A stretch of 63,971 nt of DNA, counting the filler, from Lenisia limosa (Eukaryota; Protista; Breviatea), in the NCBI GenBank assembly GCA_001655205.1. It is 7 parts of 7 records of this genome, joined end to end, with 100 filler letters (N's around TTAATTAATTAA, not from the genome) between each part and the next. Parts side by side here need not be neighbours in the genome. Positions count along the whole stretch, not along the records: positions 1 to 29,273 come from LPNZ01009984.1; 6 more parts are not named here. One strand, written 5' to 3'. Under the pieces are notes generated by a model, which ran no database searches, had not been told where the DNA came from, and was given only the letters and a program-made list of their open reading frames with translations. The translations under genes and the position numbers were made by a program. Numbering within the stretch: the stretch's first letter is position 1; every line of letters starts with the position of its first letter. Below, in pieces: positions 1 through 63,971 of this stretch.

Positions 1-56
1 AAATAAGATTCCTTGTTGTTAATACAGTGAAATAAGATACCTTGTTGACACAATAG

Positions 57-3000
57 ATTCATCACCCCACGCGCAACATCCGCGGCAGACGTTCTATGAA
101 CGACCGTCACACCAAGACCATTCGCCACCCCTACGGCCACACCAGGGAAATGTACAGCAGACTTCATCGCAACGCTCTGACTGCCCCCGAACTCGTGGGA
201 GGGGGAAGAAAAAAAACAAAAAACAATGATAACCTGTCAATTATTGCAGTTGTGATGATACTCAAATTGAACCCTTTCACTCACCTCCTTCACCGCCACA
301 AAGCATACATATTACACTTCTCCAGCCTGACGTTGAGGGTGTCCTTGCCTATGATGTCCCTGAGTCCACTCACCCCATGGTGTCCGCTATTGGAAGCTCC
401 TACAGCGCACAGGTATGGGATACTTTCTTTGTTATTATCCAACAAAGACTGAATTCTCGATAAATCCTTGATAAATATCGATATTTTTCACGCCATTTGG
501 AACCGAAAGTGAAGCTCTAGTAGTAGTAATTATTAATATTGTGTAATTTATACTAATGTGGTTAAGTCGATTCCTTAAATAAAGGGGGGCGATATTTGTA
601 CCCAGTCAACTGTAACCCCGCAGGCTATCTGTGTGTGGACCACCATTGACAGCCGTAAAGTCTTGCCCCGTGCCATTGCTTCCTACTACTCCATTCTGTT
701 GCCAGGATTCGAGTGGTCTGACCCCGTCACTATCTTGGAGACTGATGACGTCATCTCCAATCCCATCACTGGTATGGATGGTGTTTATGATATAGTAGTA
801 TGTTTGTATTGCTTTGAGGGGTGCTTTAATTAGTGCGATATTTTCTGGCCTATTCTTGACTCCCTCCCAGGTAAAATCCCCGAGTCCTACGTTGGTAGTG
901 CTATCCTAGGCTTCATGAGATTCCCCCACGAGGATCTCACCCTCAGGAACATGCCCGACCGGTGGGGGGTGGGGGGTCTTCTTTTTCCTTGAAATGAAAA
1001 CCAGATTTTCTTTGGCAACTCTGAACCCATTTTACTCCTTACATGTACATAACGATATCCAGCATGCACACCGCCAACTTCTGGTACCGCACCATTGATG
1101 GTGACACGGGTGAACTCGGCGAACCCACCCAGCTTACGAGCAACAGATACCTGGTGTACAAGCACACCTTCTCAAATGCCGGTGACAGAGTGAGGGTGGC
1201 TTCTGTTTGTGATTGGGTGAAGATTATCAAACTGTGTTATCACTTATTTTTACTGACTCTTCCAGCTCGACCTTGTGTACCTGGTGGACTACGACAAATC
1301 AATTGTCACCTTCCAGCAACGAGCACTCGTCCACCGCTACTGGGTGAGCCTTCCCGTGGTCACTCCATTTGCTTCTTTATTTTGTTCCGTATTCTGTCTG
1401 ACCCCATTCCAGATCCATGACAACAGCACCTGGTCCGAAGAACACTATCTCTACAAGGGCCGCTTCACTAACGACGATATTTCCGTGAGTTGACATGAAC
1501 TTTCAGTTTGTCCATTATACAGCGTGACTATTATTATAACATTTTCTGCTAAGTGTTGAGCTATTTAGTCTTATGGCAGGGTTGTTCCTTTAATTTACAT
1601 TTTCCCTCTCAGGTTACCACGCATAATGGCTACACTGTCATCACATACATTACCAACGATAATGCTGACACCGGCAACGTCGCAATGGTCATCATGGTCA
1701 ATATCCACACCAAGGAGGTGAGGGAAGGGGGGGGGGGGGNNNNNNNNNNNNNNNNNNNNNNNNNNNNNNNNNNNNNNNNNNNNNNNNNNNNNNNNNNNNN
1801 NNNNNNNNNNNNNNNNNNNNNNNNNNNNNNNNNNNNNNNNNNNNNNNNNNNNNNNNNNNNNGATGGTCGTCCATGGCCCTCTGCCTCCGCACCCCAGGTT
1901 TGTTATCTCGCATTTTATGAATTGTGGCGTTATGAAACAGTGCAGTTTTTGTTGGTTCCATTGTTGGTTCCATCACCCCTTCCTCCACAGTTCGAATACG
2001 AGATCGTACTGGACGGTGTGGCGCAGCGTACCCCTTCAGTTGCCCATAACGATAACGGCAAATTCATCATTGGATGGGTCGATCATGCTGAGCAGTACAG
2101 GTTTGCTTGAAGCTTTTCTTTGTTTGCACCATTTTTTTTTTTTTTTTTCTAGAGAGTGGTTTCTTGGTNNNNNNNNNNCTGCCCCTAGATGGAGGTGGTT
2201 CAGTCCCTCTGAGCCCGATAACGCCTATGTTAATCTCTTGGACATGGATGGCAAACCTGCTAACACGAGAATAACTCGTCTTGACGACTCTATTGTGCTT
2301 GTAGTCCAGGTATGACTGGGGGCTATTGTTTGGTTGTAATACATATCATATGTTTTTTCCCCCCCGTCATTATTTGGTTTCTTCCATCCAGTAACCACTT
2401 AGGCTATGGTTCTCAACTACGTCAACGAAGACCCTGAGAAGGAATACCGCAAGAACAGCAACATGCCTGATACAAAGGCTATCTATGGTAAGTAAGAATG
2501 CTGATTTGCAAAGTGTTGGCTCTTTGTTTTCCTCCTCTTTTCTATTCATAATAATATTATTGTCAGGTGAGGTACTTGAACAGATGGAGCACTACGACCA
2601 AGTAGCTACCTACGTTCTTGTTGACGGTGACATTGAGTTCCAAGTGGGAAGGGGGTCCCTTGATATGATAAAACAGAATAGCCTCTTCCTTCTCGAATCT
2701 CTTAATTGTGTTTACCTTACTCTATTCAGGTACCCCGCCTCTACTCTCGTCCCGGCATGTCCCAGGGCAACGCTGACTCCATTGAAGAGACCAGTCTTGG
2801 TTTGAGGATACATGCCGGTGCACTTTATCACTGTTTTTGAACGCCACTTACCTTTATTTGGCTGTTGCACAGTAACATCATGCAAAAAAAGAGAGCATCT
2901 CAAGCACCTTTTTTCTCACATCCACAGAAATCACATACAACCCAGCTGGTGGAGGACTTCTCTTCACCTCTGTCCAAACACAGGTGAGCTATGGATTAGT

Positions 3001-6000
3001 TATAGCTTGGCGTCCAACCATCTCTCGTTATATTCCAATATCTCTTTTAAGCGTGATGGTGTGGAAGGCTTCGGCGGCCAGATACAACCTTATTTGTTTA
3101 TTTCTCAAACCGTTATCACTACAATAAATACCTCCACCGTGACCTTCCCAGGTCAACTACGCCACCAGTGTCCGTGCGGACTCTACCATCAACTACGCCC
3201 AATCTTGCCTGGTTGCTGATCTGGCTGTCTCTATCCCCGAGTACGATGAAGTGACTGGCATCGTCAACGTCACTGTAGGGGGGGGGTCTGTTTTTTGTTG
3301 CTTGGTTTTTTTTTAAAAAAAAAATCCCCCGCATGGGATTCTTTAGTGTGGCTAGAAGTTGAGCTAACAACCCCCTCAGGTCACCAACATTGGCAGCTAC
3401 CAGACCTTCTCATCCGGTGATGTTAAAGTCTTCTACGGCAACTTCCTTGGCGCTGTAAACCACATTCTTGGCAGTTGCCATGTACCGGTTCTTCTCGCTG
3501 GAGAGAGCATTACCTGCATCGTATGAAGGGAACCAACAATTCTTGAGTGCTTTCTTTTTATTGGAACTTTTAAAGATTATTCCAATCTTGCATTACCCCT
3601 CCGCAGACTGACTACATGGAACCCACCGACCTCGAAAGCTACGGTTACCTTTGGGCCTATGCTGATATGGACGATATTGTCGCAGAGTGTGAGGAAACTA
3701 TCAACAACATGGCCTTCGCTATCCCAGCTGATTTCGTGATCAAGAACTCCTCTCTTTCTTCAGGTTGGCTGTGAATATATTCGCATTTGTGTCTTTCATT
3801 GTTGATTTTATTAACTTAATTCGCACTCAACTAAATACTAAAATACAATACCAAACAAGGCTGACTTACTCCAGGTGACGATGATGGCGATCCGGAGTTT
3901 GCCATTGGAGCCATTGTGGAAGTTGTCGGTCCTTTCCGCCAACATCCTATGGATACTTCGCTGGAGATTGTTGCTGTTGTCTATACCCGCGGTGGCAAAC
4001 GTCACATTGTTGAGCGCATGCCTATCAATCTGAGTGACGGTGAAGTCGAAGTGTCTCTGATGATTGACCCCAAGGACCTCATCTTCCCCCACGTGATGCT
4101 TGCAGTCATCGGTAACCACATTAGCCTTGATGAAGCGCTTCTTGAAAACGGACCGAACCTTATGGTGTCCATTCCGTTGCTTCCTGATATCAAGATTATC
4201 GAAGGTACAGTTGATAACAGTTACTGGCTTGATAGCGCTACCGTCATCTACGTTGATGTCCAAAACACGGGTGTAACGGCTGCCGTGTTCTCCGGTGAAG
4301 TATTTGCTACTGAGAACCCCCACTCCTTCGACATGGGACAGCAGATTGAATCGGACTTCATCTATATTCCTGGTCTCAGTACGCGTACCTTCTCCCTTCG
4401 CATCGAAGTGGTTAACAGTGACCCCACGTTCCCATTGACGTTTGTCTTCAACAGAGAGGAGGTCGTGAAGGAAGGCGGCTACGACGACAACACTCTGTCA
4501 TTCCTGGCTGAGCGCTACCCTACCGCCCTTCCTGAAGTTGACTTCTCCACAATCGCTTATGTTGAGCCCTCGACTGCTGCGGGGGCCAACTTCGACTCGC
4601 AGGTCACGTTCGACGTTACCAACAACGGCGAGGTTGATATTCTTGCTGGCAGATGGGAGGCTCGCCTCTATTCCGGCCAACCCGGCTCATCATCTACCTT
4701 GCTCCTTGCTCGTCAAGATCTTCCTGAGATCCTTCAGGATGAGACCGAAACAATTCGCCTAGACATTATTCAAGGCGAAGTTCTCGACTATTGTCGCCGT
4801 CTTCCTATTTACCTTGCTATGGTTCCCCTGGAATTTGATAACGAACCGCTCGAGGACGTTGCTGAGTTCATTCTGATGCAGCTCAAACTCCAGGAAGCCA
4901 AGACCGGTATGATCACCGTCATGCCTGAGGCTGATTTACTTGGTTCTGAGAAGTGTGGTGATTCTGGTAGGCAGGATTTGTGTTAAGTCTGAATACTTGG
5001 TAGCTTTATTTTTATACAGATAATTGACCTATTTTCCTTGGGGAAATATGAAATCGGTTAAGGCTTATCACAATGTATTCCATTTCTTCACCCATCACCT
5101 TTTAGAAATCAACTTGCCACCAACTATGGAACCCCGTGTCCGTTACCTTGTCGATGAGGATGGCGAGGTTGTCATTACACCCGAGGTTGAGGACGTCGAT
5201 TCTCCTAAGGTACGCTTTCAACTTTCATCCACCATCTTTCTGACTATAAGTTACTAATTCCTTTAGGAGGCGATTACCTGTCACGTAGTTTCTATCACTG
5301 CCGCTGCCATTGGCCAGGTTTGTATATTCGGATCCTGAATTGGGAATGTAACAATGGAAACAAGAATGAGATTAGACTCTTACCTTTGGAAGGACTTGAT
5401 CTTACGATTCAGGTCTTCGATGCCCCTGTCAATGGAACAGAAACTGCCATTATGGCTGTGGACCTTCCCTTTGCCCTCACTGAGTGCCGTGTCATCTATC
5501 GCCCTGACCACGTTGGTGCTGGAGATACTAAGTTTCTAATAAATATTGTAAAGGCTAATGATATTGCTTTGAGTGCCATAAACCTCTTTTTCTTCTTATT
5601 TAAATTCATAACTTGTCAGGACATGCACCACAGACGTATTGACGTCTACCAAGATCGTGACATAATCGAGTTCGTAGCCGACGACAGGTTGGTCTTAGAA
5701 TGACAAGATATTTATATTTCCACTCACGTTAGCTCAATTACTCACCACCCTCCAGCGTGAGCTCTTCAGTTGAGTCTGGTTTAGCCGAGGTTATCATCTC
5801 TGCTGAGTACGATGACATCTACCTGAACTGCAATGACACCGTTTTCGAAGGTTAGATCGCTTACGTTGTTGTCGTGATGTGCTTGAATTTCTTTAACATG
5901 CACCAGTTACCGAAGATATTGATGAGCGTTTGGACTGTGTTTTCGTTGACCCTGACGGCATGGATGAGGAGGCTACCGACTACTCCTACACACTCACTGT

Positions 6001-9000
6001 CAAGTCAAGACATGGTACCGTCTGGGACTTCTCTGGTAAGAGGAGTGGATCAAATTTTAAGAAATCAATGAAGGATTCACTTTTAGGGCTTGGTGATAAG
6101 GGTTTTATTTTTGTAGCCCTTCCTGGTGTTGTCGGTGTTGCTCTTCCTCGTATTCCTTTCACATTCCCTAAATGGGAGGGAAATCATGATACTAACAACA
6201 ACGCTGCCAATTTCTACAACAACGGATGGACTGTGGGGGGGGGGGGTTNNNNNNNNNNNNNNNNNNNNNNNNNNNNNNNNNNNNNNNNNNNNNNNNNNNN
6301 NNNNNNNNNNNNNNNNNNNNNNNNNNNNNNNNNNNNNNNNNNNNNNNNCATTATCAACAAAAGCTACAGTGATAAACATTATCAACAAAGAGGTTTAGAG
6401 CATCTCATTTACACCCTTTTTCTGACCATCAAGATGCTCTCCTACCTCAAATTCGAGCAATTCCTTGAGTACGTTACATACCGCCCTGACCCCAACTACA
6501 ACAATGAATATGCTAAGGAACAGCTTGACGTCTGCATTACTCGCACCAACGGCAAGGTCAAATCTAAGCAATGCTCCTCATCGTGGGGGGGGGGGGTTCT
6601 CGATAAAACCTCGATAAANNNNNNNNNNNNNNNNNNNNNNNNNNNNNNNNNNNNNNNNNNNNNNNNNNNNNNNNNNNNNNNNNNNNNNNNNNNNNNNNNN
6701 NNNNNNNNNNNNNNNNNNNNNNNNNNNNNNNNNNNNNNNNNNNNNNNNNNNNNNNNNNNNNNNNNNNNNNNNNNNNNNNNNNNNNNNNNNNNNNNNNNNN
6801 NAATGATAAGCCCGTTATCAGCGCCTCGCTTCCTTATAGATACACCCCTGAAGATAAGTGGATCATCTTGGACGATCTGAAGGTTTGCTTCCTTGTATCA
6901 ATTGTATATTTTCTTTCACAACAATACCACCATGTTCTGACACCCTCCCAGGTCATTGACCTAGATATTGCTGAGCAAAATACGGACATGCGTTTCGAAG
7001 TCACCGCCAAGCATGGTATTTTCGACCTCAACGACGCTTCCCTCGGCTGCGGTGTAGAAATCACCGACTGGGGTATGTACGACAACCGTACCGACTTCCC
7101 TGGCCATCACATCTTTGAATATGACTGGTCACACACCGCCTACCATGCTAAGAGTTACAAGAGTATCGGGCTACATACCTTCGGATTCGTTGGATCCTAC
7201 GAAGGCTGCCAGTGTGCCATTGCTAACCTTCGTTACATGTCAGATATTCACTACACTTCCTTCTATGACGGCCCCGATCAAATTGTGCTGACTGCCTTTG
7301 ATTTCGGCGGCTCAGGCATTGGCGGTGAGCAGAGTGGAACGCTCACTCTTGAAATCGAGGTTACCCCTGTTAACGACAACTTAACGCTCTGGGTCCCTCC
7401 TGTGTGGCACACCATCGAAGACACCTACCGTCGTATTCCTCTAATTGATCTTGAGGACCCCGATTGTGACGAGACCTACTTCCTTGGGGACTACTACACC
7501 GCTACCTTCGCCACGAACATTGGCTTCTTAACTCTTCCCGCTGAGTGGGCCAATAAGACTGAGAGTATTTCCGGTTCCCGCGAACCTACTCTTGTATTTA
7601 CTGCTGACTTCTTCACCATGGTCAACGCATTGAGAAACGTAAGTGCTCTGTTCAAAGTGAACCTTCTTTTTATTACCCCCCCCCCTCTTTTTTTTTACTA
7701 ATTTCCCAGGTCCGCTACCAGCCCTACGAAGACTACGCGAGTAATACCCACGAAGAACAGGTCCAGATCCAAGTCAACGTTACCGATAACGGAGGACACG
7801 GCCACGGCTTCCCCTTCTGGGCGTCCAAGAACATCACTGTCATTGTCCACGAGGCCAACGACGCTGCCGAGATATACGGCCCCGTCAACGTCACCGCTCC
7901 TCTCAATGACGTAGCTTATTTCGATATGGACATGTACGATATTGATCTTAATGAAACTACCATTTATTCCATGACTGCTACTGCACTTCATGGTCACATT
8001 CTGCCTTCTCTCGCCACCCCTGAGGGCGTAGTGAAACGTCTTGGTCATGCCATCCGCATGTCCGGAACTTTCAACGAAACTCGTGACATCTTCATGAAGG
8101 GTATGCGATACCAGGCCGACCCAGGATACTGCAACCAAGGTGAACTCACACAACCTGAGGAGATCATCACTGTTACTGTGAATGATGGACGAACTGATCG
8201 ATTCAATGGCCCTCTTGCCGGACGCTATCAATTCCCTGTTTCAGTTCCTTGTAATTACAAGAACCCGCGTGTCCTTGTTCGTGACTTCCACATCTCTGAG
8301 GGCGGTACTTCCGTCGTTCGTGTTGCCGCATTTGACCCTCTCTTTGCCTACCTCACCGTTAAATTTGAATCAACTAACGGTACCTTCGTTCCTGCTGAAG
8401 GCTTCGACAGCGCGAGCATGGTCATTACCGGCGGCCCTGCGAATATGGTTGAGCTCCGTGTCAGAACACTCTCAATGAAAACTCCGCAACCCCTGGTAGT
8501 CTTTACACCTGATGCCGGAACCAATCATCTTGATGACACGTCTAGTATCCTCGTCACCGTCTCCAATGATGCGAATCTGACAGTCTCCCGCGAGGTCGCT
8601 CTCACCATTGCTGAGGTTGATGATGCTATGCTTCTGACCCCGACTGAGACTGCCTCTTTCCCTGAAGATGAATACCTCCCCGTTCTCTCCCTGTTCGACC
8701 TGTCCAACTACGATGACAAGCCGAATCAGGTCATGAATGAGCGTCTGTTTATCGAAATGTTCCTTTCCGAAGGTTTTTTCAAGATCACTTCCCCTCTGCC
8801 CTACGTCACCTTTGACCCAATTTCGTCTCTGATTAGAGTCGAAGGAACAATGGCTGAAATCCAGGCAGCTTTCACCGAGCTCTCTGTCAAGCAAATTATG
8901 GGTTACCACGGAGAATTCACCATTTCAGCCCGTGCCGGACGCATGGATTATGAAGCAGAGAAAACGGTTGCCCGCACCGTGGTTATCGACTCCATTGTTG

Positions 9001-12000
9001 GCGTGAACGCCTACGTCAACTTCGCTCGTGAGCTCCCGACAGTTCCTCGCGGTGGATACATTGGGCTCCCTACAATGTCGGTGGTCAACCCCGATCTTGT
9101 CACCCCTGATTCGATCATTGATCTCAACATTGCACCCAAGTACAGTAGCGTCAAACTCAGCACCGGTCTAATTGTCGCCGAGGCTCTTCAAGTCTCCACT
9201 TCTCAGGACACTGCCATTCACTTTGGTGGTCCCCACGCCTTGACTGCGGTGGGAACAGACATGACGCTCTACGTCTCCAAGCCTGGAGAACTCCATGACT
9301 CCATCACCCTTATCGAGGTCAAGAAGTCCGTCATCGAATCAATTGAAATTGGAGTTTGTTCACGCGCGTGGCTTCGCGTTCGCGCTACAACCATCCTCGA
9401 TAATACCCCGGCTGTCCCAGCCATTAACCTCCATCTTCTCAATGGAGGACAGCAGTGGAACGAGACGTATGCCTCTAAACTGTGCCCCAACCTTGGATGC
9501 ACCAAGTCCTGGGAGCTTGACCCTAGTAAAGACGCTACCCTCTTTAACTCCGAAGTTCCCATTGCCACCAGCGAGCCTCTTGCTGCCAATGAGCCTTATC
9601 CTTGGATTGAGTTCGACATTACCAATGCCCTCCAGGACCTTCCCGACACCCCCTACTTGTCGGCCACATTTGCCCTCCTTGCAGCTAACAACACCGATAG
9701 CCCCATCCAGCTCGAGCATCACAACACCCTGTCGCCTCCCTACGTCCATCTTGTCTGTCCTGGCCCGGATAGCTCCTCGACTCGTCTCACCGGCTCCGCT
9801 GCCGGTGTGCGCTCTGTCCTCGACTCTGTTGAGCTTCACATGAACGACTTGCCGTACTACAACGGCATGGAGGAGGAGGAAGTCATCGTCAACATCGTCA
9901 ACGCTGAGCTCTCACCAAGCCAGATGTTCATCCTGCCTGTTGCTCTTCCTGCTGACACTGATGCTCTGATTGACGGTCCCGAATCGGTGGTTTCTGGAAC
10001 CGAAGTCACCCTCACTGTTTCAGGCTCTAACATTCCCGCCGGTATGATTATTATGGTGAACTACCCTGACGGCTCGCAACACAACCACACCACCACCCCA
10101 GTCGCCATGACGCCTGAGCTGGTTGGAATGTACATTGTCCAAGGCTTCGACGGTGACCTTGCCGTGCCCCTCGCTTTCTCGTTCAGAGCCACTGTCGGCC
10201 CTCTCGACCCCTCGAGGTTCACCTTGAGGTCCATGCAGACTAACGCCCTCGACAGTTCAGTCACGATCTACGCTGAGACCTTCCAAGATACCTTCGGAAA
10301 CCGCAGAACACCCCCGGTCATCGATGACGTCATCATTCAGAGTTCTCTCGGTGAAGCCCTTTACTTTAAGCGTGGCAAGACGCGCAGCTACAAGATTCAG
10401 GCCAATGAGGAAGCGTTTGACTATCTCGAATGGTCAACCACCGTCAGAGAACTCGGCACGCACACTGTCAACGTCACTATTGGCGGCGTGTCCGTGTTCA
10501 CCTCCTTCGAGGTTGTTCCCCTTCCGGCCGAGGCTTCAACATGCCAAGCTGTGATTTCTTGTGGTGGCGACGGGCAAGACGCTTGTGTTGCTGGAGACTT
10601 CATGAGCATGGAGTTGATTATGACCGATAAGTATGGTAACGCCCTTCCTGTTCAGCCCAACACCATGCTGAGAACACAGGTTGACGCTCGTCTCGCTCGC
10701 GGCAAGGTTCCATTCAGAATCACGTCCATTGACGGCAACCAAACGTCCAGCATTGACATCCTCATGGCCTCAAGCGCCTATCACAACATCGACCTTATCC
10801 CATCACTGTTCAGTGTCCCCCTCCAAAGATGGATCGACATCAACTCCTGTACCTTCAGAGAGGTCCAAGTTACTGGCCTCGCCTGTTATGAAGACACGAC
10901 ATTTTTCCAGAGGATGTCGGATCTTAAGATCCAGGCGACTTTGGATTACGCTGATGTCCAAGTCTGTGGAACTGACTACTACGGTAACATGTGCCAGTTT
11001 GCTGGAGACATGACGGGCAGTCAGATTGAGCCTCTTAGCCAGCCTGACTCCCTGACTCTTCTAGGTGCTCCCCCCGTCACAGTCGCCTCAACCCAGACTG
11101 CATACGCCCCCTCGAAGAACCGCTGTCAACTCATCAGCGCTATGTCCAATGTTCCGGGCACTTTCGACTGGAAAATTGTTGTGGACGGCTCACAATGGGA
11201 CCATGCAATCACCACCACCGTGTTCACCAGTGCCCCTGCCGGACCTCTCACGACGGTCTCAGGACCGCCGCTTGACGAGCCTCAATGGGAAGATGCTCTT
11301 TCTTGGCTCTTCGTGGAGGCTGTCGACATCAACGGATATCCCCACATGGAAGGTGGCGCGGAGATGGTCATTCATTCCTGGGACACCTGTGCCGATGTCA
11401 TTGACAACAATGACGGTACGTACATTGTCTTCCCCCTTATGGCCAATACTGAATTGAATCGCACGTCCGACTCTGTTTTGCTGTCGTCAGCCAGGGGAAC
11501 AAAGACCGAAATCACGTCCTTCACCCTCCAGCACAAGTTCAAGCCCTTCTATGGTCTCAATGAAGAAGATATCTTCCAATGTGACATCTACGTCCCTAAG
11601 GACGGCTACAACGGCATTGCGCACCGCTACTACTCCGCCCCCGTTGGCGAAGAGCTGATCTACGTCTTCATTCCATCTGATCCTATGGACTATCCTCAGA
11701 CTGACTGGGTTGGCCCCTCATCTTCAATGCGCATTTCCCTTGAAATGGAAGACACTGGCGAGTTCACAGTTGGTACCACGAAGGACCATGTGAAGGGGTA
11801 CTGCGGATGCGGCGTACCTGAGGTTGATACTGACGGTGACGGCGTCCCCGATTGTGCCGATGATTGCCCTTACGATTCTCTCAAGATTGAGGCCGGCAGC
11901 AGAGGCTGTGGCTTCTTCGATCTGGACTCTAAGGGCTCAGGCATCTACGACTGTAACGATTACGGTACTGGCGAGTGCCAGACAGGCCCTCTTGTGTTGC

Positions 12001-15000
12001 CTGACTATAACAGTGACATCTGCCGTATTTTCGCTGAGTACATCGTAGTCCCCACCAAGCTCGGAACCGGAATTGTCAAACTCCACGACACCGCTGACAA
12101 CATGATGGAGCTCGACTCTAACTCCTTCAAGATTGAGCTCTACGAAGGACTTCCTTCACCCGGTGGAATCAAATACCCCTACGACTCTCTTCCCGCCTTC
12201 GAGCTCTTCAACGAGGTCTCAGGCTACATTGAGATGAGAGATCTCTTCGGAAACCCTTACAACGTTGACTTCCTCCCCGCTGGCACTGACCCTCTGAGTG
12301 TGTACGCTGAGTTCACAAGTGGCGATATCGTGCATGGTAGTATCTACCCTATCCCGGACACCTTCTACTACAAATGGAGCTTCTACGGTCTTCGTTCAGG
12401 CGACGTTGACGTGTACGTTAAGTACGGCTTCCTCATTGTCGGCACCGGAAAGCCCTACGTCATCCATGTCCAGAACGAGCCTGCCATTCCCCAGGCCCAC
12501 GCCAGAATCGACCTGGTCTCCGAGCCAATCGTTGAAATCACCCTCTCCGCAATCGATTCTGAGCCCCAACCATTGTCGCCCGTCATTGTGTCCCTCCCCC
12601 AGTCTGCAACGATTATCGATATCGCTGCTAACTTCACCATTACTGAGGCGGACCTCCCGTACTACGCGAACCAGACCTGGGACTTCCAGATGATTGCTGC
12701 TGACGCGTCGTGTGGTGAAGAAGTGTTCTACTGGGCTGCGTATGATGGCGTCGACGTATCCGAGCCAATTGCCATCTATCTCGATTCGCCTTCCTTCAAC
12801 AGGGCCTTCGGTAGTGCCAACTTGACCCGTGACCTAGACTGTCGCGGCTTCCAAATGGCGACTACGGAACTGGTCGCTGACTTCACTCTCAACGGCAACG
12901 GCCACCACGTTTACCTCGACTCCAACGATCCGCTGTGGCGTGACGCCGACAACTACGCTCTCACCGTCAACAACATTAACATTGATGCTGAAATGAAGTG
13001 TGACGGTTCCCTTTACTGTACCCCCATCCTCGGTGTGACCAGCAAGCTCGGCTCACTGACCGTCAACAACTCCACCATCAATTCAGTCATCAACCCAGTC
13101 CGGCTTCCTTCCGTTGCCCTTGTATCTGGTGTTGCTGCTAAGGTCCTAGGATCCATATCCATTGCCAACTCCTCAGTGACTGTGGAGTGCGACGCTATGT
13201 ACATCGGCTGTGCCGGTGTTGTCATGGAGCTGCGCGGTGCCAATGTTAACATTGAGGGCCTTTCTGTTGACTTCAATATGACAACCGGACTTGGTGGTGC
13301 TGGCTTCGCATACATGATCAAGACTGCAACCATGAATGTTTATGACCTGTCTGTACGGGCCACATTCAGTGAGAATGTTCTCAATTCAGCCTATGCGGGA
13401 GTTGTTGCAACGGCCGACAAACTGACCTTCAATGGTGATCATTTGTCCATCAACGCGACGTCTCCTAAGTCTCTTTCCTGTTGGGAGGGCTTATTTGCTT
13501 TCCTTATCATTATGCTATTATAAAATTGTCTCATATACTAGGTCCATATGCATAACGTATCTTTCCTCATCCCTTTCAGTTGCCGGTATCCTTGGCCGAG
13601 GCACTACATCTGCCGCTATCACGATTAACGACTTGGAGACCATCATCAACTGCAACGTGCATTTGGACTTCAGATCCCGTGGTTGTGCTGCGATTGCGGC
13701 TGAGATTGTCGGAGAAACCTCCTCTGTTGCTGTATGAGGGGAATAGATTTTATTAAATACTGTTGTTGTTGTTACCAATATCTCACCCTTCAGGTCAGTA
13801 ACAGTCGTCTCGAGATCCACTCAACCCAAGCCGACGACATCCAGGCCTATTCATCAGGAATCTGCTCGGTGTGCGAACTCAACAGTCTGTCCGTCTTCCA
13901 CACCGCCGTGCATATCTTTGCCGACACAGCGGAAGGTCTTGCTGGCGGCCTCGGTGGCAAGGTCAGCCTCTTCGGCGTCGCCACAATCGACCAGTCATCT
14001 TTCGAGGGTACCATTATTGGTAGGGGGGTCTGTTGATAATTATCGCTATGATGCTTCGCTATGATGCTACGGATTTTTTCTGCATTGTAAGTATTCCCTT
14101 TTCACCCCCCCCCCCNNNNNNNNNNNNNNNNNNNNNNNNNNNNNNNNNNNNNNNNNNNNNNNNNNNNNNNNNNNNNNNNNNNNNNNNNNNNNNNNNNNNN
14201 NNNNNNNNNNNNNNNNNNNNNNNNNNNNNNNNNNNNNNNNNNNNNNNNNNNNNNNNNNNNNNNNNNNNNNNNNNNNNNNNNNNNNNNNNNNNNNCTTTTG
14301 GCCTTTCTATAACATTATCTTTGTTTATACTTCTTCTGACTCTTTAGTATTTTCTCAGTTGAGAATGCTCTCTGTAGCTTCATTACTACCAAGTCCATTG
14401 TGTACCCCAGTACTCATGTCATCTCTCCCGACAACAATTGTGGGTCTATGCTGCCTTCTTTGCCTTCAACATTTTCCTCTCCCACGCACTGGTTCTTGTT
14501 TTTACTCTCCAGCCGCCTTCAGCGGAGACTTGGTTGCCATCGACGTTGAAACTGCCACTCTCGGCAACGTCACTGCTGAATTCAATGTCACTACTGTGGG
14601 GAGAGGGGGGGGGGGTATTAAATANNNNNNNNNNNNNNNNNNNNNNNNNNNNNNNNNNNNNNNNNNNNNNNNNNNNNNNNNNNNNNNNNNNNNNNNNNNN
14701 NNNNNNNNNNNNNNNNNNNNNNNNNNNNACTTGGTTTTGTTTTATTTGTTCAAACCTTTACCGAACACATTTCACACACCCCAGTATTCGGCCCTCGACC
14801 TTCGTCGTCGTCTGAGGTCATACTCCTACCCCATGACCGGTGTGACGCCTATTGAATGGGAACTGACTGAGGACGCTCTTCGTCTCGTCATCTTCTCACC
14901 CACTCGCTACATTGTGTTCCACCCTATCGACTGTGTGGACCTTGTCCGTCCCTATGAGGGTCGCGTTGTTTTCACTGACGACATCGACTGCGCCTCATGT

Positions 15001-18000
15001 AAGGGGCGAAGTCATACCCATTCCACCTTGCTTTCACATTACTTTATCCTGGACTTTGTTTGTTTTGTTGTTATCAACCTCAGCCAACAGAGTTGATTTG
15101 GGCATTTTTTTTATTTTGTAAATTTTCCATTTTTACTCCCCCNNNNNNNNNNNNNNNNNNNNNNNNNNNNNNNNNNNNNNNNNNNNNNNNNNNNNNNNNN
15201 NNNNNNNNNNNNNNNNNNNNNNNNNNNNNNCATATCATCTACCAAGGCCACGACTATGTCGTTGCGGGCATCGAGCTTGAAGGCCCATTATGGGGTGAAC
15301 TCATAGACGTTGAGGTATTCAAATTATATGCACAGTTTTGAATTGAATTATTTATTTATTATTTTCATTATTCACACCCTCCCAGATCGAGCTGTCTGAC
15401 TTCAGCATCACTGAATCGCTCTTCTTCTGCACAGTTGCTGGTTCGGGATGCGGTGTCTTCTCCGGCACCGTGGACTCCGTCGACATGACCATCACCAACC
15501 TCCAAACAGAGGACATCGTCCTGCTCACCACCGGAGCCATTTCGAACCTCAAGACGGGTGGTCTCGTTGGAAATAAGACCATGACTCGTATCGAAGTTGT
15601 TGACTCAAGCTTCGAGGTCAAGCAGTCGCACTGCATGGTGGGCTTCAATGTTGTCATGATCCCTGCTAGTACAATCGTTATATTCTGCAAGCGACCCATG
15701 ATCATTTCTTCTGTTTTTTTTTTCTTGTTTTTTTTATGATCATAAGTATTGTTGCTGACGTTTCACTCCACCAGGTGAACTTCGCAGAGCAAGACGAGAC
15801 TTGTCCAGACGCCTATCTTCCCACCGGTCCGGTACAGTGTGTTAACGGTTGTCGCCAGGCATCTCACTTCCTCCCCGGACCCACTGAGATTGTCTGTAAG
15901 GCCAAGATCGATTGCGCTGCAGCCATCACCGCCTCCACCAAGCCGTTTAGCTATAACGCTGATTGCCGTGCCTATGGTGTTCAGCCGCAAGCATTGGTGG
16001 GGAAGGGCGCAAGCTGTGTTTGTTTCCGCTTAACTATGACTTTTGTTTTCTGTTGCATAATTTGTGCCATGCATATTTTATCTCCCTAGACTGCCCCCTG
16101 GACCATTGACGGACTTGGTCACCACATTGTTCTCAAAACTACGGCTGCAATGTACCCCAACCTCAACGGACAGTCTCTCACTATCCAAAACCTCAATATC
16201 TCAAGGGCTTACTGTGGGGGGGGGGGCTATTGCAATGAATCATTGCAATGAATCTCTCTTCCACGATGATCCCTTCGTTTGTTTTCCACTAACCCCTCAG
16301 TGACCTGCATGAAGTCCGATGAATGCGCTCTCGTCGCTTCCGAAATCCAGAACGGCGAGAAGCTGACCCTTATTGACTCGTCGGTCAACATTATTGGCCG
16401 CACGTTCACCGGAGTCAAGACCACCGTGCAGATGGGTGGTCTTGTCGGGGCCCTTCGTGAAGGCGGTACTCTCGAGCTTATCCGGTTGGTGGACTGACCT
16501 TGGTGCCTCCTCCCGTCCCGTCCTTTTTTGAGCTGTCAATCTTTTTTTTTTTTTTTCAAGTTGTTTTCCATAATCAAATAATTACCAATTTCCATATGGT
16601 ATAGTCTGCTTGTATCCTGACCACTCAGCTCGCACGTGACCATGTCTTGCACCAGCCGACTGGAGTGCTCCGGCCTGGCCACAATGGTTGCCGGTTCCAT
16701 CATCATGGAGGACTCTTCCGTGACCATTACCTACGCTGGCAAGGCCAACCTCGCGGGTATCACCATCAGCTCCACCAACTCGAGCTATTTCGACATTGTC
16801 GCCTCCGAGTTTTCTCTCACCACCTCCGCCACGGCGTTGAACGTCCATGGTCTTGCGCCAGCGCTCAACGCGCCCCGTCTTGACGGTAACGATTTCTACC
16901 TCAATGTTAAGGCGACCGGAGTAGTTGCAGGCGTGACGGAAGACATGACCGGTGGAAGCCTGACCGAAACGATGGTCGATGCAATGGCTGAAGGACACAC
17001 CGTTTATGGCCTCGTCAAGAGCATCACTTACGATAATGAGACCACTCTGGTCCTTGACCATATCTTTGTTACCGGCAACCTCACTGCCACCTCTGGCCCG
17101 GTTTATGGTCTTGCCGAATACGTCACAGCCGCACGAGTCAACATTGATCACGTGCTTGTTGAGGTCAACATCAATACCCCAGCATCTTGCGCGGGCGTAA
17201 TCGATCACGCGCACGCGCACACCTTCGTTGTTGTTACCCACTTCTCTCTCCTCGGCTCGCTGAGCTGCAGGTCCGGTGCCGCCTTCGGAACCCTCAATTC
17301 CACGCGCAACATCTTCCGCACCTCAATGGTTGATGTGGACTTTGCAATCTCCGAGCCTTCCGGCCTTCTCGCCGCCCAAGCCGAAGGTACTTTGGAGTTC
17401 TCGTCCTTCACGATCCACGGCCAAATGACGTCATCGCAGTCTGCTGACATTCTCGTCCCCACTGTTGCCGTCGGCAACGTCACCGGAATTGTCACGGTGT
17501 GGCCTTCTCTCACCATCTCCGGTCTGAGCAACCAAGGCTTCGCCAATTGCACCGAATACACAGAGGAGGACCTCCAGGCTGCCTTTGCTGCCAGCATCTA
17601 TCCCTTCGATCTTCCGATCTACGAGGATGAATGGGAAGCCACTGCGTCTCTCGGTAGAATGGCCACGTGGTCCACGTACCGCTCCATCTTCCACCCCCTG
17701 ACATGTACTGAATTAGGCCGTCCTGCCCCGGGTGTCTACAAGCTGTCTTCCGATATCGATTGTGCCGAGCACCCCATGAAGTTCATTGACGAAACAATGG
17801 TGCGTAGGATATCGGGCTTATTGCATAATTCATGAGATATGAGCCATGTTTTTTTTTTTTGTTCACCTCTTATTGGCATTATGTTTCACATAGCTTAATG
17901 AGTTCTCTTATTTATGACACCATGAGCTCTCATCTCTAACATTCTCAGAACGGAGGAACAATCATTTTCGATGGCCAAGGTCACACCATCAAAAATCTGA

Positions 18001-21000
18001 GAAGGAACGTCTACTCGGCCGTATGCTGGGAGCCTTGCATTATATATAAGGATGGGAACAATGGCTAAGGTAGTATAATAAACTGTCTCTTCTCAGTTAC
18101 AACCCTATATTCAAGCCAATTTGAGGGTTATATGTTCCTTATCATTGATGTTTCATTTTATCATTGATGATTAGGGCTTCACTTTGGTTCGAAAAAAGAC
18201 GGAATTTTTCGATAAATCCTCGAAAATTATCGATTTTCCCCTGGTTTTTTTCGAACCGAAGTGAACCCTATTAATGGATGATATTTCATTTTATATTGAT
18301 TTTCATATCACCTCCAAGGTCACTGGAACGCTCATCTACCGCAACGTTCTCTTCCAAGAGGCTGTGGTAATATGCTACGCTTCTGCACCCGAATGTGGCC
18401 TCCTTGCTTCCGACCCCTATATCGCCACCGTCCGTGTCGAGAACATCGACTTCAAGGACAGCCGTCTTGTGTCTCATGGCAGCACCGTGGACCGCTTCAT
18501 GGGCGGTCTTGTCGGATACTCCAAGACCATCACCTTCCAGTCTGAGAACTCCCTAGTTGACGCGGTCTTCAAGAACTGCCAGATCTTCTTTGGCTTCTCC
18601 CTTGACCTTGCCATTCCGTGCAAGGAGCCGACGGTTATGGACGCGGATATCGACTCTGAAATCTGCATCTTCGGTTGTGACTTCAATTTGGTGTCAACCT
18701 TCGAGCCTCTTTATCAATGCCCTGGTATGTACGTGTTTCTTTTCATACATTATTTATTTTATTTTTTGCTCTGAAATTATTGTCAATATTATTACTTTTC
18801 CGGAACACAACCACCATTTTAAATTTCGAGTTTACCCCTCCAACAGGTTTGGAGTGTGTGGACCCCGAAACCGTGACCATTGCCAACAACGGTAATCTCA
18901 CCTGCGAAAACCACCCTCTGACCTTCACTCCGTCCTGCACCACGTCTTGCGAGGCCGAATGGGACCAGGTTCTTGACGGCGGCCTGATCACGTGCAACCC
19001 TTCCACTGCCTGGCCTGAACTGGCTTGTGAGGAGTTCTTCTGTGACGACCCTCTTCTCGCCAGATATCAGGTACGGAGCTTTCGTATCTTTGATTGATAT
19101 TTACTGTGGACATGTACTCATCTATTATACACTGTTTTATTCAAAAAAAACTGTTCATCAACGTGAAGCCTTGGCCAAACTCACCCCCACAGACCGAAGA
19201 TCGCGTGAAGTCTTGCGTCTGCGCCATGGGTGTTACCATGACTGACGGCAACTGCACTGCTTGCCCAGTCAACTTCTACAAGTCAGAAATTGGCCCTGCC
19301 CCATGCTCGGAGTGTATCCCTCTCCGCCGCACCCGTGAGGAAATGTCGACCTCCATTGACGACTGTGTGTGTATCATCGGTTACGGTGAGAACCCGGTTA
19401 CGTTCGAATGTGAGGAGCTTGTCATCACGCCGACCGGCATGGCTACTTTCATGGTGAGAGTGGGGGGAGGGTACTACTACCTGTTCAATATGAACATATT
19501 GGATTTGTTTCTTTTTTCTTTTTTGGAATCATTCCAGTCTTTGATCATCCCCCAGGCTGCCTCACCCACCTCAATGGCAGTATCATGGGACCAGTATCTG
19601 GTGCAACCCCTTGGATTCCCATTGACTTACGTCATTCAGCTCAACAGCACTGTGGGGGGGTTATTGATTTCAGACCTTTTCTTTATTTTTTGCAAAAAAA
19701 CACTGACCCTCTTAGCTTGGCATGACTGTTCAAAAGATCTCTGGAACCTCGCATAAGGTCTTTGAAGAAGTCTTCGGTCTTCTGCCCGGAATGGACTATA
19801 ACGTAACATTCACGGCCACGGCTGAAGTTGCCTCGGATAACATTGCAACGTCACCCTCTATCACGGGCACAATCTCGACGCCGCTTCCGAGTCTCCCATC
19901 GTTCTCCACTTACTCGGTGCGTGATTGATACCAGCTTAATAATATGTAATATTGAATATGATTGGAGTAGAGAGCTGAATCATTCTCTTTGACCATATTA
20001 TAATTCTTCCACTTACGCTGGAGTGATGGGATGCGGTGCTGCAGAAGCGACTGCCCTNNNNNNNNNNNNNNNNNNNNNNNNNNNNNNNNNNNNNNNNNNN
20101 NNNNNNNNNNNNNNNNNNNNNNNNNNNNNNNNNNNNNNNNNNNNNNNNNNNNNNNNNNNNNNNNNNNNNNNNNNNNNNNNNNNNNNNNNNNNNNNNNNNN
20201 NNNNNNNNNNNNNNNNNNNNNNNNNNNNNNNNNNNNNNACTGGACTTGTCGAAGTCGTGTGGCCTACCAACACGCTCATCTTCTCGTGGCTCAGCATCAA
20301 CGCCCATGTCTCTGTCAACAATGTGACGTACCTCATTCCCACGACCGAAACATCCGTTGAAATTCCTGACCTGATGGCTCAGAATGTCTATGGTGTCTTC
20401 ATTCAGCTTTGTGCCGGACCCGACCCTGCCGACTGTGAAAACTCCGTGGTCACTGAAACCGTCCTCACAATGCTCCCCGAAGTTCCGCTTCAACCCGCGA
20501 ACCTCGTTGTAGGAGACTACGTGATTGACGAGTCGTTGCTCTACTTCCAAACTGAAGTGTCTTGGGACGCTGTGGACGGTGCTACTGCTTACAAGGTGTT
20601 CTACCGCAACATGGTTGTGGACATCATCAACAACGCCATGAACGTCACCACCATCGGTGTTAGCGACACTATTCCGTTCGCTGTCGCCGCTGTCAACCCT
20701 GCTGGCACCTCAGTACTTTCCGAGGGCGTTACACTCGCTATTACTAACCCGTATGTGGACTTTTTTTTATTCGTCGTGTCCGCTTTTTAACCCGGTAAAC
20801 ATAGTACATTTGTCTACCACCATGTATCATAAAATCGTCGTGAACATTACACACAGCATGACCTTTTTTTTTTTTCTTTTTTTTNNNNNNNNNNNNNNNN
20901 NNNNNNNNNNNNNNNNNNNNNNNNNNNNNNNNNCATCTTACAACATAGACCCCCTGTGGTCACTGACTTTGTTGCTCTCGACTCCGCCAACCTGGACACT

Positions 21001-24000
21001 GTCATGGCTGCTGGCGATCAGGTATGTGAGGACTTCCGCTATTCCGTTTCTTCTGTGCCACTGTGGCCATTCTCAAAATCAACATAACATGTATCTAGAG
21101 GACTACTATTGGGTATTGATTTTTAAAAAAAAAATTATTACTCCCTTCATATGAAAATGGAACACAGAACCTTACTCAGCCCTAGATGATCATCACCTTC
21201 GACCAAGCAATCAATGCCCAAACCTTCGACCTCACATGCAACATCATTGAATGCCCTGGTGCCGAGCCATTTGAATATGTCATAGACTACTCCTCGACAA
21301 TCATCGACATGACTAGCCTGGGACTGTCTGAAGATAGTGAAGGCCTTCCTAACCCGCTACTCGAAGGACCCTTCGTTAACCAATTGATCCTGACGTTCAC
21401 TTACGTTACGGATGACGCAACCGATCATATTGAGCTTTATTCCGTATGTGCTTTGAACTACACATGTGGAATCAAGTCATATGATAACCTATCCCTGCCT
21501 TCAGCGTCCTTGACACCCGCCCTTGCTGGCAACTGGGGAACCCCTGTCACCGAAGCTAACATCACTATTAGCAAACCAATTACAATTGAAGAGGACGGTC
21601 CAGCTGTGTACCTCTCCATGATTGACATTGAGTACGACATTGACACTTTCACTCCCCCCGCAGTTTCTCTTTACTTTGAATTTGGTGATGGTGTTGAAGT
21701 CCAGATTTCCGGTGAAGATACTGACCCCGAATGGACTGCTCAGATGAACTTCGACTCGATCACCGCTTACATGGCCACTCTGTCCGTTGCAAGCGCTCAA
21801 GACTTCTCTGGAATGTCGTTCATCTCTGTGACGGTAACTGATACGCAAGACACTCTCATTGCTAAGCTCCTTGAGCCTATTACCGTGGAGTTCACGCGCG
21901 ATCTCCCCACTTTCACCTATAACAATGGTGTTACCCTCACTCCTGCTGGCGGAAAAATTTTCCATGGAGCCGAAATCACTGATCCTGATGAGTATGAAAT
22001 CTCTTCAGCGTCCGCAATTTCATCATCGCCCCTTTCGGTCTCAGTCACCACTGCTGACGAGTGCGGTTGCACCGTCACCAAGATTCCGTCCGGATTCCGC
22101 TTTGTCGGTACGCCATCAACAGTAGCGTGTGGCCTCAGCTTCCTGGCTGTGGTACCGAGCAATGACGCTCTTCTGAGAGGATTCGTTCGTGTCAGTGTTG
22201 TCATCTATGATCGCTACACCTTGATGCCTCCTCTCAGCCTGGATGTGGCTATCCCAGTGTCCTGTGACCCCGCTGTTGCCCCCGTCTTAGTCAATGCAAC
22301 CATGACCGACACGTTGGACCTTCTTCTTACATTCGATAAGGTCGTCCACGCACCCAAGACCATGATCGGTGTCCAAGCTCTTCTTGGCGACTCACAGGAG
22401 AAGTTCGGCTTCACTGCTGTTGTGTCACGCGTGTCTGCCGTGTCTTTCAGGGTTGAGAAGGTTAGTTGAGGCTGTGAATTTGACTGTTTTGACTTCTTTT
22501 CTTTTTTTCTTTTTTTTTTTNNNNNNNNNNNNNNNNNNNNNNNNNNNNNNNNNNNNNNNNNNNNNNNNNNNNNNNNNNNNNNNNNNNNNNNNNNNNNNNN
22601 NNNNNNNNNNNNNNNNNNNNNNNNNNNNGACCGCCGTTCCGGGCGACGTTGTTCAGGTTGCAGCCAAATTCCGGGCCTGTTCGTCACTGACCTCCGCCGC
22701 CGCAGTCTCCAGCGCCGTCGTTATTGGCCCGGTCAACCCTCCCAACCTCAGCTTCTCTGTAGGCGGCGCTATTGCAAAGATGGGTCTTTTTTGGCATTGT
22801 ATGGGATGGAGGAGGGGAGGGGGGGATTACTTGATGGATTTTGATATATCTTGTAGTTGCCCCATGTCTCAACGCTTTCCTCACCCCTCCAGGTCTCCGG
22901 TCCCCAGGTCATCGCCATCTGCAGCGGAGGCAAGGAGAACGTCTACTTCCGCATTGAGTCGTACAGAGGCTTCGGTGGTCGTGCGCCAACTTTTATGTGG
23001 TCCATTAAGGTTCGTAGGCATTCTGATATACCAGGAAGTTGATGGTGCTGTTTTACTGATCAATGTTGATGATTTTGAGGGATAACTATCGATTAACACC
23101 AATAGTTTCTCCTCTCATCCTCTAGGGTGAAGTTGGCAACCTCCTTGACGGAGTTGACACTAACCGTGATTACCTTCGCGTCGTGCGTGAGCGTCTCATG
23201 CTTGCCGATGACACCTTTGAAATCTCCGTCATTGCCACGTCATTCCTGGGGGTCTACAAGTCCTGGACCGAAACCATCAATGTCGAGAAGGGAGTTGTCG
23301 CCATGCCTCTTATTGCCGGCCCGGTCTACCGTCAGGTTACGGGACGCACCACGCGCATTATTGCCGAGGTGGCGCCTGCGCCATGTGGTATTAACGAGGG
23401 CGTTGTCGACTACTTTTGGACTTCTACTGGCACTGACGTCTTCAAGGGCACCACAAACACTAAGCAAACGTGAGAGGGATCGGTTTGTTTTGTTTTGTTT
23501 TGTTTATTTTTTGTGATAGTGTGTGTGTATGTGTGATGTTCACATTTCTCAACTGGCTCCTCCTTTTCTCACCGTTCAGTGCCGTCATTGATGTCACCAA
23601 GCTTGAGTACGGTGTGGTCACCGAATTTGTTGTCCAAACTACCCTGTCATTCACCTCCAAGACTGCCCAGGCTAAGGTGGGAACCATGGGCGGAGAGGAA
23701 AATATCTTCGAGTTAAGTTCTTATCATCTCTTATTAGTTCACTTCTTTGAACATTATCGTTTTCTTCGCTACTCACTCCGCAGGTCCTACTTGAGCGAGT
23801 CCTGCCACCCCCAGTGATCCGCATCAACGGCGGCGCCGCACGCATTGTCAGCAACAAGCAGACCGTTGACTTTGCTGCCACTCCCACTGGACTGAACTAC
23901 ACGTGGTCCTGCACCACCGTCGACGGCGAGACTTGTCTCGGCATCAACGGACCCATCGACCTCGCCGGCTACACCCCGTCTATCTCTGCAGGAGAATTGC

Positions 24001-27000
24001 CCGTTGGATTCTTCGAAATTTCAGTTCGCGGTGTGGACATGCGTTCCGGTCTTGCGGACTACTTCACCCAGACCCTCGAGGTCAACGAGCGTGAATTTGC
24101 CATCTCTTGTGCGCCAACCGCTGAGGTGTTCGCCCTTAGTGAGCCTGCTAAGATCTCCATCGTTGCAGCGGCTGGTGAAATCCGCAATGTAACATGGGAG
24201 ATTGAAGACATTCCGTCCAGCCAACTCCTGGTTACCTCCGCTGGTGTGATCCTGCCGCTGCCCTTGGAACGCGGCATTATTGACGCCACCGTCACCGCCA
24301 TGGGTATGAACAACGAGACCGTTTCATGCACCACTTCCGTCCTTATTGAAAGCCCTGTTGCTGGCGGCGGACTTAAAATTGAGCCCTCATCTGGTGTTGA
24401 GTTCACCACGGAGTTCATGATCACTGCGCCGAGTTGGGAGGCTGCCGACGGCTACGAGTCGACTTACAAGCTGTTTTACGTCGACGCCAATGGCGTTGAG
24501 CGCCCCTTGACTGAGGAGTCCTCGGCAACTGAGTTTAACATTTACCTTCCTGCCGGTGTCGATACCGACGCTGACGTTCTTGAGATCATCCTCGAGGTCA
24601 TTTCTCGGTCCAAGCACTCCGTCCGAACCACCGCTACCGTCACGGTCACCCCTCTGTCTGACGACGACCGTGCTGTTGCCATATCCGCCATCATGGACGC
24701 TGCCGCTATGACTGGCTCCCTTGACTTAATTATCCCTACTCTGTCCGCTCGGAAAACTGAAGGACGTCGTCGTGCTGCCACCGAACTCGCTGCCTCGGCC
24801 ACTCTTCTCAGTGCCTCAGAGGACTTCCCGTCCACCACGCTTGCGTCGTCTGTTCTGGCTCTCGCGTCAGACCCTCTTGCTCTCGATGCTGCTACTATTG
24901 ACAATCTCCTCGCTACCCTCACTAACGTTGCGGTTGCTGGCAAGAACGGTGAAATTGAGACCATCAACGACGGCCGTATCTCAACCTGCCTGTCTGCCCT
25001 GTCGCAACTCGCAATGAATCCCATTGTAACAGCTTCTGATATTCGCCCCGTAGTTGCCCCAATCAGTGAGGAGCTGGCGGGTCTTCAGGACACCGTGGAC
25101 CGCGAGGACAACTCCGGCGGTTCCATTCAACTCACAACCGTGTCCGATCCTGCCTTCACCTACGGCTTCAACGTGACCATTTCCGGCGTCCAAGTTGACA
25201 TTTCCGATGCTGACGTGTTCACCATCCAGACTTCCGAGCCACAGGCCTTTGCCTACGTCAGTGACGTCATGATTACATCGGCCTTCTCTGTCTACCCCAC
25301 GTCTAACACCTCCATGGTGACCCTCTCCGTGTATGCTGCCGCTGTCGACGCTTCGGCGTTGAATTGTGGCGCCAGCGTGTGTGTCCCTCAATGGCACGTC
25401 CTAAGCGAGGCCAACTGGACCTCTGTCGGCCCTCAGTTCAGGAGCCGTTACGACCCAATGGACACCGTAATGACTATCGACATTTCGGCCAATACCACCG
25501 CCGTCTATGCAGTCCTGTCCGTCCCCATCTTCATTGAACCGTCTTGCGGAAATGCCATTGTTGAAGCTGGTGAAGACTGTGATCCGCTAGTCGCCACCCC
25601 CGGCTGTACCAACTGCTCTCTCACTGTTGGATGGACATGTTCCGGAGATCCGTCTGTCTGTCTCGAGAAGGCTGACACGTCACCTTGTGTCTCCGCTGAG
25701 TCCGGCTGCGCCACCTGCACCAAGTCCAACCCCAACATGTGCGCGTCATGCACCGATGCCACGCTTACACCAATCGGCGCCTCCTGCCGATCGGTGGCCA
25801 GAGAGGCCCTGCCGGTCACAGCCATGCAGGATAACACTTTCTACTTCGCCGACGGTGTGACTGTCGACCTGCCCAGTGCCCTTGCCAAGGCTGCGAACCC
25901 ATCCTTCAGCTACATGCCTTTGTCTCCTGCCCATGACGGAGATGCGTCCTTCACCACGCTCAACGCAACCTTCAGCGGCGTGACCTTTGACCTCACTCTT
26001 GAGGGCGTTTCCGGCCAGCTTGATTTCCCCATCGTTGTCTATGTCAACGTTTCTGAAATTGCCTTAACCGGCTTCGACGTTCTGCTTGCCACCAACAATA
26101 CGTGGATTGCGCCATACATAACTTGCGACGCCTACGTGGCGCCCAAGGTCATCAGCGGCGAGCTCATCTTCCAGACCTGCCATCTCTCCCAATTCACGAT
26201 TGTCGAAGGTATGGTAGCCGAAGAGTTCTGCGAGATCCCGCCGGTGTACGCAAACGGCACGACCAACTGCGACGGTTTGGACAACATCTCCATTGGCCAA
26301 AAGTGCAATGTCACCTGCGGCGCCGACCTCCTTCCCTACACCTTCGAAGTCACGTGCAACAGCTCGCTGCAGTGGCCGTCAGCGATCTGTTATCCCGACC
26401 CGGACAAGATCGAGTACCTTGTACCGGTGTGTGACCCCGTCCCGACCAACTTCACAGACCACATCAATGGTTGTGCGTCAATGGATCCCGATGACGTCAC
26501 GCCCGACGTGGCTTGTAACATTACTTGTGCAGACGGTTATCGTCTCATCGGCATCGAAACCACTATTTCCTGTAACTTCACCACTTACGCCTGGAAAACT
26601 GAGCCGCTTTGCGAGATTATCCCCCCTCAATGCAACGTCATGCCTGTCATTGATGGCGTCTCCACCACATCATGCTCCGGAGGAACTGTCGATGTCGGTA
26701 CTGAGTGCTTCCCGACCTGTCTGTCTGGCTACGTGTCCTTGGAATTGAACTTCACGTGCGATGCTGAATCTGGCGAATGGCCGACAGACCTCTGCCACCG
26801 TACCTGTGAGGCCTTCCCAACTGATGTGGTCTCCAACTGCTCGACCGGCGCTCTCTTCCCCTCTTCTACCTGTGAAATTTCCGCATGTTCCGGTGAAGGT
26901 CTCATTCCCGCCGTGACGTACACCAGCTGTGACCCTGTTTCGGGCTATTTCGCCACCTCCGAGACTCTCTGCAAGGCCAGGGCCGTATGTCAGCCCATGC

Positions 27001-29228
27001 CGGCATGGAGCAACGGTGCTGTCACCTCCTGCGATGGCGCTGACGTGTACCAAGATATGAACTGCACTGTCACGTGCCCCACCACTCGCCGCATTAGATC
27101 ATTGATCGCCTGTGAGTCTGATGGCTCATGGTCGATGCCTGAGGTCTGCGACCAATACGTCAGCTGTGACTCCTTCCCGTCCTACAAATACGGCAACATC
27201 ACCACCAACAAAACTGTAGTCTACGCGGACACTGTCGTCACTGTCACTTGTCCTGCTGGCATGGTAGCTGTTGACCCCACCCCGTCTTGCGACGCTGTCA
27301 CTGGCGAATGGCCAACTCAGATTTGCTTCAACCCCCGTGCCTGTAACACGATTTCCGGCTATGAAACCGCTATCACTCACTGTCTCCCAAGTGATACGCT
27401 CGACATTGAGTCACGTTGTTCGTTCAACTGCTCAGAAGGCCTCAAGAAGACCGTTTCGGTTCTTCAATGTAGTCCTACTGACGGTACCTGGCCAACCACC
27501 CCTTGTGTGCCATACTACAACTGCAGCGCCATGCCCGTCTACAACCACACTACCGCCACCTGTGACCGCGACGGCTACCTTATGGAGGGCCAAAGCTGCT
27601 CATTCACCTGCGAACGTGGCTCCAAAACATCGATCGCATCCTTCACCTGTGTTGACGGCGCTGATTGGCCTGCCACCATCTGCGAAGAGATTCCTCTCTG
27701 TCCCGCAATCCCGTCCTACACTGTTGGATCCTTGACCTGCCTCAATAACACCAACACCGACGACATCTGCAACGTCACGTGCCCCGCAGACCACAGACCC
27801 CTCATGTCACAATCCTCCTGTGCCGCCGGCTGGCCAGCTGACATATGTGAGTTCTACTGCCCTCACCCGACCCCCGAGGTCGGAGCCGTGTACTGTCCGC
27901 CAGGCACCATTTATGAGGGTGACCAATGTGTTGTTCAATGCCCTGAGACGCACTTTGCTCCTCTCCACAAGATCACGTGCACCCAAGGCGCTGATTGGCC
28001 CGAAGCCTGTGTGCTCAAGCCCCAGTGTGAGGCCAACCCCATCTTCCCAAGCGGTTCGCTCAACTGCTCATCCGACCCCGTCATGTACCTTGATTACTGT
28101 GACGTCCTTTGCCCGGACTACTTCGACCACGTTGTTGACGCCTCCATCACGTGCGCGCTCAACGCCACGTGGCCCCAACTTCTATGTGTTGAGCAGCCGC
28201 AATGCAAGGACCTCAACATCACCTCACCCGGCTCACTCGACTGCCCGGCGTGGCCAAGCCATGTTGATGTGCCGTGTGCTGCTGTGTGCCCCAACTCCCA
28301 CGTCCCGGTCTCGCCCAACCCCGCTTGTGATGCCGACGGTAACTGGCCGGACCGCCTTTGCATTGTCGAGACTTGCAACCCCGCTGCCTTCACCGGTATT
28401 GGCCAAGTGGTCTGTTCCGACCCGACCCGAGGTGAGAACTGCACCGCCACCTGCCCATACACGCACACGCCAATTGTGAGTGACTTTACCTGCACTATTG
28501 ACGGAGAATGGCCTGAAATCCTCTGTGAGGCCCTCCCGCTGTGCCCCAACATCACCACCTATCTCTACGGTCGCATTGAGTGTGACATGGAAACACCCGT
28601 CACCACCTCGCAATGCACGCCGGTCTGCCCCACTCCCCTTGAAACTGTCTCTACAAACGTTTCTTGCGGTTCGGAGCTGAAGTGGCCTGACCAAGTCTGT
28701 GTTGAGATGCCTGTTTGCGACTCGATTCCGAAATACACTTACGGCACCGTGACTTGTCCCGACGGTCCCGTCTTCAACAGCTCGGCCTGTGACGTATCGT
28801 GCAAGGGGCCTCTCAACCCCCTGGAAAGCACCGTTGCCTGCGACGCGGCCGGACAATGGCCGTCTGAAATCTGCGATCTCGCGCCCATGTGCAAGACCCC
28901 CTCGTATAACGTCGGAACCCTGTGGTGCCACGATAACATCATTGTCAACACCCTCAACTGCACTGTGACCTGTCCTGAGGGCTATAGCGTCATCGATGAA
29001 AAGGTCACGTGCGACGAGAACGGCAATTGGGCCGAAGACATCTGCTCCGGTCCTCCCGTCACGGGACAAGTTTCCTCTGACGACAGCAACTCCACCACGG
29101 TGGACTCATCAGAAACGGACGGTCGCCCCATTTTCGCCCTCTTCGGCCTTGTGATTATTGTTGGTGGTGTCGTAGCCGCGGCTTACATCGTCACTGGCAA
29201 GGAGAAGGAGGAGAAGTCTCTTGATGAG
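57..29228 (+). CDS. Giant multi-exon single-pass cell-surface protein (adhesin / polycystin-1-like mosaic), 5' end upstream of window, 3' cytoplasmic tail cut by contig end
   Basis: Dozens of GT-AG exons with uniform C-ending codon bias on the + strand. The junctions I checked stay in frame (7638/7710 NALRN|VRYQP; 13479/13580 KSLSF|AGILG; 13733/13793 SSVA|VSNS). Two very large exons: 7710-13479 and 23784-29228. Ends in TM IFALFGLVIIVGGVVAAAYIV + TGKEKEEKSLDE. N-gaps inside introns prevent proof that it is a single gene. Confidence 0.8.
441..517. mobile_element. MITE family A, left-truncated, in intron
   Basis: AAAGACTGAATTCTCGATAAATCCTTGATAAATATCG...GGAACCGAAAGTGAAGCTC|TA. Confidence 0.65.
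3215..3762 (+). other. CARDB-like Ig domain within giant protein
   Basis: Spliced translation ADLAVSIP...VTNIGSYQTFSSGDVKVFYG...VPVLLAGESIT...AYADMDDIVAECEETINN matches the CARDB pattern DLxV...VxNxG...DxxNxIxExxExNN. Confidence 0.7.
4528..4907 (+). other. Second CARDB-like domain
   Basis: LPEVDF...VTFDVTNNGEVDILAGRWEARLYSGQPG...LPEILQDETETIRLDI. Confidence 0.55.
5105..9240 (+). other. Tandem cadherin-like / bacterial-adhesin Ig repeats
   Basis: Recurring linkers IEVTPVNDN, IVHEANDA, IAEVDDA, QVFDAPVN; TIEDT; YQPYEDY...VNVTDNGG; VTVNDG. Confidence 0.6.
9300..9760 (+). other. DNRLRE-like beta-sandwich domain
   Basis: RAWLRVRA...LHLLNGGQQWNET...WIEFDITNALQD...FALLAAN...PPYVHL resembles the SATLRL...WNE...WxEFDIT...PYL pattern. 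Confidence 0.45.
11790..11960 (+). other. Thrombospondin type-3 (Ca-binding) repeats
   Basis: KGYCGCGVPEVDTDGDGVPDCADDCPYDSLKIEAGSRGCGFFDLDSKGSGIYDCND. Confidence 0.8.
12790..18620 (+). other. Four GLUG-type beta-helix domains separated by Cys-rich linkers
   Basis: Each copy starts with a DID/LDC + G-x-G-H-type motif (RDLDC..LNGNGH; TDDIDC..YQGHDY; NLNGQSLTIQNL; YKLSSDIDC..FDGQGHTIKNL). GGLVG motifs near 15557, 16435 and 18502. Confidence 0.6.
18174..18268. mobile_element. MITE family A, near full-length copy, in intron of giant gene
   Basis: TA|GGGCTTCACTTTGGTTCGAAAAAA...TTTTTTCGAACCGAAGTGAACCC|TA. Confidence 0.85.
19213..19410 (+). other. Ephrin-receptor-like (GCC2/GCC3) Cys-rich repeat
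   Basis: CVCAMG...CTACPVNFYKSEIGPAPCSEC...TSIDDCVCIIGY. Confidence 0.75.
19525..20750 (+). other. Fibronectin type III domains (about 3)
   Basis: ASPTSMAVSWD...YVIQ...GLLPGMDYNVTFTA; EVVWP...PDLMAQNVYGVFIQ; VSWDAVDGATAYKVF...FAVAAVNPAGTS. Confidence 0.75.
22630..24660 (+). other. PKD/REJ-like module
   Basis: LNYTWSCTTVDGETC; GGLKIEPSSGVEFTTEFMITAPSWEAADG...TYKLFY...YLPAG, typical of REJ domains. Confidence 0.7.
25541..25665 (+). other. Myxococcus-type cysteine-rich repeat (DUF4215-like), followed by a furin-like CxxC segment
   Basis: CGNAIVEAGEDCD...GCTNCSLTVGWTCSGDPSVC, then CATCTKSNPNMCASC. Confidence 0.75.
26103..26207 (+). other. GPS (GAIN-type autoproteolysis) motif
   Basis: W(26103)IAPYITC...LIFQTCHLSQFTIV; H-L-S at 26181-26189 fits the GPS HL/(S/T)xF consensus. 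Confidence 0.6.
26227..29045 (+). repeat. 16 tandem six-cysteine sushi/CCP-like repeats (about 55-60 aa each)
   Basis: Counted 16 units of C...G...C......C...C......C....WP...C in ORF 23814..29321. Confidence 0.85.
29130..29192 (+). other. Transmembrane helix of giant protein
   Basis: IFALFGLVIIVGGVVAAAYIV, preceded by a Ser/Thr/Asp stalk and followed by a charged tail. Confidence 0.85.
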
Positions 29229-29317
29229 GTAAGAGCGAAATGTTCTGCGCTTCTTTTTTTTTTTTTTTTTTTTNNNNNNNNNNNNNNNNNNNNNNNNNNN
29301 NNNNNNNNNNNNNNNNN

Positions 29318-29329
29318 TTAATTAATTAA
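29318..29329. other. Artificial contig-joining linker
   Basis: TTAATTAATTAA (stops in all six frames) embedded in about 100 N. Confidence 0.95.
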
Positions 29330-29834
29330 NNNNNNNNNNNNNNNNNNNNNNNNNNNNNNNNNNNNNNNNNNNNTGTACCGGAAGATTACGTAATCAAATC
29401 CAAAGCAGTTGCTGGTTCGGAAAGGGGTTTTCGCCATTCTGTTTCCCGCCTTTGTCCTCACTCTCTTCTGAGGTTTTGTCCAAACGTTTGGTATATCGCG
29501 TCTCATAATAGAGTAATAAAGTGTGTCAAAATCCCCTCCCCATCACCAACAGCAATTTTACCAATGGTTCGTAACTGTTTGATATAATTCAAAAACAGTA
29601 TCCCCCTCCTCNNNNNNNNNNNNNNNNNNNNNNNNNNNNNNNNNNNNNNNNNNNNNNNNNNNNNNNNNNNNNNNNNNNNNNNNNNNNNNNNNNNNNNNNN
29701 NNNNNNNNNNNNNNNNNNNNNNNNNNNNNNNNNNNNNNNNNNNNNNNNNNNNNNNNNNNNNNNNNNNNNNNNNNNNNNNNNNNNNNNNNNNNNNNNNNNN
29801 NNNNNNNNNNNNNNNNNNNNNNNNNNNNNNNNNN

Positions 29835-31209
29835 CTACATCCGACTTTGCTTCGACTCTTTCAGCCGTCTCGAGAGCTGTTGCTATTTGGGCCAGGAGGA
29901 AATCGAGGTATTTTGGAAGGAACTGAACTGAACTGAACTGAACTCATTATTTTTAGTGGTCGAATCTTCTCTCGCTAGCAGGCATTCCCTCCACCTACCT
30001 CAACAACATCAAGGAACGCGTGCAATCTGTGGGTGCAAAACAACATCGCAGTATTTCAAGAGAGTATCTTTTTTGAACCCCCCCCCCCCTTTTTTTTTGA
30101 AANNNNNNNNNNNNNNNNNNNNNNNNNNNNNNNNNNNNNNNNNNNNNNNNNNNNNNNNNNNNNNNNNNNNNNNNNNNNNNNNNNNNNNNNNNNNAAATTT
30201 ACAGATTATATTGTAACCATATAGGGAGAAGTGACGGACATTATTGAGTTCCTTCGCAAGCCCTGGAGCTTCACGATCTACCATGATCGATTCCCTCAGT
30301 TGCGTAAGGCTCTTCTTGACGACCTAGTTCAAGTGGGTACTCATAAAGCTGCACTTCTGATCGGTTGTACAATATATTTCTCATTTGCTCATATTTGGGT
30401 TGTTTATTGGCTCAGCGTCAACACGCCTGCGAGTGGTTAGGGCTTCCCTACGGTCCCAAAAAAGACCGAAACTCTCGATATATCTTCGATAACTATTGAT
30501 AGTTAATCTCTCTTTTTTGGACTGCAGGGAAGCCCTAATAATGATGGATCAAGCCGTATTCTGACCGTGTAGGACGAATCCTTCCAGAACATTATTTCAG
30601 CGGCCGAGTCGCTTTTGGACAAAGGAAGCCGTTTGGATTGCGGAGGTATGTCTGGGGATTTGTTTTGAGAAGATTGATTGAGACAAATAAACATTTAAAG
30701 GCCTGACCTTCTTTAAGAAGGCAAGTCAGACCTTTTCTCCACTTTATGAATACATCTCATATCTGTAAATGAGAATTAAATGAATATTATATATATCCGA
30801 AGCCATCCATCACATCACGCGTATAATAAGTATTGATTGGAGACTTAAGAGTAAAGACCCATACTATACCGCTTCGTTCCTTGTCTAACTTACCAGTCAC
30901 CACGCGCCTCAGAGGGCTGTTGTCCAACACTGGAGACACTCTCATTACGCGAAAGGTGGGTGGTTCAAATTATTGGTAACTGGATGGGATAACGATCTTT
31001 ATGCTTTTGGAGTGGGCTATTTTCTGCTATGTTAGTTTTTTTTTTTTGATGTAGCTACACCCCTCGTAATTTTTGCATTTCTGGTTCTTATTCCACCCCT
31101 TCAGCTCCAATCGTTCCTTGCCCGCCACCACACCCACCTCCCGATGTACTACATTGATGGCCACCCGGATCTCGACCCCTCACACTATGTTGCTACGGCG
31201 GAGCCCTAG
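29835..31209 (+). CDS. CFAP61: Cilia- and flagella-associated protein 61 homolog, 3' exons
   Basis: Spliced YIRLCFDSFSRLESCCYLGQEEIEWSNLLSLAGIPSTYLNNIKERVQSGEVTDIIEFLRKPWSFTIYHDRF...FLARHHTHLPMYY...EP*. Matches the remembered CFAP61 C-terminus (LNNxxxR...FxxPWxxxxxHDRF...HLPMY). A further exon probably lies at 29374-29470. Confidence 0.85.
30440..30535. mobile_element. MITE family A variant, in CFAP61 intron
   Basis: TA|GGGCTTCCC...GGGAAGCCC|TA, 96 bp. Confidence 0.8.
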
Positions 31210-31572
31210 ATTCCTTTTGTACACTATTTATTGTTTCCTGTGAGTATCATGCAGTTTTTAAGGTTCGATCTGCTGTTCATCCATTACTTTGCCTTTCTTA
31301 CATTCTTACGTGGAGGGGGGGGGGGNNNNNNNNNNNNNNNNNNNNNNNNNNNNNNNNNNNNNNNNNNNNNNNNNNNNNNNNNNNNNNNNNNNNNNNNNNN
31401 NNNNNNNNNNNNNNNNNNNNNNNNNNNNNNNNNNNNNNNNNNNATATATCGATATAACTATATAATATATATAAAATATAATATGTAATTATATACTAGG
31501 GAAAGAAGTTCACGCAACCGTCCAGTTGAATTGTTGCGAGCATAAATGTCTTACACCAGAGATAGAATACAT

Positions 31573-32774
31573 TTAGCCGATAATAAGGAAATACACCATA
31601 AATAAAACATTGAGAAGCACCAGGGGCACTGAAAGGTAAGCAAAGCTCCAACAATGGAAAGTTTAAACAATGGGGGAAATAGCAAAGTCGGAACGTGTTT
31701 GATCCCAATACAATGTTAGAGACTGTAGCAAAACATAAAGATATTATGATTTAGTTTACGTCTAGGAGAAGAGAACAGTATTATCACAACCAAAATGATC
31801 GTTATTTTGTCTTCGCAATAGAGCCTACAAGCAAACTAGATTTTTCAGTGCACAAAAAATACTTATCGCCTCCATTAGCCCCCCTCCCTCCCACATCTCA
31901 AAAGAGTTCTCACTGAAGTGATCAATGAAATAACCTGGTGTTTGATAGGGGATGTGGGCTGACCGAAGTTGTCGTTATTGGAGTCGGCTGTTAAGCCCAC
32001 TAAAGCGTTTGTTATACTATATCATATCATATAATACTAGGAGGAAAAGAGAAATAGTAATAGGTGATATCTTACCGAAGCAGCCCACACTATCTCACTT
32101 TAAAAAGTTACTATAGTATCCAATCATTTGCCTAATAACCTCATATTTACAGATTTCAATGTTGAAAGGGAGAAACATGAGCAAACACAGATAATAACGC
32201 CAAAAAGGCGGATATACATTATATTTCAAGAGAAGAGGTTGTTTGGAAGGAACATTGCAAAGGAATACCAAGGAAGAGAGCTCCAAACAAACAAAAAAAG
32301 AGGGTACTACTTGACCAGTACAAGTCAACAAAACCAAAACAGCAATCGAAAAAACAAGATTTGTGTTATTCAATTTAGCTCTATTCTTGGAAAAAAAGTG
32401 AAGCCCTAGAGCGAAATTACTTCGAGCTTGCCATAGTGGTAAAATTTTACAAAATGAAGTATTTCGCTTATGTTGTCCACAACAGAGCAACGTTTATAAG
32501 GGATAATGACCATGGAACAATATATCATCACCCGCATCTCAAAAAGAACATCTTTGAGTTGCCTCGCTTCAAGAAGCTTACTAGCTGTTATCAAGGAATA
32601 AACTTGAAAAAATCGATATCATAAAGCATACTGCGTGTCCGAGCTTACTTGGTTTCAAGAAGCGCTCTTCATTGAGTACTGCCAAGGCGTTGACGAAGAA
32701 CAGGCCCGACTGATTGGTGAGGCAACTCCAGAACCTACCAAGAAAAGACTTCCAAATCCAAACAAATAGAACAT
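31573..32774 (-). CDS. IER3IP1: Yos1/IER3IP1 ER-Golgi transport membrane protein, complete, 4 exons, 85 aa
   Basis: Exons 32774-32739, 32709-32649, 31999-31895 and 31628-31573 give MFYLFGFGSLFLSGLFFVNALAVLNEERFLKPMGL...IKHQVISLITSVRTLLRLPLVLLNVLFMVYFLIIG*. The NAxAVLxEERFL motif is diagnostic. Confidence 0.93.
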
Positions 32775-33302
32775 GTTGCTGTTATTTCTGGGCTCCTTGG
32801 TGAAACTGTTGTCTACAAGTGGATCCTCAAATTGTCAAATGGGTTGTTCGTATTTTAGTGTGTTGAAGGTGGCTGACCAGTTTCTGCTTCAGTTGCTGAA
32901 TTAAAAAGAAAAAAAGGGGGTTAAAGGGAGGGTGAAGGGATGAAAAGATGTAAAGGCTGTTGCTCTGGGGTTCCCGTGGCCCGGGCTCTCATCCTTACCC
33001 CCAGGCTTCCCAGCAGCTCTGGGTTAATCCGGCCCGTGTTACTTTTTGCCAGTCTTTGTAAATATCATTTGATACAATGATACCTAGCAAATTAGCAAAT
33101 CAATGTTTTTTTGCTAAAAATACCACCTCCGATTTCTTGGGTGTGCATACCCCCAGATATTAATGCACTTAATAAGACAATTAAAGCGAAAAATAAGGCA
33201 AAAAAGCAGCAACAGCACATTTGACAGAAACAACAGACGACAGACTTGCTTGAGGGAATTTGAGAAGAGAAAGAAAGAAGACTTGGAGGCTTGGGAGGTA
33301 GA

Positions 33303-36300
33303 ATGAAGGATATTTTCACACTCTGTCTTCTGCTGACGCTTCTCTCTGGTGTCTTAACATTCCAGCTCCGTCAAGATAAAACAGGTCAGCTTTTGGGGTC
33401 GCCAAATCACATGAATCACTTCCTTCGGATCTCTCGAGTGTGTTATCTACCGCTCTGTCATGAAATCATCACACGTAGACACAAAGTAATTCTTCAGCAA
33501 TTCTTCCTCCCCCCCCCCCCCTTTTTTTTTNNNNNNNNNNNNNNNNNNNNNNNNNNNNNNNNNNNNNNNNNNNNNNNNNNNNNNNCTCTTGAGGCAGGAG
33601 ACGCCACTTTCAACTCGGTTGTGACCCCGAAGCTCTATTCAGCCCCGGGTAGGTCACTTTTCCGTTGTTATGCATATTGGTAGCCTGGGTTTAGTATGAG
33701 GGTTTTATTTTAGTTACAAAATAAGCCATTTTGATGATGTTTGCTGAGATTGGTCAGTTATCGGAAATGGGTGGATTGACAATATTGTAATTAGCCTTGG
33801 CTGTCAAATTCCTCGGCTGGCTATAAGCAATCTCTTTTTTGATTCTGTCAAATTACACTGCCAAACAGTAAATTGGTACCTAATAACAAATCCTATTATA
33901 TTGCAAATGTTCAGTTTATGTTGTGCGTTGTTTTGATCCACACAGTAGCTTTTTTTAAAACGCAATACATCTGATATGTAGTGCGTTATGCTAAAATGAA
34001 ACGCACACAGTTGTAACTAAAAGTATAACTCGTGGTATTTTCTTTTTACTCCAAACTGTCATCGTCATATCTCTAATAAACTCGAGGGTGGACGGTTTCG
34101 GCCAGGTTTTATTTATCATTTCTATGCCTTCGTTCTTCTTTCATCTATCAGGAATTGAGTACTTCCCAACCACCGCCCATACTGTAACTTTGACGGACAC
34201 GTCAATTGACCTCGCAACCCAGCTCAATCCTCTAAGTGGGTCGAATTTGTGCAAGCAAGAATACATAAAATAGAATCTTAGGATATAAAAGAATACATAC
34301 TATGTAGGAATACCATATTATATTATATAGTATATTATATCATACACATAATTACTATACTACTGACACTGCTCAGCTCCAGGTTGAAGATGGTTTCTTC
34401 ATTATCGTGAAAGAGTGGTGGACTTCTGCCTAATATATTCTTTTTTTCATCTGCCTCTCTCATGCAGACTTAAATACGATATATATATCTAATATTATAC
34501 TGTACATACTTTTTGGGGGTTCAAAATACTAAATATTTACAGATTTTTACTTCAGGATCTTTTTGGACTATGTTTTTCAATCTATCCTTGATTTGATGTT
34601 TTGTTAATAAACTTGATATCTCTCTGTTTTACCAATGCTATTAAGGTAGAAAAGCAAGGCATAAAATTGGGTGAATTTATTTTTATATCCAATACCTAGG
34701 CTTCACTTCGGTTCGAATAAACTTGGGAAAATATCGGTAGTTTTCGAGGATTTATCGAGAAATTCAGTCTTTTTTCGAATCGAAGTGAAGCCCTACCAAT
34801 ACTTCTTATAAGAGTGTTGGCCAAGAAGGTTTAGGCCGAATTTCATATAGTGGGTACAAAAACCAATTTTTTTGATTTATACACTCAAACAGCTCACTGC
34901 TTTAGTTGAGAAGTATGCGCCTTATTTGAGCGTATGTTGGGTAAAACTTCACTCAAATGGTGCATGAATAAGATCTAATAATCAATGATCTTTCACCCCA
35001 TCCTATTGTTGTTTTTCACTCTTTTCGAAACCCATCATTTTCATTCCACAGGATATATTTTTACTCTTGCGGTATCAATCATGTTTTTTTTCCTTTCCTG
35101 ACCAATTTAGGTCACCTTGGCCTGCAGTCATGATTGGTTCTGGAAATTGCCCATATCTGTTCCTAAAGATATGCATTTCTATGTTTGTGGTTATACATCA
35201 CTTCAGTGTGGACTTATTTCGGCATGAAAGTCATGGAGTTTATTAGTTATACAAATCGATATTATTGTTCGAGAAACACAGCAATTTTACTTTTCAGATT
35301 AGTGCCCCGAACTGTGTGAAAACAAACGGGGATCTGGAGATCAACCCGACAATTACAGTAACCCTCCATCACTACCAGGTTTGTCAGTGCTTCTATTATC
35401 TCCAAAAATTGAAATACTATCAAAATTGTAACCTTTAAAAGCACAAAACGACTCCACGCGGTTTGATTTCTTGGAATACGTATTTCTGATATATTACTAT
35501 ACACTTTAATGCCAGCTGTGATCCTGGTCTGATGGCATGTTCGTATCATTTTTATCCTTTATTCTCAAGTTTTTATTTTACTGCCTTAGAATGGAGCAAA
35601 AGACAGCATTAAAAAAGCGACTGTTGGAACCCACGGATCATTAAATCTCAATCACATTGTCTTCTTCTCCAATACCACCGGTTATACCTGTAGGTTGGAT
35701 TTGCATTTCCTTTTCCAAGAAGTCACATTTATTCTAGACTTTGGGATACAGCAAACGTAACACTTTCAGATGAAATGGACTCTGCTGAACATGAAGCTCT
35801 TTTCACACTTTCCGGATTCGGAGCCCTCTTTACTGCCTATAATATGAGGTTTTTAGGGTTTCCAAGAAGTGATTTCTCGTAAATTCTGAACTATGCTTAT
35901 TATCTGTAGTTTTGAGATATGCTCAATATTCATAGATGTTTCATGAGGTGTTTTGGTCTACCCCATTGAAACTCTGTAATTGAGAGAATATAATATGCTC
36001 TTCAATTATCATTTTAGAATGAAGAGTGATGTGCCTGTTCTCAATTCCATTAATTTGATGGCAGCAATGAATGTAGGTGTTCCCCATTTTTGGAATATGA
36101 AGTGACAGATCGTCATATAATCCTCGCACCTAGCTGAACCCCGTAGATTAAGTTCAGCCATGTCCAAACGGCAACACCTGGTGGAAAGTGCTACTTCATT
36201 GCGAACAAAAGGGGTATGGCGACTCCTCCTTCAAAAATATCGACATTGTCTCAATTTTATGGATTGTTCATAGAATGATAACATCTATGACTATCTCCCC

Positions 36301-36874
36301 TCCCAAAAACACTTTCATTTTTCTTATACTATTCACCGAAGTATTAATGAAGTGGGAAATAATGTTCGTGCTATGCTGTACCTGAATGCATATGTGTAAT
36401 TATGTGTGTACGGAATTATTGATTGGAATATTTTATATTGGCGCCAATCAGATACACACCATACTACATATGATATCAATCATTGATGTGTTTTCTTACA
36501 ATTTAGGATGGAATTCCGCGAATGGTGATGCAGTTGTCAACATTTCATACATTTATGTGAGGTGGTTCCAGTTTTATAATGTTGGCCACGGAAAGATAAA
36601 CAGAGCTAACTTCCCAGAAAACCTCTGTTGATTTCCCAACATCCACAGGTGGCGTATTCAATACTACCAGTTATCGTTTCACTGGTATTTGGGACGAACT
36701 CACACTCATTACTTTTCTTATTTGTTTAAATTGGGCTAGCTGAGCTCGTTGTCAAATACCGTGATGTGGTCACTTTTTCAATTATGACTGATGACACTAT
36801 CTTCACCACCCCTAGATTCTGATGACATTATCTTCACGCCAGACTTTCGTTACATTGGAACGGTCACATCGTAG
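33303..36874 (+). CDS. Uncharacterised secreted protein with many small exons
   Basis: Signal peptide MKDIFTLCLLLTLLSGVLTFQ, then GT-AG exons (LEAGDATFNSVVTPKLYSAP, IEYFPTTAHTVTLTD, GWNSANGDAVVNISYIY, GGVFNTTSYRFT). Exact structure and stop are tentative. Confidence 0.6.
34699..34793. mobile_element. MITE family A copy, opposite orientation
   Basis: TA|GGCTTCACTTCGGTTCGAA...TTCGAATCGAAGTGAAGCCC|TA. Confidence 0.85.
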
Positions 36875-37324
36875 TTCGTAGTTCTGTATCCTTGTTTGTA
36901 TTACATAATTGATGAATCCACAGAAAAAGACAGTAGACCAAGGGACCAAGGCGTAATTTTTCTTTCTTTATTGTTAGTAGATACACCTCCTAGTTTAGAT
37001 TTGGCGTATGTAACTCAATAAAGCCTCCTTTTTAGTGGACATGGGGAACGTTTGAAAGAGGATGTATCACCAAGTCTTTTTATCACTTTCGATAAGATTA
37101 AAAAGAAAAAAAATACAAACTTTTTTTGGGCACAAACTTGCTATTAAAGACTTCCAATTTTTCACATATGTCCTCTCCTGATATGTAGGCTCTGGAAATA
37201 TACATTAACATGACGTAAATAAATCATATGACACCAGGTTAATGAATGTATTTGCAAATCTGGAGGTTTTGTTTCATATCTTTTATTTGTTAATGTATTT
37301 TTGATGCTGTTTAGATAATTTGAA

Positions 37325-38420
37325 ATGGTTGAAAAGACTCCTATCTTTATTGACGGCCAGACCGTGACTACTGACGATGTATGTCCGTTGTCTGCTTCAT
37401 TCCCGAATTTACTCTTCAGATCTTCCGTCTTAGCACTGGAAAGCACACCGTTCAGATCACTGAAGATGCCTGGGAAAGAGTAGGGCTTTGTGGTGCTTTA
37501 ATCCTTACCTTTCCTCAAGATTCGTGCCTGCCGTAAGACTGTTGACACTCTTCTTGCCACTGAGACTCCTATTTATGGGCTTAACACTGGGTTTGTCAAG
37601 GCCTTCCCCGCGATCTCTTCTTACACCTTAGACTTGGTAACTTCCAGAACGTCTATCTTCAACCCGAGCAGCTCCATGACCTCCAGGTGGGTTGCATTTG
37701 TTTACTATTCAACATAGCAATATAACAAGTTGGGAAGAGATCTCAGGCAAATGCGTTATTCGTCATTCCTCGTCTTGCTAAAACAGATTTATTGTCTTCA
37801 TTTCTTTAATTCTTTATTATATCTCTTTGGATCCACACCGACAACTAGCGTTTTCCACGAAGTTATAAGACCATATATTAACTTTTATTAACCCGTGTGA
37901 GAATTGATGAATTATGATAATCTGAAATATTTATCATTTCGACTCAGTCGACCGACCGTATGCACATGAAGATGATATTGCTTCTTAGATCTAAAATGGT
38001 TCTGGTGAATACATAGATCAGATCAAATCGGGTAGTTATTGATTCGCAACTCACCATGAACCTTCTACAATCTCTCTCTACTATCATTAATACCAAATAC
38101 AATGCCCCAGTGCACAATTGATGACGCAAGTAGCGCTTGACTAATCATTCGTACTTCTCCTTAGGAGAAGAAGATCTAGACTTAACTCTAAAATGAAGTT
38201 ATTCTTATCTCTCCCTCTCTGACGTGAGCTTTGAGTTTTATTTTTTGTTTTTGTTTCATAAATTGTCGGTTTTTACCCAATGTTTAATCACATTTCACTT
38301 CGCTTTTTTTTTCTGTTTACCCCCCCTAGTTGAACCTGATCCGTTCTCACTCCGTCGGCTGTGGTGAGCCCTTGACCCTCGAGAGGACCCGCATGCTCTT
38401 CGTTGCTCGTCTTAACGTCT
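37325..38420 (+). CDS. HAL: Histidine ammonia-lyase (aromatic amino acid lyase family), 5' part
   Basis: Five exons: [18 protein letters not shown]|IFRLSTG...|[24 protein letters not shown]|[18 protein letters not shown]|[30 protein letters not shown]. YGxxTG and NLIRSH motifs present; truncated by linker. Confidence 0.92.
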
Positions 38421-38464
38421 NNNNNNNNNNNNNNNNNNNNNNNNNNNNNNNNNNNNNNNNNNNN

Positions 38465-38476
38465 TTAATTAATTAA
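38465..38476. other. Artificial contig-joining linker
   Basis: Same N-flanked TTAATTAATTAA. Confidence 0.95.
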
Positions 38477-38520
38477 NNNNNNNNNNNNNNNNNNNNNNNN
38501 NNNNNNNNNNNNNNNNNNNN

Positions 38521-41227
38521 ACCTTGACGCAATTAGGTAGAAAACGGGTCCACACGTCTTTGAGGCCTGGCCTTTGAAGAAGAAGTTGGCGTGTTCCAGG
38601 GTACTGCGGGGGAAATGGGACAATCAAAAAAAAAAAGCCCAAAACCAACTATGTTGCCTGACAACACAAGAGGGTTAACAACAATACAAACAAAGCCCAG
38701 GCAAGTCGCCTCTGCAGCACCGCATCCCATCTCTCCGGTCAAATAGGCAAATTTATGAAACTTGAAAAATTTCATTCTTAGCATAAATTTACGTGAATCC
38801 CATATACATAATATGTGATACATGATATCTTAATTAACTCATGGAAATCCAAGCAGATGAGACGTAGTGTTCATAAAATTAAAACAAAAGTCCACTCAAA
38901 GTTATGTTTCCTCAATTATTATGAACAAAATAATCAAAGCAAGGGTCCATACTTCAATATTACACCCCTCCCCGTCCTCTCCCAAGGCTCCCTCGACTTC
39001 ATGTGAGTGGCTGTGCATCATTTTATGGTAATATTGTCATATTGAAGAGAGTGGATCTCCTCTCTAACTACATGTATATGGTGTATTCTTCATTTTCAAT
39101 ATGCTAGTAGCATATGTATACATATAGTACGTATCATATACATGTACTATCATTTCAATATTAGAAAGGATATACACTCTTCAATATGACAATATTACCA
39201 TAAAATGATGCTCAGCCACTCACATGAAGTCGAGGGAGCCTTGGGAGAGGACGGGGGGAGGGGACGGCGAGGGGGAGGAAAGGTTGGTGGAGGTGACTCG
39301 ATGCAGAGCTGGAGGGTCAGAGGTAGGGCTTCATTTCGTCTCGAAAAAAGACTGAATTTCTCGATAAATCCTCGAAAACTATCGATATTTCCCCTAACTA
39401 ATGTGACGATAATGTAACAATTGAGAGTCAATGAATACATACATATATCATATGTACTATCATATATAAACATACTTGTACATATTTATGATATATGTGA
39501 GGGGGACGGCGCCCACGATATTTATGGTGATTTGTTTATGGTATCCCTATGTATTCTTATATTCCCTAGATTTATTGACTAATATGTAATATAGCTATAT
39601 TATCTTCCCCTAAAAAGATATGTAGTATGTAAAAATGTGAGGGTAAAGTCTTGCAAGGATTGAGGTTTATGTAACTAATGTGGGTTAATGTAAGGATTGA
39701 GGTTTATGTAACTAATGGGGTCATGTAAGAAAACCTCTTCACAACTACACGGCACCCCACTAACAAGACACCTTCCGAAGAGGGCATGCCGGCGGGCCTA
39801 AGGAGGACAGGAAACCGAGAAATGCTCCGTCGTCCGGGAGAGCTGCGGGGGAGTTGTAATTATTGATAGAAGGGCACTCTCTGAATGATACTTCCCACGT
39901 TCATCTCAAAAATGTACTAGTATGATATTATAAGGGCTTCACTTCGGTTCGAAAAAGACCGGTAAAATAAGGATAGATTTCGAGGATTTATCGAGATATT
40001 CAATCTCCTTTGGCACCGAAGTGAAGCAAGCCATAGATATACATACATCTGGAGATGAGGAATAAAACAAAGGGGTATCAGGCCAAAGTTGTCCACAACC
40101 TCACGCTTACAAGAGATATAACACACATACATTCCTCTCTACATATCCCCACCACTCCCTACGTTCTTCACGGGCAGCCACGAGTTCAATAAGGCGATTT
40201 GTTGCGGATGTAATAATAGCATGGAGATTCTGGGGGGGGGGGGNNNNNNNNNNNNNNNNNNNNNNNNNNNNNNNNNNNNNNNNNNNNNNNNNNNNNNNNN
40301 NNNNAAGCAGTTAAGAAACACACAAGGATTAAAAACAACAAAATAAACAAAGCCCAGGCCAGTCGATTTTGGGAACGGAGTAAAAGACGCAGAAGTGAAG
40401 TGAATCGCATTCAATGTGACGCGCAAGACAGTATAGCATGCTGGGATACCCGAGTCAACTTTCCCATCCCTTTAGCAATTTCATACCTCAACCCCCTCCC
40501 CAAGGAAATCAGGAACACAAACAAAACGACAGAAATCTGAAATCTGGACATCTGGGCGCCAAGCCAACTTGGATGGCGTGGATGTCCATTGAGGGCAGGT
40601 CACGTGGGGTGAGGCGGGGTGGAGGGGAGGGACGGTCTGGAGGATTAGGACAAAGAGAGAGAAAACGGACTGAGCGAGAGAGAAAATGGAGAGGGAGAGA
40701 TATTTTACTTAATGTATTATATCATATGTCATATTTGTTTCCGTTTCAGTTAATGCAGTATCTTTGCTCTCGAAAACAACTGTACAGAATTAGAACCAAG
40801 GGAAATATTATCGAAGCAGTCACCCCCCCCCCTCTCCCCACAAATAATTAATTATAACTAATACAAAAAAAGTAGTCACCCTTCCCTTCCCACCAAAGTT
40901 GAAGTCCATGATTTGGTCGAAGAACTCTATGAGACGGGGGCGAGCTGGAATATGAGAAGCTTTCATTTAAATATGAGATATTGAACTACAGTAATATATT
41001 ATATAAATTCACCCTATCATTTTATAAATTAGTCTTTCAAATATGAGAGGTACTTATCATACCGACTATTTGCATTATGATTATCCCCTCCTCAACCAAA
41101 TACTAAGCTAAAATAGCTGAGATTTTAATTTCATAAATTTTCCATTTTTGTCACACCCACCAGCTTGAACTTCTTCATTCATGACCATCATGAAGTCTTC
41201 TTTAGTGCCAAAAAGGACGCCGTTCGC
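38521..41227 (-). CDS. RasGAP-domain protein, internal fragment
   Basis: Spliced ANGVLFGTKEDFMMVMNEEVQAARPRLIEFFDQIMDFNF resembles the C-terminal helix region of RasGAP domains (AN..LF..KE..M...N.F). Further exons at about 40210-40160, 39830-39770, 39309-39224 and 38600-38521. Confidence 0.7.
38965..39263. repeat. Long inverted repeat: arms 38965-39049 and 39177-39263, 127-nt spacer
   Basis: The arms are reverse complements apart from one mismatch and a 2-nt indel in a G run. Confidence 0.92.
39326..39392. mobile_element. MITE family A, truncated
   Basis: TA|GGGCTTCATTTCGTCTCGAAAAAAGACTGAATTTCTCGATAAATCCTCG; right TIR missing. Confidence 0.7.
39655..39728. repeat. 37-bp tandem duplication
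   Basis: AAGGATTGAGGTTTATGTAACTAATG x2. Confidence 0.8.
39934..40027. mobile_element. MITE family A copy
   Basis: GGGCTTCACTTCGGTTCGAAAAAG...GCACCGAAGTGAAGC. Confidence 0.8.
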
Positions 41228-41319
41228 CTTGTAGGTTAGTTGAATGCAGTGTACTTCGGTTTTACCCACCCCCTCNNNNNNNNNNNNNNNNNNNNNNNNN
41301 NNNNNNNNNNNNNNNNNNN

Positions 41320-41331
41320 TTAATTAATTAA
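41320..41331. other. Artificial contig-joining linker
   Basis: Same N-flanked TTAATTAATTAA. Confidence 0.95.
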
Positions 41332-41376
41332 NNNNNNNNNNNNNNNNNNNNNNNNNNNNNNNNNNNNNNNNNNNNG

Positions 41377-43994
41377 GCGTCTTACTTCATTATTTGGTGG
41401 AAAGAAAAAGCAAACCTCTACCTCGGACCTCCCATCTCCAGACATGTCAACTATTACCCCAGCACCGGCAAACAGAATATTTGACCGTAAATTATCTGAT
41501 GTCATTGATTTGGAGGTATGGAAACAACATTTCTGATTATCCTATGCAGCCTGATAGTCCGATACCCCGGGTTTTGAGGGAACTGACCGCCACAATCGTA
41601 CGGCTTCATGGCTATGAAACGGAGGGAATCTTTCGCGTACCGGCAAATACACTAAGGCTTCAAGAGCTTAAGGTTTGCTACACGTCATATCAACAGTATT
41701 TGAATGATATAGTATACTAAATTATGAACATATGACGCACTCTCAGCTACTGATATCTGGAGCTATACTCCCCCCCTCCCCAAAGTCTGCTAGCATATTT
41801 ATACTGATATCAATTTTCCCTTGTCTTTTTTTGGAAACTGAGCTAAATGAAACCAATGGTAGGATGTTTGTATCTGTAAAAGATTGTGATACATTATGCC
41901 ATAATATAATATAAGCAATACTAATACATGGTTGAAGAAGGCTCTCCATGATCCCGCTTGACAACCCAGGGATTCATTGAGGCGGATAAGTGGACTGAAA
42001 TCAGGGAGCTCACAGATGCCGATATCCACCCTCTAGCTTGCCTTCTGAAAGTAGGCGCTATGCAATAAGTCTGACCCCTTAGTTGTGGCTCCGCTCCCTA
42101 GCTGACCCTCTGATCCCGGCGACGTACTACAATAAGGCCGTGGAGGCATGTAATGTACAAGAAGACTGTATTGCCGTGTTTGATAGTGAGTTTTAGTTGA
42201 AATGGCAAAAAAGAGACGGCTGACTTTGTAGCCATTCCAAGTCCGAACCAGGAGGTTGTTGCCTTCCTCTTGACGTTCCTAAGGCTTTTCACCCGTCCTG
42301 ATGTCATTGAGTACACAAAAATGTTGGCTTGCTGAATTGTATTCAACTGGGTTTTCGCCGATAACACAACTATTGTATTGTTGTCAATTTCAAACCAATT
42401 TTCTCTTTTCAAAATTTATTGCCATTTAGGGGCCCTGACAACCTTGCGATGGTATTTTCACCATCATTCCTCCGATGCCCGGTTGATGACCCTATTGTCA
42501 TCATGACCAACTGTGACCGTGAAAAGAAGTTTGTCAAGCACCTCATCTTAGTAAGCCGTCCTTTTATCCCATTTCTCTGACTTATCAGTGTATGGATACT
42601 CCTGAGGAAGAACTGGAAGCCGAGGAATATGAAGTGTCAGATGAGGCTCAAGGTTCGAGAGCAACAGGATTGTGGGGTTAATCTGGTTGTCAAGCAAAAA
42701 GTGGCAAGGTTGAAGGACAAATTGAATGGAAAAATTCGAATTGAACTGCTTATTTTGTTTTCGATGACCGCAATTGCCCACTCTTGTTCAAGTTTGACGC
42801 TATAGGTTTGGGATCAGAGGACGCAGACCCCCAAATTGATGCTGCTGTTGGTGACGTCACGCCTTTGGTGGGCAGAGGGTATTTTTTCTTGAAAAAGCGT
42901 CAGAGTGTTCACTTTGCAACCCACTATGTAGGAAGAATCCCCAGACATTGAAGTGGCTAAAACGCCGCAATATGATTTTGACCCAAATAAGGGCCTTTCT
43001 CCAATCGACTCTCTCCAATGCACCCCCATGTCCAGGTTTATTGGGTTTTCAGAGTTTCTGTTTATTTTCAACGTTGATGACCTCACCGCATAGCCTTGTC
43101 ACCCCACTCACTGACTGCCCTCCCCAACCCTTGCCTAACACGCAAGATAGTTTATCTGTCGCAAGTAGCGACAAGTTGTGAGTGGAGTGATTCGTGTTTT
43201 AGTTTGTATAATATATAGAGATGAGAAATAAACAAGGTTGTATCTGGCCAAAGCCGTCCATACCTTCTAGCTTATAAGAGATATTGGATTGTGTAATATT
43301 AATACACCCAATTATTTGCATTACAACTCTGTGCACACAGCTTTTCGCTAATATTGTAATCAAATCAAATACCAGGATAATATGTGTAGTATGATGTGTG
43401 CACAATAAATTTCTCTTTTACAATTGAACATCCCTCATTTTGTTCACTTTACCTAAGCCCGGAGACATCACCAATGGACCTTACAGAAACACCGAACAGT
43501 CCTGTCGCTAACTTGCCTCTCCAAGAATCCATATCATCTGTTTGCCGCAAGCCTTTTCCAAAGCACATGCCCCACTTGTATTGTCTCTGGGTCTTACAAA
43601 TATTTCGAATATCATATACTATATAACACAACAGGAAACCCCGGAGTACTCCGACTCCCCTGACATCCNNNNNNNNNNNNNNNNNNNNNNNNNNNNNNNN
43701 NNNTGTGGTCACTCCTGAGACGGAAGATGCTGAGTTTTTGGAACCCGAACAAGCCGAAGCTCTTCCAAAATCGGATGCACAGATTGAACCGACAGAACCT
43801 TCTGAACCAATCCCGGAAGTATGTCACCAGGAAGAGCTTGTCGTGAATCACGAAAAAGAGAAGGTGAAAGGAGGTGTAGCACCATCTAATGACGAAAGTT
43901 TCGTTGACCGAGCAAGCTATTAATCAACCAGGTTGAAATTCTTCAGACAGATGCACCATTGATTTCTTTTGATGATGAACCCGAAATACAGTAG
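41377..43994 (+). CDS. RhoGAP-domain protein with acidic disordered C-terminus, 5'-truncated
   Basis: IPRVLRELTATIVRLHGYETEGIFRVPAN...DIHPLACLLKLWLRSLADPLIP...MGPDNLAMVFSPSFLRCPVDDP. Catalytic GIFR arginine present; ends LISFDDEPEIQ*. Confidence 0.92.
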
Positions 43995-45113
43995 GTCCTC
44001 TTCTTTTGGATTTGTATTGTAGAGGTTATGCGAAAAAAAACTTTGTCTCGTGTAAATTTTTTTAAGTGTTGAGGCTATGCGAAGATTTCCTCCCCAATTT
44101 TCCTGAACGATTTATTTTCCGAGAATAGACTGACAAGAAGAGATGAGTAAATATTTTGACAGAGGACCGCTATTGTTGGATGTCTTTGACACTTCTCTTT
44201 TTACTGCTTCTTAATATCCTTATTGTAATATTCTAATGTCAATGGCGATGTTTATGCTGAAGAAAGAGACTACTGTCTTGTAAAAAACAAACATAAGTAG
44301 TATACAGCATAACTTATTTGGTGTCTAGGAGGGGAACTGGAGAAGAAGAAGGGACAACATCCGAGGACAATTTGAGTTGGGAAAGTTGCCAAAAAACTTG
44401 TTTTCAAAATCAGCTTTTCAGAGACTTTCCTTGCCGGAAGCTTTCGGAAGCGGAAAGTTTTTACTTCCGACAAAGTTTACGGGAGCAAGTTTTTTTTTTC
44501 TCGCATAACCTCTTGTAATAGGATATCTATGTGTTACAATCTCTTCAACAACCCAGACCACAAAACACTACCAACCTCGATTTGGAGCCAAACCTTCTCT
44601 AGTCACTTGTATATTAACAACGTCTTTTTGTCTATAATATCTGTACTATGTCTTATGTCCTTCCTTATATGATATAATTTGTTTAATCCTTGAAAAATCA
44701 AAGGATATCATACGAATTTGGCTTGTTGGAGCAATTGGATATATGCAGATATGTAACAGACACAAGACTAAAAAAAAAAAATACCATTTTTACAACATTA
44801 ATATACAAAACTTACAGCAGGGGTGCTAGAACCCTGTTGACTCATCCCCAAGTTTGGAAGTCACATTCAAAAGCTGGGACAGTTAAATCTCAAGAGAAAG
44901 CTCAGAAGGGAACACTGTGATATAGGATGGAAAACATGGCGTGACCTAAGTTATCTATCTCTTTTACATGGAAATGAGTAGAAGTCAAGTTTGCTATCGT
45001 TACAGAGAATCGTCGCCCAATAATTCGCACATTTGAAGGCAGCCATATCAAATCCAAAAACAATATGATATGTATCGAAAATGAAGATAAATTTCTGATC
45101 TATTCTATCATAC

Positions 45114-46323
45114 CTTGATCACAGCCCAAACGAATTTTCTGCTCGATTTGTAGTAGTGGTAGGGGTCTGAAAGCAGCTCACACAGCCGCTGCACTGTGAA
45201 GGGTGGCGCACTGGGTGGTCAGACAAAGATGATGCAATATCTTGAGACAAAGTCCTGAATTACTGAGTAAGATGAACGTCAGCTCAAAAAAAGGATGTTA
45301 AAATGAAAGGTATTTCGAGATTTACTTTTATTTCCAAGATAAAAAAAAATCCAAAAGCTTCAAGTCCCCTCCCATATCATTACTTTGCGTTCCTTTTAAT
45401 CTTGAAGTATCAAAATATCATATTAAACTACATGCTACGATTATACTACACCACATGGATTAATGTAATACAAAAAAAAGATCAGAATGAACCATAATCA
45501 CTAAACTAGATTGAGAAATATAAAAAACAAAAACAAAAAAACCCAGAAATTTTTGTCGAACGGAGATCAGATACTGGTTGAATAACTGAAACCAACAAAC
45601 TCATTGAATTCGTTGGTGAGCCTGTCAATGATACTGGTTTTGATGAATTCCAGACACTCTTCGCCATCCAAAGGCTCGTAGGGACTCGTCTTCAGAAAGT
45701 CTGTCAAAACCTAGGGGGGGGGGGGAAGGGGGTCTNNNNNNNNNNNNNNNNNNNNNNNNNNNNNNNNNNNNNNNNNNNNNNNNNNNNNNNNNNNNNNNNN
45801 NNNNNNNNNNNNNNNNNNNNNNNNNNNNNNNNTATTAAAATAACTTGCCAGATGGCGAATAATTGTTTTTCTCAATTTTAACACCACGCATAACAAAACA
45901 AGTCAAAGCTTACGGAGTCAAATTTGAAGATCAGAGCAGGCTTCACCGACACCCATGGATACCTAAAAGTAAGAAGAAGGAATGCAAAATTTCGATGTGC
46001 GAAGAATTTGACAAACTTCAACTTGCATCCATGATGCCATGTAAGAAAGCAGTATCATCAACAAAAGGCAATATACCCATTATAAGAAAGGAATATTCCA
46101 AACGTGAAAGCCAAATATGAAAGGAGGAACAGTGGGGGGCTTACTTGCAGATTCCGTATTTTGCGATTTGTAGTACAGCAAGGTCAATGGCGTTGATGTG
46201 TCCGTCGCTGAGCTTCCATTCCACCAAGGCAAGGTGAACGTCCTTGGAATAGGATTCTGCGGGGACATTCTCCGCCGGGCTCGGCACAATAGCTTCTACT
46301 GAAGTGGCATCGTCCTCTTCCAT
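45114..46323 (-). CDS. PPP4R2: Protein phosphatase 4 regulatory subunit 2 (N-terminal conserved exons; 3' exons unresolved)
   Basis: MEEDD...LQIAKYGIC|RYPWVSVKPALIFKFDS|VLTDF...|APPFTVQRLCELLSDPYHYYKSSRKFVWAVIK; PFTxQRLCELLxDP is the family signature. Confidence 0.9.
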
Positions 46324-46720
46324 CGTTCTATTGCTTGAATAAAAGAATCTGGAAGATCGAGAAAATATTATTTATATTCCAAAGAACTGGGGGTACCAGG
46401 TTACCTGTCTGATAGTCCTTCCTCAAAATCGCTCTGCTATATCATCTTGCGGCGAACGGACTTTTGCTTGGGATCCCTGGCGATCCTTAATTGATCCTTA
46501 ACTTGCAGTTAACTCTAACTCTCAGTAAAAAAATAAAATATAAGCTATCTTTAGCTGTCTTTTACTTGTTGGTTAATTGCCTAATTGCATATCTTTCAAT
46601 GGCAGCACTTCATGATTGCTTCAAATATTACTTGGGTCCATGAAGTGTATTCAAAAAGGAAAAACTATAACAAGGCATCTTTGTGATTCAGATGTCTAAA
46701 GATGGGTATTTATCAGCTGT

Positions 46721-49700
46721 TTACTGCGCGGCGGCTTCTGTAGTATCCTTCATCTCTTCCTTGACACCCGCTTTGGGGTCATCATCCTTGTTTGCAGACT
46801 TGAGCCCTTGAGCTAACTCTTCTTCTTCCTTCTTTCTCTTCATAACAGCACCGTAAGTATCCTGGAAAATCAGACCATTTCCGAAACCCAAATATTCACT
46901 GTTTCCAAGTTTGTATGTATGTACAGTCTGTATGTCTAGTAAAAAGGCATGGGTCGACTTGAGGAGAGTTAAAGAAATTAAGAACTGTGACTTCACTTCA
47001 GACTTAACAAGATAGACATTCATTGAGGCTAAATATTGGCATGCGCTTTCACCTGGGAGCGCAGTATATCGATGAACAGTATTGACATAGCAGGCTATCA
47101 TTTAATACCAACCTGGACTTTGACATCAGGCCCGCGTTGGAGGAGCATCACTGTCTCAATGTGTGGGGTGTGGGGGAACAAGTCGCGCGGCTCAGCCTAG
47201 CAAGTAAAAAGCAATAAGAACCAAATTAAGCACTTCACAAAAAGAAACGAAGGGATAAGAAGGGCTTCAAACCTTGATTGGAACGAAAGCTTCACCCTTG
47301 TATTTGTTTGAGGGAGGGCGGCAGAGGCTGAACAGTTATGGCGTGTTCCATCCCAAACAGATACCCCGTACTAATCTTCACCATTGAATATCCAGCATAC
47401 AACTCAAGGTCATTGGCCAGACTATTGCAGTTACAGGACACGTAGACAAGGCGGTTGATATGACGGCAGTTGCGCAGAACTCTGATAACGTCGTTGTCTG
47501 GTCCAGTAAATGGAACATATACACTCAAGCAAGCAATCTAAGACTATGAAGACCCACGAAGTCCGCCGCGAGGGGGGTCGACAATGGCTACTACGTCGGA
47601 CACGTCAGCGGGGAGGTGCTCATCAAGCGCCTTTCCAAGTACTGTCTCCGCACTACCAGCAATCCAGATGGTATTGTCTAAAGCTGGGGGGGGGGGGNNN
47701 NNNNNNNNNNNNNNNNNNNNNNNNNNNNNNNNNNNNNNNNNNNNNNNNNNNNNNNNNNNNNNNNNNNNNNNNNNNNNNNNNNNNNNNNNNNNNNNNNGTA
47801 ATTTATGACCCATATCGCCCATATAAAGGCCAATCCTTCAATGGCACTTTTATTTTACTCCGTTGTACATTAATAACATACCATATGATCATATACTTTT
47901 GAAAAATCATATTTCAGCATACAGGTTATCATTTCAAAACACCATACCCAACCATTTGCTTGAGAATTGCATTTCGCGTCTTCAATGGCCTTTTCAACAA
48001 TGTCCACCCCAATGACCTTGGCAGTAAGAGTAATGAAGGGTGCAAGTTTCAAATAGTTCAACGAAGGGAATACAACCGTAGGAAGCAACCAGAGCTCACC
48101 AATTGACACATTTTAGCCATAATCATTCCAATAGTTCCAGTTCCACAGCAGACGTCTAGTATGTAAAGAAACAAACCAGAATGGAGATCAGTTTGTTTGC
48201 TATTTCTGCCTCAGTAATATCTGTTTAATATTTAATATGGAAAATATTTGGGAAAGAAAGCTAATCTTCCTTTGACCAAAGCCACAAACCCAAAACAACG
48301 GCCTTAGGGCTAGGGGCGGCCCATTCTCTGACTCGACTGTAGAGCTCCTCCGCAGCAGGGGTGTTCACCTGCTTCGTAAGGCTGTCCGCTTAAGACACCT
48401 GTACAAAAATGTTGCGGAATAGTTGAATGGATATGTGGATATTGAGACTTTAAACAAAGAAATCCTTGCGTTTATCGTATATGATATTGAATATGATTCC
48501 TATGAATGCTAATCTAGTAGATCAAGGGCGTCACTTCAGCACCAAAAACGACTGAATATCTCAAAAAATCGATTCAGACTGGAGGGAAGCCCTAAATATT
48601 TCCTATTGTTTGTAGTATAATAATATACCATGTCAGAAAGAGACAAAAAAAAAATGCTCTAACTGAACCAGACATTACCATCTGATCATTAGAACCGAGA
48701 AATAGACATTATAGAGGGTAATATCAGCCAAAGTTTTAAGTATCTGTACCACCACTCACTTGGAAGAAAGAAGAGGGTGAAAGTTGGAACCTGACATCGT
48801 AAGTGCAATTAATGGAAACATATTTGAACGAAATACAAGGGAAGCACTTAAAACAATATCTCTAATAGATAACACCCTAATCAACTTACATGAGGTCATT
48901 CATCTTTTCCAGAAGGTGGGACTTTCCATATAAGGTAATTGGCTCATTGTTATCAGCCCCGCTCAAGCTGTTATCTTCTGAGAGGGCGATTCCGACGATG
49001 AAAATAAACTAAAACGTTAGGGATTAGCTATACATGATTTCTCCCTTTAGTTTACGTCATCCTCAGAAAGTAATCCATTCGACAATAATATAGTACAAAT
49101 GATTCCCTCACTTGAGAAAAAAGGAATCTAATGTCATCATATAAATTTCCAAAAAAAAGACAAATCTATATTCCCCGTCTCACCATATTCTCGGCTTCCT
49201 TTTTAATGGCCTCAACGAAGGCTTCAACTGCCGCCTGTTTGTCTTCTTCTGAACACTTTTCAGAGCGCACGGTCAGCATCACCAAGTCTAGGGTGGTGAG
49301 AATGCCTCATTTTTGTAAAAAGGAAATACCCGTATTTTTTCATGGGCACAAAATTCATTTTTAAAGAAAAGTCATTCTGTCGCTGATTTATTGAAATGGA
49401 GAACTGATAAGGCTCGAGAAGTACAATAATCCGTCGGTCCTTTGTCTTATCTCCACAAATTCTTCGTTGTAGCTTCACGCTACCTTGTGGGCCATCCCAG
49501 GGCAAGCTGAATGAACATGCGGAAGATCTCTTTTCAATCTCCCAAGAACACCTTCCTCCAAACCACTCCAACATACGTTAGCATTATTCCAGTCGGTTTC
49601 ATATCATCACATCGTGCGTGTGAATTATTCCAAAAATTCTCGCTGATCTAACATCTCACACTCATTTTTGCCTTTGCTCAACGCCCCTACATTGGTTGCC

Positions 49701-50305
49701 GATATTCTTGCGGATGGTCAATGTTCTCCAGAATCCTGTGTGTGTGGCTTTGTCATAGACTGCTAAATTCGACTCTGCAATGGTCAGTGCTTGTGTGCTA
49801 AAACATGAAACTAAATAAGTAACTTAACATCACCCAAAACCAGAGTTTTCCCATCCCCACGCTTGGCAACTTCGGTCACACAACGGGCTAAGATGAGAGC
49901 GGGCTTCGGGATGAAGGGGACTTGATCGGCAGCCTGGGGGGGGGGGTGTACAATCAGAAGTGGGGCTAATTCTACCATTCTAGTAGTAATGAACACCACT
50001 GTAGGGCTGAGAAAACAAAAGTCCAACCAAATTATCTCGCAGATTTGGAAGTGAAACGAATTGTTAATGGTTTCTTCCTACCCCAATCTTTCCAAAGCCA
50101 TGGGAGAAGCCTGTGCATATCTCTCCTTCAGCTGTCTTTCCGATAGCAAACTCCATCTGAACAGCAGGTCAAAAAGAGTGATCCCAGAAAGTAACTAATT
50201 ACAAGAACGGTCCAAGGGAGTATCATCCTAAATCCACCTTGTTTCTGTATTGGGAATCGTACTCCGGGGAGGGGACGGTATCAGCAATGGGACACACAGC
50301 TCTCT
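46721..50305 (-). CDS. TRMT2A: tRNA (uracil-5-)-methyltransferase, TRMT2/TrmA family, 5'-truncated
   Basis: YRNK; PSSFFQ|VNTPAAEELY; LDVCCGTGTIG; VIGVDIVEKAIEDAKCN; IVDPPRGGL; LVYVSCN; DLFPHTPHIETV motifs, in order on the minus strand. Confidence 0.92.
48526..48592. mobile_element. MITE family A, internally deleted, in TRMT2A intron
   Basis: GGGCGTCACTTCAG...GGGAAGCCC|TA. Confidence 0.6.
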
Positions 50306-50349
50306 NNNNNNNNNNNNNNNNNNNNNNNNNNNNNNNNNNNNNNNNNNNN

Positions 50350-50361
50350 TTAATTAATTAA
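50350..50361. other. Artificial contig-joining linker
   Basis: Same N-flanked TTAATTAATTAA. Confidence 0.95.
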
Positions 50362-50429
50362 NNNNNNNNNNNNNNNNNNNNNNNNNNNNNNNNNNNNNNN
50401 NNNNNGTTTTGTTTTGTTTTGTTTTGTTT

Positions 50430-50595
50430 TGGTTTGGTTTGGTTTGGTTTGGTTTCATGCGTCGTATAAACTGTCCTTCTGGTGTTCAAAAACTACTATC
50501 ACCCCTCTCCCTGTATACCTTGCAGTTTTGAGATTGAATTCTGTGAGCGCAAGAGTCGCAGAAAAGCACACCAGGAAAATGAGGAGTTGCTTCAT
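50430..50595 (-). CDS. Possible first exon of a secreted protein, running off the contig
   Basis: MKQLLIFLVCFSATLALTEFNLKTA followed by a GT donor; signal-peptide-like only. Confidence 0.35.
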
Positions 50596-50689
50596 TTCAG
50601 CTGGTCATTCTTACAAGTCACACATAATAAATGGAAGAAGCTCCAAAAAGGATATGATCATAAATCAGTTTTATGATACAACATTAAGA

Positions 50690-51750
50690 CCTCCAACCTT
50701 TCAATCCAAATCGTCGTCTCTCAATGTCCCATGTGTTTTCTTCCAATGAGAAGGCTTAGGCAAGCAGAAACATTGGAATGATGGCAAGATGTCTGATTGA
50801 TGATATCTTAATACTTATACTATATTTTGTACTTAATACTGTATACACAATATAATTTGTGAAAGGAAAGCGTTAACACTTGTAACACCTGGTTAACACA
50901 CCATGGGCATGGGGTGTATATGGCATTGGGGAAAAGTAGAAAGTAATCAAAGGCAATCATATAAAATATGTGGTGAATTGAGAGTGTTGAGAGAGCTTGA
51001 CACATTGACACAACATTGACACAAAAGAAACTCAGAAAGAGAGAAGGTGAGAGAAAGAAGAGACCTTGACCTACTTGAAAAGAAGGGAATAAGGAGGGTA
51101 GGGAAATCAGAAAATCGTCAAATATCACTTGATCAAGCAAGCGCAATGACCCATCTACTAGGGTTGCTCACCCTGCTCATATGCCTTGGCATAGGGCATA
51201 TGGGTGTTTTGGGAGCACCGTCATCGTGGGTGGGATCGTTATATGAGTCAACGGACAGACAATATCATATCAATCATATCATTTCATATTATGGGTTGCT
51301 GACTAGTTCATCTCATAAGACGGTAATGTTAACAATGAGAAAGGTCTCCAAATGAAACTAAAGAATTCCAACCCAGGATACAACATGTTAAATAAATAGT
51401 TTTAAAAAACAATCAATAAATCAACACCATCGCACAATTTGCCACCACCACGCACAACCGCACTTCCCCGACAGGACGTAAAAAACCCCCTGTACCCATG
51501 TTTAACCTCGTTATAGAATCAGCACCAAGGGCCTTGTGCAATNNNNNNNNNNNNNNNNNNNNNNNNNNNNNNNNNNNNNNNNNNNNNNNNNNNNNNNNNN
51601 NNNNNNNAGCCAAGCCAACCACGCTGCTACTTTCGGAAGTGGGGGGGGGGGTAATTGTAGCTTTATTTGTGCTTTCGTACAGTAAGTCCACTTGGGATAT
51701 GGTCTTATGGCCGACTTTAGAGGCCAAACGATGAGCAAAGGGACTTATCT
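50690..51750 (-). CDS. Possible small multi-exon gene, unknown product
   Basis: GC-richer exon-like blocks (LHKALGADSITRLNMGTGGFLRPVGE; FSLEENTWDIERRRFGLKG) with plausible splice sites; no family recognised. Confidence 0.3.
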
Positions 51751-51979
51751 TCAATCATCACACGAGTGAATATGAGGTATCTTATCACCATGGAAAAGAA
51801 CAGTCAACACGTCCCCCTCCATCTTAAATAACAATTGATTCCATATCTGTATGTACAAACATTTACCCCCTAAACTTAAATACGGTTTTCATTGTATGTT
51901 ATGGTAGTTTGGTCACAACTCCCCCCCCCCCCCCCNNNNNNNNNNNNNNNNNNNNNNNNNNNNNNNNNNNNNNNNNNNN

Positions 51980-51991
51980 TTAATTAATTAA
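51980..51991. other. Artificial contig-joining linker
   Basis: Same N-flanked TTAATTAATTAA. Confidence 0.95.
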
Positions 51992-52090
51992 NNNNNNNNN
52001 NNNNNNNNNNNNNNNNNNNNNNNNNNNNNNNNNNNCAGCTCGAAAAGGGACTCAACTGCATCAACTAAGCAGGGGAAGTGCATGATCTTG

Positions 52091-52400
52091 AGAAATGTTA
52101 AAAGTTGGGCAAATGTATGAACCAAAGATAAAGGAGACATTGGGAGATGTTAAAACTGGGGTGATAGTGGGATATTGCGGTCTTTACGCAGCAAATGTAT
52201 AAGATGAAGGTATGCCAAAGGTGACCTTAAGAGACGTTACAAGTGATGCAAATGCATAAGGACCTTGGGATATGTTAAAACTGGGGAAAATGCATAAGGA
52301 AACCCAGAGAGATGTTAAACCTGGGGTGATAGTGGGATATTGTGGTCGTGATTGTCTTTACGCAGCAAATGCATAAGATGAAGATATGCCAAAGGTGAGG
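52091..52400. repeat. Degenerate tandem array with about 80-90-bp duplication
   Basis: Five sub-units beginning GA(G/T)ATGTTAAA-like; GAGATGTTAAA(A/C)CTGGGGTGATAGTGGGATATTG...GCCAAAGGTGA occurs twice. Confidence 0.75.
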
Positions 52401-53149
52401 ATGGGGTAAATAAAGCTAATTGTATGAAACAGAAACCTCAGAATCAACTCTGTTTACTTAGCATTTGGGAAACACACAAGGGTTGACAAAAAACAAAAAA
52501 ACGCCCATACTCGGAAAATTAGGAAAGGAAAACCTATTCATGTTTTTGTTTTTTGAACAAACCCTACCTGTTCAATCGAATCGAGGGGAGAAAGGTCGGG
52601 ATTCTTCAAATAGTTGCGCACAAACCTAATGGGGTAATTTAAAGACTTCCAATAGAGTTAGGATGGATCGTGGCTGTTTTTTGAAAACAAACGAGGGATA
52701 ATTCGAATGAAAAAACTGAAGTCGGGATTGTTCTACTTTGTACTTCCAGGTTTCAATGCAGCAATTAACTCAGAAATTTTGAACTTTGAAGTGGAATATA
52801 ATTAAATTGTTAAAAAAGACTCCATCTCATATAAAATTCTGGTGAAATATTGATAGTTTTCGGGGATTTATTGAGAAATCCAGTCTTTTTTTTTTTTTTT
52901 TTTTTNNNNNNNNNNNNNNNNNNNNNNNNNNNNNNNNNNNNNNNNNNNNNNNNACACATGAATTAATTACACCAGGTCCTTCAAAACTAGTGTGGAAAAT
53001 AAAATTTGGGAAATAAACTTTGAACTGTGCATTGGAACATACAGTGACCGGGATAAGTTTTGCCGATTTGCTCTGTGAGTTCCCAAGAAAAATAAACCGC
53101 TCTGTGTATTGTTTTTTAAAAACACAATTTCGGATAAATTTCATACTCG

Positions 53150-56100
53150 AGGAGTTGGGGTGCCGAGCTTCCGTGCGGTAATCCTTTTTTCTGCACCTTT
53201 ATCGCCACCTTTACTGTTAATTAAATACATGCATATTGGCATGAGTGAGGGGAAAAACATTGAATATGTCAACCCCTACAAATAAAATGATCCCCCAATT
53301 TGGGCTTCATTTCGGTTCGAAGTAAGACGGAATTTCTCGATAAATGCTCGAAAACTATCTATATTTTACCGGCTTTTTCGAAACGAAGTGAAGCCCAACC
53401 CCTACCTATATTATTGAATATTTACTCCTTCAACTTACAATTTAATAACTAATTCTAACCCCTATATCTCCCCCAACCCCTATACTTTTTATTATTGAAT
53501 ATTACCCACTTGATTTCGAAGAAACTCCTGTTCTGTATCGAAGAGAAGGTAGGGCCAAAGATCCCATACTCCTGCGCTCCTAAAAACGTCAAAATGTAAA
53601 CAAAATTGAGAGCAACAATGAAGGATAAAGCTTCATCCGGGCAAACAAAAAACGCTCTCCAAACATGTCATCAAATTCCAAATAATTCCGTAATTTGTTT
53701 TTTTTTTGAAAAATGAAATCAAGATTTCAGATTTCAGCTGAAAATGGAAGAGAAAACGTGAAAATTTCATCAAATTTTAAATTATTTTAAATTTGACATT
53801 TGAAAATCCTGTGTGCAAACTGTCAAATAAGTATGGGCATTAAATACCTATTTGCCCCTTACATTGCAACCTCCTTGCAATTCGTCACACGCCCAGTCAA
53901 AGCCTCCATATTAAATTCAAATTCTTCTTGTCTTTTAGTGAGTTGGGAGTCGAAGCTATACAGGGTCTCCTGCAATGGTTATTTTGGGGAGAAAAGATTG
54001 AATAGGGCTTCACTTCGGTTCAAAAAAAAAAAACTTTTTTTCGATAAATCTTCGAACACTATCGATATTTTACCGCCTGGTCTTCAATGAAGGCACAGTC
54101 CAACAAGGTATACAATATATAAAAAAAATCTCTCTGGGTATTGGGAAAAGAAATAAATGCATTGTATTACAATAGTATAAAAACCTTACAAAGCAACATA
54201 ATTTAAATGTTTAATAAAAAAAGGAAAATGAAGGAAATAACTAATAATAAAGAGCTCAGTACAATTATTTCCAAATTCTCTAATTGCCCATGAGACCCTC
54301 CCCTTGTCTACCCGACGGTTGGGGACCTCAACAGCTACCATGTTGGAAGAGCACGCGAGTTCCTTTTCTAACTAGCTTAGAACTCTCTTGTCATGCGAAA
54401 ATGTCCCCGTGCTGACCTAATGTTCTGTGGTTAAGATGGGAAGCTGGAATTCATGCGTAGAGGCGACCTTTTTTGTTTCCCACCACCAAACTGATCTTCC
54501 CTTTGTGAAGAAAGCAACCACCCCGGTTTTCCAACTGAGAAATTACTACATCACTGGAGGGGCGAAAGGGGACCTTGTAATTACTTAGGGGACTTTGCAA
54601 TTACTTACTTAGTATAATTTTATTTTATACTTGTTCAAAACAAGTATAAGCAGGATCACCTTTTCTAGGTGTGGTTTGGCTTTGTGTGTTCCTCAGGTAA
54701 TATTGATGTAGCAACCAATTCAACTTGATACACTATTACGATAATTTCAGTAATAGTTGACATCATCAGCACTCCTAAGCTTGCTCATTCAGATGCTTCC
54801 GTACAGGGTATATTTATATTATTTCAGTATTACTCATGAGCATTTTTGAGAGAGGATTTCGTACTTTATCGGGAAAAGCAAATCCTCTAGTCAGACAATA
54901 CACCAAAAAACGGTTTGTAATCACCCGATCTCGAGCCTCTCAAGTTAACACTGGGAAAATGCTGACGTGCCCCCCCCCCCCCNNNNNNNNNNNNNNNNNN
55001 NNNNNNNNNNNNNNNNNNNNNNNNNNNNNNNNNNNNNNNNNNNNNNNNNNNNNNNNNNNNNNNNNNNNNNACTATTTTAGTATTTTGTTTTTTTTTTCCC
55101 TTGGAATTTCTCTACAAGGGATAGAGATTGCCGGATTTTCCAACTTTTGCTTTTCGTCTCTCAAATCGGCTTTTGACTAAGGTGATTCTAATTTTTGAGG
55201 TTCGATAAAATTTTCCTGTTTTTCAATAAATCAAATACAATATCAATTGAAATATTCTTTGTAACTGCAGCGATAAAGGCACAGCTTTTTTTTATCAGAC
55301 AACAATACAAGAGAACCTCATATAACGCAAAAAAATGAAACAACGTACAACAAACAAAACGGTAGGTGCTGAATGTAAATAATATAATTTTGTATAAATA
55401 AACGATTTGTATCATGGTGAAAAAAGTATCAAGATACGGAAGGAAAAAAGGAAAACAAATCACTAACCTTGGCGAAGAGTACATGTGCGTAGAACTGACA
55501 AATGTCATCAACCTGCAGGGCTCGAGTCCAATCATCTACAACAATAACGACAATAAATATATTTATGTATCATATAGAGATGAGAAATTAACAAGAACAG
55601 GAATAGGAGTAGTGACAATATACAAAATTCAAGAAAGATGGACGGAGATGAATAAGTAGAAAAAGTATCATGAATAAAAGAAGAAAAGAACCATTAGAAA
55701 ACAATTGAACCCTGGCAAAGCTCGTGTGATAGCATCTGTACATACACTGACCGTGATAAATCCAAAGAACCTACCTGGGTCCTCAGAGCTCCAGTTCATA
55801 TACAGATCCCCACACTCTCTCTAAGTTTGTCACAAGATAGAAATCAAACAATCAACAGTGGGGCTAGAATTCTGAATCCGGATCCTCAATCCCAGCGGAT
55901 TCTAAAACAGGATCCGGATACCTTGACTAACCCCATCACTACACAACGGCGCATTGGATTGGGATTCCAATGCAGTATTTGGGAATCACATAAACTTCTT
56001 CAGATGTCAATAAATTATCTGGGATATACTCGTAAAAACAAAATGGGAATCCCAACTTTTCCATAATAATCCTAAATCAATGCGCCGTAGTGTAGGTGGT

Positions 56101-59100
56101 CTGAAACTGTCCGAAAAGAACAGGTTTCATTTAAATCAATTATTTTATTGTCCAAAGGGAAGACCTATACAGGACCTGATTCGTACCTCTCCAATGTCTT
56201 GGCAAATGACATGAAAAACTTCATAACTTGAGAGTTCTAAAGAATAAACCACAATAAAACCTCGGAGTGGAAGGATTATTTCATGGATTTGAGGCACATA
56301 TTTTGGTGATTTTGGCAATAAAATAAGCAAATTTCATGAATTTGGTGCTCGATTAAGAAAAAGTAAATGTTAAGAACAACTTGAGCTGGACCACAGAAAC
56401 AAAAAAAAAAATATCAATCACAGATTTGTAAGGGGAATGATTGGGTGAATAAATATCAATACCTCTTCCCAACAAAAATCAACCCCCCACGTGAATAAGA
56501 GAAATAGGAAATTAGGTCGCCTACCAGTTAGCGCTGCAATAACCTCCGGAAGTGTAGCATTGTTGTGCTCAAGTGGAACTTCACGTTTCTTTTTTGCCGT
56601 CTAAAAAAGTGTTATTTTGAGAAAAGCCATAGTGTATAACTAATATGATATCATATGCAATGTATATTGTAGGTAATTATCATTTATATTTCACATCTCT
56701 ACATATTAAGTTAGTAATGGAACATAGTATAGTATATCATAAATGATAGTAATGGAACATAGTAAAGTATATCAAAGAATTGTTAGATCTGGCAGAAGCC
56801 GTCCCATCATCACGCTTATTAGAAAAATTAGATTCTGGTACAATATTAATACACTCAATCATTTGTCTTACAATAATACTAATTCACCTAATCACTTGCC
56901 TACCTCAACTTTGTGCACACAGCGTTCTGTGTGCCTCCCCAACATACTCATAATAATACACCATCATCATATTATGTCATAACATAACGAAGTACCTAAT
57001 TACAGTATGTGTCAATAAAGAACACCGTTGTATATGATATGATATAATTTTGAAAAATGAACACTATGTGAAATGTATATATTGATCCAAATAATTATAC
57101 TATTATTAACTACTAGTATTATATCAGCATCACATTAGAAATGACTACCTTTGGGATTACTCGGGGGCAAAAGTAGCTTGCGATACTCCTACGGAAATCC
57201 TCAATAGAACAATTTCCTATTGATGCCAGGGTTGTCATCTCCAGAAGCAAAATAATTCTAAACGGTGAGTAAATATATATATAATATAAATATATGTATG
57301 TATCTCTAGAATATTTGTTTCTTCAGAGAAAATGTACAGATGTTCATGGAGGATTTCAAAAAAAAAGTCCCGTCGTTTACCTTAGTGCCAAGACTTGGCT
57401 AAATGTATCGAAGTCATTGTATTTCTCCAATCTATGAAGCTGGTGAGATTTCATGGGTGAAATAGGCATATAATTAGGATTCTGTGTAATTAATTGAGAA
57501 ATAAATTTTGAATTTTGAAGTCTCCATTTCAGACACTTTAATATCAAATTTTGTAGATTAATTGCAAAAAAATAAACGGCATGAGTCCTCCTTCATATAA
57601 TCATGTTCACCCAACATACTGGTGTGCAGGGTCCTCCAGAAGAATTTCCGTTTTGGGAGGTGGGGACCGGGGAGGCTCTGAATAGAATATTATTTGTTGT
57701 CGGGTGCCAAATTTTGATCACCAACATTTTATTGTCATCCTAAGACAAGAAGAGTACAATATTGAATATAAAATACAATAAAGACAAATAACTGTGAAGC
57801 AGTCAAAATGGGACACTTTTACTTGAAAGTCAGTCATATGATCATATCTTTTGTGGATATGGGTTAAAATAATGGTGGGTTTGTGTATAATAGAAAGTGG
57901 GTGCCCCCCCCCCCCCNNNNNNNNNNNNNNNNNNNNNNNNNNNNNNNNNNNNNNNNNNNNNNNNNNNNNNNNNNNNNNNCAAATATCGATTTTTATCGAG
58001 GATTTTTCGAGGATTTATCGAGAATTTATCAAGGATTTATCGAGGGTTTATCGAGGGTTTATCAAGGATTTATCTACCGAGTTACCGAGAAATTCAGTCA
58101 CTTTCGGACCGCAGTGATGCCCCCTCTCCTCTCAATAAGGCAAAACACAATACGCCTCTCCCCAAGATAAAACAATACGCCCCTTCTCCAATAGGGCTTC
58201 TCTTCTGTCTGAAAAAGACCGGTAAAATATCGTGGAATTATCAAGGGTTTTACAAGGATTTATCGAGAATCATACCACCATCAAAATTCACACCAAAATC
58301 ACACTAATTCCCCCCCTACCAGCAGCATCAGAATCAAAGAAGTTGGAAGCGCATTGCTGACTGTTTTTCGTCTTGTTTGGCTGATCGTCTGTTTGGTCTT
58401 TTTGTGGCTCGTCCAAGATCACATCCTCTTGTGTCTGTGAGAATTAAAGCAGAAAATATATGTATTATGTAATATATTCAGATATAATTAGATATTAAAG
58501 CAGATATTTACTAAAGCAGGTATAGTTCATAAAAAAGGATATTGAAAAAGGACACAAATAGTAATAAAGCAGGTCATAGACCATTTCCTTCATCTCTACC
58601 CATTCTCCCTCAATTCAACAATCTAACACTAACCCTCCACCCCACGACAAGAGCGGAGACAGCAGGCCCAGCAGCATTTTCAGAAGGAGAAACCTGTTCA
58701 TCCTTCTGCTTCGATTAGTTTGTTGAAATGAGAAATAAAACAAGGTGGTACGAAGTGTGGATGAAAATTTACCTTATTAATATGTAATTAAAAGGTAATA
58801 AAATTCCAATGATACCAAAGCCGTCCACACCATCACGAATATATCCATGTTGCAGAGCTAGCAGAGCAATGCATCTTTTATGTGTTATACAAACAATTAA
58901 TTTCTTCAAAAAAATTATTTGCACGGAGTCCTACTTACGTGTAACAAAGCTCAGTTACCCCCCCCCCTCTATGAAATTAAATTCAAGAAGTCTATGAAGC
59001 CAGATATTGTTTAGTGCATAGTATTTAAAACAATAAAATCTTCCGTCAAAAAGCCGTTACTAACCTTGATTGGAACCTGAGGTACTTCGGGAACTATGTT

Positions 59101-61420
59101 GAGTGGGAAATCAAGAACTACGTTGATTCGAAGATCCATGCTATAGAAAGATTAGACATAAACAAGAGATGGAGGGTTTATTCTAAAAAGATGAGGCATA
59201 ATAAATAGATGTAATTTGAGACGGAGAAAAAGATGAGGCATAATAGATAGATGAAATTTGAGACAGAGAAAAAGAGAGACGGAGTCAAACTACATATAAT
59301 CTGCTTTGAACACAAGAGCTTCGCCTCCGAATGCTAACTAGTCCATACCAATAATAACAGAGCTCGTCCGAAAAAGACCGATAAAATATCGAGGATTTAT
59401 CGAGGATTTATTGAGAAATGTATATTTTGTGACTGTACGGTACTACTACCAATAAAATACTCGAATAGTATTAACCTACATACACAGTATATGATATGTA
59501 TTATTTATTTGTTTCCCAGATTTGTAATTAGGGCTTCACTTCGGTCCGAAAAATGACTGAATTTTTCGATAAAGCATCCATAAATATCGATATTTATTCA
59601 GTCTTTTTAGAACCGAAGAGAAGCCCTATTTGTTATGCTTTTTATTTCTCTTGCCCCAACGAAGAATAGTCACAATATACACATCCCACAAACACTCGTT
59701 TCAACACGGTCTTGAAGTATTCTTTAGTCCGCACAAAGACTTCATACTGTGATTCCTTGTAAGGAACGCACTAGATTCCAGTGAAACATAGGGTGGGAAA
59801 ACCCGGGAAAATATCGATAGTTTTCGAGGATTATGTAAAAATTCAGTTTTTTTTTCGAACCGAAATGAAGCCCTAGTGGGAATTAAACCATAATGTACTT
59901 GGAAGAATTAGATNNNNNNNNNNNNNNNNNNNNNNNNNNNNNNNNNNNNNNNNNNNNNNNNNNNNNNNNNNNNNNNNNNNNNNNNNNNNNNNNNNNNNNN
60001 NNNNNNNNNNNNNNNNNNNNTCAATGCTTCACTCCAGTACGAAAAAGATCGGTAAAATATCGAAATATACAGGGACTGGATAAGTCTTGACCGATTTTCC
60101 TTGAGAAATCAGAGAGAAAACGGTCAAGACTTTTCTGGATCAGAGTGAAGCCCAACTTCTTTCTCGTGAAAGAACCACACAAACTTCGATAATGATCGAA
60201 ATATTTCGATGGTTGATTGGTCTTTTTATGGAGTTAAACCCTAGCAAGAATAATATTATCTCGCAAAACAGCCCCACAAACTTTGATCTCGTTGCGATCC
60301 TGTTTGCATCCGTTACAAGTTTCCTGAAGTGTCAAAAAGAGAGTTAAATTTCGGTTCCAAAAAGGACCAGATTGTCGAAAAACTTCGAATAATACTAAAG
60401 CTTCACTTTCGGTTCCAAAAAGACTGAATCCTCGATAAATCCTCGATAAATATCGATACTGTTCTGGTCTTTTGGAACCTAAAGTGAAGCTCCAGAAAAT
60501 ACATCTGAGTTCGCATGTATGTTGTCCATTCTGAATAATTTCATCACATTTCACAAAAATTTAACACATCATTGCATTTATTCAATCATACTTAGAACGA
60601 AATAAAGTTATCCAAAAGGTGGGAAAGAATCGAACCGAGTCCGTGTATCTTCAGGATAGGGAAAAAAAAAAAAAAAAAANNNNNNNNNNNNNNNNNNNNN
60701 NNNNNNNNNNNNNNNNNNNNNNNNNNNNNNNNNNNNNNNNNNNNNNAGAAGAATCCCTTGCTGAGACAATTTGTGCAAAGGAAGAGGTCTGCCCTGGAAT
60801 CCATTTTTCTCTGAAGTATGTCTGCGAAGCGCGGAGGAAGGTCTGGACATATGAATATGAATTTTTAGAGACAGATGTTGACCATGCCATGACGCTTAAG
60901 AGATATTGGATAATAGTACCTGGCCGAAGCAGTTGGATAATAGGTTTATTTCAGATATACTTACCTGGGCAGATCGGACATTGTTGTAAGACGAGGGGCG
61001 GTGGAGGGACTTCCTTGAAGTCTTTCTCCATTGCTTGTGCAGATGGTTTTGAGTTGTTTTGTGATGAACTGAACTCAAAAAAAGATCTGGTGTTCTCGAG
61101 TGTTTTCTTGCGTTTTATTATATTCTGCGGTTGTTATCAATTAATTAATAATTCTGTTCGGTATGTTATTTTAGTGTCTTTATGTCTCTGGGGGGTTTTT
61201 TTCTTCTGGTGTTTATTCCCGATCCGCCGCCGGGTCCTCCCGGCCGCAGACAATGCCCGCAGACGAACAAGGAAGGAGTTCAAGTAATTGTGCGTAAATT
61301 TTGGGGATACACTATTTTCAGTGGAATGCTCTTCACCCAAAATTTGCATGTTCCCCGACCTGGATTCTTTTCGACTCGACCGTGGTCGGTCCGTAGAAAC
61401 GTAGAAACTCCCTCCCTTCA
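53150..61420 (-). CDS. One or more uncharacterised multi-exon genes
   Basis: Many short GC-richer blocks bounded by minus-strand AG/GT (e.g. ETLYSFDSQLTKRQEEFEFNMEALTGR; VDDICQFYAHVLFAK; MDLRINVVLDFPLNIVPEVPQVPIK; LAFGGEALVFKADY). No domain called with confidence. Confidence 0.5.
53302..53396. mobile_element. MITE family A full-length copy
   Basis: GGGCTTCATTTCGGTTCGAA...TTCGAAACGAAGTGAAGCCC. Confidence 0.85.
54005..54075. mobile_element. MITE family A, truncated
   Basis: TA|GGGCTTCACTTCGGTTCAAAAA...TCGATAAATCTTCGAACACTATCGATATTTTACC. Confidence 0.7.
56713..56780. repeat. 35-bp tandem duplication
   Basis: AGTAATGGAACATAGTA(T/A)AGTATATCA x2. Confidence 0.8.
57995..58071 (+). repeat. 11-bp minisatellite, 7 units of ATCGAGGATTT-like sequence
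   Basis: Directly visible; the unit equals the internal core of MITE family A. Confidence 0.85.
58193..58270. mobile_element. MITE family A, degenerate
   Basis: TA|GGGCTTCTCTTC...AAAAAGACCGGTAAAATATCG...GGATTTATCGAGAA. Confidence 0.6.
59187..59268. repeat. 41-bp tandem duplication
   Basis: AAAAGATGAGGCATAATA(A/G)ATAGATG(T/A)AATTTGAGAC(G/A)GAG x2. Confidence 0.8.
59531..59626. mobile_element. MITE family A full-length copy
   Basis: TA|GGGCTTCACTTCGGTCCGAAAAA...TTTTTAGAACCGAAGAGAAGCCC|TA, 96 bp. Confidence 0.85.
59795..59873. mobile_element. MITE family A, right part
   Basis: AATATCGATAGTTTTCGAGGATT...TTTTTCGAACCGAAATGAAGCCC|TA. Confidence 0.7.
60026..60153. mobile_element. MITE family A-related, longer variant
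   Basis: GCTTCACTC...AAAAAGATCGGTAAAATATCG...GAGTGAAGCCC. Confidence 0.55.
60398..60491. mobile_element. MITE family A copy
   Basis: AAGCTTCACTTTCGGTTCCAAAAAGAC...TTTTGGAACCTAAAGTGAAGCT. Confidence 0.75.
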
Positions 61421-61816
61421 TTTCAGGTTGGACCTGGGAATTTGCATTGCGCAGAATACAATTTGTTAAAGACAAAAGCTGATAACCGTAGCGGGTTGTT
61501 TTTCTTTTTCTGTCATGGTACATTGGTACATACTACAAGAATACCCCATGGAATATTGGAATTTTTGCAATTGTTAGCGAAGAAGAATCTTGACGTGTAT
61601 GACCTAGAGTAAAAATATCGTACCAATATCATATCGTACCCACACCGAAAAGAGACGCCTGTTGTGAAAAAAGAGAATAAATAATAATACCATACAACGG
61701 AAGAAATGGAATTGGCACACAGGAAAAAATAAAAAAGAGAAAATTAACAAAAGGGGCACGTTCGTTCGTGATACTATTAGGAACGCATATTCCCAGATAA
61801 TCTAGATGATTCGGTT

Positions 61817-62100
61817 CTAGGTATTCATGGCTTCAAAGTAGACTGCTAGTGCTTCCCTCATCATTGATTGTTGCGCTGAGGAGAAGGGGTCAGAAAACAA
61901 AAACAAAAAACTCTGTTGGCTCGATTTGTGAAACGTAGATATCCTCATATCAAGATTATTAGAATAGCTCTACTAATATCCACGCACCAAGATTATTAGA
62001 ATGCTTGAATCGAGCCTTGGCATCAGATGGAAGCAGCTGGACAATTTGGGAATAGTCCGAGCCAGCCAAGTTGGTTTGGCCTGAGTTTTCATAGAGCTGG
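61817..62100 (-). CDS. 3' exons of an unknown gene
   Basis: LYENSGQTNLAGSDYSQIVQLLPSDAKARFK and QQSMMREALAVYFEAMNT*. Confidence 0.35.
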
Positions 62101-62228
62101 AAAACGTCAGAACCCAAAAAAAGAAAAAAGAAAAAAAGAAAATCACAAATAAAGACAATATAATAAAATAATAATAACAGAAAATAATACCAAGCAAATG
62201 GGTANNNNNNNNNNNNNNNNNNNNNNNN

Positions 62229-62240
62229 NNNNNNNNNNNN
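62229..62240. other. Artificial contig-joining linker
   Basis: Same N-flanked TTAATTAATTAA. Confidence 0.95.
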
Positions 62241-62304
62241 NNNNNNNNTTAATTAATTAANNNNNNNNNNNNNNNNNNNNNNNNNNNNNNNNNNNNNNNN
62301 NNNN

Positions 62305-62635
62305 TATTGCGACGGCCTTCCTGGAGTCGCCGTTCCAGGACAAAAGACTGCGCGTGCGTTACGCTCTCACCACCATGGGCATTTCAGTCTTCGGGTCCTT
62401 CTTGACCACTGCCGGCTCAACGTTGGTACTGACGTTCGCGACCATGCCGTTCTTCACCCGCTTTGGTGCAATCATGTTCAGCATTATTACCCTGGCTTGG
62501 GTGTTTGCCAACTTCTTCCTACCGTCACTACTGCTCTTGTTCGGCCCCTCGGGATCGAAGGGAAGCTTCAGCTGTTGCGCTGAGAAGCCGCAGGAAGAGC
62601 CCAAGGAGGTCCAACTGGAGGAGAAGTCTGTGTAG
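62305..62635 (+). CDS. Dispatched/Patched-family (RND/SSD) membrane protein, last exon
   Basis: RVRYALTTMGISVFGSFLTTAGSTLVLTFATMPFFTRFGAIMFSIITLAWVFANFFLPSLLLLFGP matches the last three TMs of Patched/Dispatched (ALxxxG..V....LTT...F..FG......LPxLLxxxGP). Confidence 0.8.
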
Positions 62636-62765
62636 TTTATGGTATTTTTTTTTTGAAAACACAATCTAATAATGTATTATCTCCAATTTACAACTGTACA
62701 GAAACATCTAACATATCCTAGCTGTCACAAAACAATAACATAAAACATTAATAACATAAATACCC

Positions 62766-63720
62766 CTACACATCCTGTGGCAGCCTGCCCTGCACCCACA
62801 AGTCCAATATGGGCTGAAGAAGCGGTCTTGCAGCACGGTCTAATAGGAGGAGCCGCTTGCTGTCGTTACCGTCAGCGTCCTTGCCTTCTTCGAGGAACTG
62901 TCGGATGGCATGCATGACCAGGCCGAGAACCTGGGCAGTTAAGGGGTATTTCGTCTTGACAGACAAGTTCACACTCATTATCGTTAAATGATTAAAGAAA
63001 AATCCACTTGCTACAAACAAGGGAGTCTGAAAGAACGCTTAAAGGCAAATTGTAATGGATGGTTCACACAAAAGGGAGTCTTTCAATTTCTCATTTCCAT
63101 ATAATCTACCAAAAATGAGAGTTCCCCCAAACCTGTTCCGCATGGATTATCTCGGTATGCGACCTGGAGGTCAGAGGCTAAACAAACAAGAGGCTAAACA
63201 ATACTCTGTGTGTACATATAAACTGCAAGTATCCCTGGAGGTTTATAGATCCGAAAAAGACTCAAACAACAGTCATCGATGTTTAGACCAGTTTCTCAGT
63301 GAATACGTGAGCCCTACGATGGACCGTCCAGCAGGTTTTTGAGTTGGCTGACTGCCAAAAGTGAGACCGGTCTGCCTCGGTGGTCGTCTTTGGAGAAGTC
63401 AATTCCTGGAGGGTGAGAAGGGAAAGGACAGAATTGGTGGGAGGGGTAGTATCAGGTCTAGGCCATCCAGGGATACTTCCAGGCAGTGAGAGTAGAGGGG
63501 ATTTGTAATGTGCAATCTCGAGAGCTATAGACCCCCCACCCCACCCAGGATTTAATTAAACCATCGAAAAATTACCCCCCACCCAGGTTGAGTAGTTCGT
63601 CCACGGCCGCGGGCTGATTGGCTCGGACGNNNNNNNNNNNNNNNNNNNNNNNNNNNNNNNNNNNNNNNNNNCAGTGCTGTGTCACCGTCACTGTCTTCTG
63701 CTTCAAGTTGGCCGCCCTGG
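62766..63720 (-). CDS. Ankyrin-repeat protein, 3' part
   Basis: LEAEDSDGDTAL; VRANQPAAVDELLNLG; GIDFSKDDHRGRPVSLLAV; EQTPLFVAS; ends LWVQGRLPQDV*. Exon structure tentative. Confidence 0.55.
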
Positions 63721-63971
63721 GCGGGTTAGTGTGTTTGTGAAAAAAGGGGGGATTGGCAATGAAATATAAAAAAGCCCTCAATCAACTTTGTTGGCAAGCA
63801 TCTCAATAATGTTAACTGGGGAGTGTATAATGCATGCGTCATGTGAACTGGGGCGTGTACGGGTCGGGTCGAGGGAGTGTGAGCGAGGGGGGAACGGGGA
63901 TCACTCGCTCTCCAACAGCTTTCAGCCACCCCCCCCCCTGTTTGTTTTGTTGCTATCAACCCTTGTGTGTT

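Follow-up and report, generated by a model that had tools for sequence, protein, structure and literature searches.

The region from position 57 to 29,228 of the analysed stretch of Lenisia limosa DNA (the window, 63,971 nucleotides in seven joined parts) probably represents most of a single intron-rich gene for a giant type-I cell-surface protein of about 7,600-7,700 aa, and the types of its domains suggest that this protein is a long-reach adhesin. From the N to the C terminus, the predicted modules are a beta-rich region of small exons, CARDB/Ig-like modules, calcium-type cadherin-like modules, CBM96/DNRLRE-like and Ig-like modules, a TSP3-like motif, four GLUG-type modules, one sushi unit, GCC2/GCC3, three FN3-like modules, REJ, a helical-plus-beta region with DUF4215 and CHLSQF, sixteen sushi/CCP modules, a membrane helix and an acidic tail. 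The architecture is new and composed of known parts, and the product is regarded here as a lineage-specific giant adhesin of predicted function. An earlier note had proposed one giant surface protein with its N-terminus upstream of the window; a single giant gene of type-I topology with its 5′ end there is most likely right, and the order of domains that the note gave was broadly right. The features of the region are as follows.

624..2983, plus strand: N-terminal beta-rich region of about 13 short exons (56-163 nt), from the dynamic-programming model
3152..4966, plus strand: CARDB-like/Ig-like modules in exons 3152-3274, 3380-3520, 3607-3763 and 3875-4966
5106..7638, plus strand: exons with cadherin-like modules, from 'V.V..VND.P ... 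Y.P...Y.G.D' signatures in the spliced translation
7710-13479, plus strand: giant exon 1, stop-free, 1,923 codons, with more cadherin-like, DNRLRE/CBM96-like and Ig/filamin-like stretches, a TSP3-like motif and the start of GLUG module 1
11808-11876, plus strand: single TSP3-like calcium-binding motif (Pfam TSP_3, PF02412, E=0.017, 15.2 bits against a cutoff of 25)
13580..18724, plus strand: completion of the four GLUG-type beta-helix modules in about 15 exons, from motif counts
18847..19070, plus strand: 17th sushi/CCP unit, of the 6-Cys subtype found in the C-terminal stalk
19193..19453, plus strand: GCC2/GCC3-type Cys-rich module (Ephrin_rec_like, PF07699, E=1.8e-10; 40.8 bits, cutoff 23.1)
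19556..20750, plus strand: three FN3-like modules, from a profile of this gene and its paralog
20949..23676, plus strand: pre-REJ region and N-terminal part of the REJ module, six exons, with the F.W-type motifs FMWSIK and YFWTSTG
23784-29228, plus strand: giant last exon, stop-free, 1,815 codons
23868..24671, plus strand: REJ domain core (PF02010, E=6e-18; 65 bits, cutoff 25; positions 111-420 of the 452 in the model)
24771..26219, plus strand: GAIN-like region, about eight predicted helices and then beta strands, with the GPS-like motif at its end
25539..25787, plus strand: DUF4215/Myxococcus-type Cys-rich repeat module inserted in the GAIN-like region, from TIGR02232 and phmmer
26178..26201, plus strand: GPS-like motif C-H-L-S-Q-F-T-I with a putative HL/S cleavage site, read from the sequence
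26226..29048, plus strand: stalk of 16 tandem sushi/CCP modules, 15 with six Cys and unit 6 with the classical four
29130..29192, plus strand: single transmembrane helix IFALFGLVIIVGGVVAAAYIV, with no other strong hydrophobic segment among the 7,663 aa
29193-29228, plus strand: K/E-rich start of the cytoplasmic tail, after the membrane helix

Gene model and transcript evidence

A splice-aware dynamic-programming model joined about 55 exons on one strand into a stop-free chain from approximately position 624 to the end of the region, and the predicted protein comprises 7,663 aa when counted from the exon at 624, where a length of about 7,000 aa or more had previously been estimated. The codon table of the model was trained solely on the two giant exons. 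Outside these training regions, the chain scored 685, 441 and 787 on the plus strand, 214, 87 and 128 on the minus strand and around 20 in shuffles, which puts the plus strand 3- to 6-fold above the minus strand and more than 20-fold above the shuffles. For 51 introns the median length was 99 nt, with G at +5 in 49 and YAG likewise in 49; the GC content was 38% in introns versus approximately 53% in exons, and the splice signals were uniform along the chain. No in-frame stop preceded any proposed donor within the region. The last exon is bordered by the acceptor CTCACTCCGCAG/GTC at 23783/23784 and by the donor GAG/GTAAGA at 29228/29229. GLUG module 1 and the FN3, REJ and CARDB domains are interrupted by introns. 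Together, the chain, its uniform splice signals and the strand and shuffle controls bear out the previously described run of same-strand exons over more than 29 kb.

Several small exons scored weakly for coding, and at least two exons of the model probably include a read-through intron. At 6087-6582 the model is uncertain and has probably continued through an intron. The open frame at 57-449, formerly taken as the first of the gene, had a near-background coding score and is probably no exon. In public databases, prokaryote-style gene calls split the gene into dozens of unrelated small ORFs.

Five polyA RNA contigs mapped to 25708-29202, and thereby to the last exon only (approximately the 3′ 3.5 kb; one polyA run), with 99-100% identity, a depth of 2-6, no splice joints and no loose ends. 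Giant exon 1 was matched by zero RNA words. This pattern fits 3′-biased cDNA better than even contamination with DNA. Since no RNA read crosses any intron, the exon joins are predictions. Alignments with REJ proteins of the library, used as a test of splicing by homology, were confined to the last exon and are therefore uninformative on the exon joins.

Assembly gaps and gene ends

The ENA contigs NODE_464 (L002/L003) and NODE_105 (L001) fill every N gap of the region except 20058-20238, and they were 100% identical to the sequence wherever it is read, apart from one block spanning a 10-N gap. The gaps conceal real exons, as listed below.

1740-1861: filled with 150 nt, an intron and 21 nt of exon sequence
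2169-2178: filled with 20 nt, located at a poly-T acceptor region
6249-6348: filled by L002 with 46 nt
6619-6801: filled by L002 with 184 nt, an intron and 22 nt of exon sequence
14116-14294: filled with 166 nt, concealing an entire 139-nt exon of the GLUG region
14625-14728: filled with 39 nt, an intron
15143-15230, 20885-20933 and 22521-22628: also filled

The remaining gap, 20058-20238, is a genuine break between contigs, shared by the two assemblies, and lies in the intron between FN3-like modules 1 and 2. It is spanned by the alignment with the paralog described below, with at most approximately 10 residues unaccounted for.

The search for the 5′ end found no convincing start codon with a signal peptide, and in the first 6 kb or so, the part scanned for this, no signal peptide followed any internal ATG; the true 5′ end is probably upstream of the window. 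Upstream of the window, the same strand has a K/E-rich coiled-coil coding region which is closed by an in-frame TGA and probably belongs to a different gene. The prediction method chained this region onto the model too, so that over-joining by the method does occur. At the 3′ side, the tail goes on past the region in one to three small exons (L001, approximately 9038-9389). These exons are acidic and P/T-rich and contain an 'ISDD' motif in common with the tail of the paralog, giving a tail of approximately 100 aa. The 10 kb downstream are AT-rich (37% GC), with a coding signal merely at background level.

From the N-terminal region to the FN3-like modules

The short exons at 624..2983 combined good splice scores with coding scores of 0.2-0.7 per codon, and they are too short for piecewise Pfam tests; the beta-propeller that the earlier note placed here is a putative assignment. 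For CARDB, Pfam (PF07705) gave one unit with E=0.009 and 16.7 bits against a cutoff of 22.7, and by eye one CARDB-like unit is spread over three exons; phmmer or profile searches matched the CARDB exon to no PDB sequence. An alignment with two such units, the number originally suggested, was dropped as misaligned.

Giant exon 1 reached an Atlas score of 0.69 to DNRLRE/CBM96/Big_9/cadherin clusters, which is taken as a lead only. Neither Pfam, at E<=0.01, nor the PDB sequences gave a match for it, and the DNRLRE/CBM96 and filamin assignments found no Pfam or NCBIfam match on pieces of the exon. Apart from the exon itself, a word-based search of 5.8 billion clustered proteins returned a single weak match, of TSP3 type, to a JGI protein annotated as 'Bacterial Ig domain/Thrombospondin type 3 repeat'. 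When the giant exons were compared whole with Pfam, REJ alone was found, and splitting them into pieces added merely weak matches.

The four GLUG-type modules were recognised by their motifs. A 'D[IL]DC' linker opens three of the four, each of the four contains one GGLVG motif, and a head of the 'G.GH.I' type is present in all four, diverged in module 2 (G.GH.[IV] in three). Module 1 begins in giant exon 1 and extends into the exons after it. Exon 16629-17799 had Atlas scores of 0.85-0.90 to Glug/Peptidase_M26_N clusters, and Pfam Glug (PF07581) gave no match.

The unusual 6-Cys sushi subtype of the stalk recurs 4.7 kb upstream of it as unit 17, which was found with iE=7e-7 by a profile of the 16 stalk units from which unit 17 was left out, and with E=2e-4 by blastp against the stalk. 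The GCC2/GCC3 module that follows is above the Pfam cutoff, in agreement with the initial annotation, and the ENA ORF also carries a precomputed match. In the FN3-like region, the two-sequence profile gave 10 weak PDB matches (E=0.027-2), all 10 of them to FN3 proteins; Pfam reported nothing at E<=5 for this region, and the FN3 exon had no match in phmmer or profile searches of PDB sequences.

REJ core, stalk and membrane anchor

The REJ domain given in the earlier note is firmly supported by Pfam and was also matched to REJ proteins by phmmer. In the last exon, the Pfam match sets in at position 111 of the model, and the start of the domain must therefore be upstream; for the six exons at 20949..23676, one alignment over 7 introns shows collinearity with the paralog. 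Within the library, this REJ is closest to short proteins from metagenomes that combine REJ with domains of bacterial type, one of them with a T9SS sorting tail.

For the GAIN-like region, the sole homolog was the paralog (E=1e-37). Its AlphaFold model from a two-sequence alignment is unusable because of a pLDDT of 39, a profile search of PDB gave no GAIN match, and an Atlas score of 0.72 to GPS/GAIN/ZU5/FIIND clusters is a lead only. The inserted Cys-rich module matched TIGR02232 (myxo_disulf_rpt) over the full model length with E=0.0065 and 16.2 bits against a cutoff of 20.8, the only NCBIfam match and a sub-threshold one; PF13948 was not reported by Pfam. The module had many phmmer matches, down to 1.6e-11, to proteins that are DUF4215 arrays by Pfam, and ten metagenome loci matched the DUF4215-type part alone. 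The GPS-like motif (CH[LF][ST]QF in the two genes) is kept as CHFTQFAI in the paralog, within the best-conserved block. It is situated approximately 985 residues from the membrane helix, and Pfam GPS gave no match even at E<=10. Of the GPS originally assigned, the conserved motif stands, without a Pfam match, a usable fold or proximity to the membrane. The description 'polycystin-like REJ-GPS body' was overstated: REJ is real, but the protein has no PLAT and no multi-pass region, and its GPS is without a profile.

The count of 16 sushi modules in the stalk was exact, as judged from the alignment of the units, PDB profile matches and AlphaFold/Foldseek. In this alignment, Cys and W50 are invariant or near-invariant, and a profile of the 16 units matched almost exclusively CCP proteins in PDB (best E=1.3e-5). 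The AlphaFold model of the stalk sushi had a pLDDT of 91.4, and the best 50 listed Foldseek matches were CCP-module structures (TM 0.53-0.71), 6-Cys selectin SCRs among them. Pfam Sushi was marginal on the stalk, with E=0.04. The membrane helix was likewise confirmed as single and C-terminal; no PLAT/LH2 match was obtained with Pfam and no multi-pass region is present in the 7,663 aa. The number of N-glycosylation sequons was 93 versus 57 +/- 7 in shuffles, and the cysteine content was 2.9%. Thus, from the domain list proposed at the outset, REJ, GCC2/3, the 16 sushi modules and the transmembrane helix are firm, and the Myxococcus Cys-repeat, GLUG, TSP3, CARDB, FN3, cadherin-like and DNRLRE-like assignments are sub-threshold matches or leads.

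A collinear paralog in the same genome

A paralog (P0002, locus L004 on contig NODE_722) was found in the same genome and is collinear over approximately 2,500 residues. Residues 2-789 of its model p4 aligned to residues 4429-5199 of the predicted protein (E=3e-64), and residues 823-2578 aligned to residues 6-1744 of the 3′ half (E=1e-74). A number of introns in the two genes agree in both position and phase, and at 22-31% identity the paralog is still open and collinear. Both proteins comprise GLUG, sushi, GCC2/3, FN3 and REJ-like modules, a helical region with DUF4215 and CH[LF][ST]QF, a stalk, a membrane helix and an acidic ISDD tail. They differ in the stalk, where an 18-residue 'C.LDTPTHPNYPGC' repeat, present about 50 times in the paralog, takes the place of the 16 CCP modules, and in the REJ core, which in the paralog lacks Pfam recognition. 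The paralogs swap the whole stalk yet keep the core from REJ to the motif, which suggests that the core is the functional unit and the stalk a length spacer. Contig NODE_722 stops within the GLUG region, and the head of the paralog is beyond the contig.

With the exception of this same-sample paralog, the architecture was absent from 1.8 billion representatives and 5.8 billion clustered proteins, which upholds its initial description as unrecognised. Word-based homolog searches returned the protein itself and one weak TSP3 match only, and a scan of metagenome loci with the paralog alignment gave DUF4215-type matches only and no ortholog.

Alternative explanations

Two or more adjacent same-strand genes might have been fused by the prediction, for example a secreted head (CARDB, cadherin-like, GLUG) and a membrane protein from sushi to the membrane helix. 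The method always joins compatible exons and cannot call gene ends, the probably separate upstream coiled-coil gene was over-joined, and RNA backs the last exon only, with none for giant exon 1. Against such a split, GLUG module 1 crosses from giant exon 1 into the following exons, the last exon opens inside REJ, and the paralog holds everything from GLUG modules 3-4 to the membrane helix as one collinear unit; neither an in-frame stop before the donors nor, in the part scanned, an internal start with a signal peptide was found. A split is accordingly considered unlikely. Decay of the gene, or an origin as an assembly or prediction product, would be compatible with the ten N gaps, with the ends at homopolymers and with the very low RNA depth, but is highly improbable: two independent assemblies agree outside the one block mentioned, the polyA RNA contigs match at 99-100%, the diverged paralog has stayed collinear and open, and only under selection can exons of 1,923 and 1,815 codons stay open. 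A recent bacterial gene transfer or contamination was ruled out by the approximately 55 spliceosomal introns and because no close prokaryotic homolog exists among the 5.8 billion proteins.

As for function, the protein could be a sensory or gamete-recognition receptor of the REJ/GAIN type (sea-urchin REJ/PKDREJ-like), in which a ligand of the head would trigger GPS-dependent signalling via a partner channel. The robust REJ followed by an HL/S-type motif is in the order known from PC1/REJ proteins, and among the candidates for gamete receptors in brown algae and in ascidians are proteins that combine REJ with GPS (PMC4700764, PMC9265791). This reading is nevertheless distinctly unlikely, as there is one membrane helix with neither PLAT nor a channel-like or multi-pass region, the GPS profile is undetected, and the nearest REJ relatives have bacterial-type partner domains. 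The GPS has been described as near the first membrane helix (PMC9672506). With approximately 985 residues between the motif and the membrane, tethered-agonist action on a membrane bundle cannot apply here. A polycystin-1 orthologue was ruled out by the absence of PLAT and the multi-pass region, and an adhesion GPCR, which requires a seven-helix membrane domain, by the single helix. The reading as one giant adhesin gene is preferred.

Comparison with known proteins

With sea-urchin REJ1-type proteins and PKD1/PKDREJ, the predicted protein has in common a REJ domain followed by a helical-plus-beta region that ends in H-L-S with an upstream Trp and two Cys, as well as a very large mosaic ectodomain of adhesive modules. 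It differs from these families in that its GPS-like motif is separated from the membrane by 16 CCP modules instead of adjoining it and is not recognised by Pfam, in the inserted DUF4215, and in the lack of PLAT/LH2, of a 5- or 11-pass region and of a channel domain; outside the REJ core, sequence similarity to these proteins was not detectable. Membrane proteins with CCP stalks (complement receptor 1, selectins, CD55, pappalysins) likewise use tandem CCPs as a spacer from a binding head to a single helix. The six-cysteine variant recalls selectin SCRs, in line with the fold matches, and in pappalysin, too, CCPs are accompanied by a similar Cys-rich module. The head, in contrast, is unrelated to the lectin, EGF and complement-regulator heads of these proteins, and the whole is approximately four times longer than CR1. 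Giant bacterial and archaeal adhesins (CARDB, Big_9/cadherin-like, CBM96 (DNRLRE), GLUG) resemble it in the module types suggested for its N-terminal two thirds, the beads-on-a-string arrangement and the 'VND.P / Y.P..Y.G.D' signatures. The gene differs from these in its approximately 55 spliceosomal introns and eukaryotic anchoring, and none of these modules reached a curated threshold.

Proposed function and significance

The protein would act as a long-reach adhesin. Its CCP stalk would keep the binding modules of the distal head off the membrane, and the head may present carbohydrate- or surface-binding and calcium-stabilised modules to a substrate, to a prey or partner cell, or to the cell's own coat. 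The short tail would serve anchorage and not channel or G-protein signalling. The earlier note's suggestions of a receptor, of mechanosensing, of prey capture and of a flagellate gained no support from the results. Speculatively, if the GPS-like site self-cleaved as in GAIN domains, the head of approximately 6,500 aa would be latched non-covalently and could be shed under load. That the CH[LF][ST]QF region is a true GAIN-type self-cleaving module in a single-pass protist protein, placed atop a stalk of approximately 1,000 residues as a purely force-sensitive latch for the release of this head, is a tentative and rather doubtful proposal.

If the model is right, the protein is among the largest single-pass surface proteins described, and a protist long-reach adhesin would have been shuffled from modules of bacterial-adhesin type together with REJ and CCP modules that are usually discussed for animals. 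Self-cleaving GAIN modules are known from two settings, adhesion GPCRs and polycystin-1 proteins. A GAIN-like latch far from the membrane, if true, would mean that the latch predates its receptor context and exceeds it in modularity, and such a possible distant latch would bear on the origin of the cleavage mechanism of adhesion GPCRs and polycystins.

Gene structure and contig context

Two very long stop-free frames were found on the plus strand, and many shorter frames precede and separate them. The GC content was about 53% in the long frames, lower in the spacers and 38% in the predicted introns.

7608-13520, plus strand: long frame with giant exon 1 (7710-13479)
23751-29273, plus strand: long frame with the last giant exon (23784-29228)

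A codon log-odds table was trained on these two giant exons only, and coding segments were chained via GT..AG introns by a dynamic programme, run a first time with no splice-site matrices and again with matrices derived from its own results. The resulting chain runs from 624 to 29228 through about 55 exons with zero stops. In three regions outside the codon-table training it scored 685, 441 and 787 on the plus strand, compared with 214, 87 and 128 on the reverse strand and about 20 for shuffles. The gene is real and the same-strand exon series described in the earlier note largely right; the first frame read there, 57-449, has a coding score near background. Counted from the exon at 624, the spliced product has 7,663 aa. 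The exons modelled at 6087-6582 and 15386-15712 probably contain a read-through intron, and coding scores are low in several of the exons upstream of 3152.

The introns (n = 51) have a median length of 99 nt (range 51-298), with G at +5 in 49 of 51 donors, often next to a G run, and YAG behind a C/T-rich tract in 49 of 51 acceptors. Their style is unusual and might be a clue to the lineage: at the donor, GT often runs into a long stretch of G (GTGGGGGGG), C runs or poly-T stand in front of the acceptor, and G at +5 is near-invariant (e.g., 16095-16193, 18175-18261 and 8657-8854 of contig piece L002).

ENA assembly ERZ3820729 already lists the product of the last long frame as a prokaryote-style ORF call, and this entry led to three contig pieces covering the locus.

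L001 (NODE_105): window 20239-29273 and about 10 kb downstream
L002 and L003 (NODE_464): window 1-20057 and 3,991 nt upstream
1740-1861, 2169-2178, 6249-6348, 6619-6801, 14116-14294: window N runs filled by these contigs
14625-14728, 15143-15230, 20885-20933, 22521-22628: further window N runs filled

All blocks matched the window letters at 100% except one, spanning a 10-N gap, which matched at 99.5%. Every N run was filled with the sole exception of 20058-20238, the contig end in both assemblies. Mostly homopolymer-rich intron sequence lay behind the N runs (poly-T, poly-G and poly-C runs in several gaps examined), and the gap lengths stated in the window are wrong by up to about 60 nt. A complete 139-nt exon is concealed by the run 14116-14294 and four other runs remove 11-38 nt of exon starts; due to these hidden and clipped exons, the frames were taken from L002 and L001 and then converted to window positions.

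The last giant exon closes at a GAG|GTAAGA donor (29228/29229), and the window breaks off within the poly-T of the intron that follows. In L001, one to three further small exons extend the frame and code for a tail that is acidic and rich in P/T. The downstream 10 kb (37% GC) gave only background-level coding signal; L001 9900-19165, about 9 kb at 36-40% GC, is without a convincing gene on either strand, in contrast to the dense 29-kb gene. Exons with good splice sites carry on upstream of the window start, where the N-terminus had been placed, but neither the start codon nor a signal peptide of the giant gene was found. From about -3750 to -2220 (L003 reverse complement; L002 1-2090), seven high-scoring exons on the same strand encode a K/E-rich coiled-coil. 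As this frame meets an in-frame TGA overlapping a possible GTGAG donor, it is probably a separate upstream gene.

Evidence for a single gene

Four lines of evidence for a single gene were independent of the exon chaining itself. Modules are divided among exons: GLUG module 1 starts in giant exon 1 and is completed in the following exons, an FN3-like unit is divided by an intron at 19651/19716, a CARDB-like unit is spread over three exons, and the last exon matches the Pfam REJ model from position 111 onward, with REJ-type F.W motifs in the preceding exons. A profile built from the 16 sushi units at the C-terminus detected a 17th (18847-19070, iE=7e-7), itself left out of that profile, 4.7 kb upstream of the stalk and of the stalk's unusual six-Cys subtype. 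No signal peptide was found after an internal ATG in the first ~6 kb scanned.

For the region after REJ, an exhaustive phmmer search (last-exon residues 1-830, 1.8 billion representatives) returned one homolog only, P0002 (E=1e-37), which is encoded on another contig of the same sample (locus L004) and matched no Pfam family. Five collinear tblastn blocks link the window model with L004, and the L004 product from the same gene finder aligns in two long segments.

L004 product residues 2-789: window model residues 4429-5199 (E=3e-64)
L004 product residues 823-2578: residues 6-1744 of the 3' half (E=1e-74)

The two alignments meet at the contig break of the window and leave no more than about 10 residues unexplained, and several introns share exactly the same position and phase. 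The tail motif is 'VISDD' in the window gene and 'QISDD' in the paralog. The core is kept, whereas the paralog's stalk (L004 9280-14811; P0002 residues ~930-1780) consists of about 50 tandem 18-residue Cys repeats, 'C(T/N)LDTPTHPNYPGCV.', instead of 16 sushi modules.

The study's only RNA run (polyA; contigs totalling 47 Mb) contained five matching contigs, each 170-215 nt long, all within 25708-29202 and with density climbing toward the 3' end, and 0 of 609 sampled words of giant exon 1. Since this contrast is not expected from even DNA contamination, transcription of the last exon is probable, as is a 3' bias of the library. None of the five contigs contained an exon joint, so the multi-exon structure is a prediction. 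At window 25745 an RNA contig has C where the genome has G (a single difference, depth 2), which could reflect allelic or strain variation or simply an error.

Domain composition

Several proposed modules were confirmed, namely REJ (Pfam, E=6e-18), GCC2/GCC3 as Ephrin_rec_like (E=1.8e-10), exactly 16 sushi units and one membrane helix (29130-29192, the sole strong hydrophobic segment). Fifteen of the 16 sushi units follow C-x12-C-x10-C-x3-C-x12-C-x10-C; the exception is unit 6, which carries the classical four Cys. The sushi profile retrieved almost exclusively CCP proteins from the PDB (best E=1.3e-5); an AlphaFold model for which the 16 units served as alignment reached pLDDT 91.4, and the best 50 Foldseek matches listed were CCP-module structures, six-Cys selectin SCRs among them.

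The beta-propeller and filamin readings of the earlier note were not confirmed. The other modules named there left a signal, though below curated thresholds. The Myxococcus/DUF4215 Cys repeat matched TIGR02232 at E=0.0065; phmmer matches of this region (down to E=1.6e-11) fell on proteins made up of DUF4215 arrays according to Pfam, and in ten metagenome loci the match was confined to the DUF4215-type part. The four GLUG-type modules have four GGLVG motifs, repeated 'D[IL]DC...G.GH.I' heads and Atlas scores of 0.85-0.90 to Glug/Peptidase_M26_N clusters. CARDB (E=0.009), TSP_3 (E=0.017) and FN3 (two-sequence profile; ten PDB matches, all FN3 proteins, E>=0.027) likewise gave sub-threshold matches, and the cadherin-like and DNRLRE/CBM96-like modules were seen as motifs with an Atlas score of 0.69 only. 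The Cys-rich module 25539-25787 aligns weakly with a human pappalysin-2 segment (E=0.26) and the stalk profile (26226-29048) also matches pappalysin CCP modules, the same module-type pairing in an animal protease.

GPS-like motif and relation to known families

After REJ, a low-confidence model (pLDDT 39) has about eight helices and then strands, and the region terminates in '...W-x6-TC-x17-TCHLSQFTIVEG'. The paralog has 'TCHFTQFAIIEG' at this place, within the most strongly conserved block of the alignment, which elsewhere is 31% identical. A GPS is described as an HL|T/S tripeptide with a conserved Trp and 2-4 Cys that terminates a GAIN domain with eight helices and 13 strands (PMC9672506), and the motif and its context fit this description. 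However, the Pfam GPS profile gave no match even at E<=10, a profile search of PDB sequences returned no GAIN, the Atlas lead was weak (0.72) and mixed GPS/GAIN with ZU5 and FIIND, which are other self-cleaving domains, and 985 residues with 16 CCP modules separate the motif from the membrane helix, whereas a GPS is described as near the first helix. GAIN-type cleavage here is therefore possible but unproven.

REJ, and perhaps GPS, is common to the giant protein and to polycystin-1 and sea-urchin REJ proteins. Three tests for membership in that family found neither PLAT/LH2, nor a multi-pass region, nor a membrane-adjacent GPS, and the label 'polycystin-like' is not supported; 'receptor' was likewise unsupported. 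Within the library, the REJ proteins nearest to it are short and metagenomic, one with a T9SS sorting tail and others with PKD-like or carbohydrate-binding domains, so REJ alone is not a polycystin signature. Non-animal REJ plus GPS proteins of brown algae have already been discussed as gamete receptors (PMC4700764). The stalk resembles CCP spacers of the CR1 or selectin type, and the N-terminal two thirds is similar to giant adhesins of bacteria only in the types of module. Since no close prokaryotic homolog was found among 5.8 billion clustered proteins and spliceosomal introns are abundant, recent transfer was ruled out and the module mix is old domain shuffling.

Function and significance

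The module types and topology suggest that the product is most likely a long-reach, membrane-anchored adhesin. The modules are of adhesive types, the Cys content is 2.9%, N-glycosylation sequons are enriched (93 vs 57 +/- 7 in shuffles), and behind the single C-terminal helix the cytoplasmic side opens with K/E-rich juxtamembrane residues. The head would bind carbohydrate or cell surfaces and the stalk would be a spacer. The paralog favours this role of the stalk, since it exchanges CCP modules for short Cys repeats and keeps the core; the GPS-like motif may be a latch.

Assembly from known module types is common among protist surface proteins. For the architecture, which the earlier note did not recognise, the collections searched contain no described counterpart, but the module types from which it is assembled are known. 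If GAIN-type cleavage were shown, the significance of the gene would rise.
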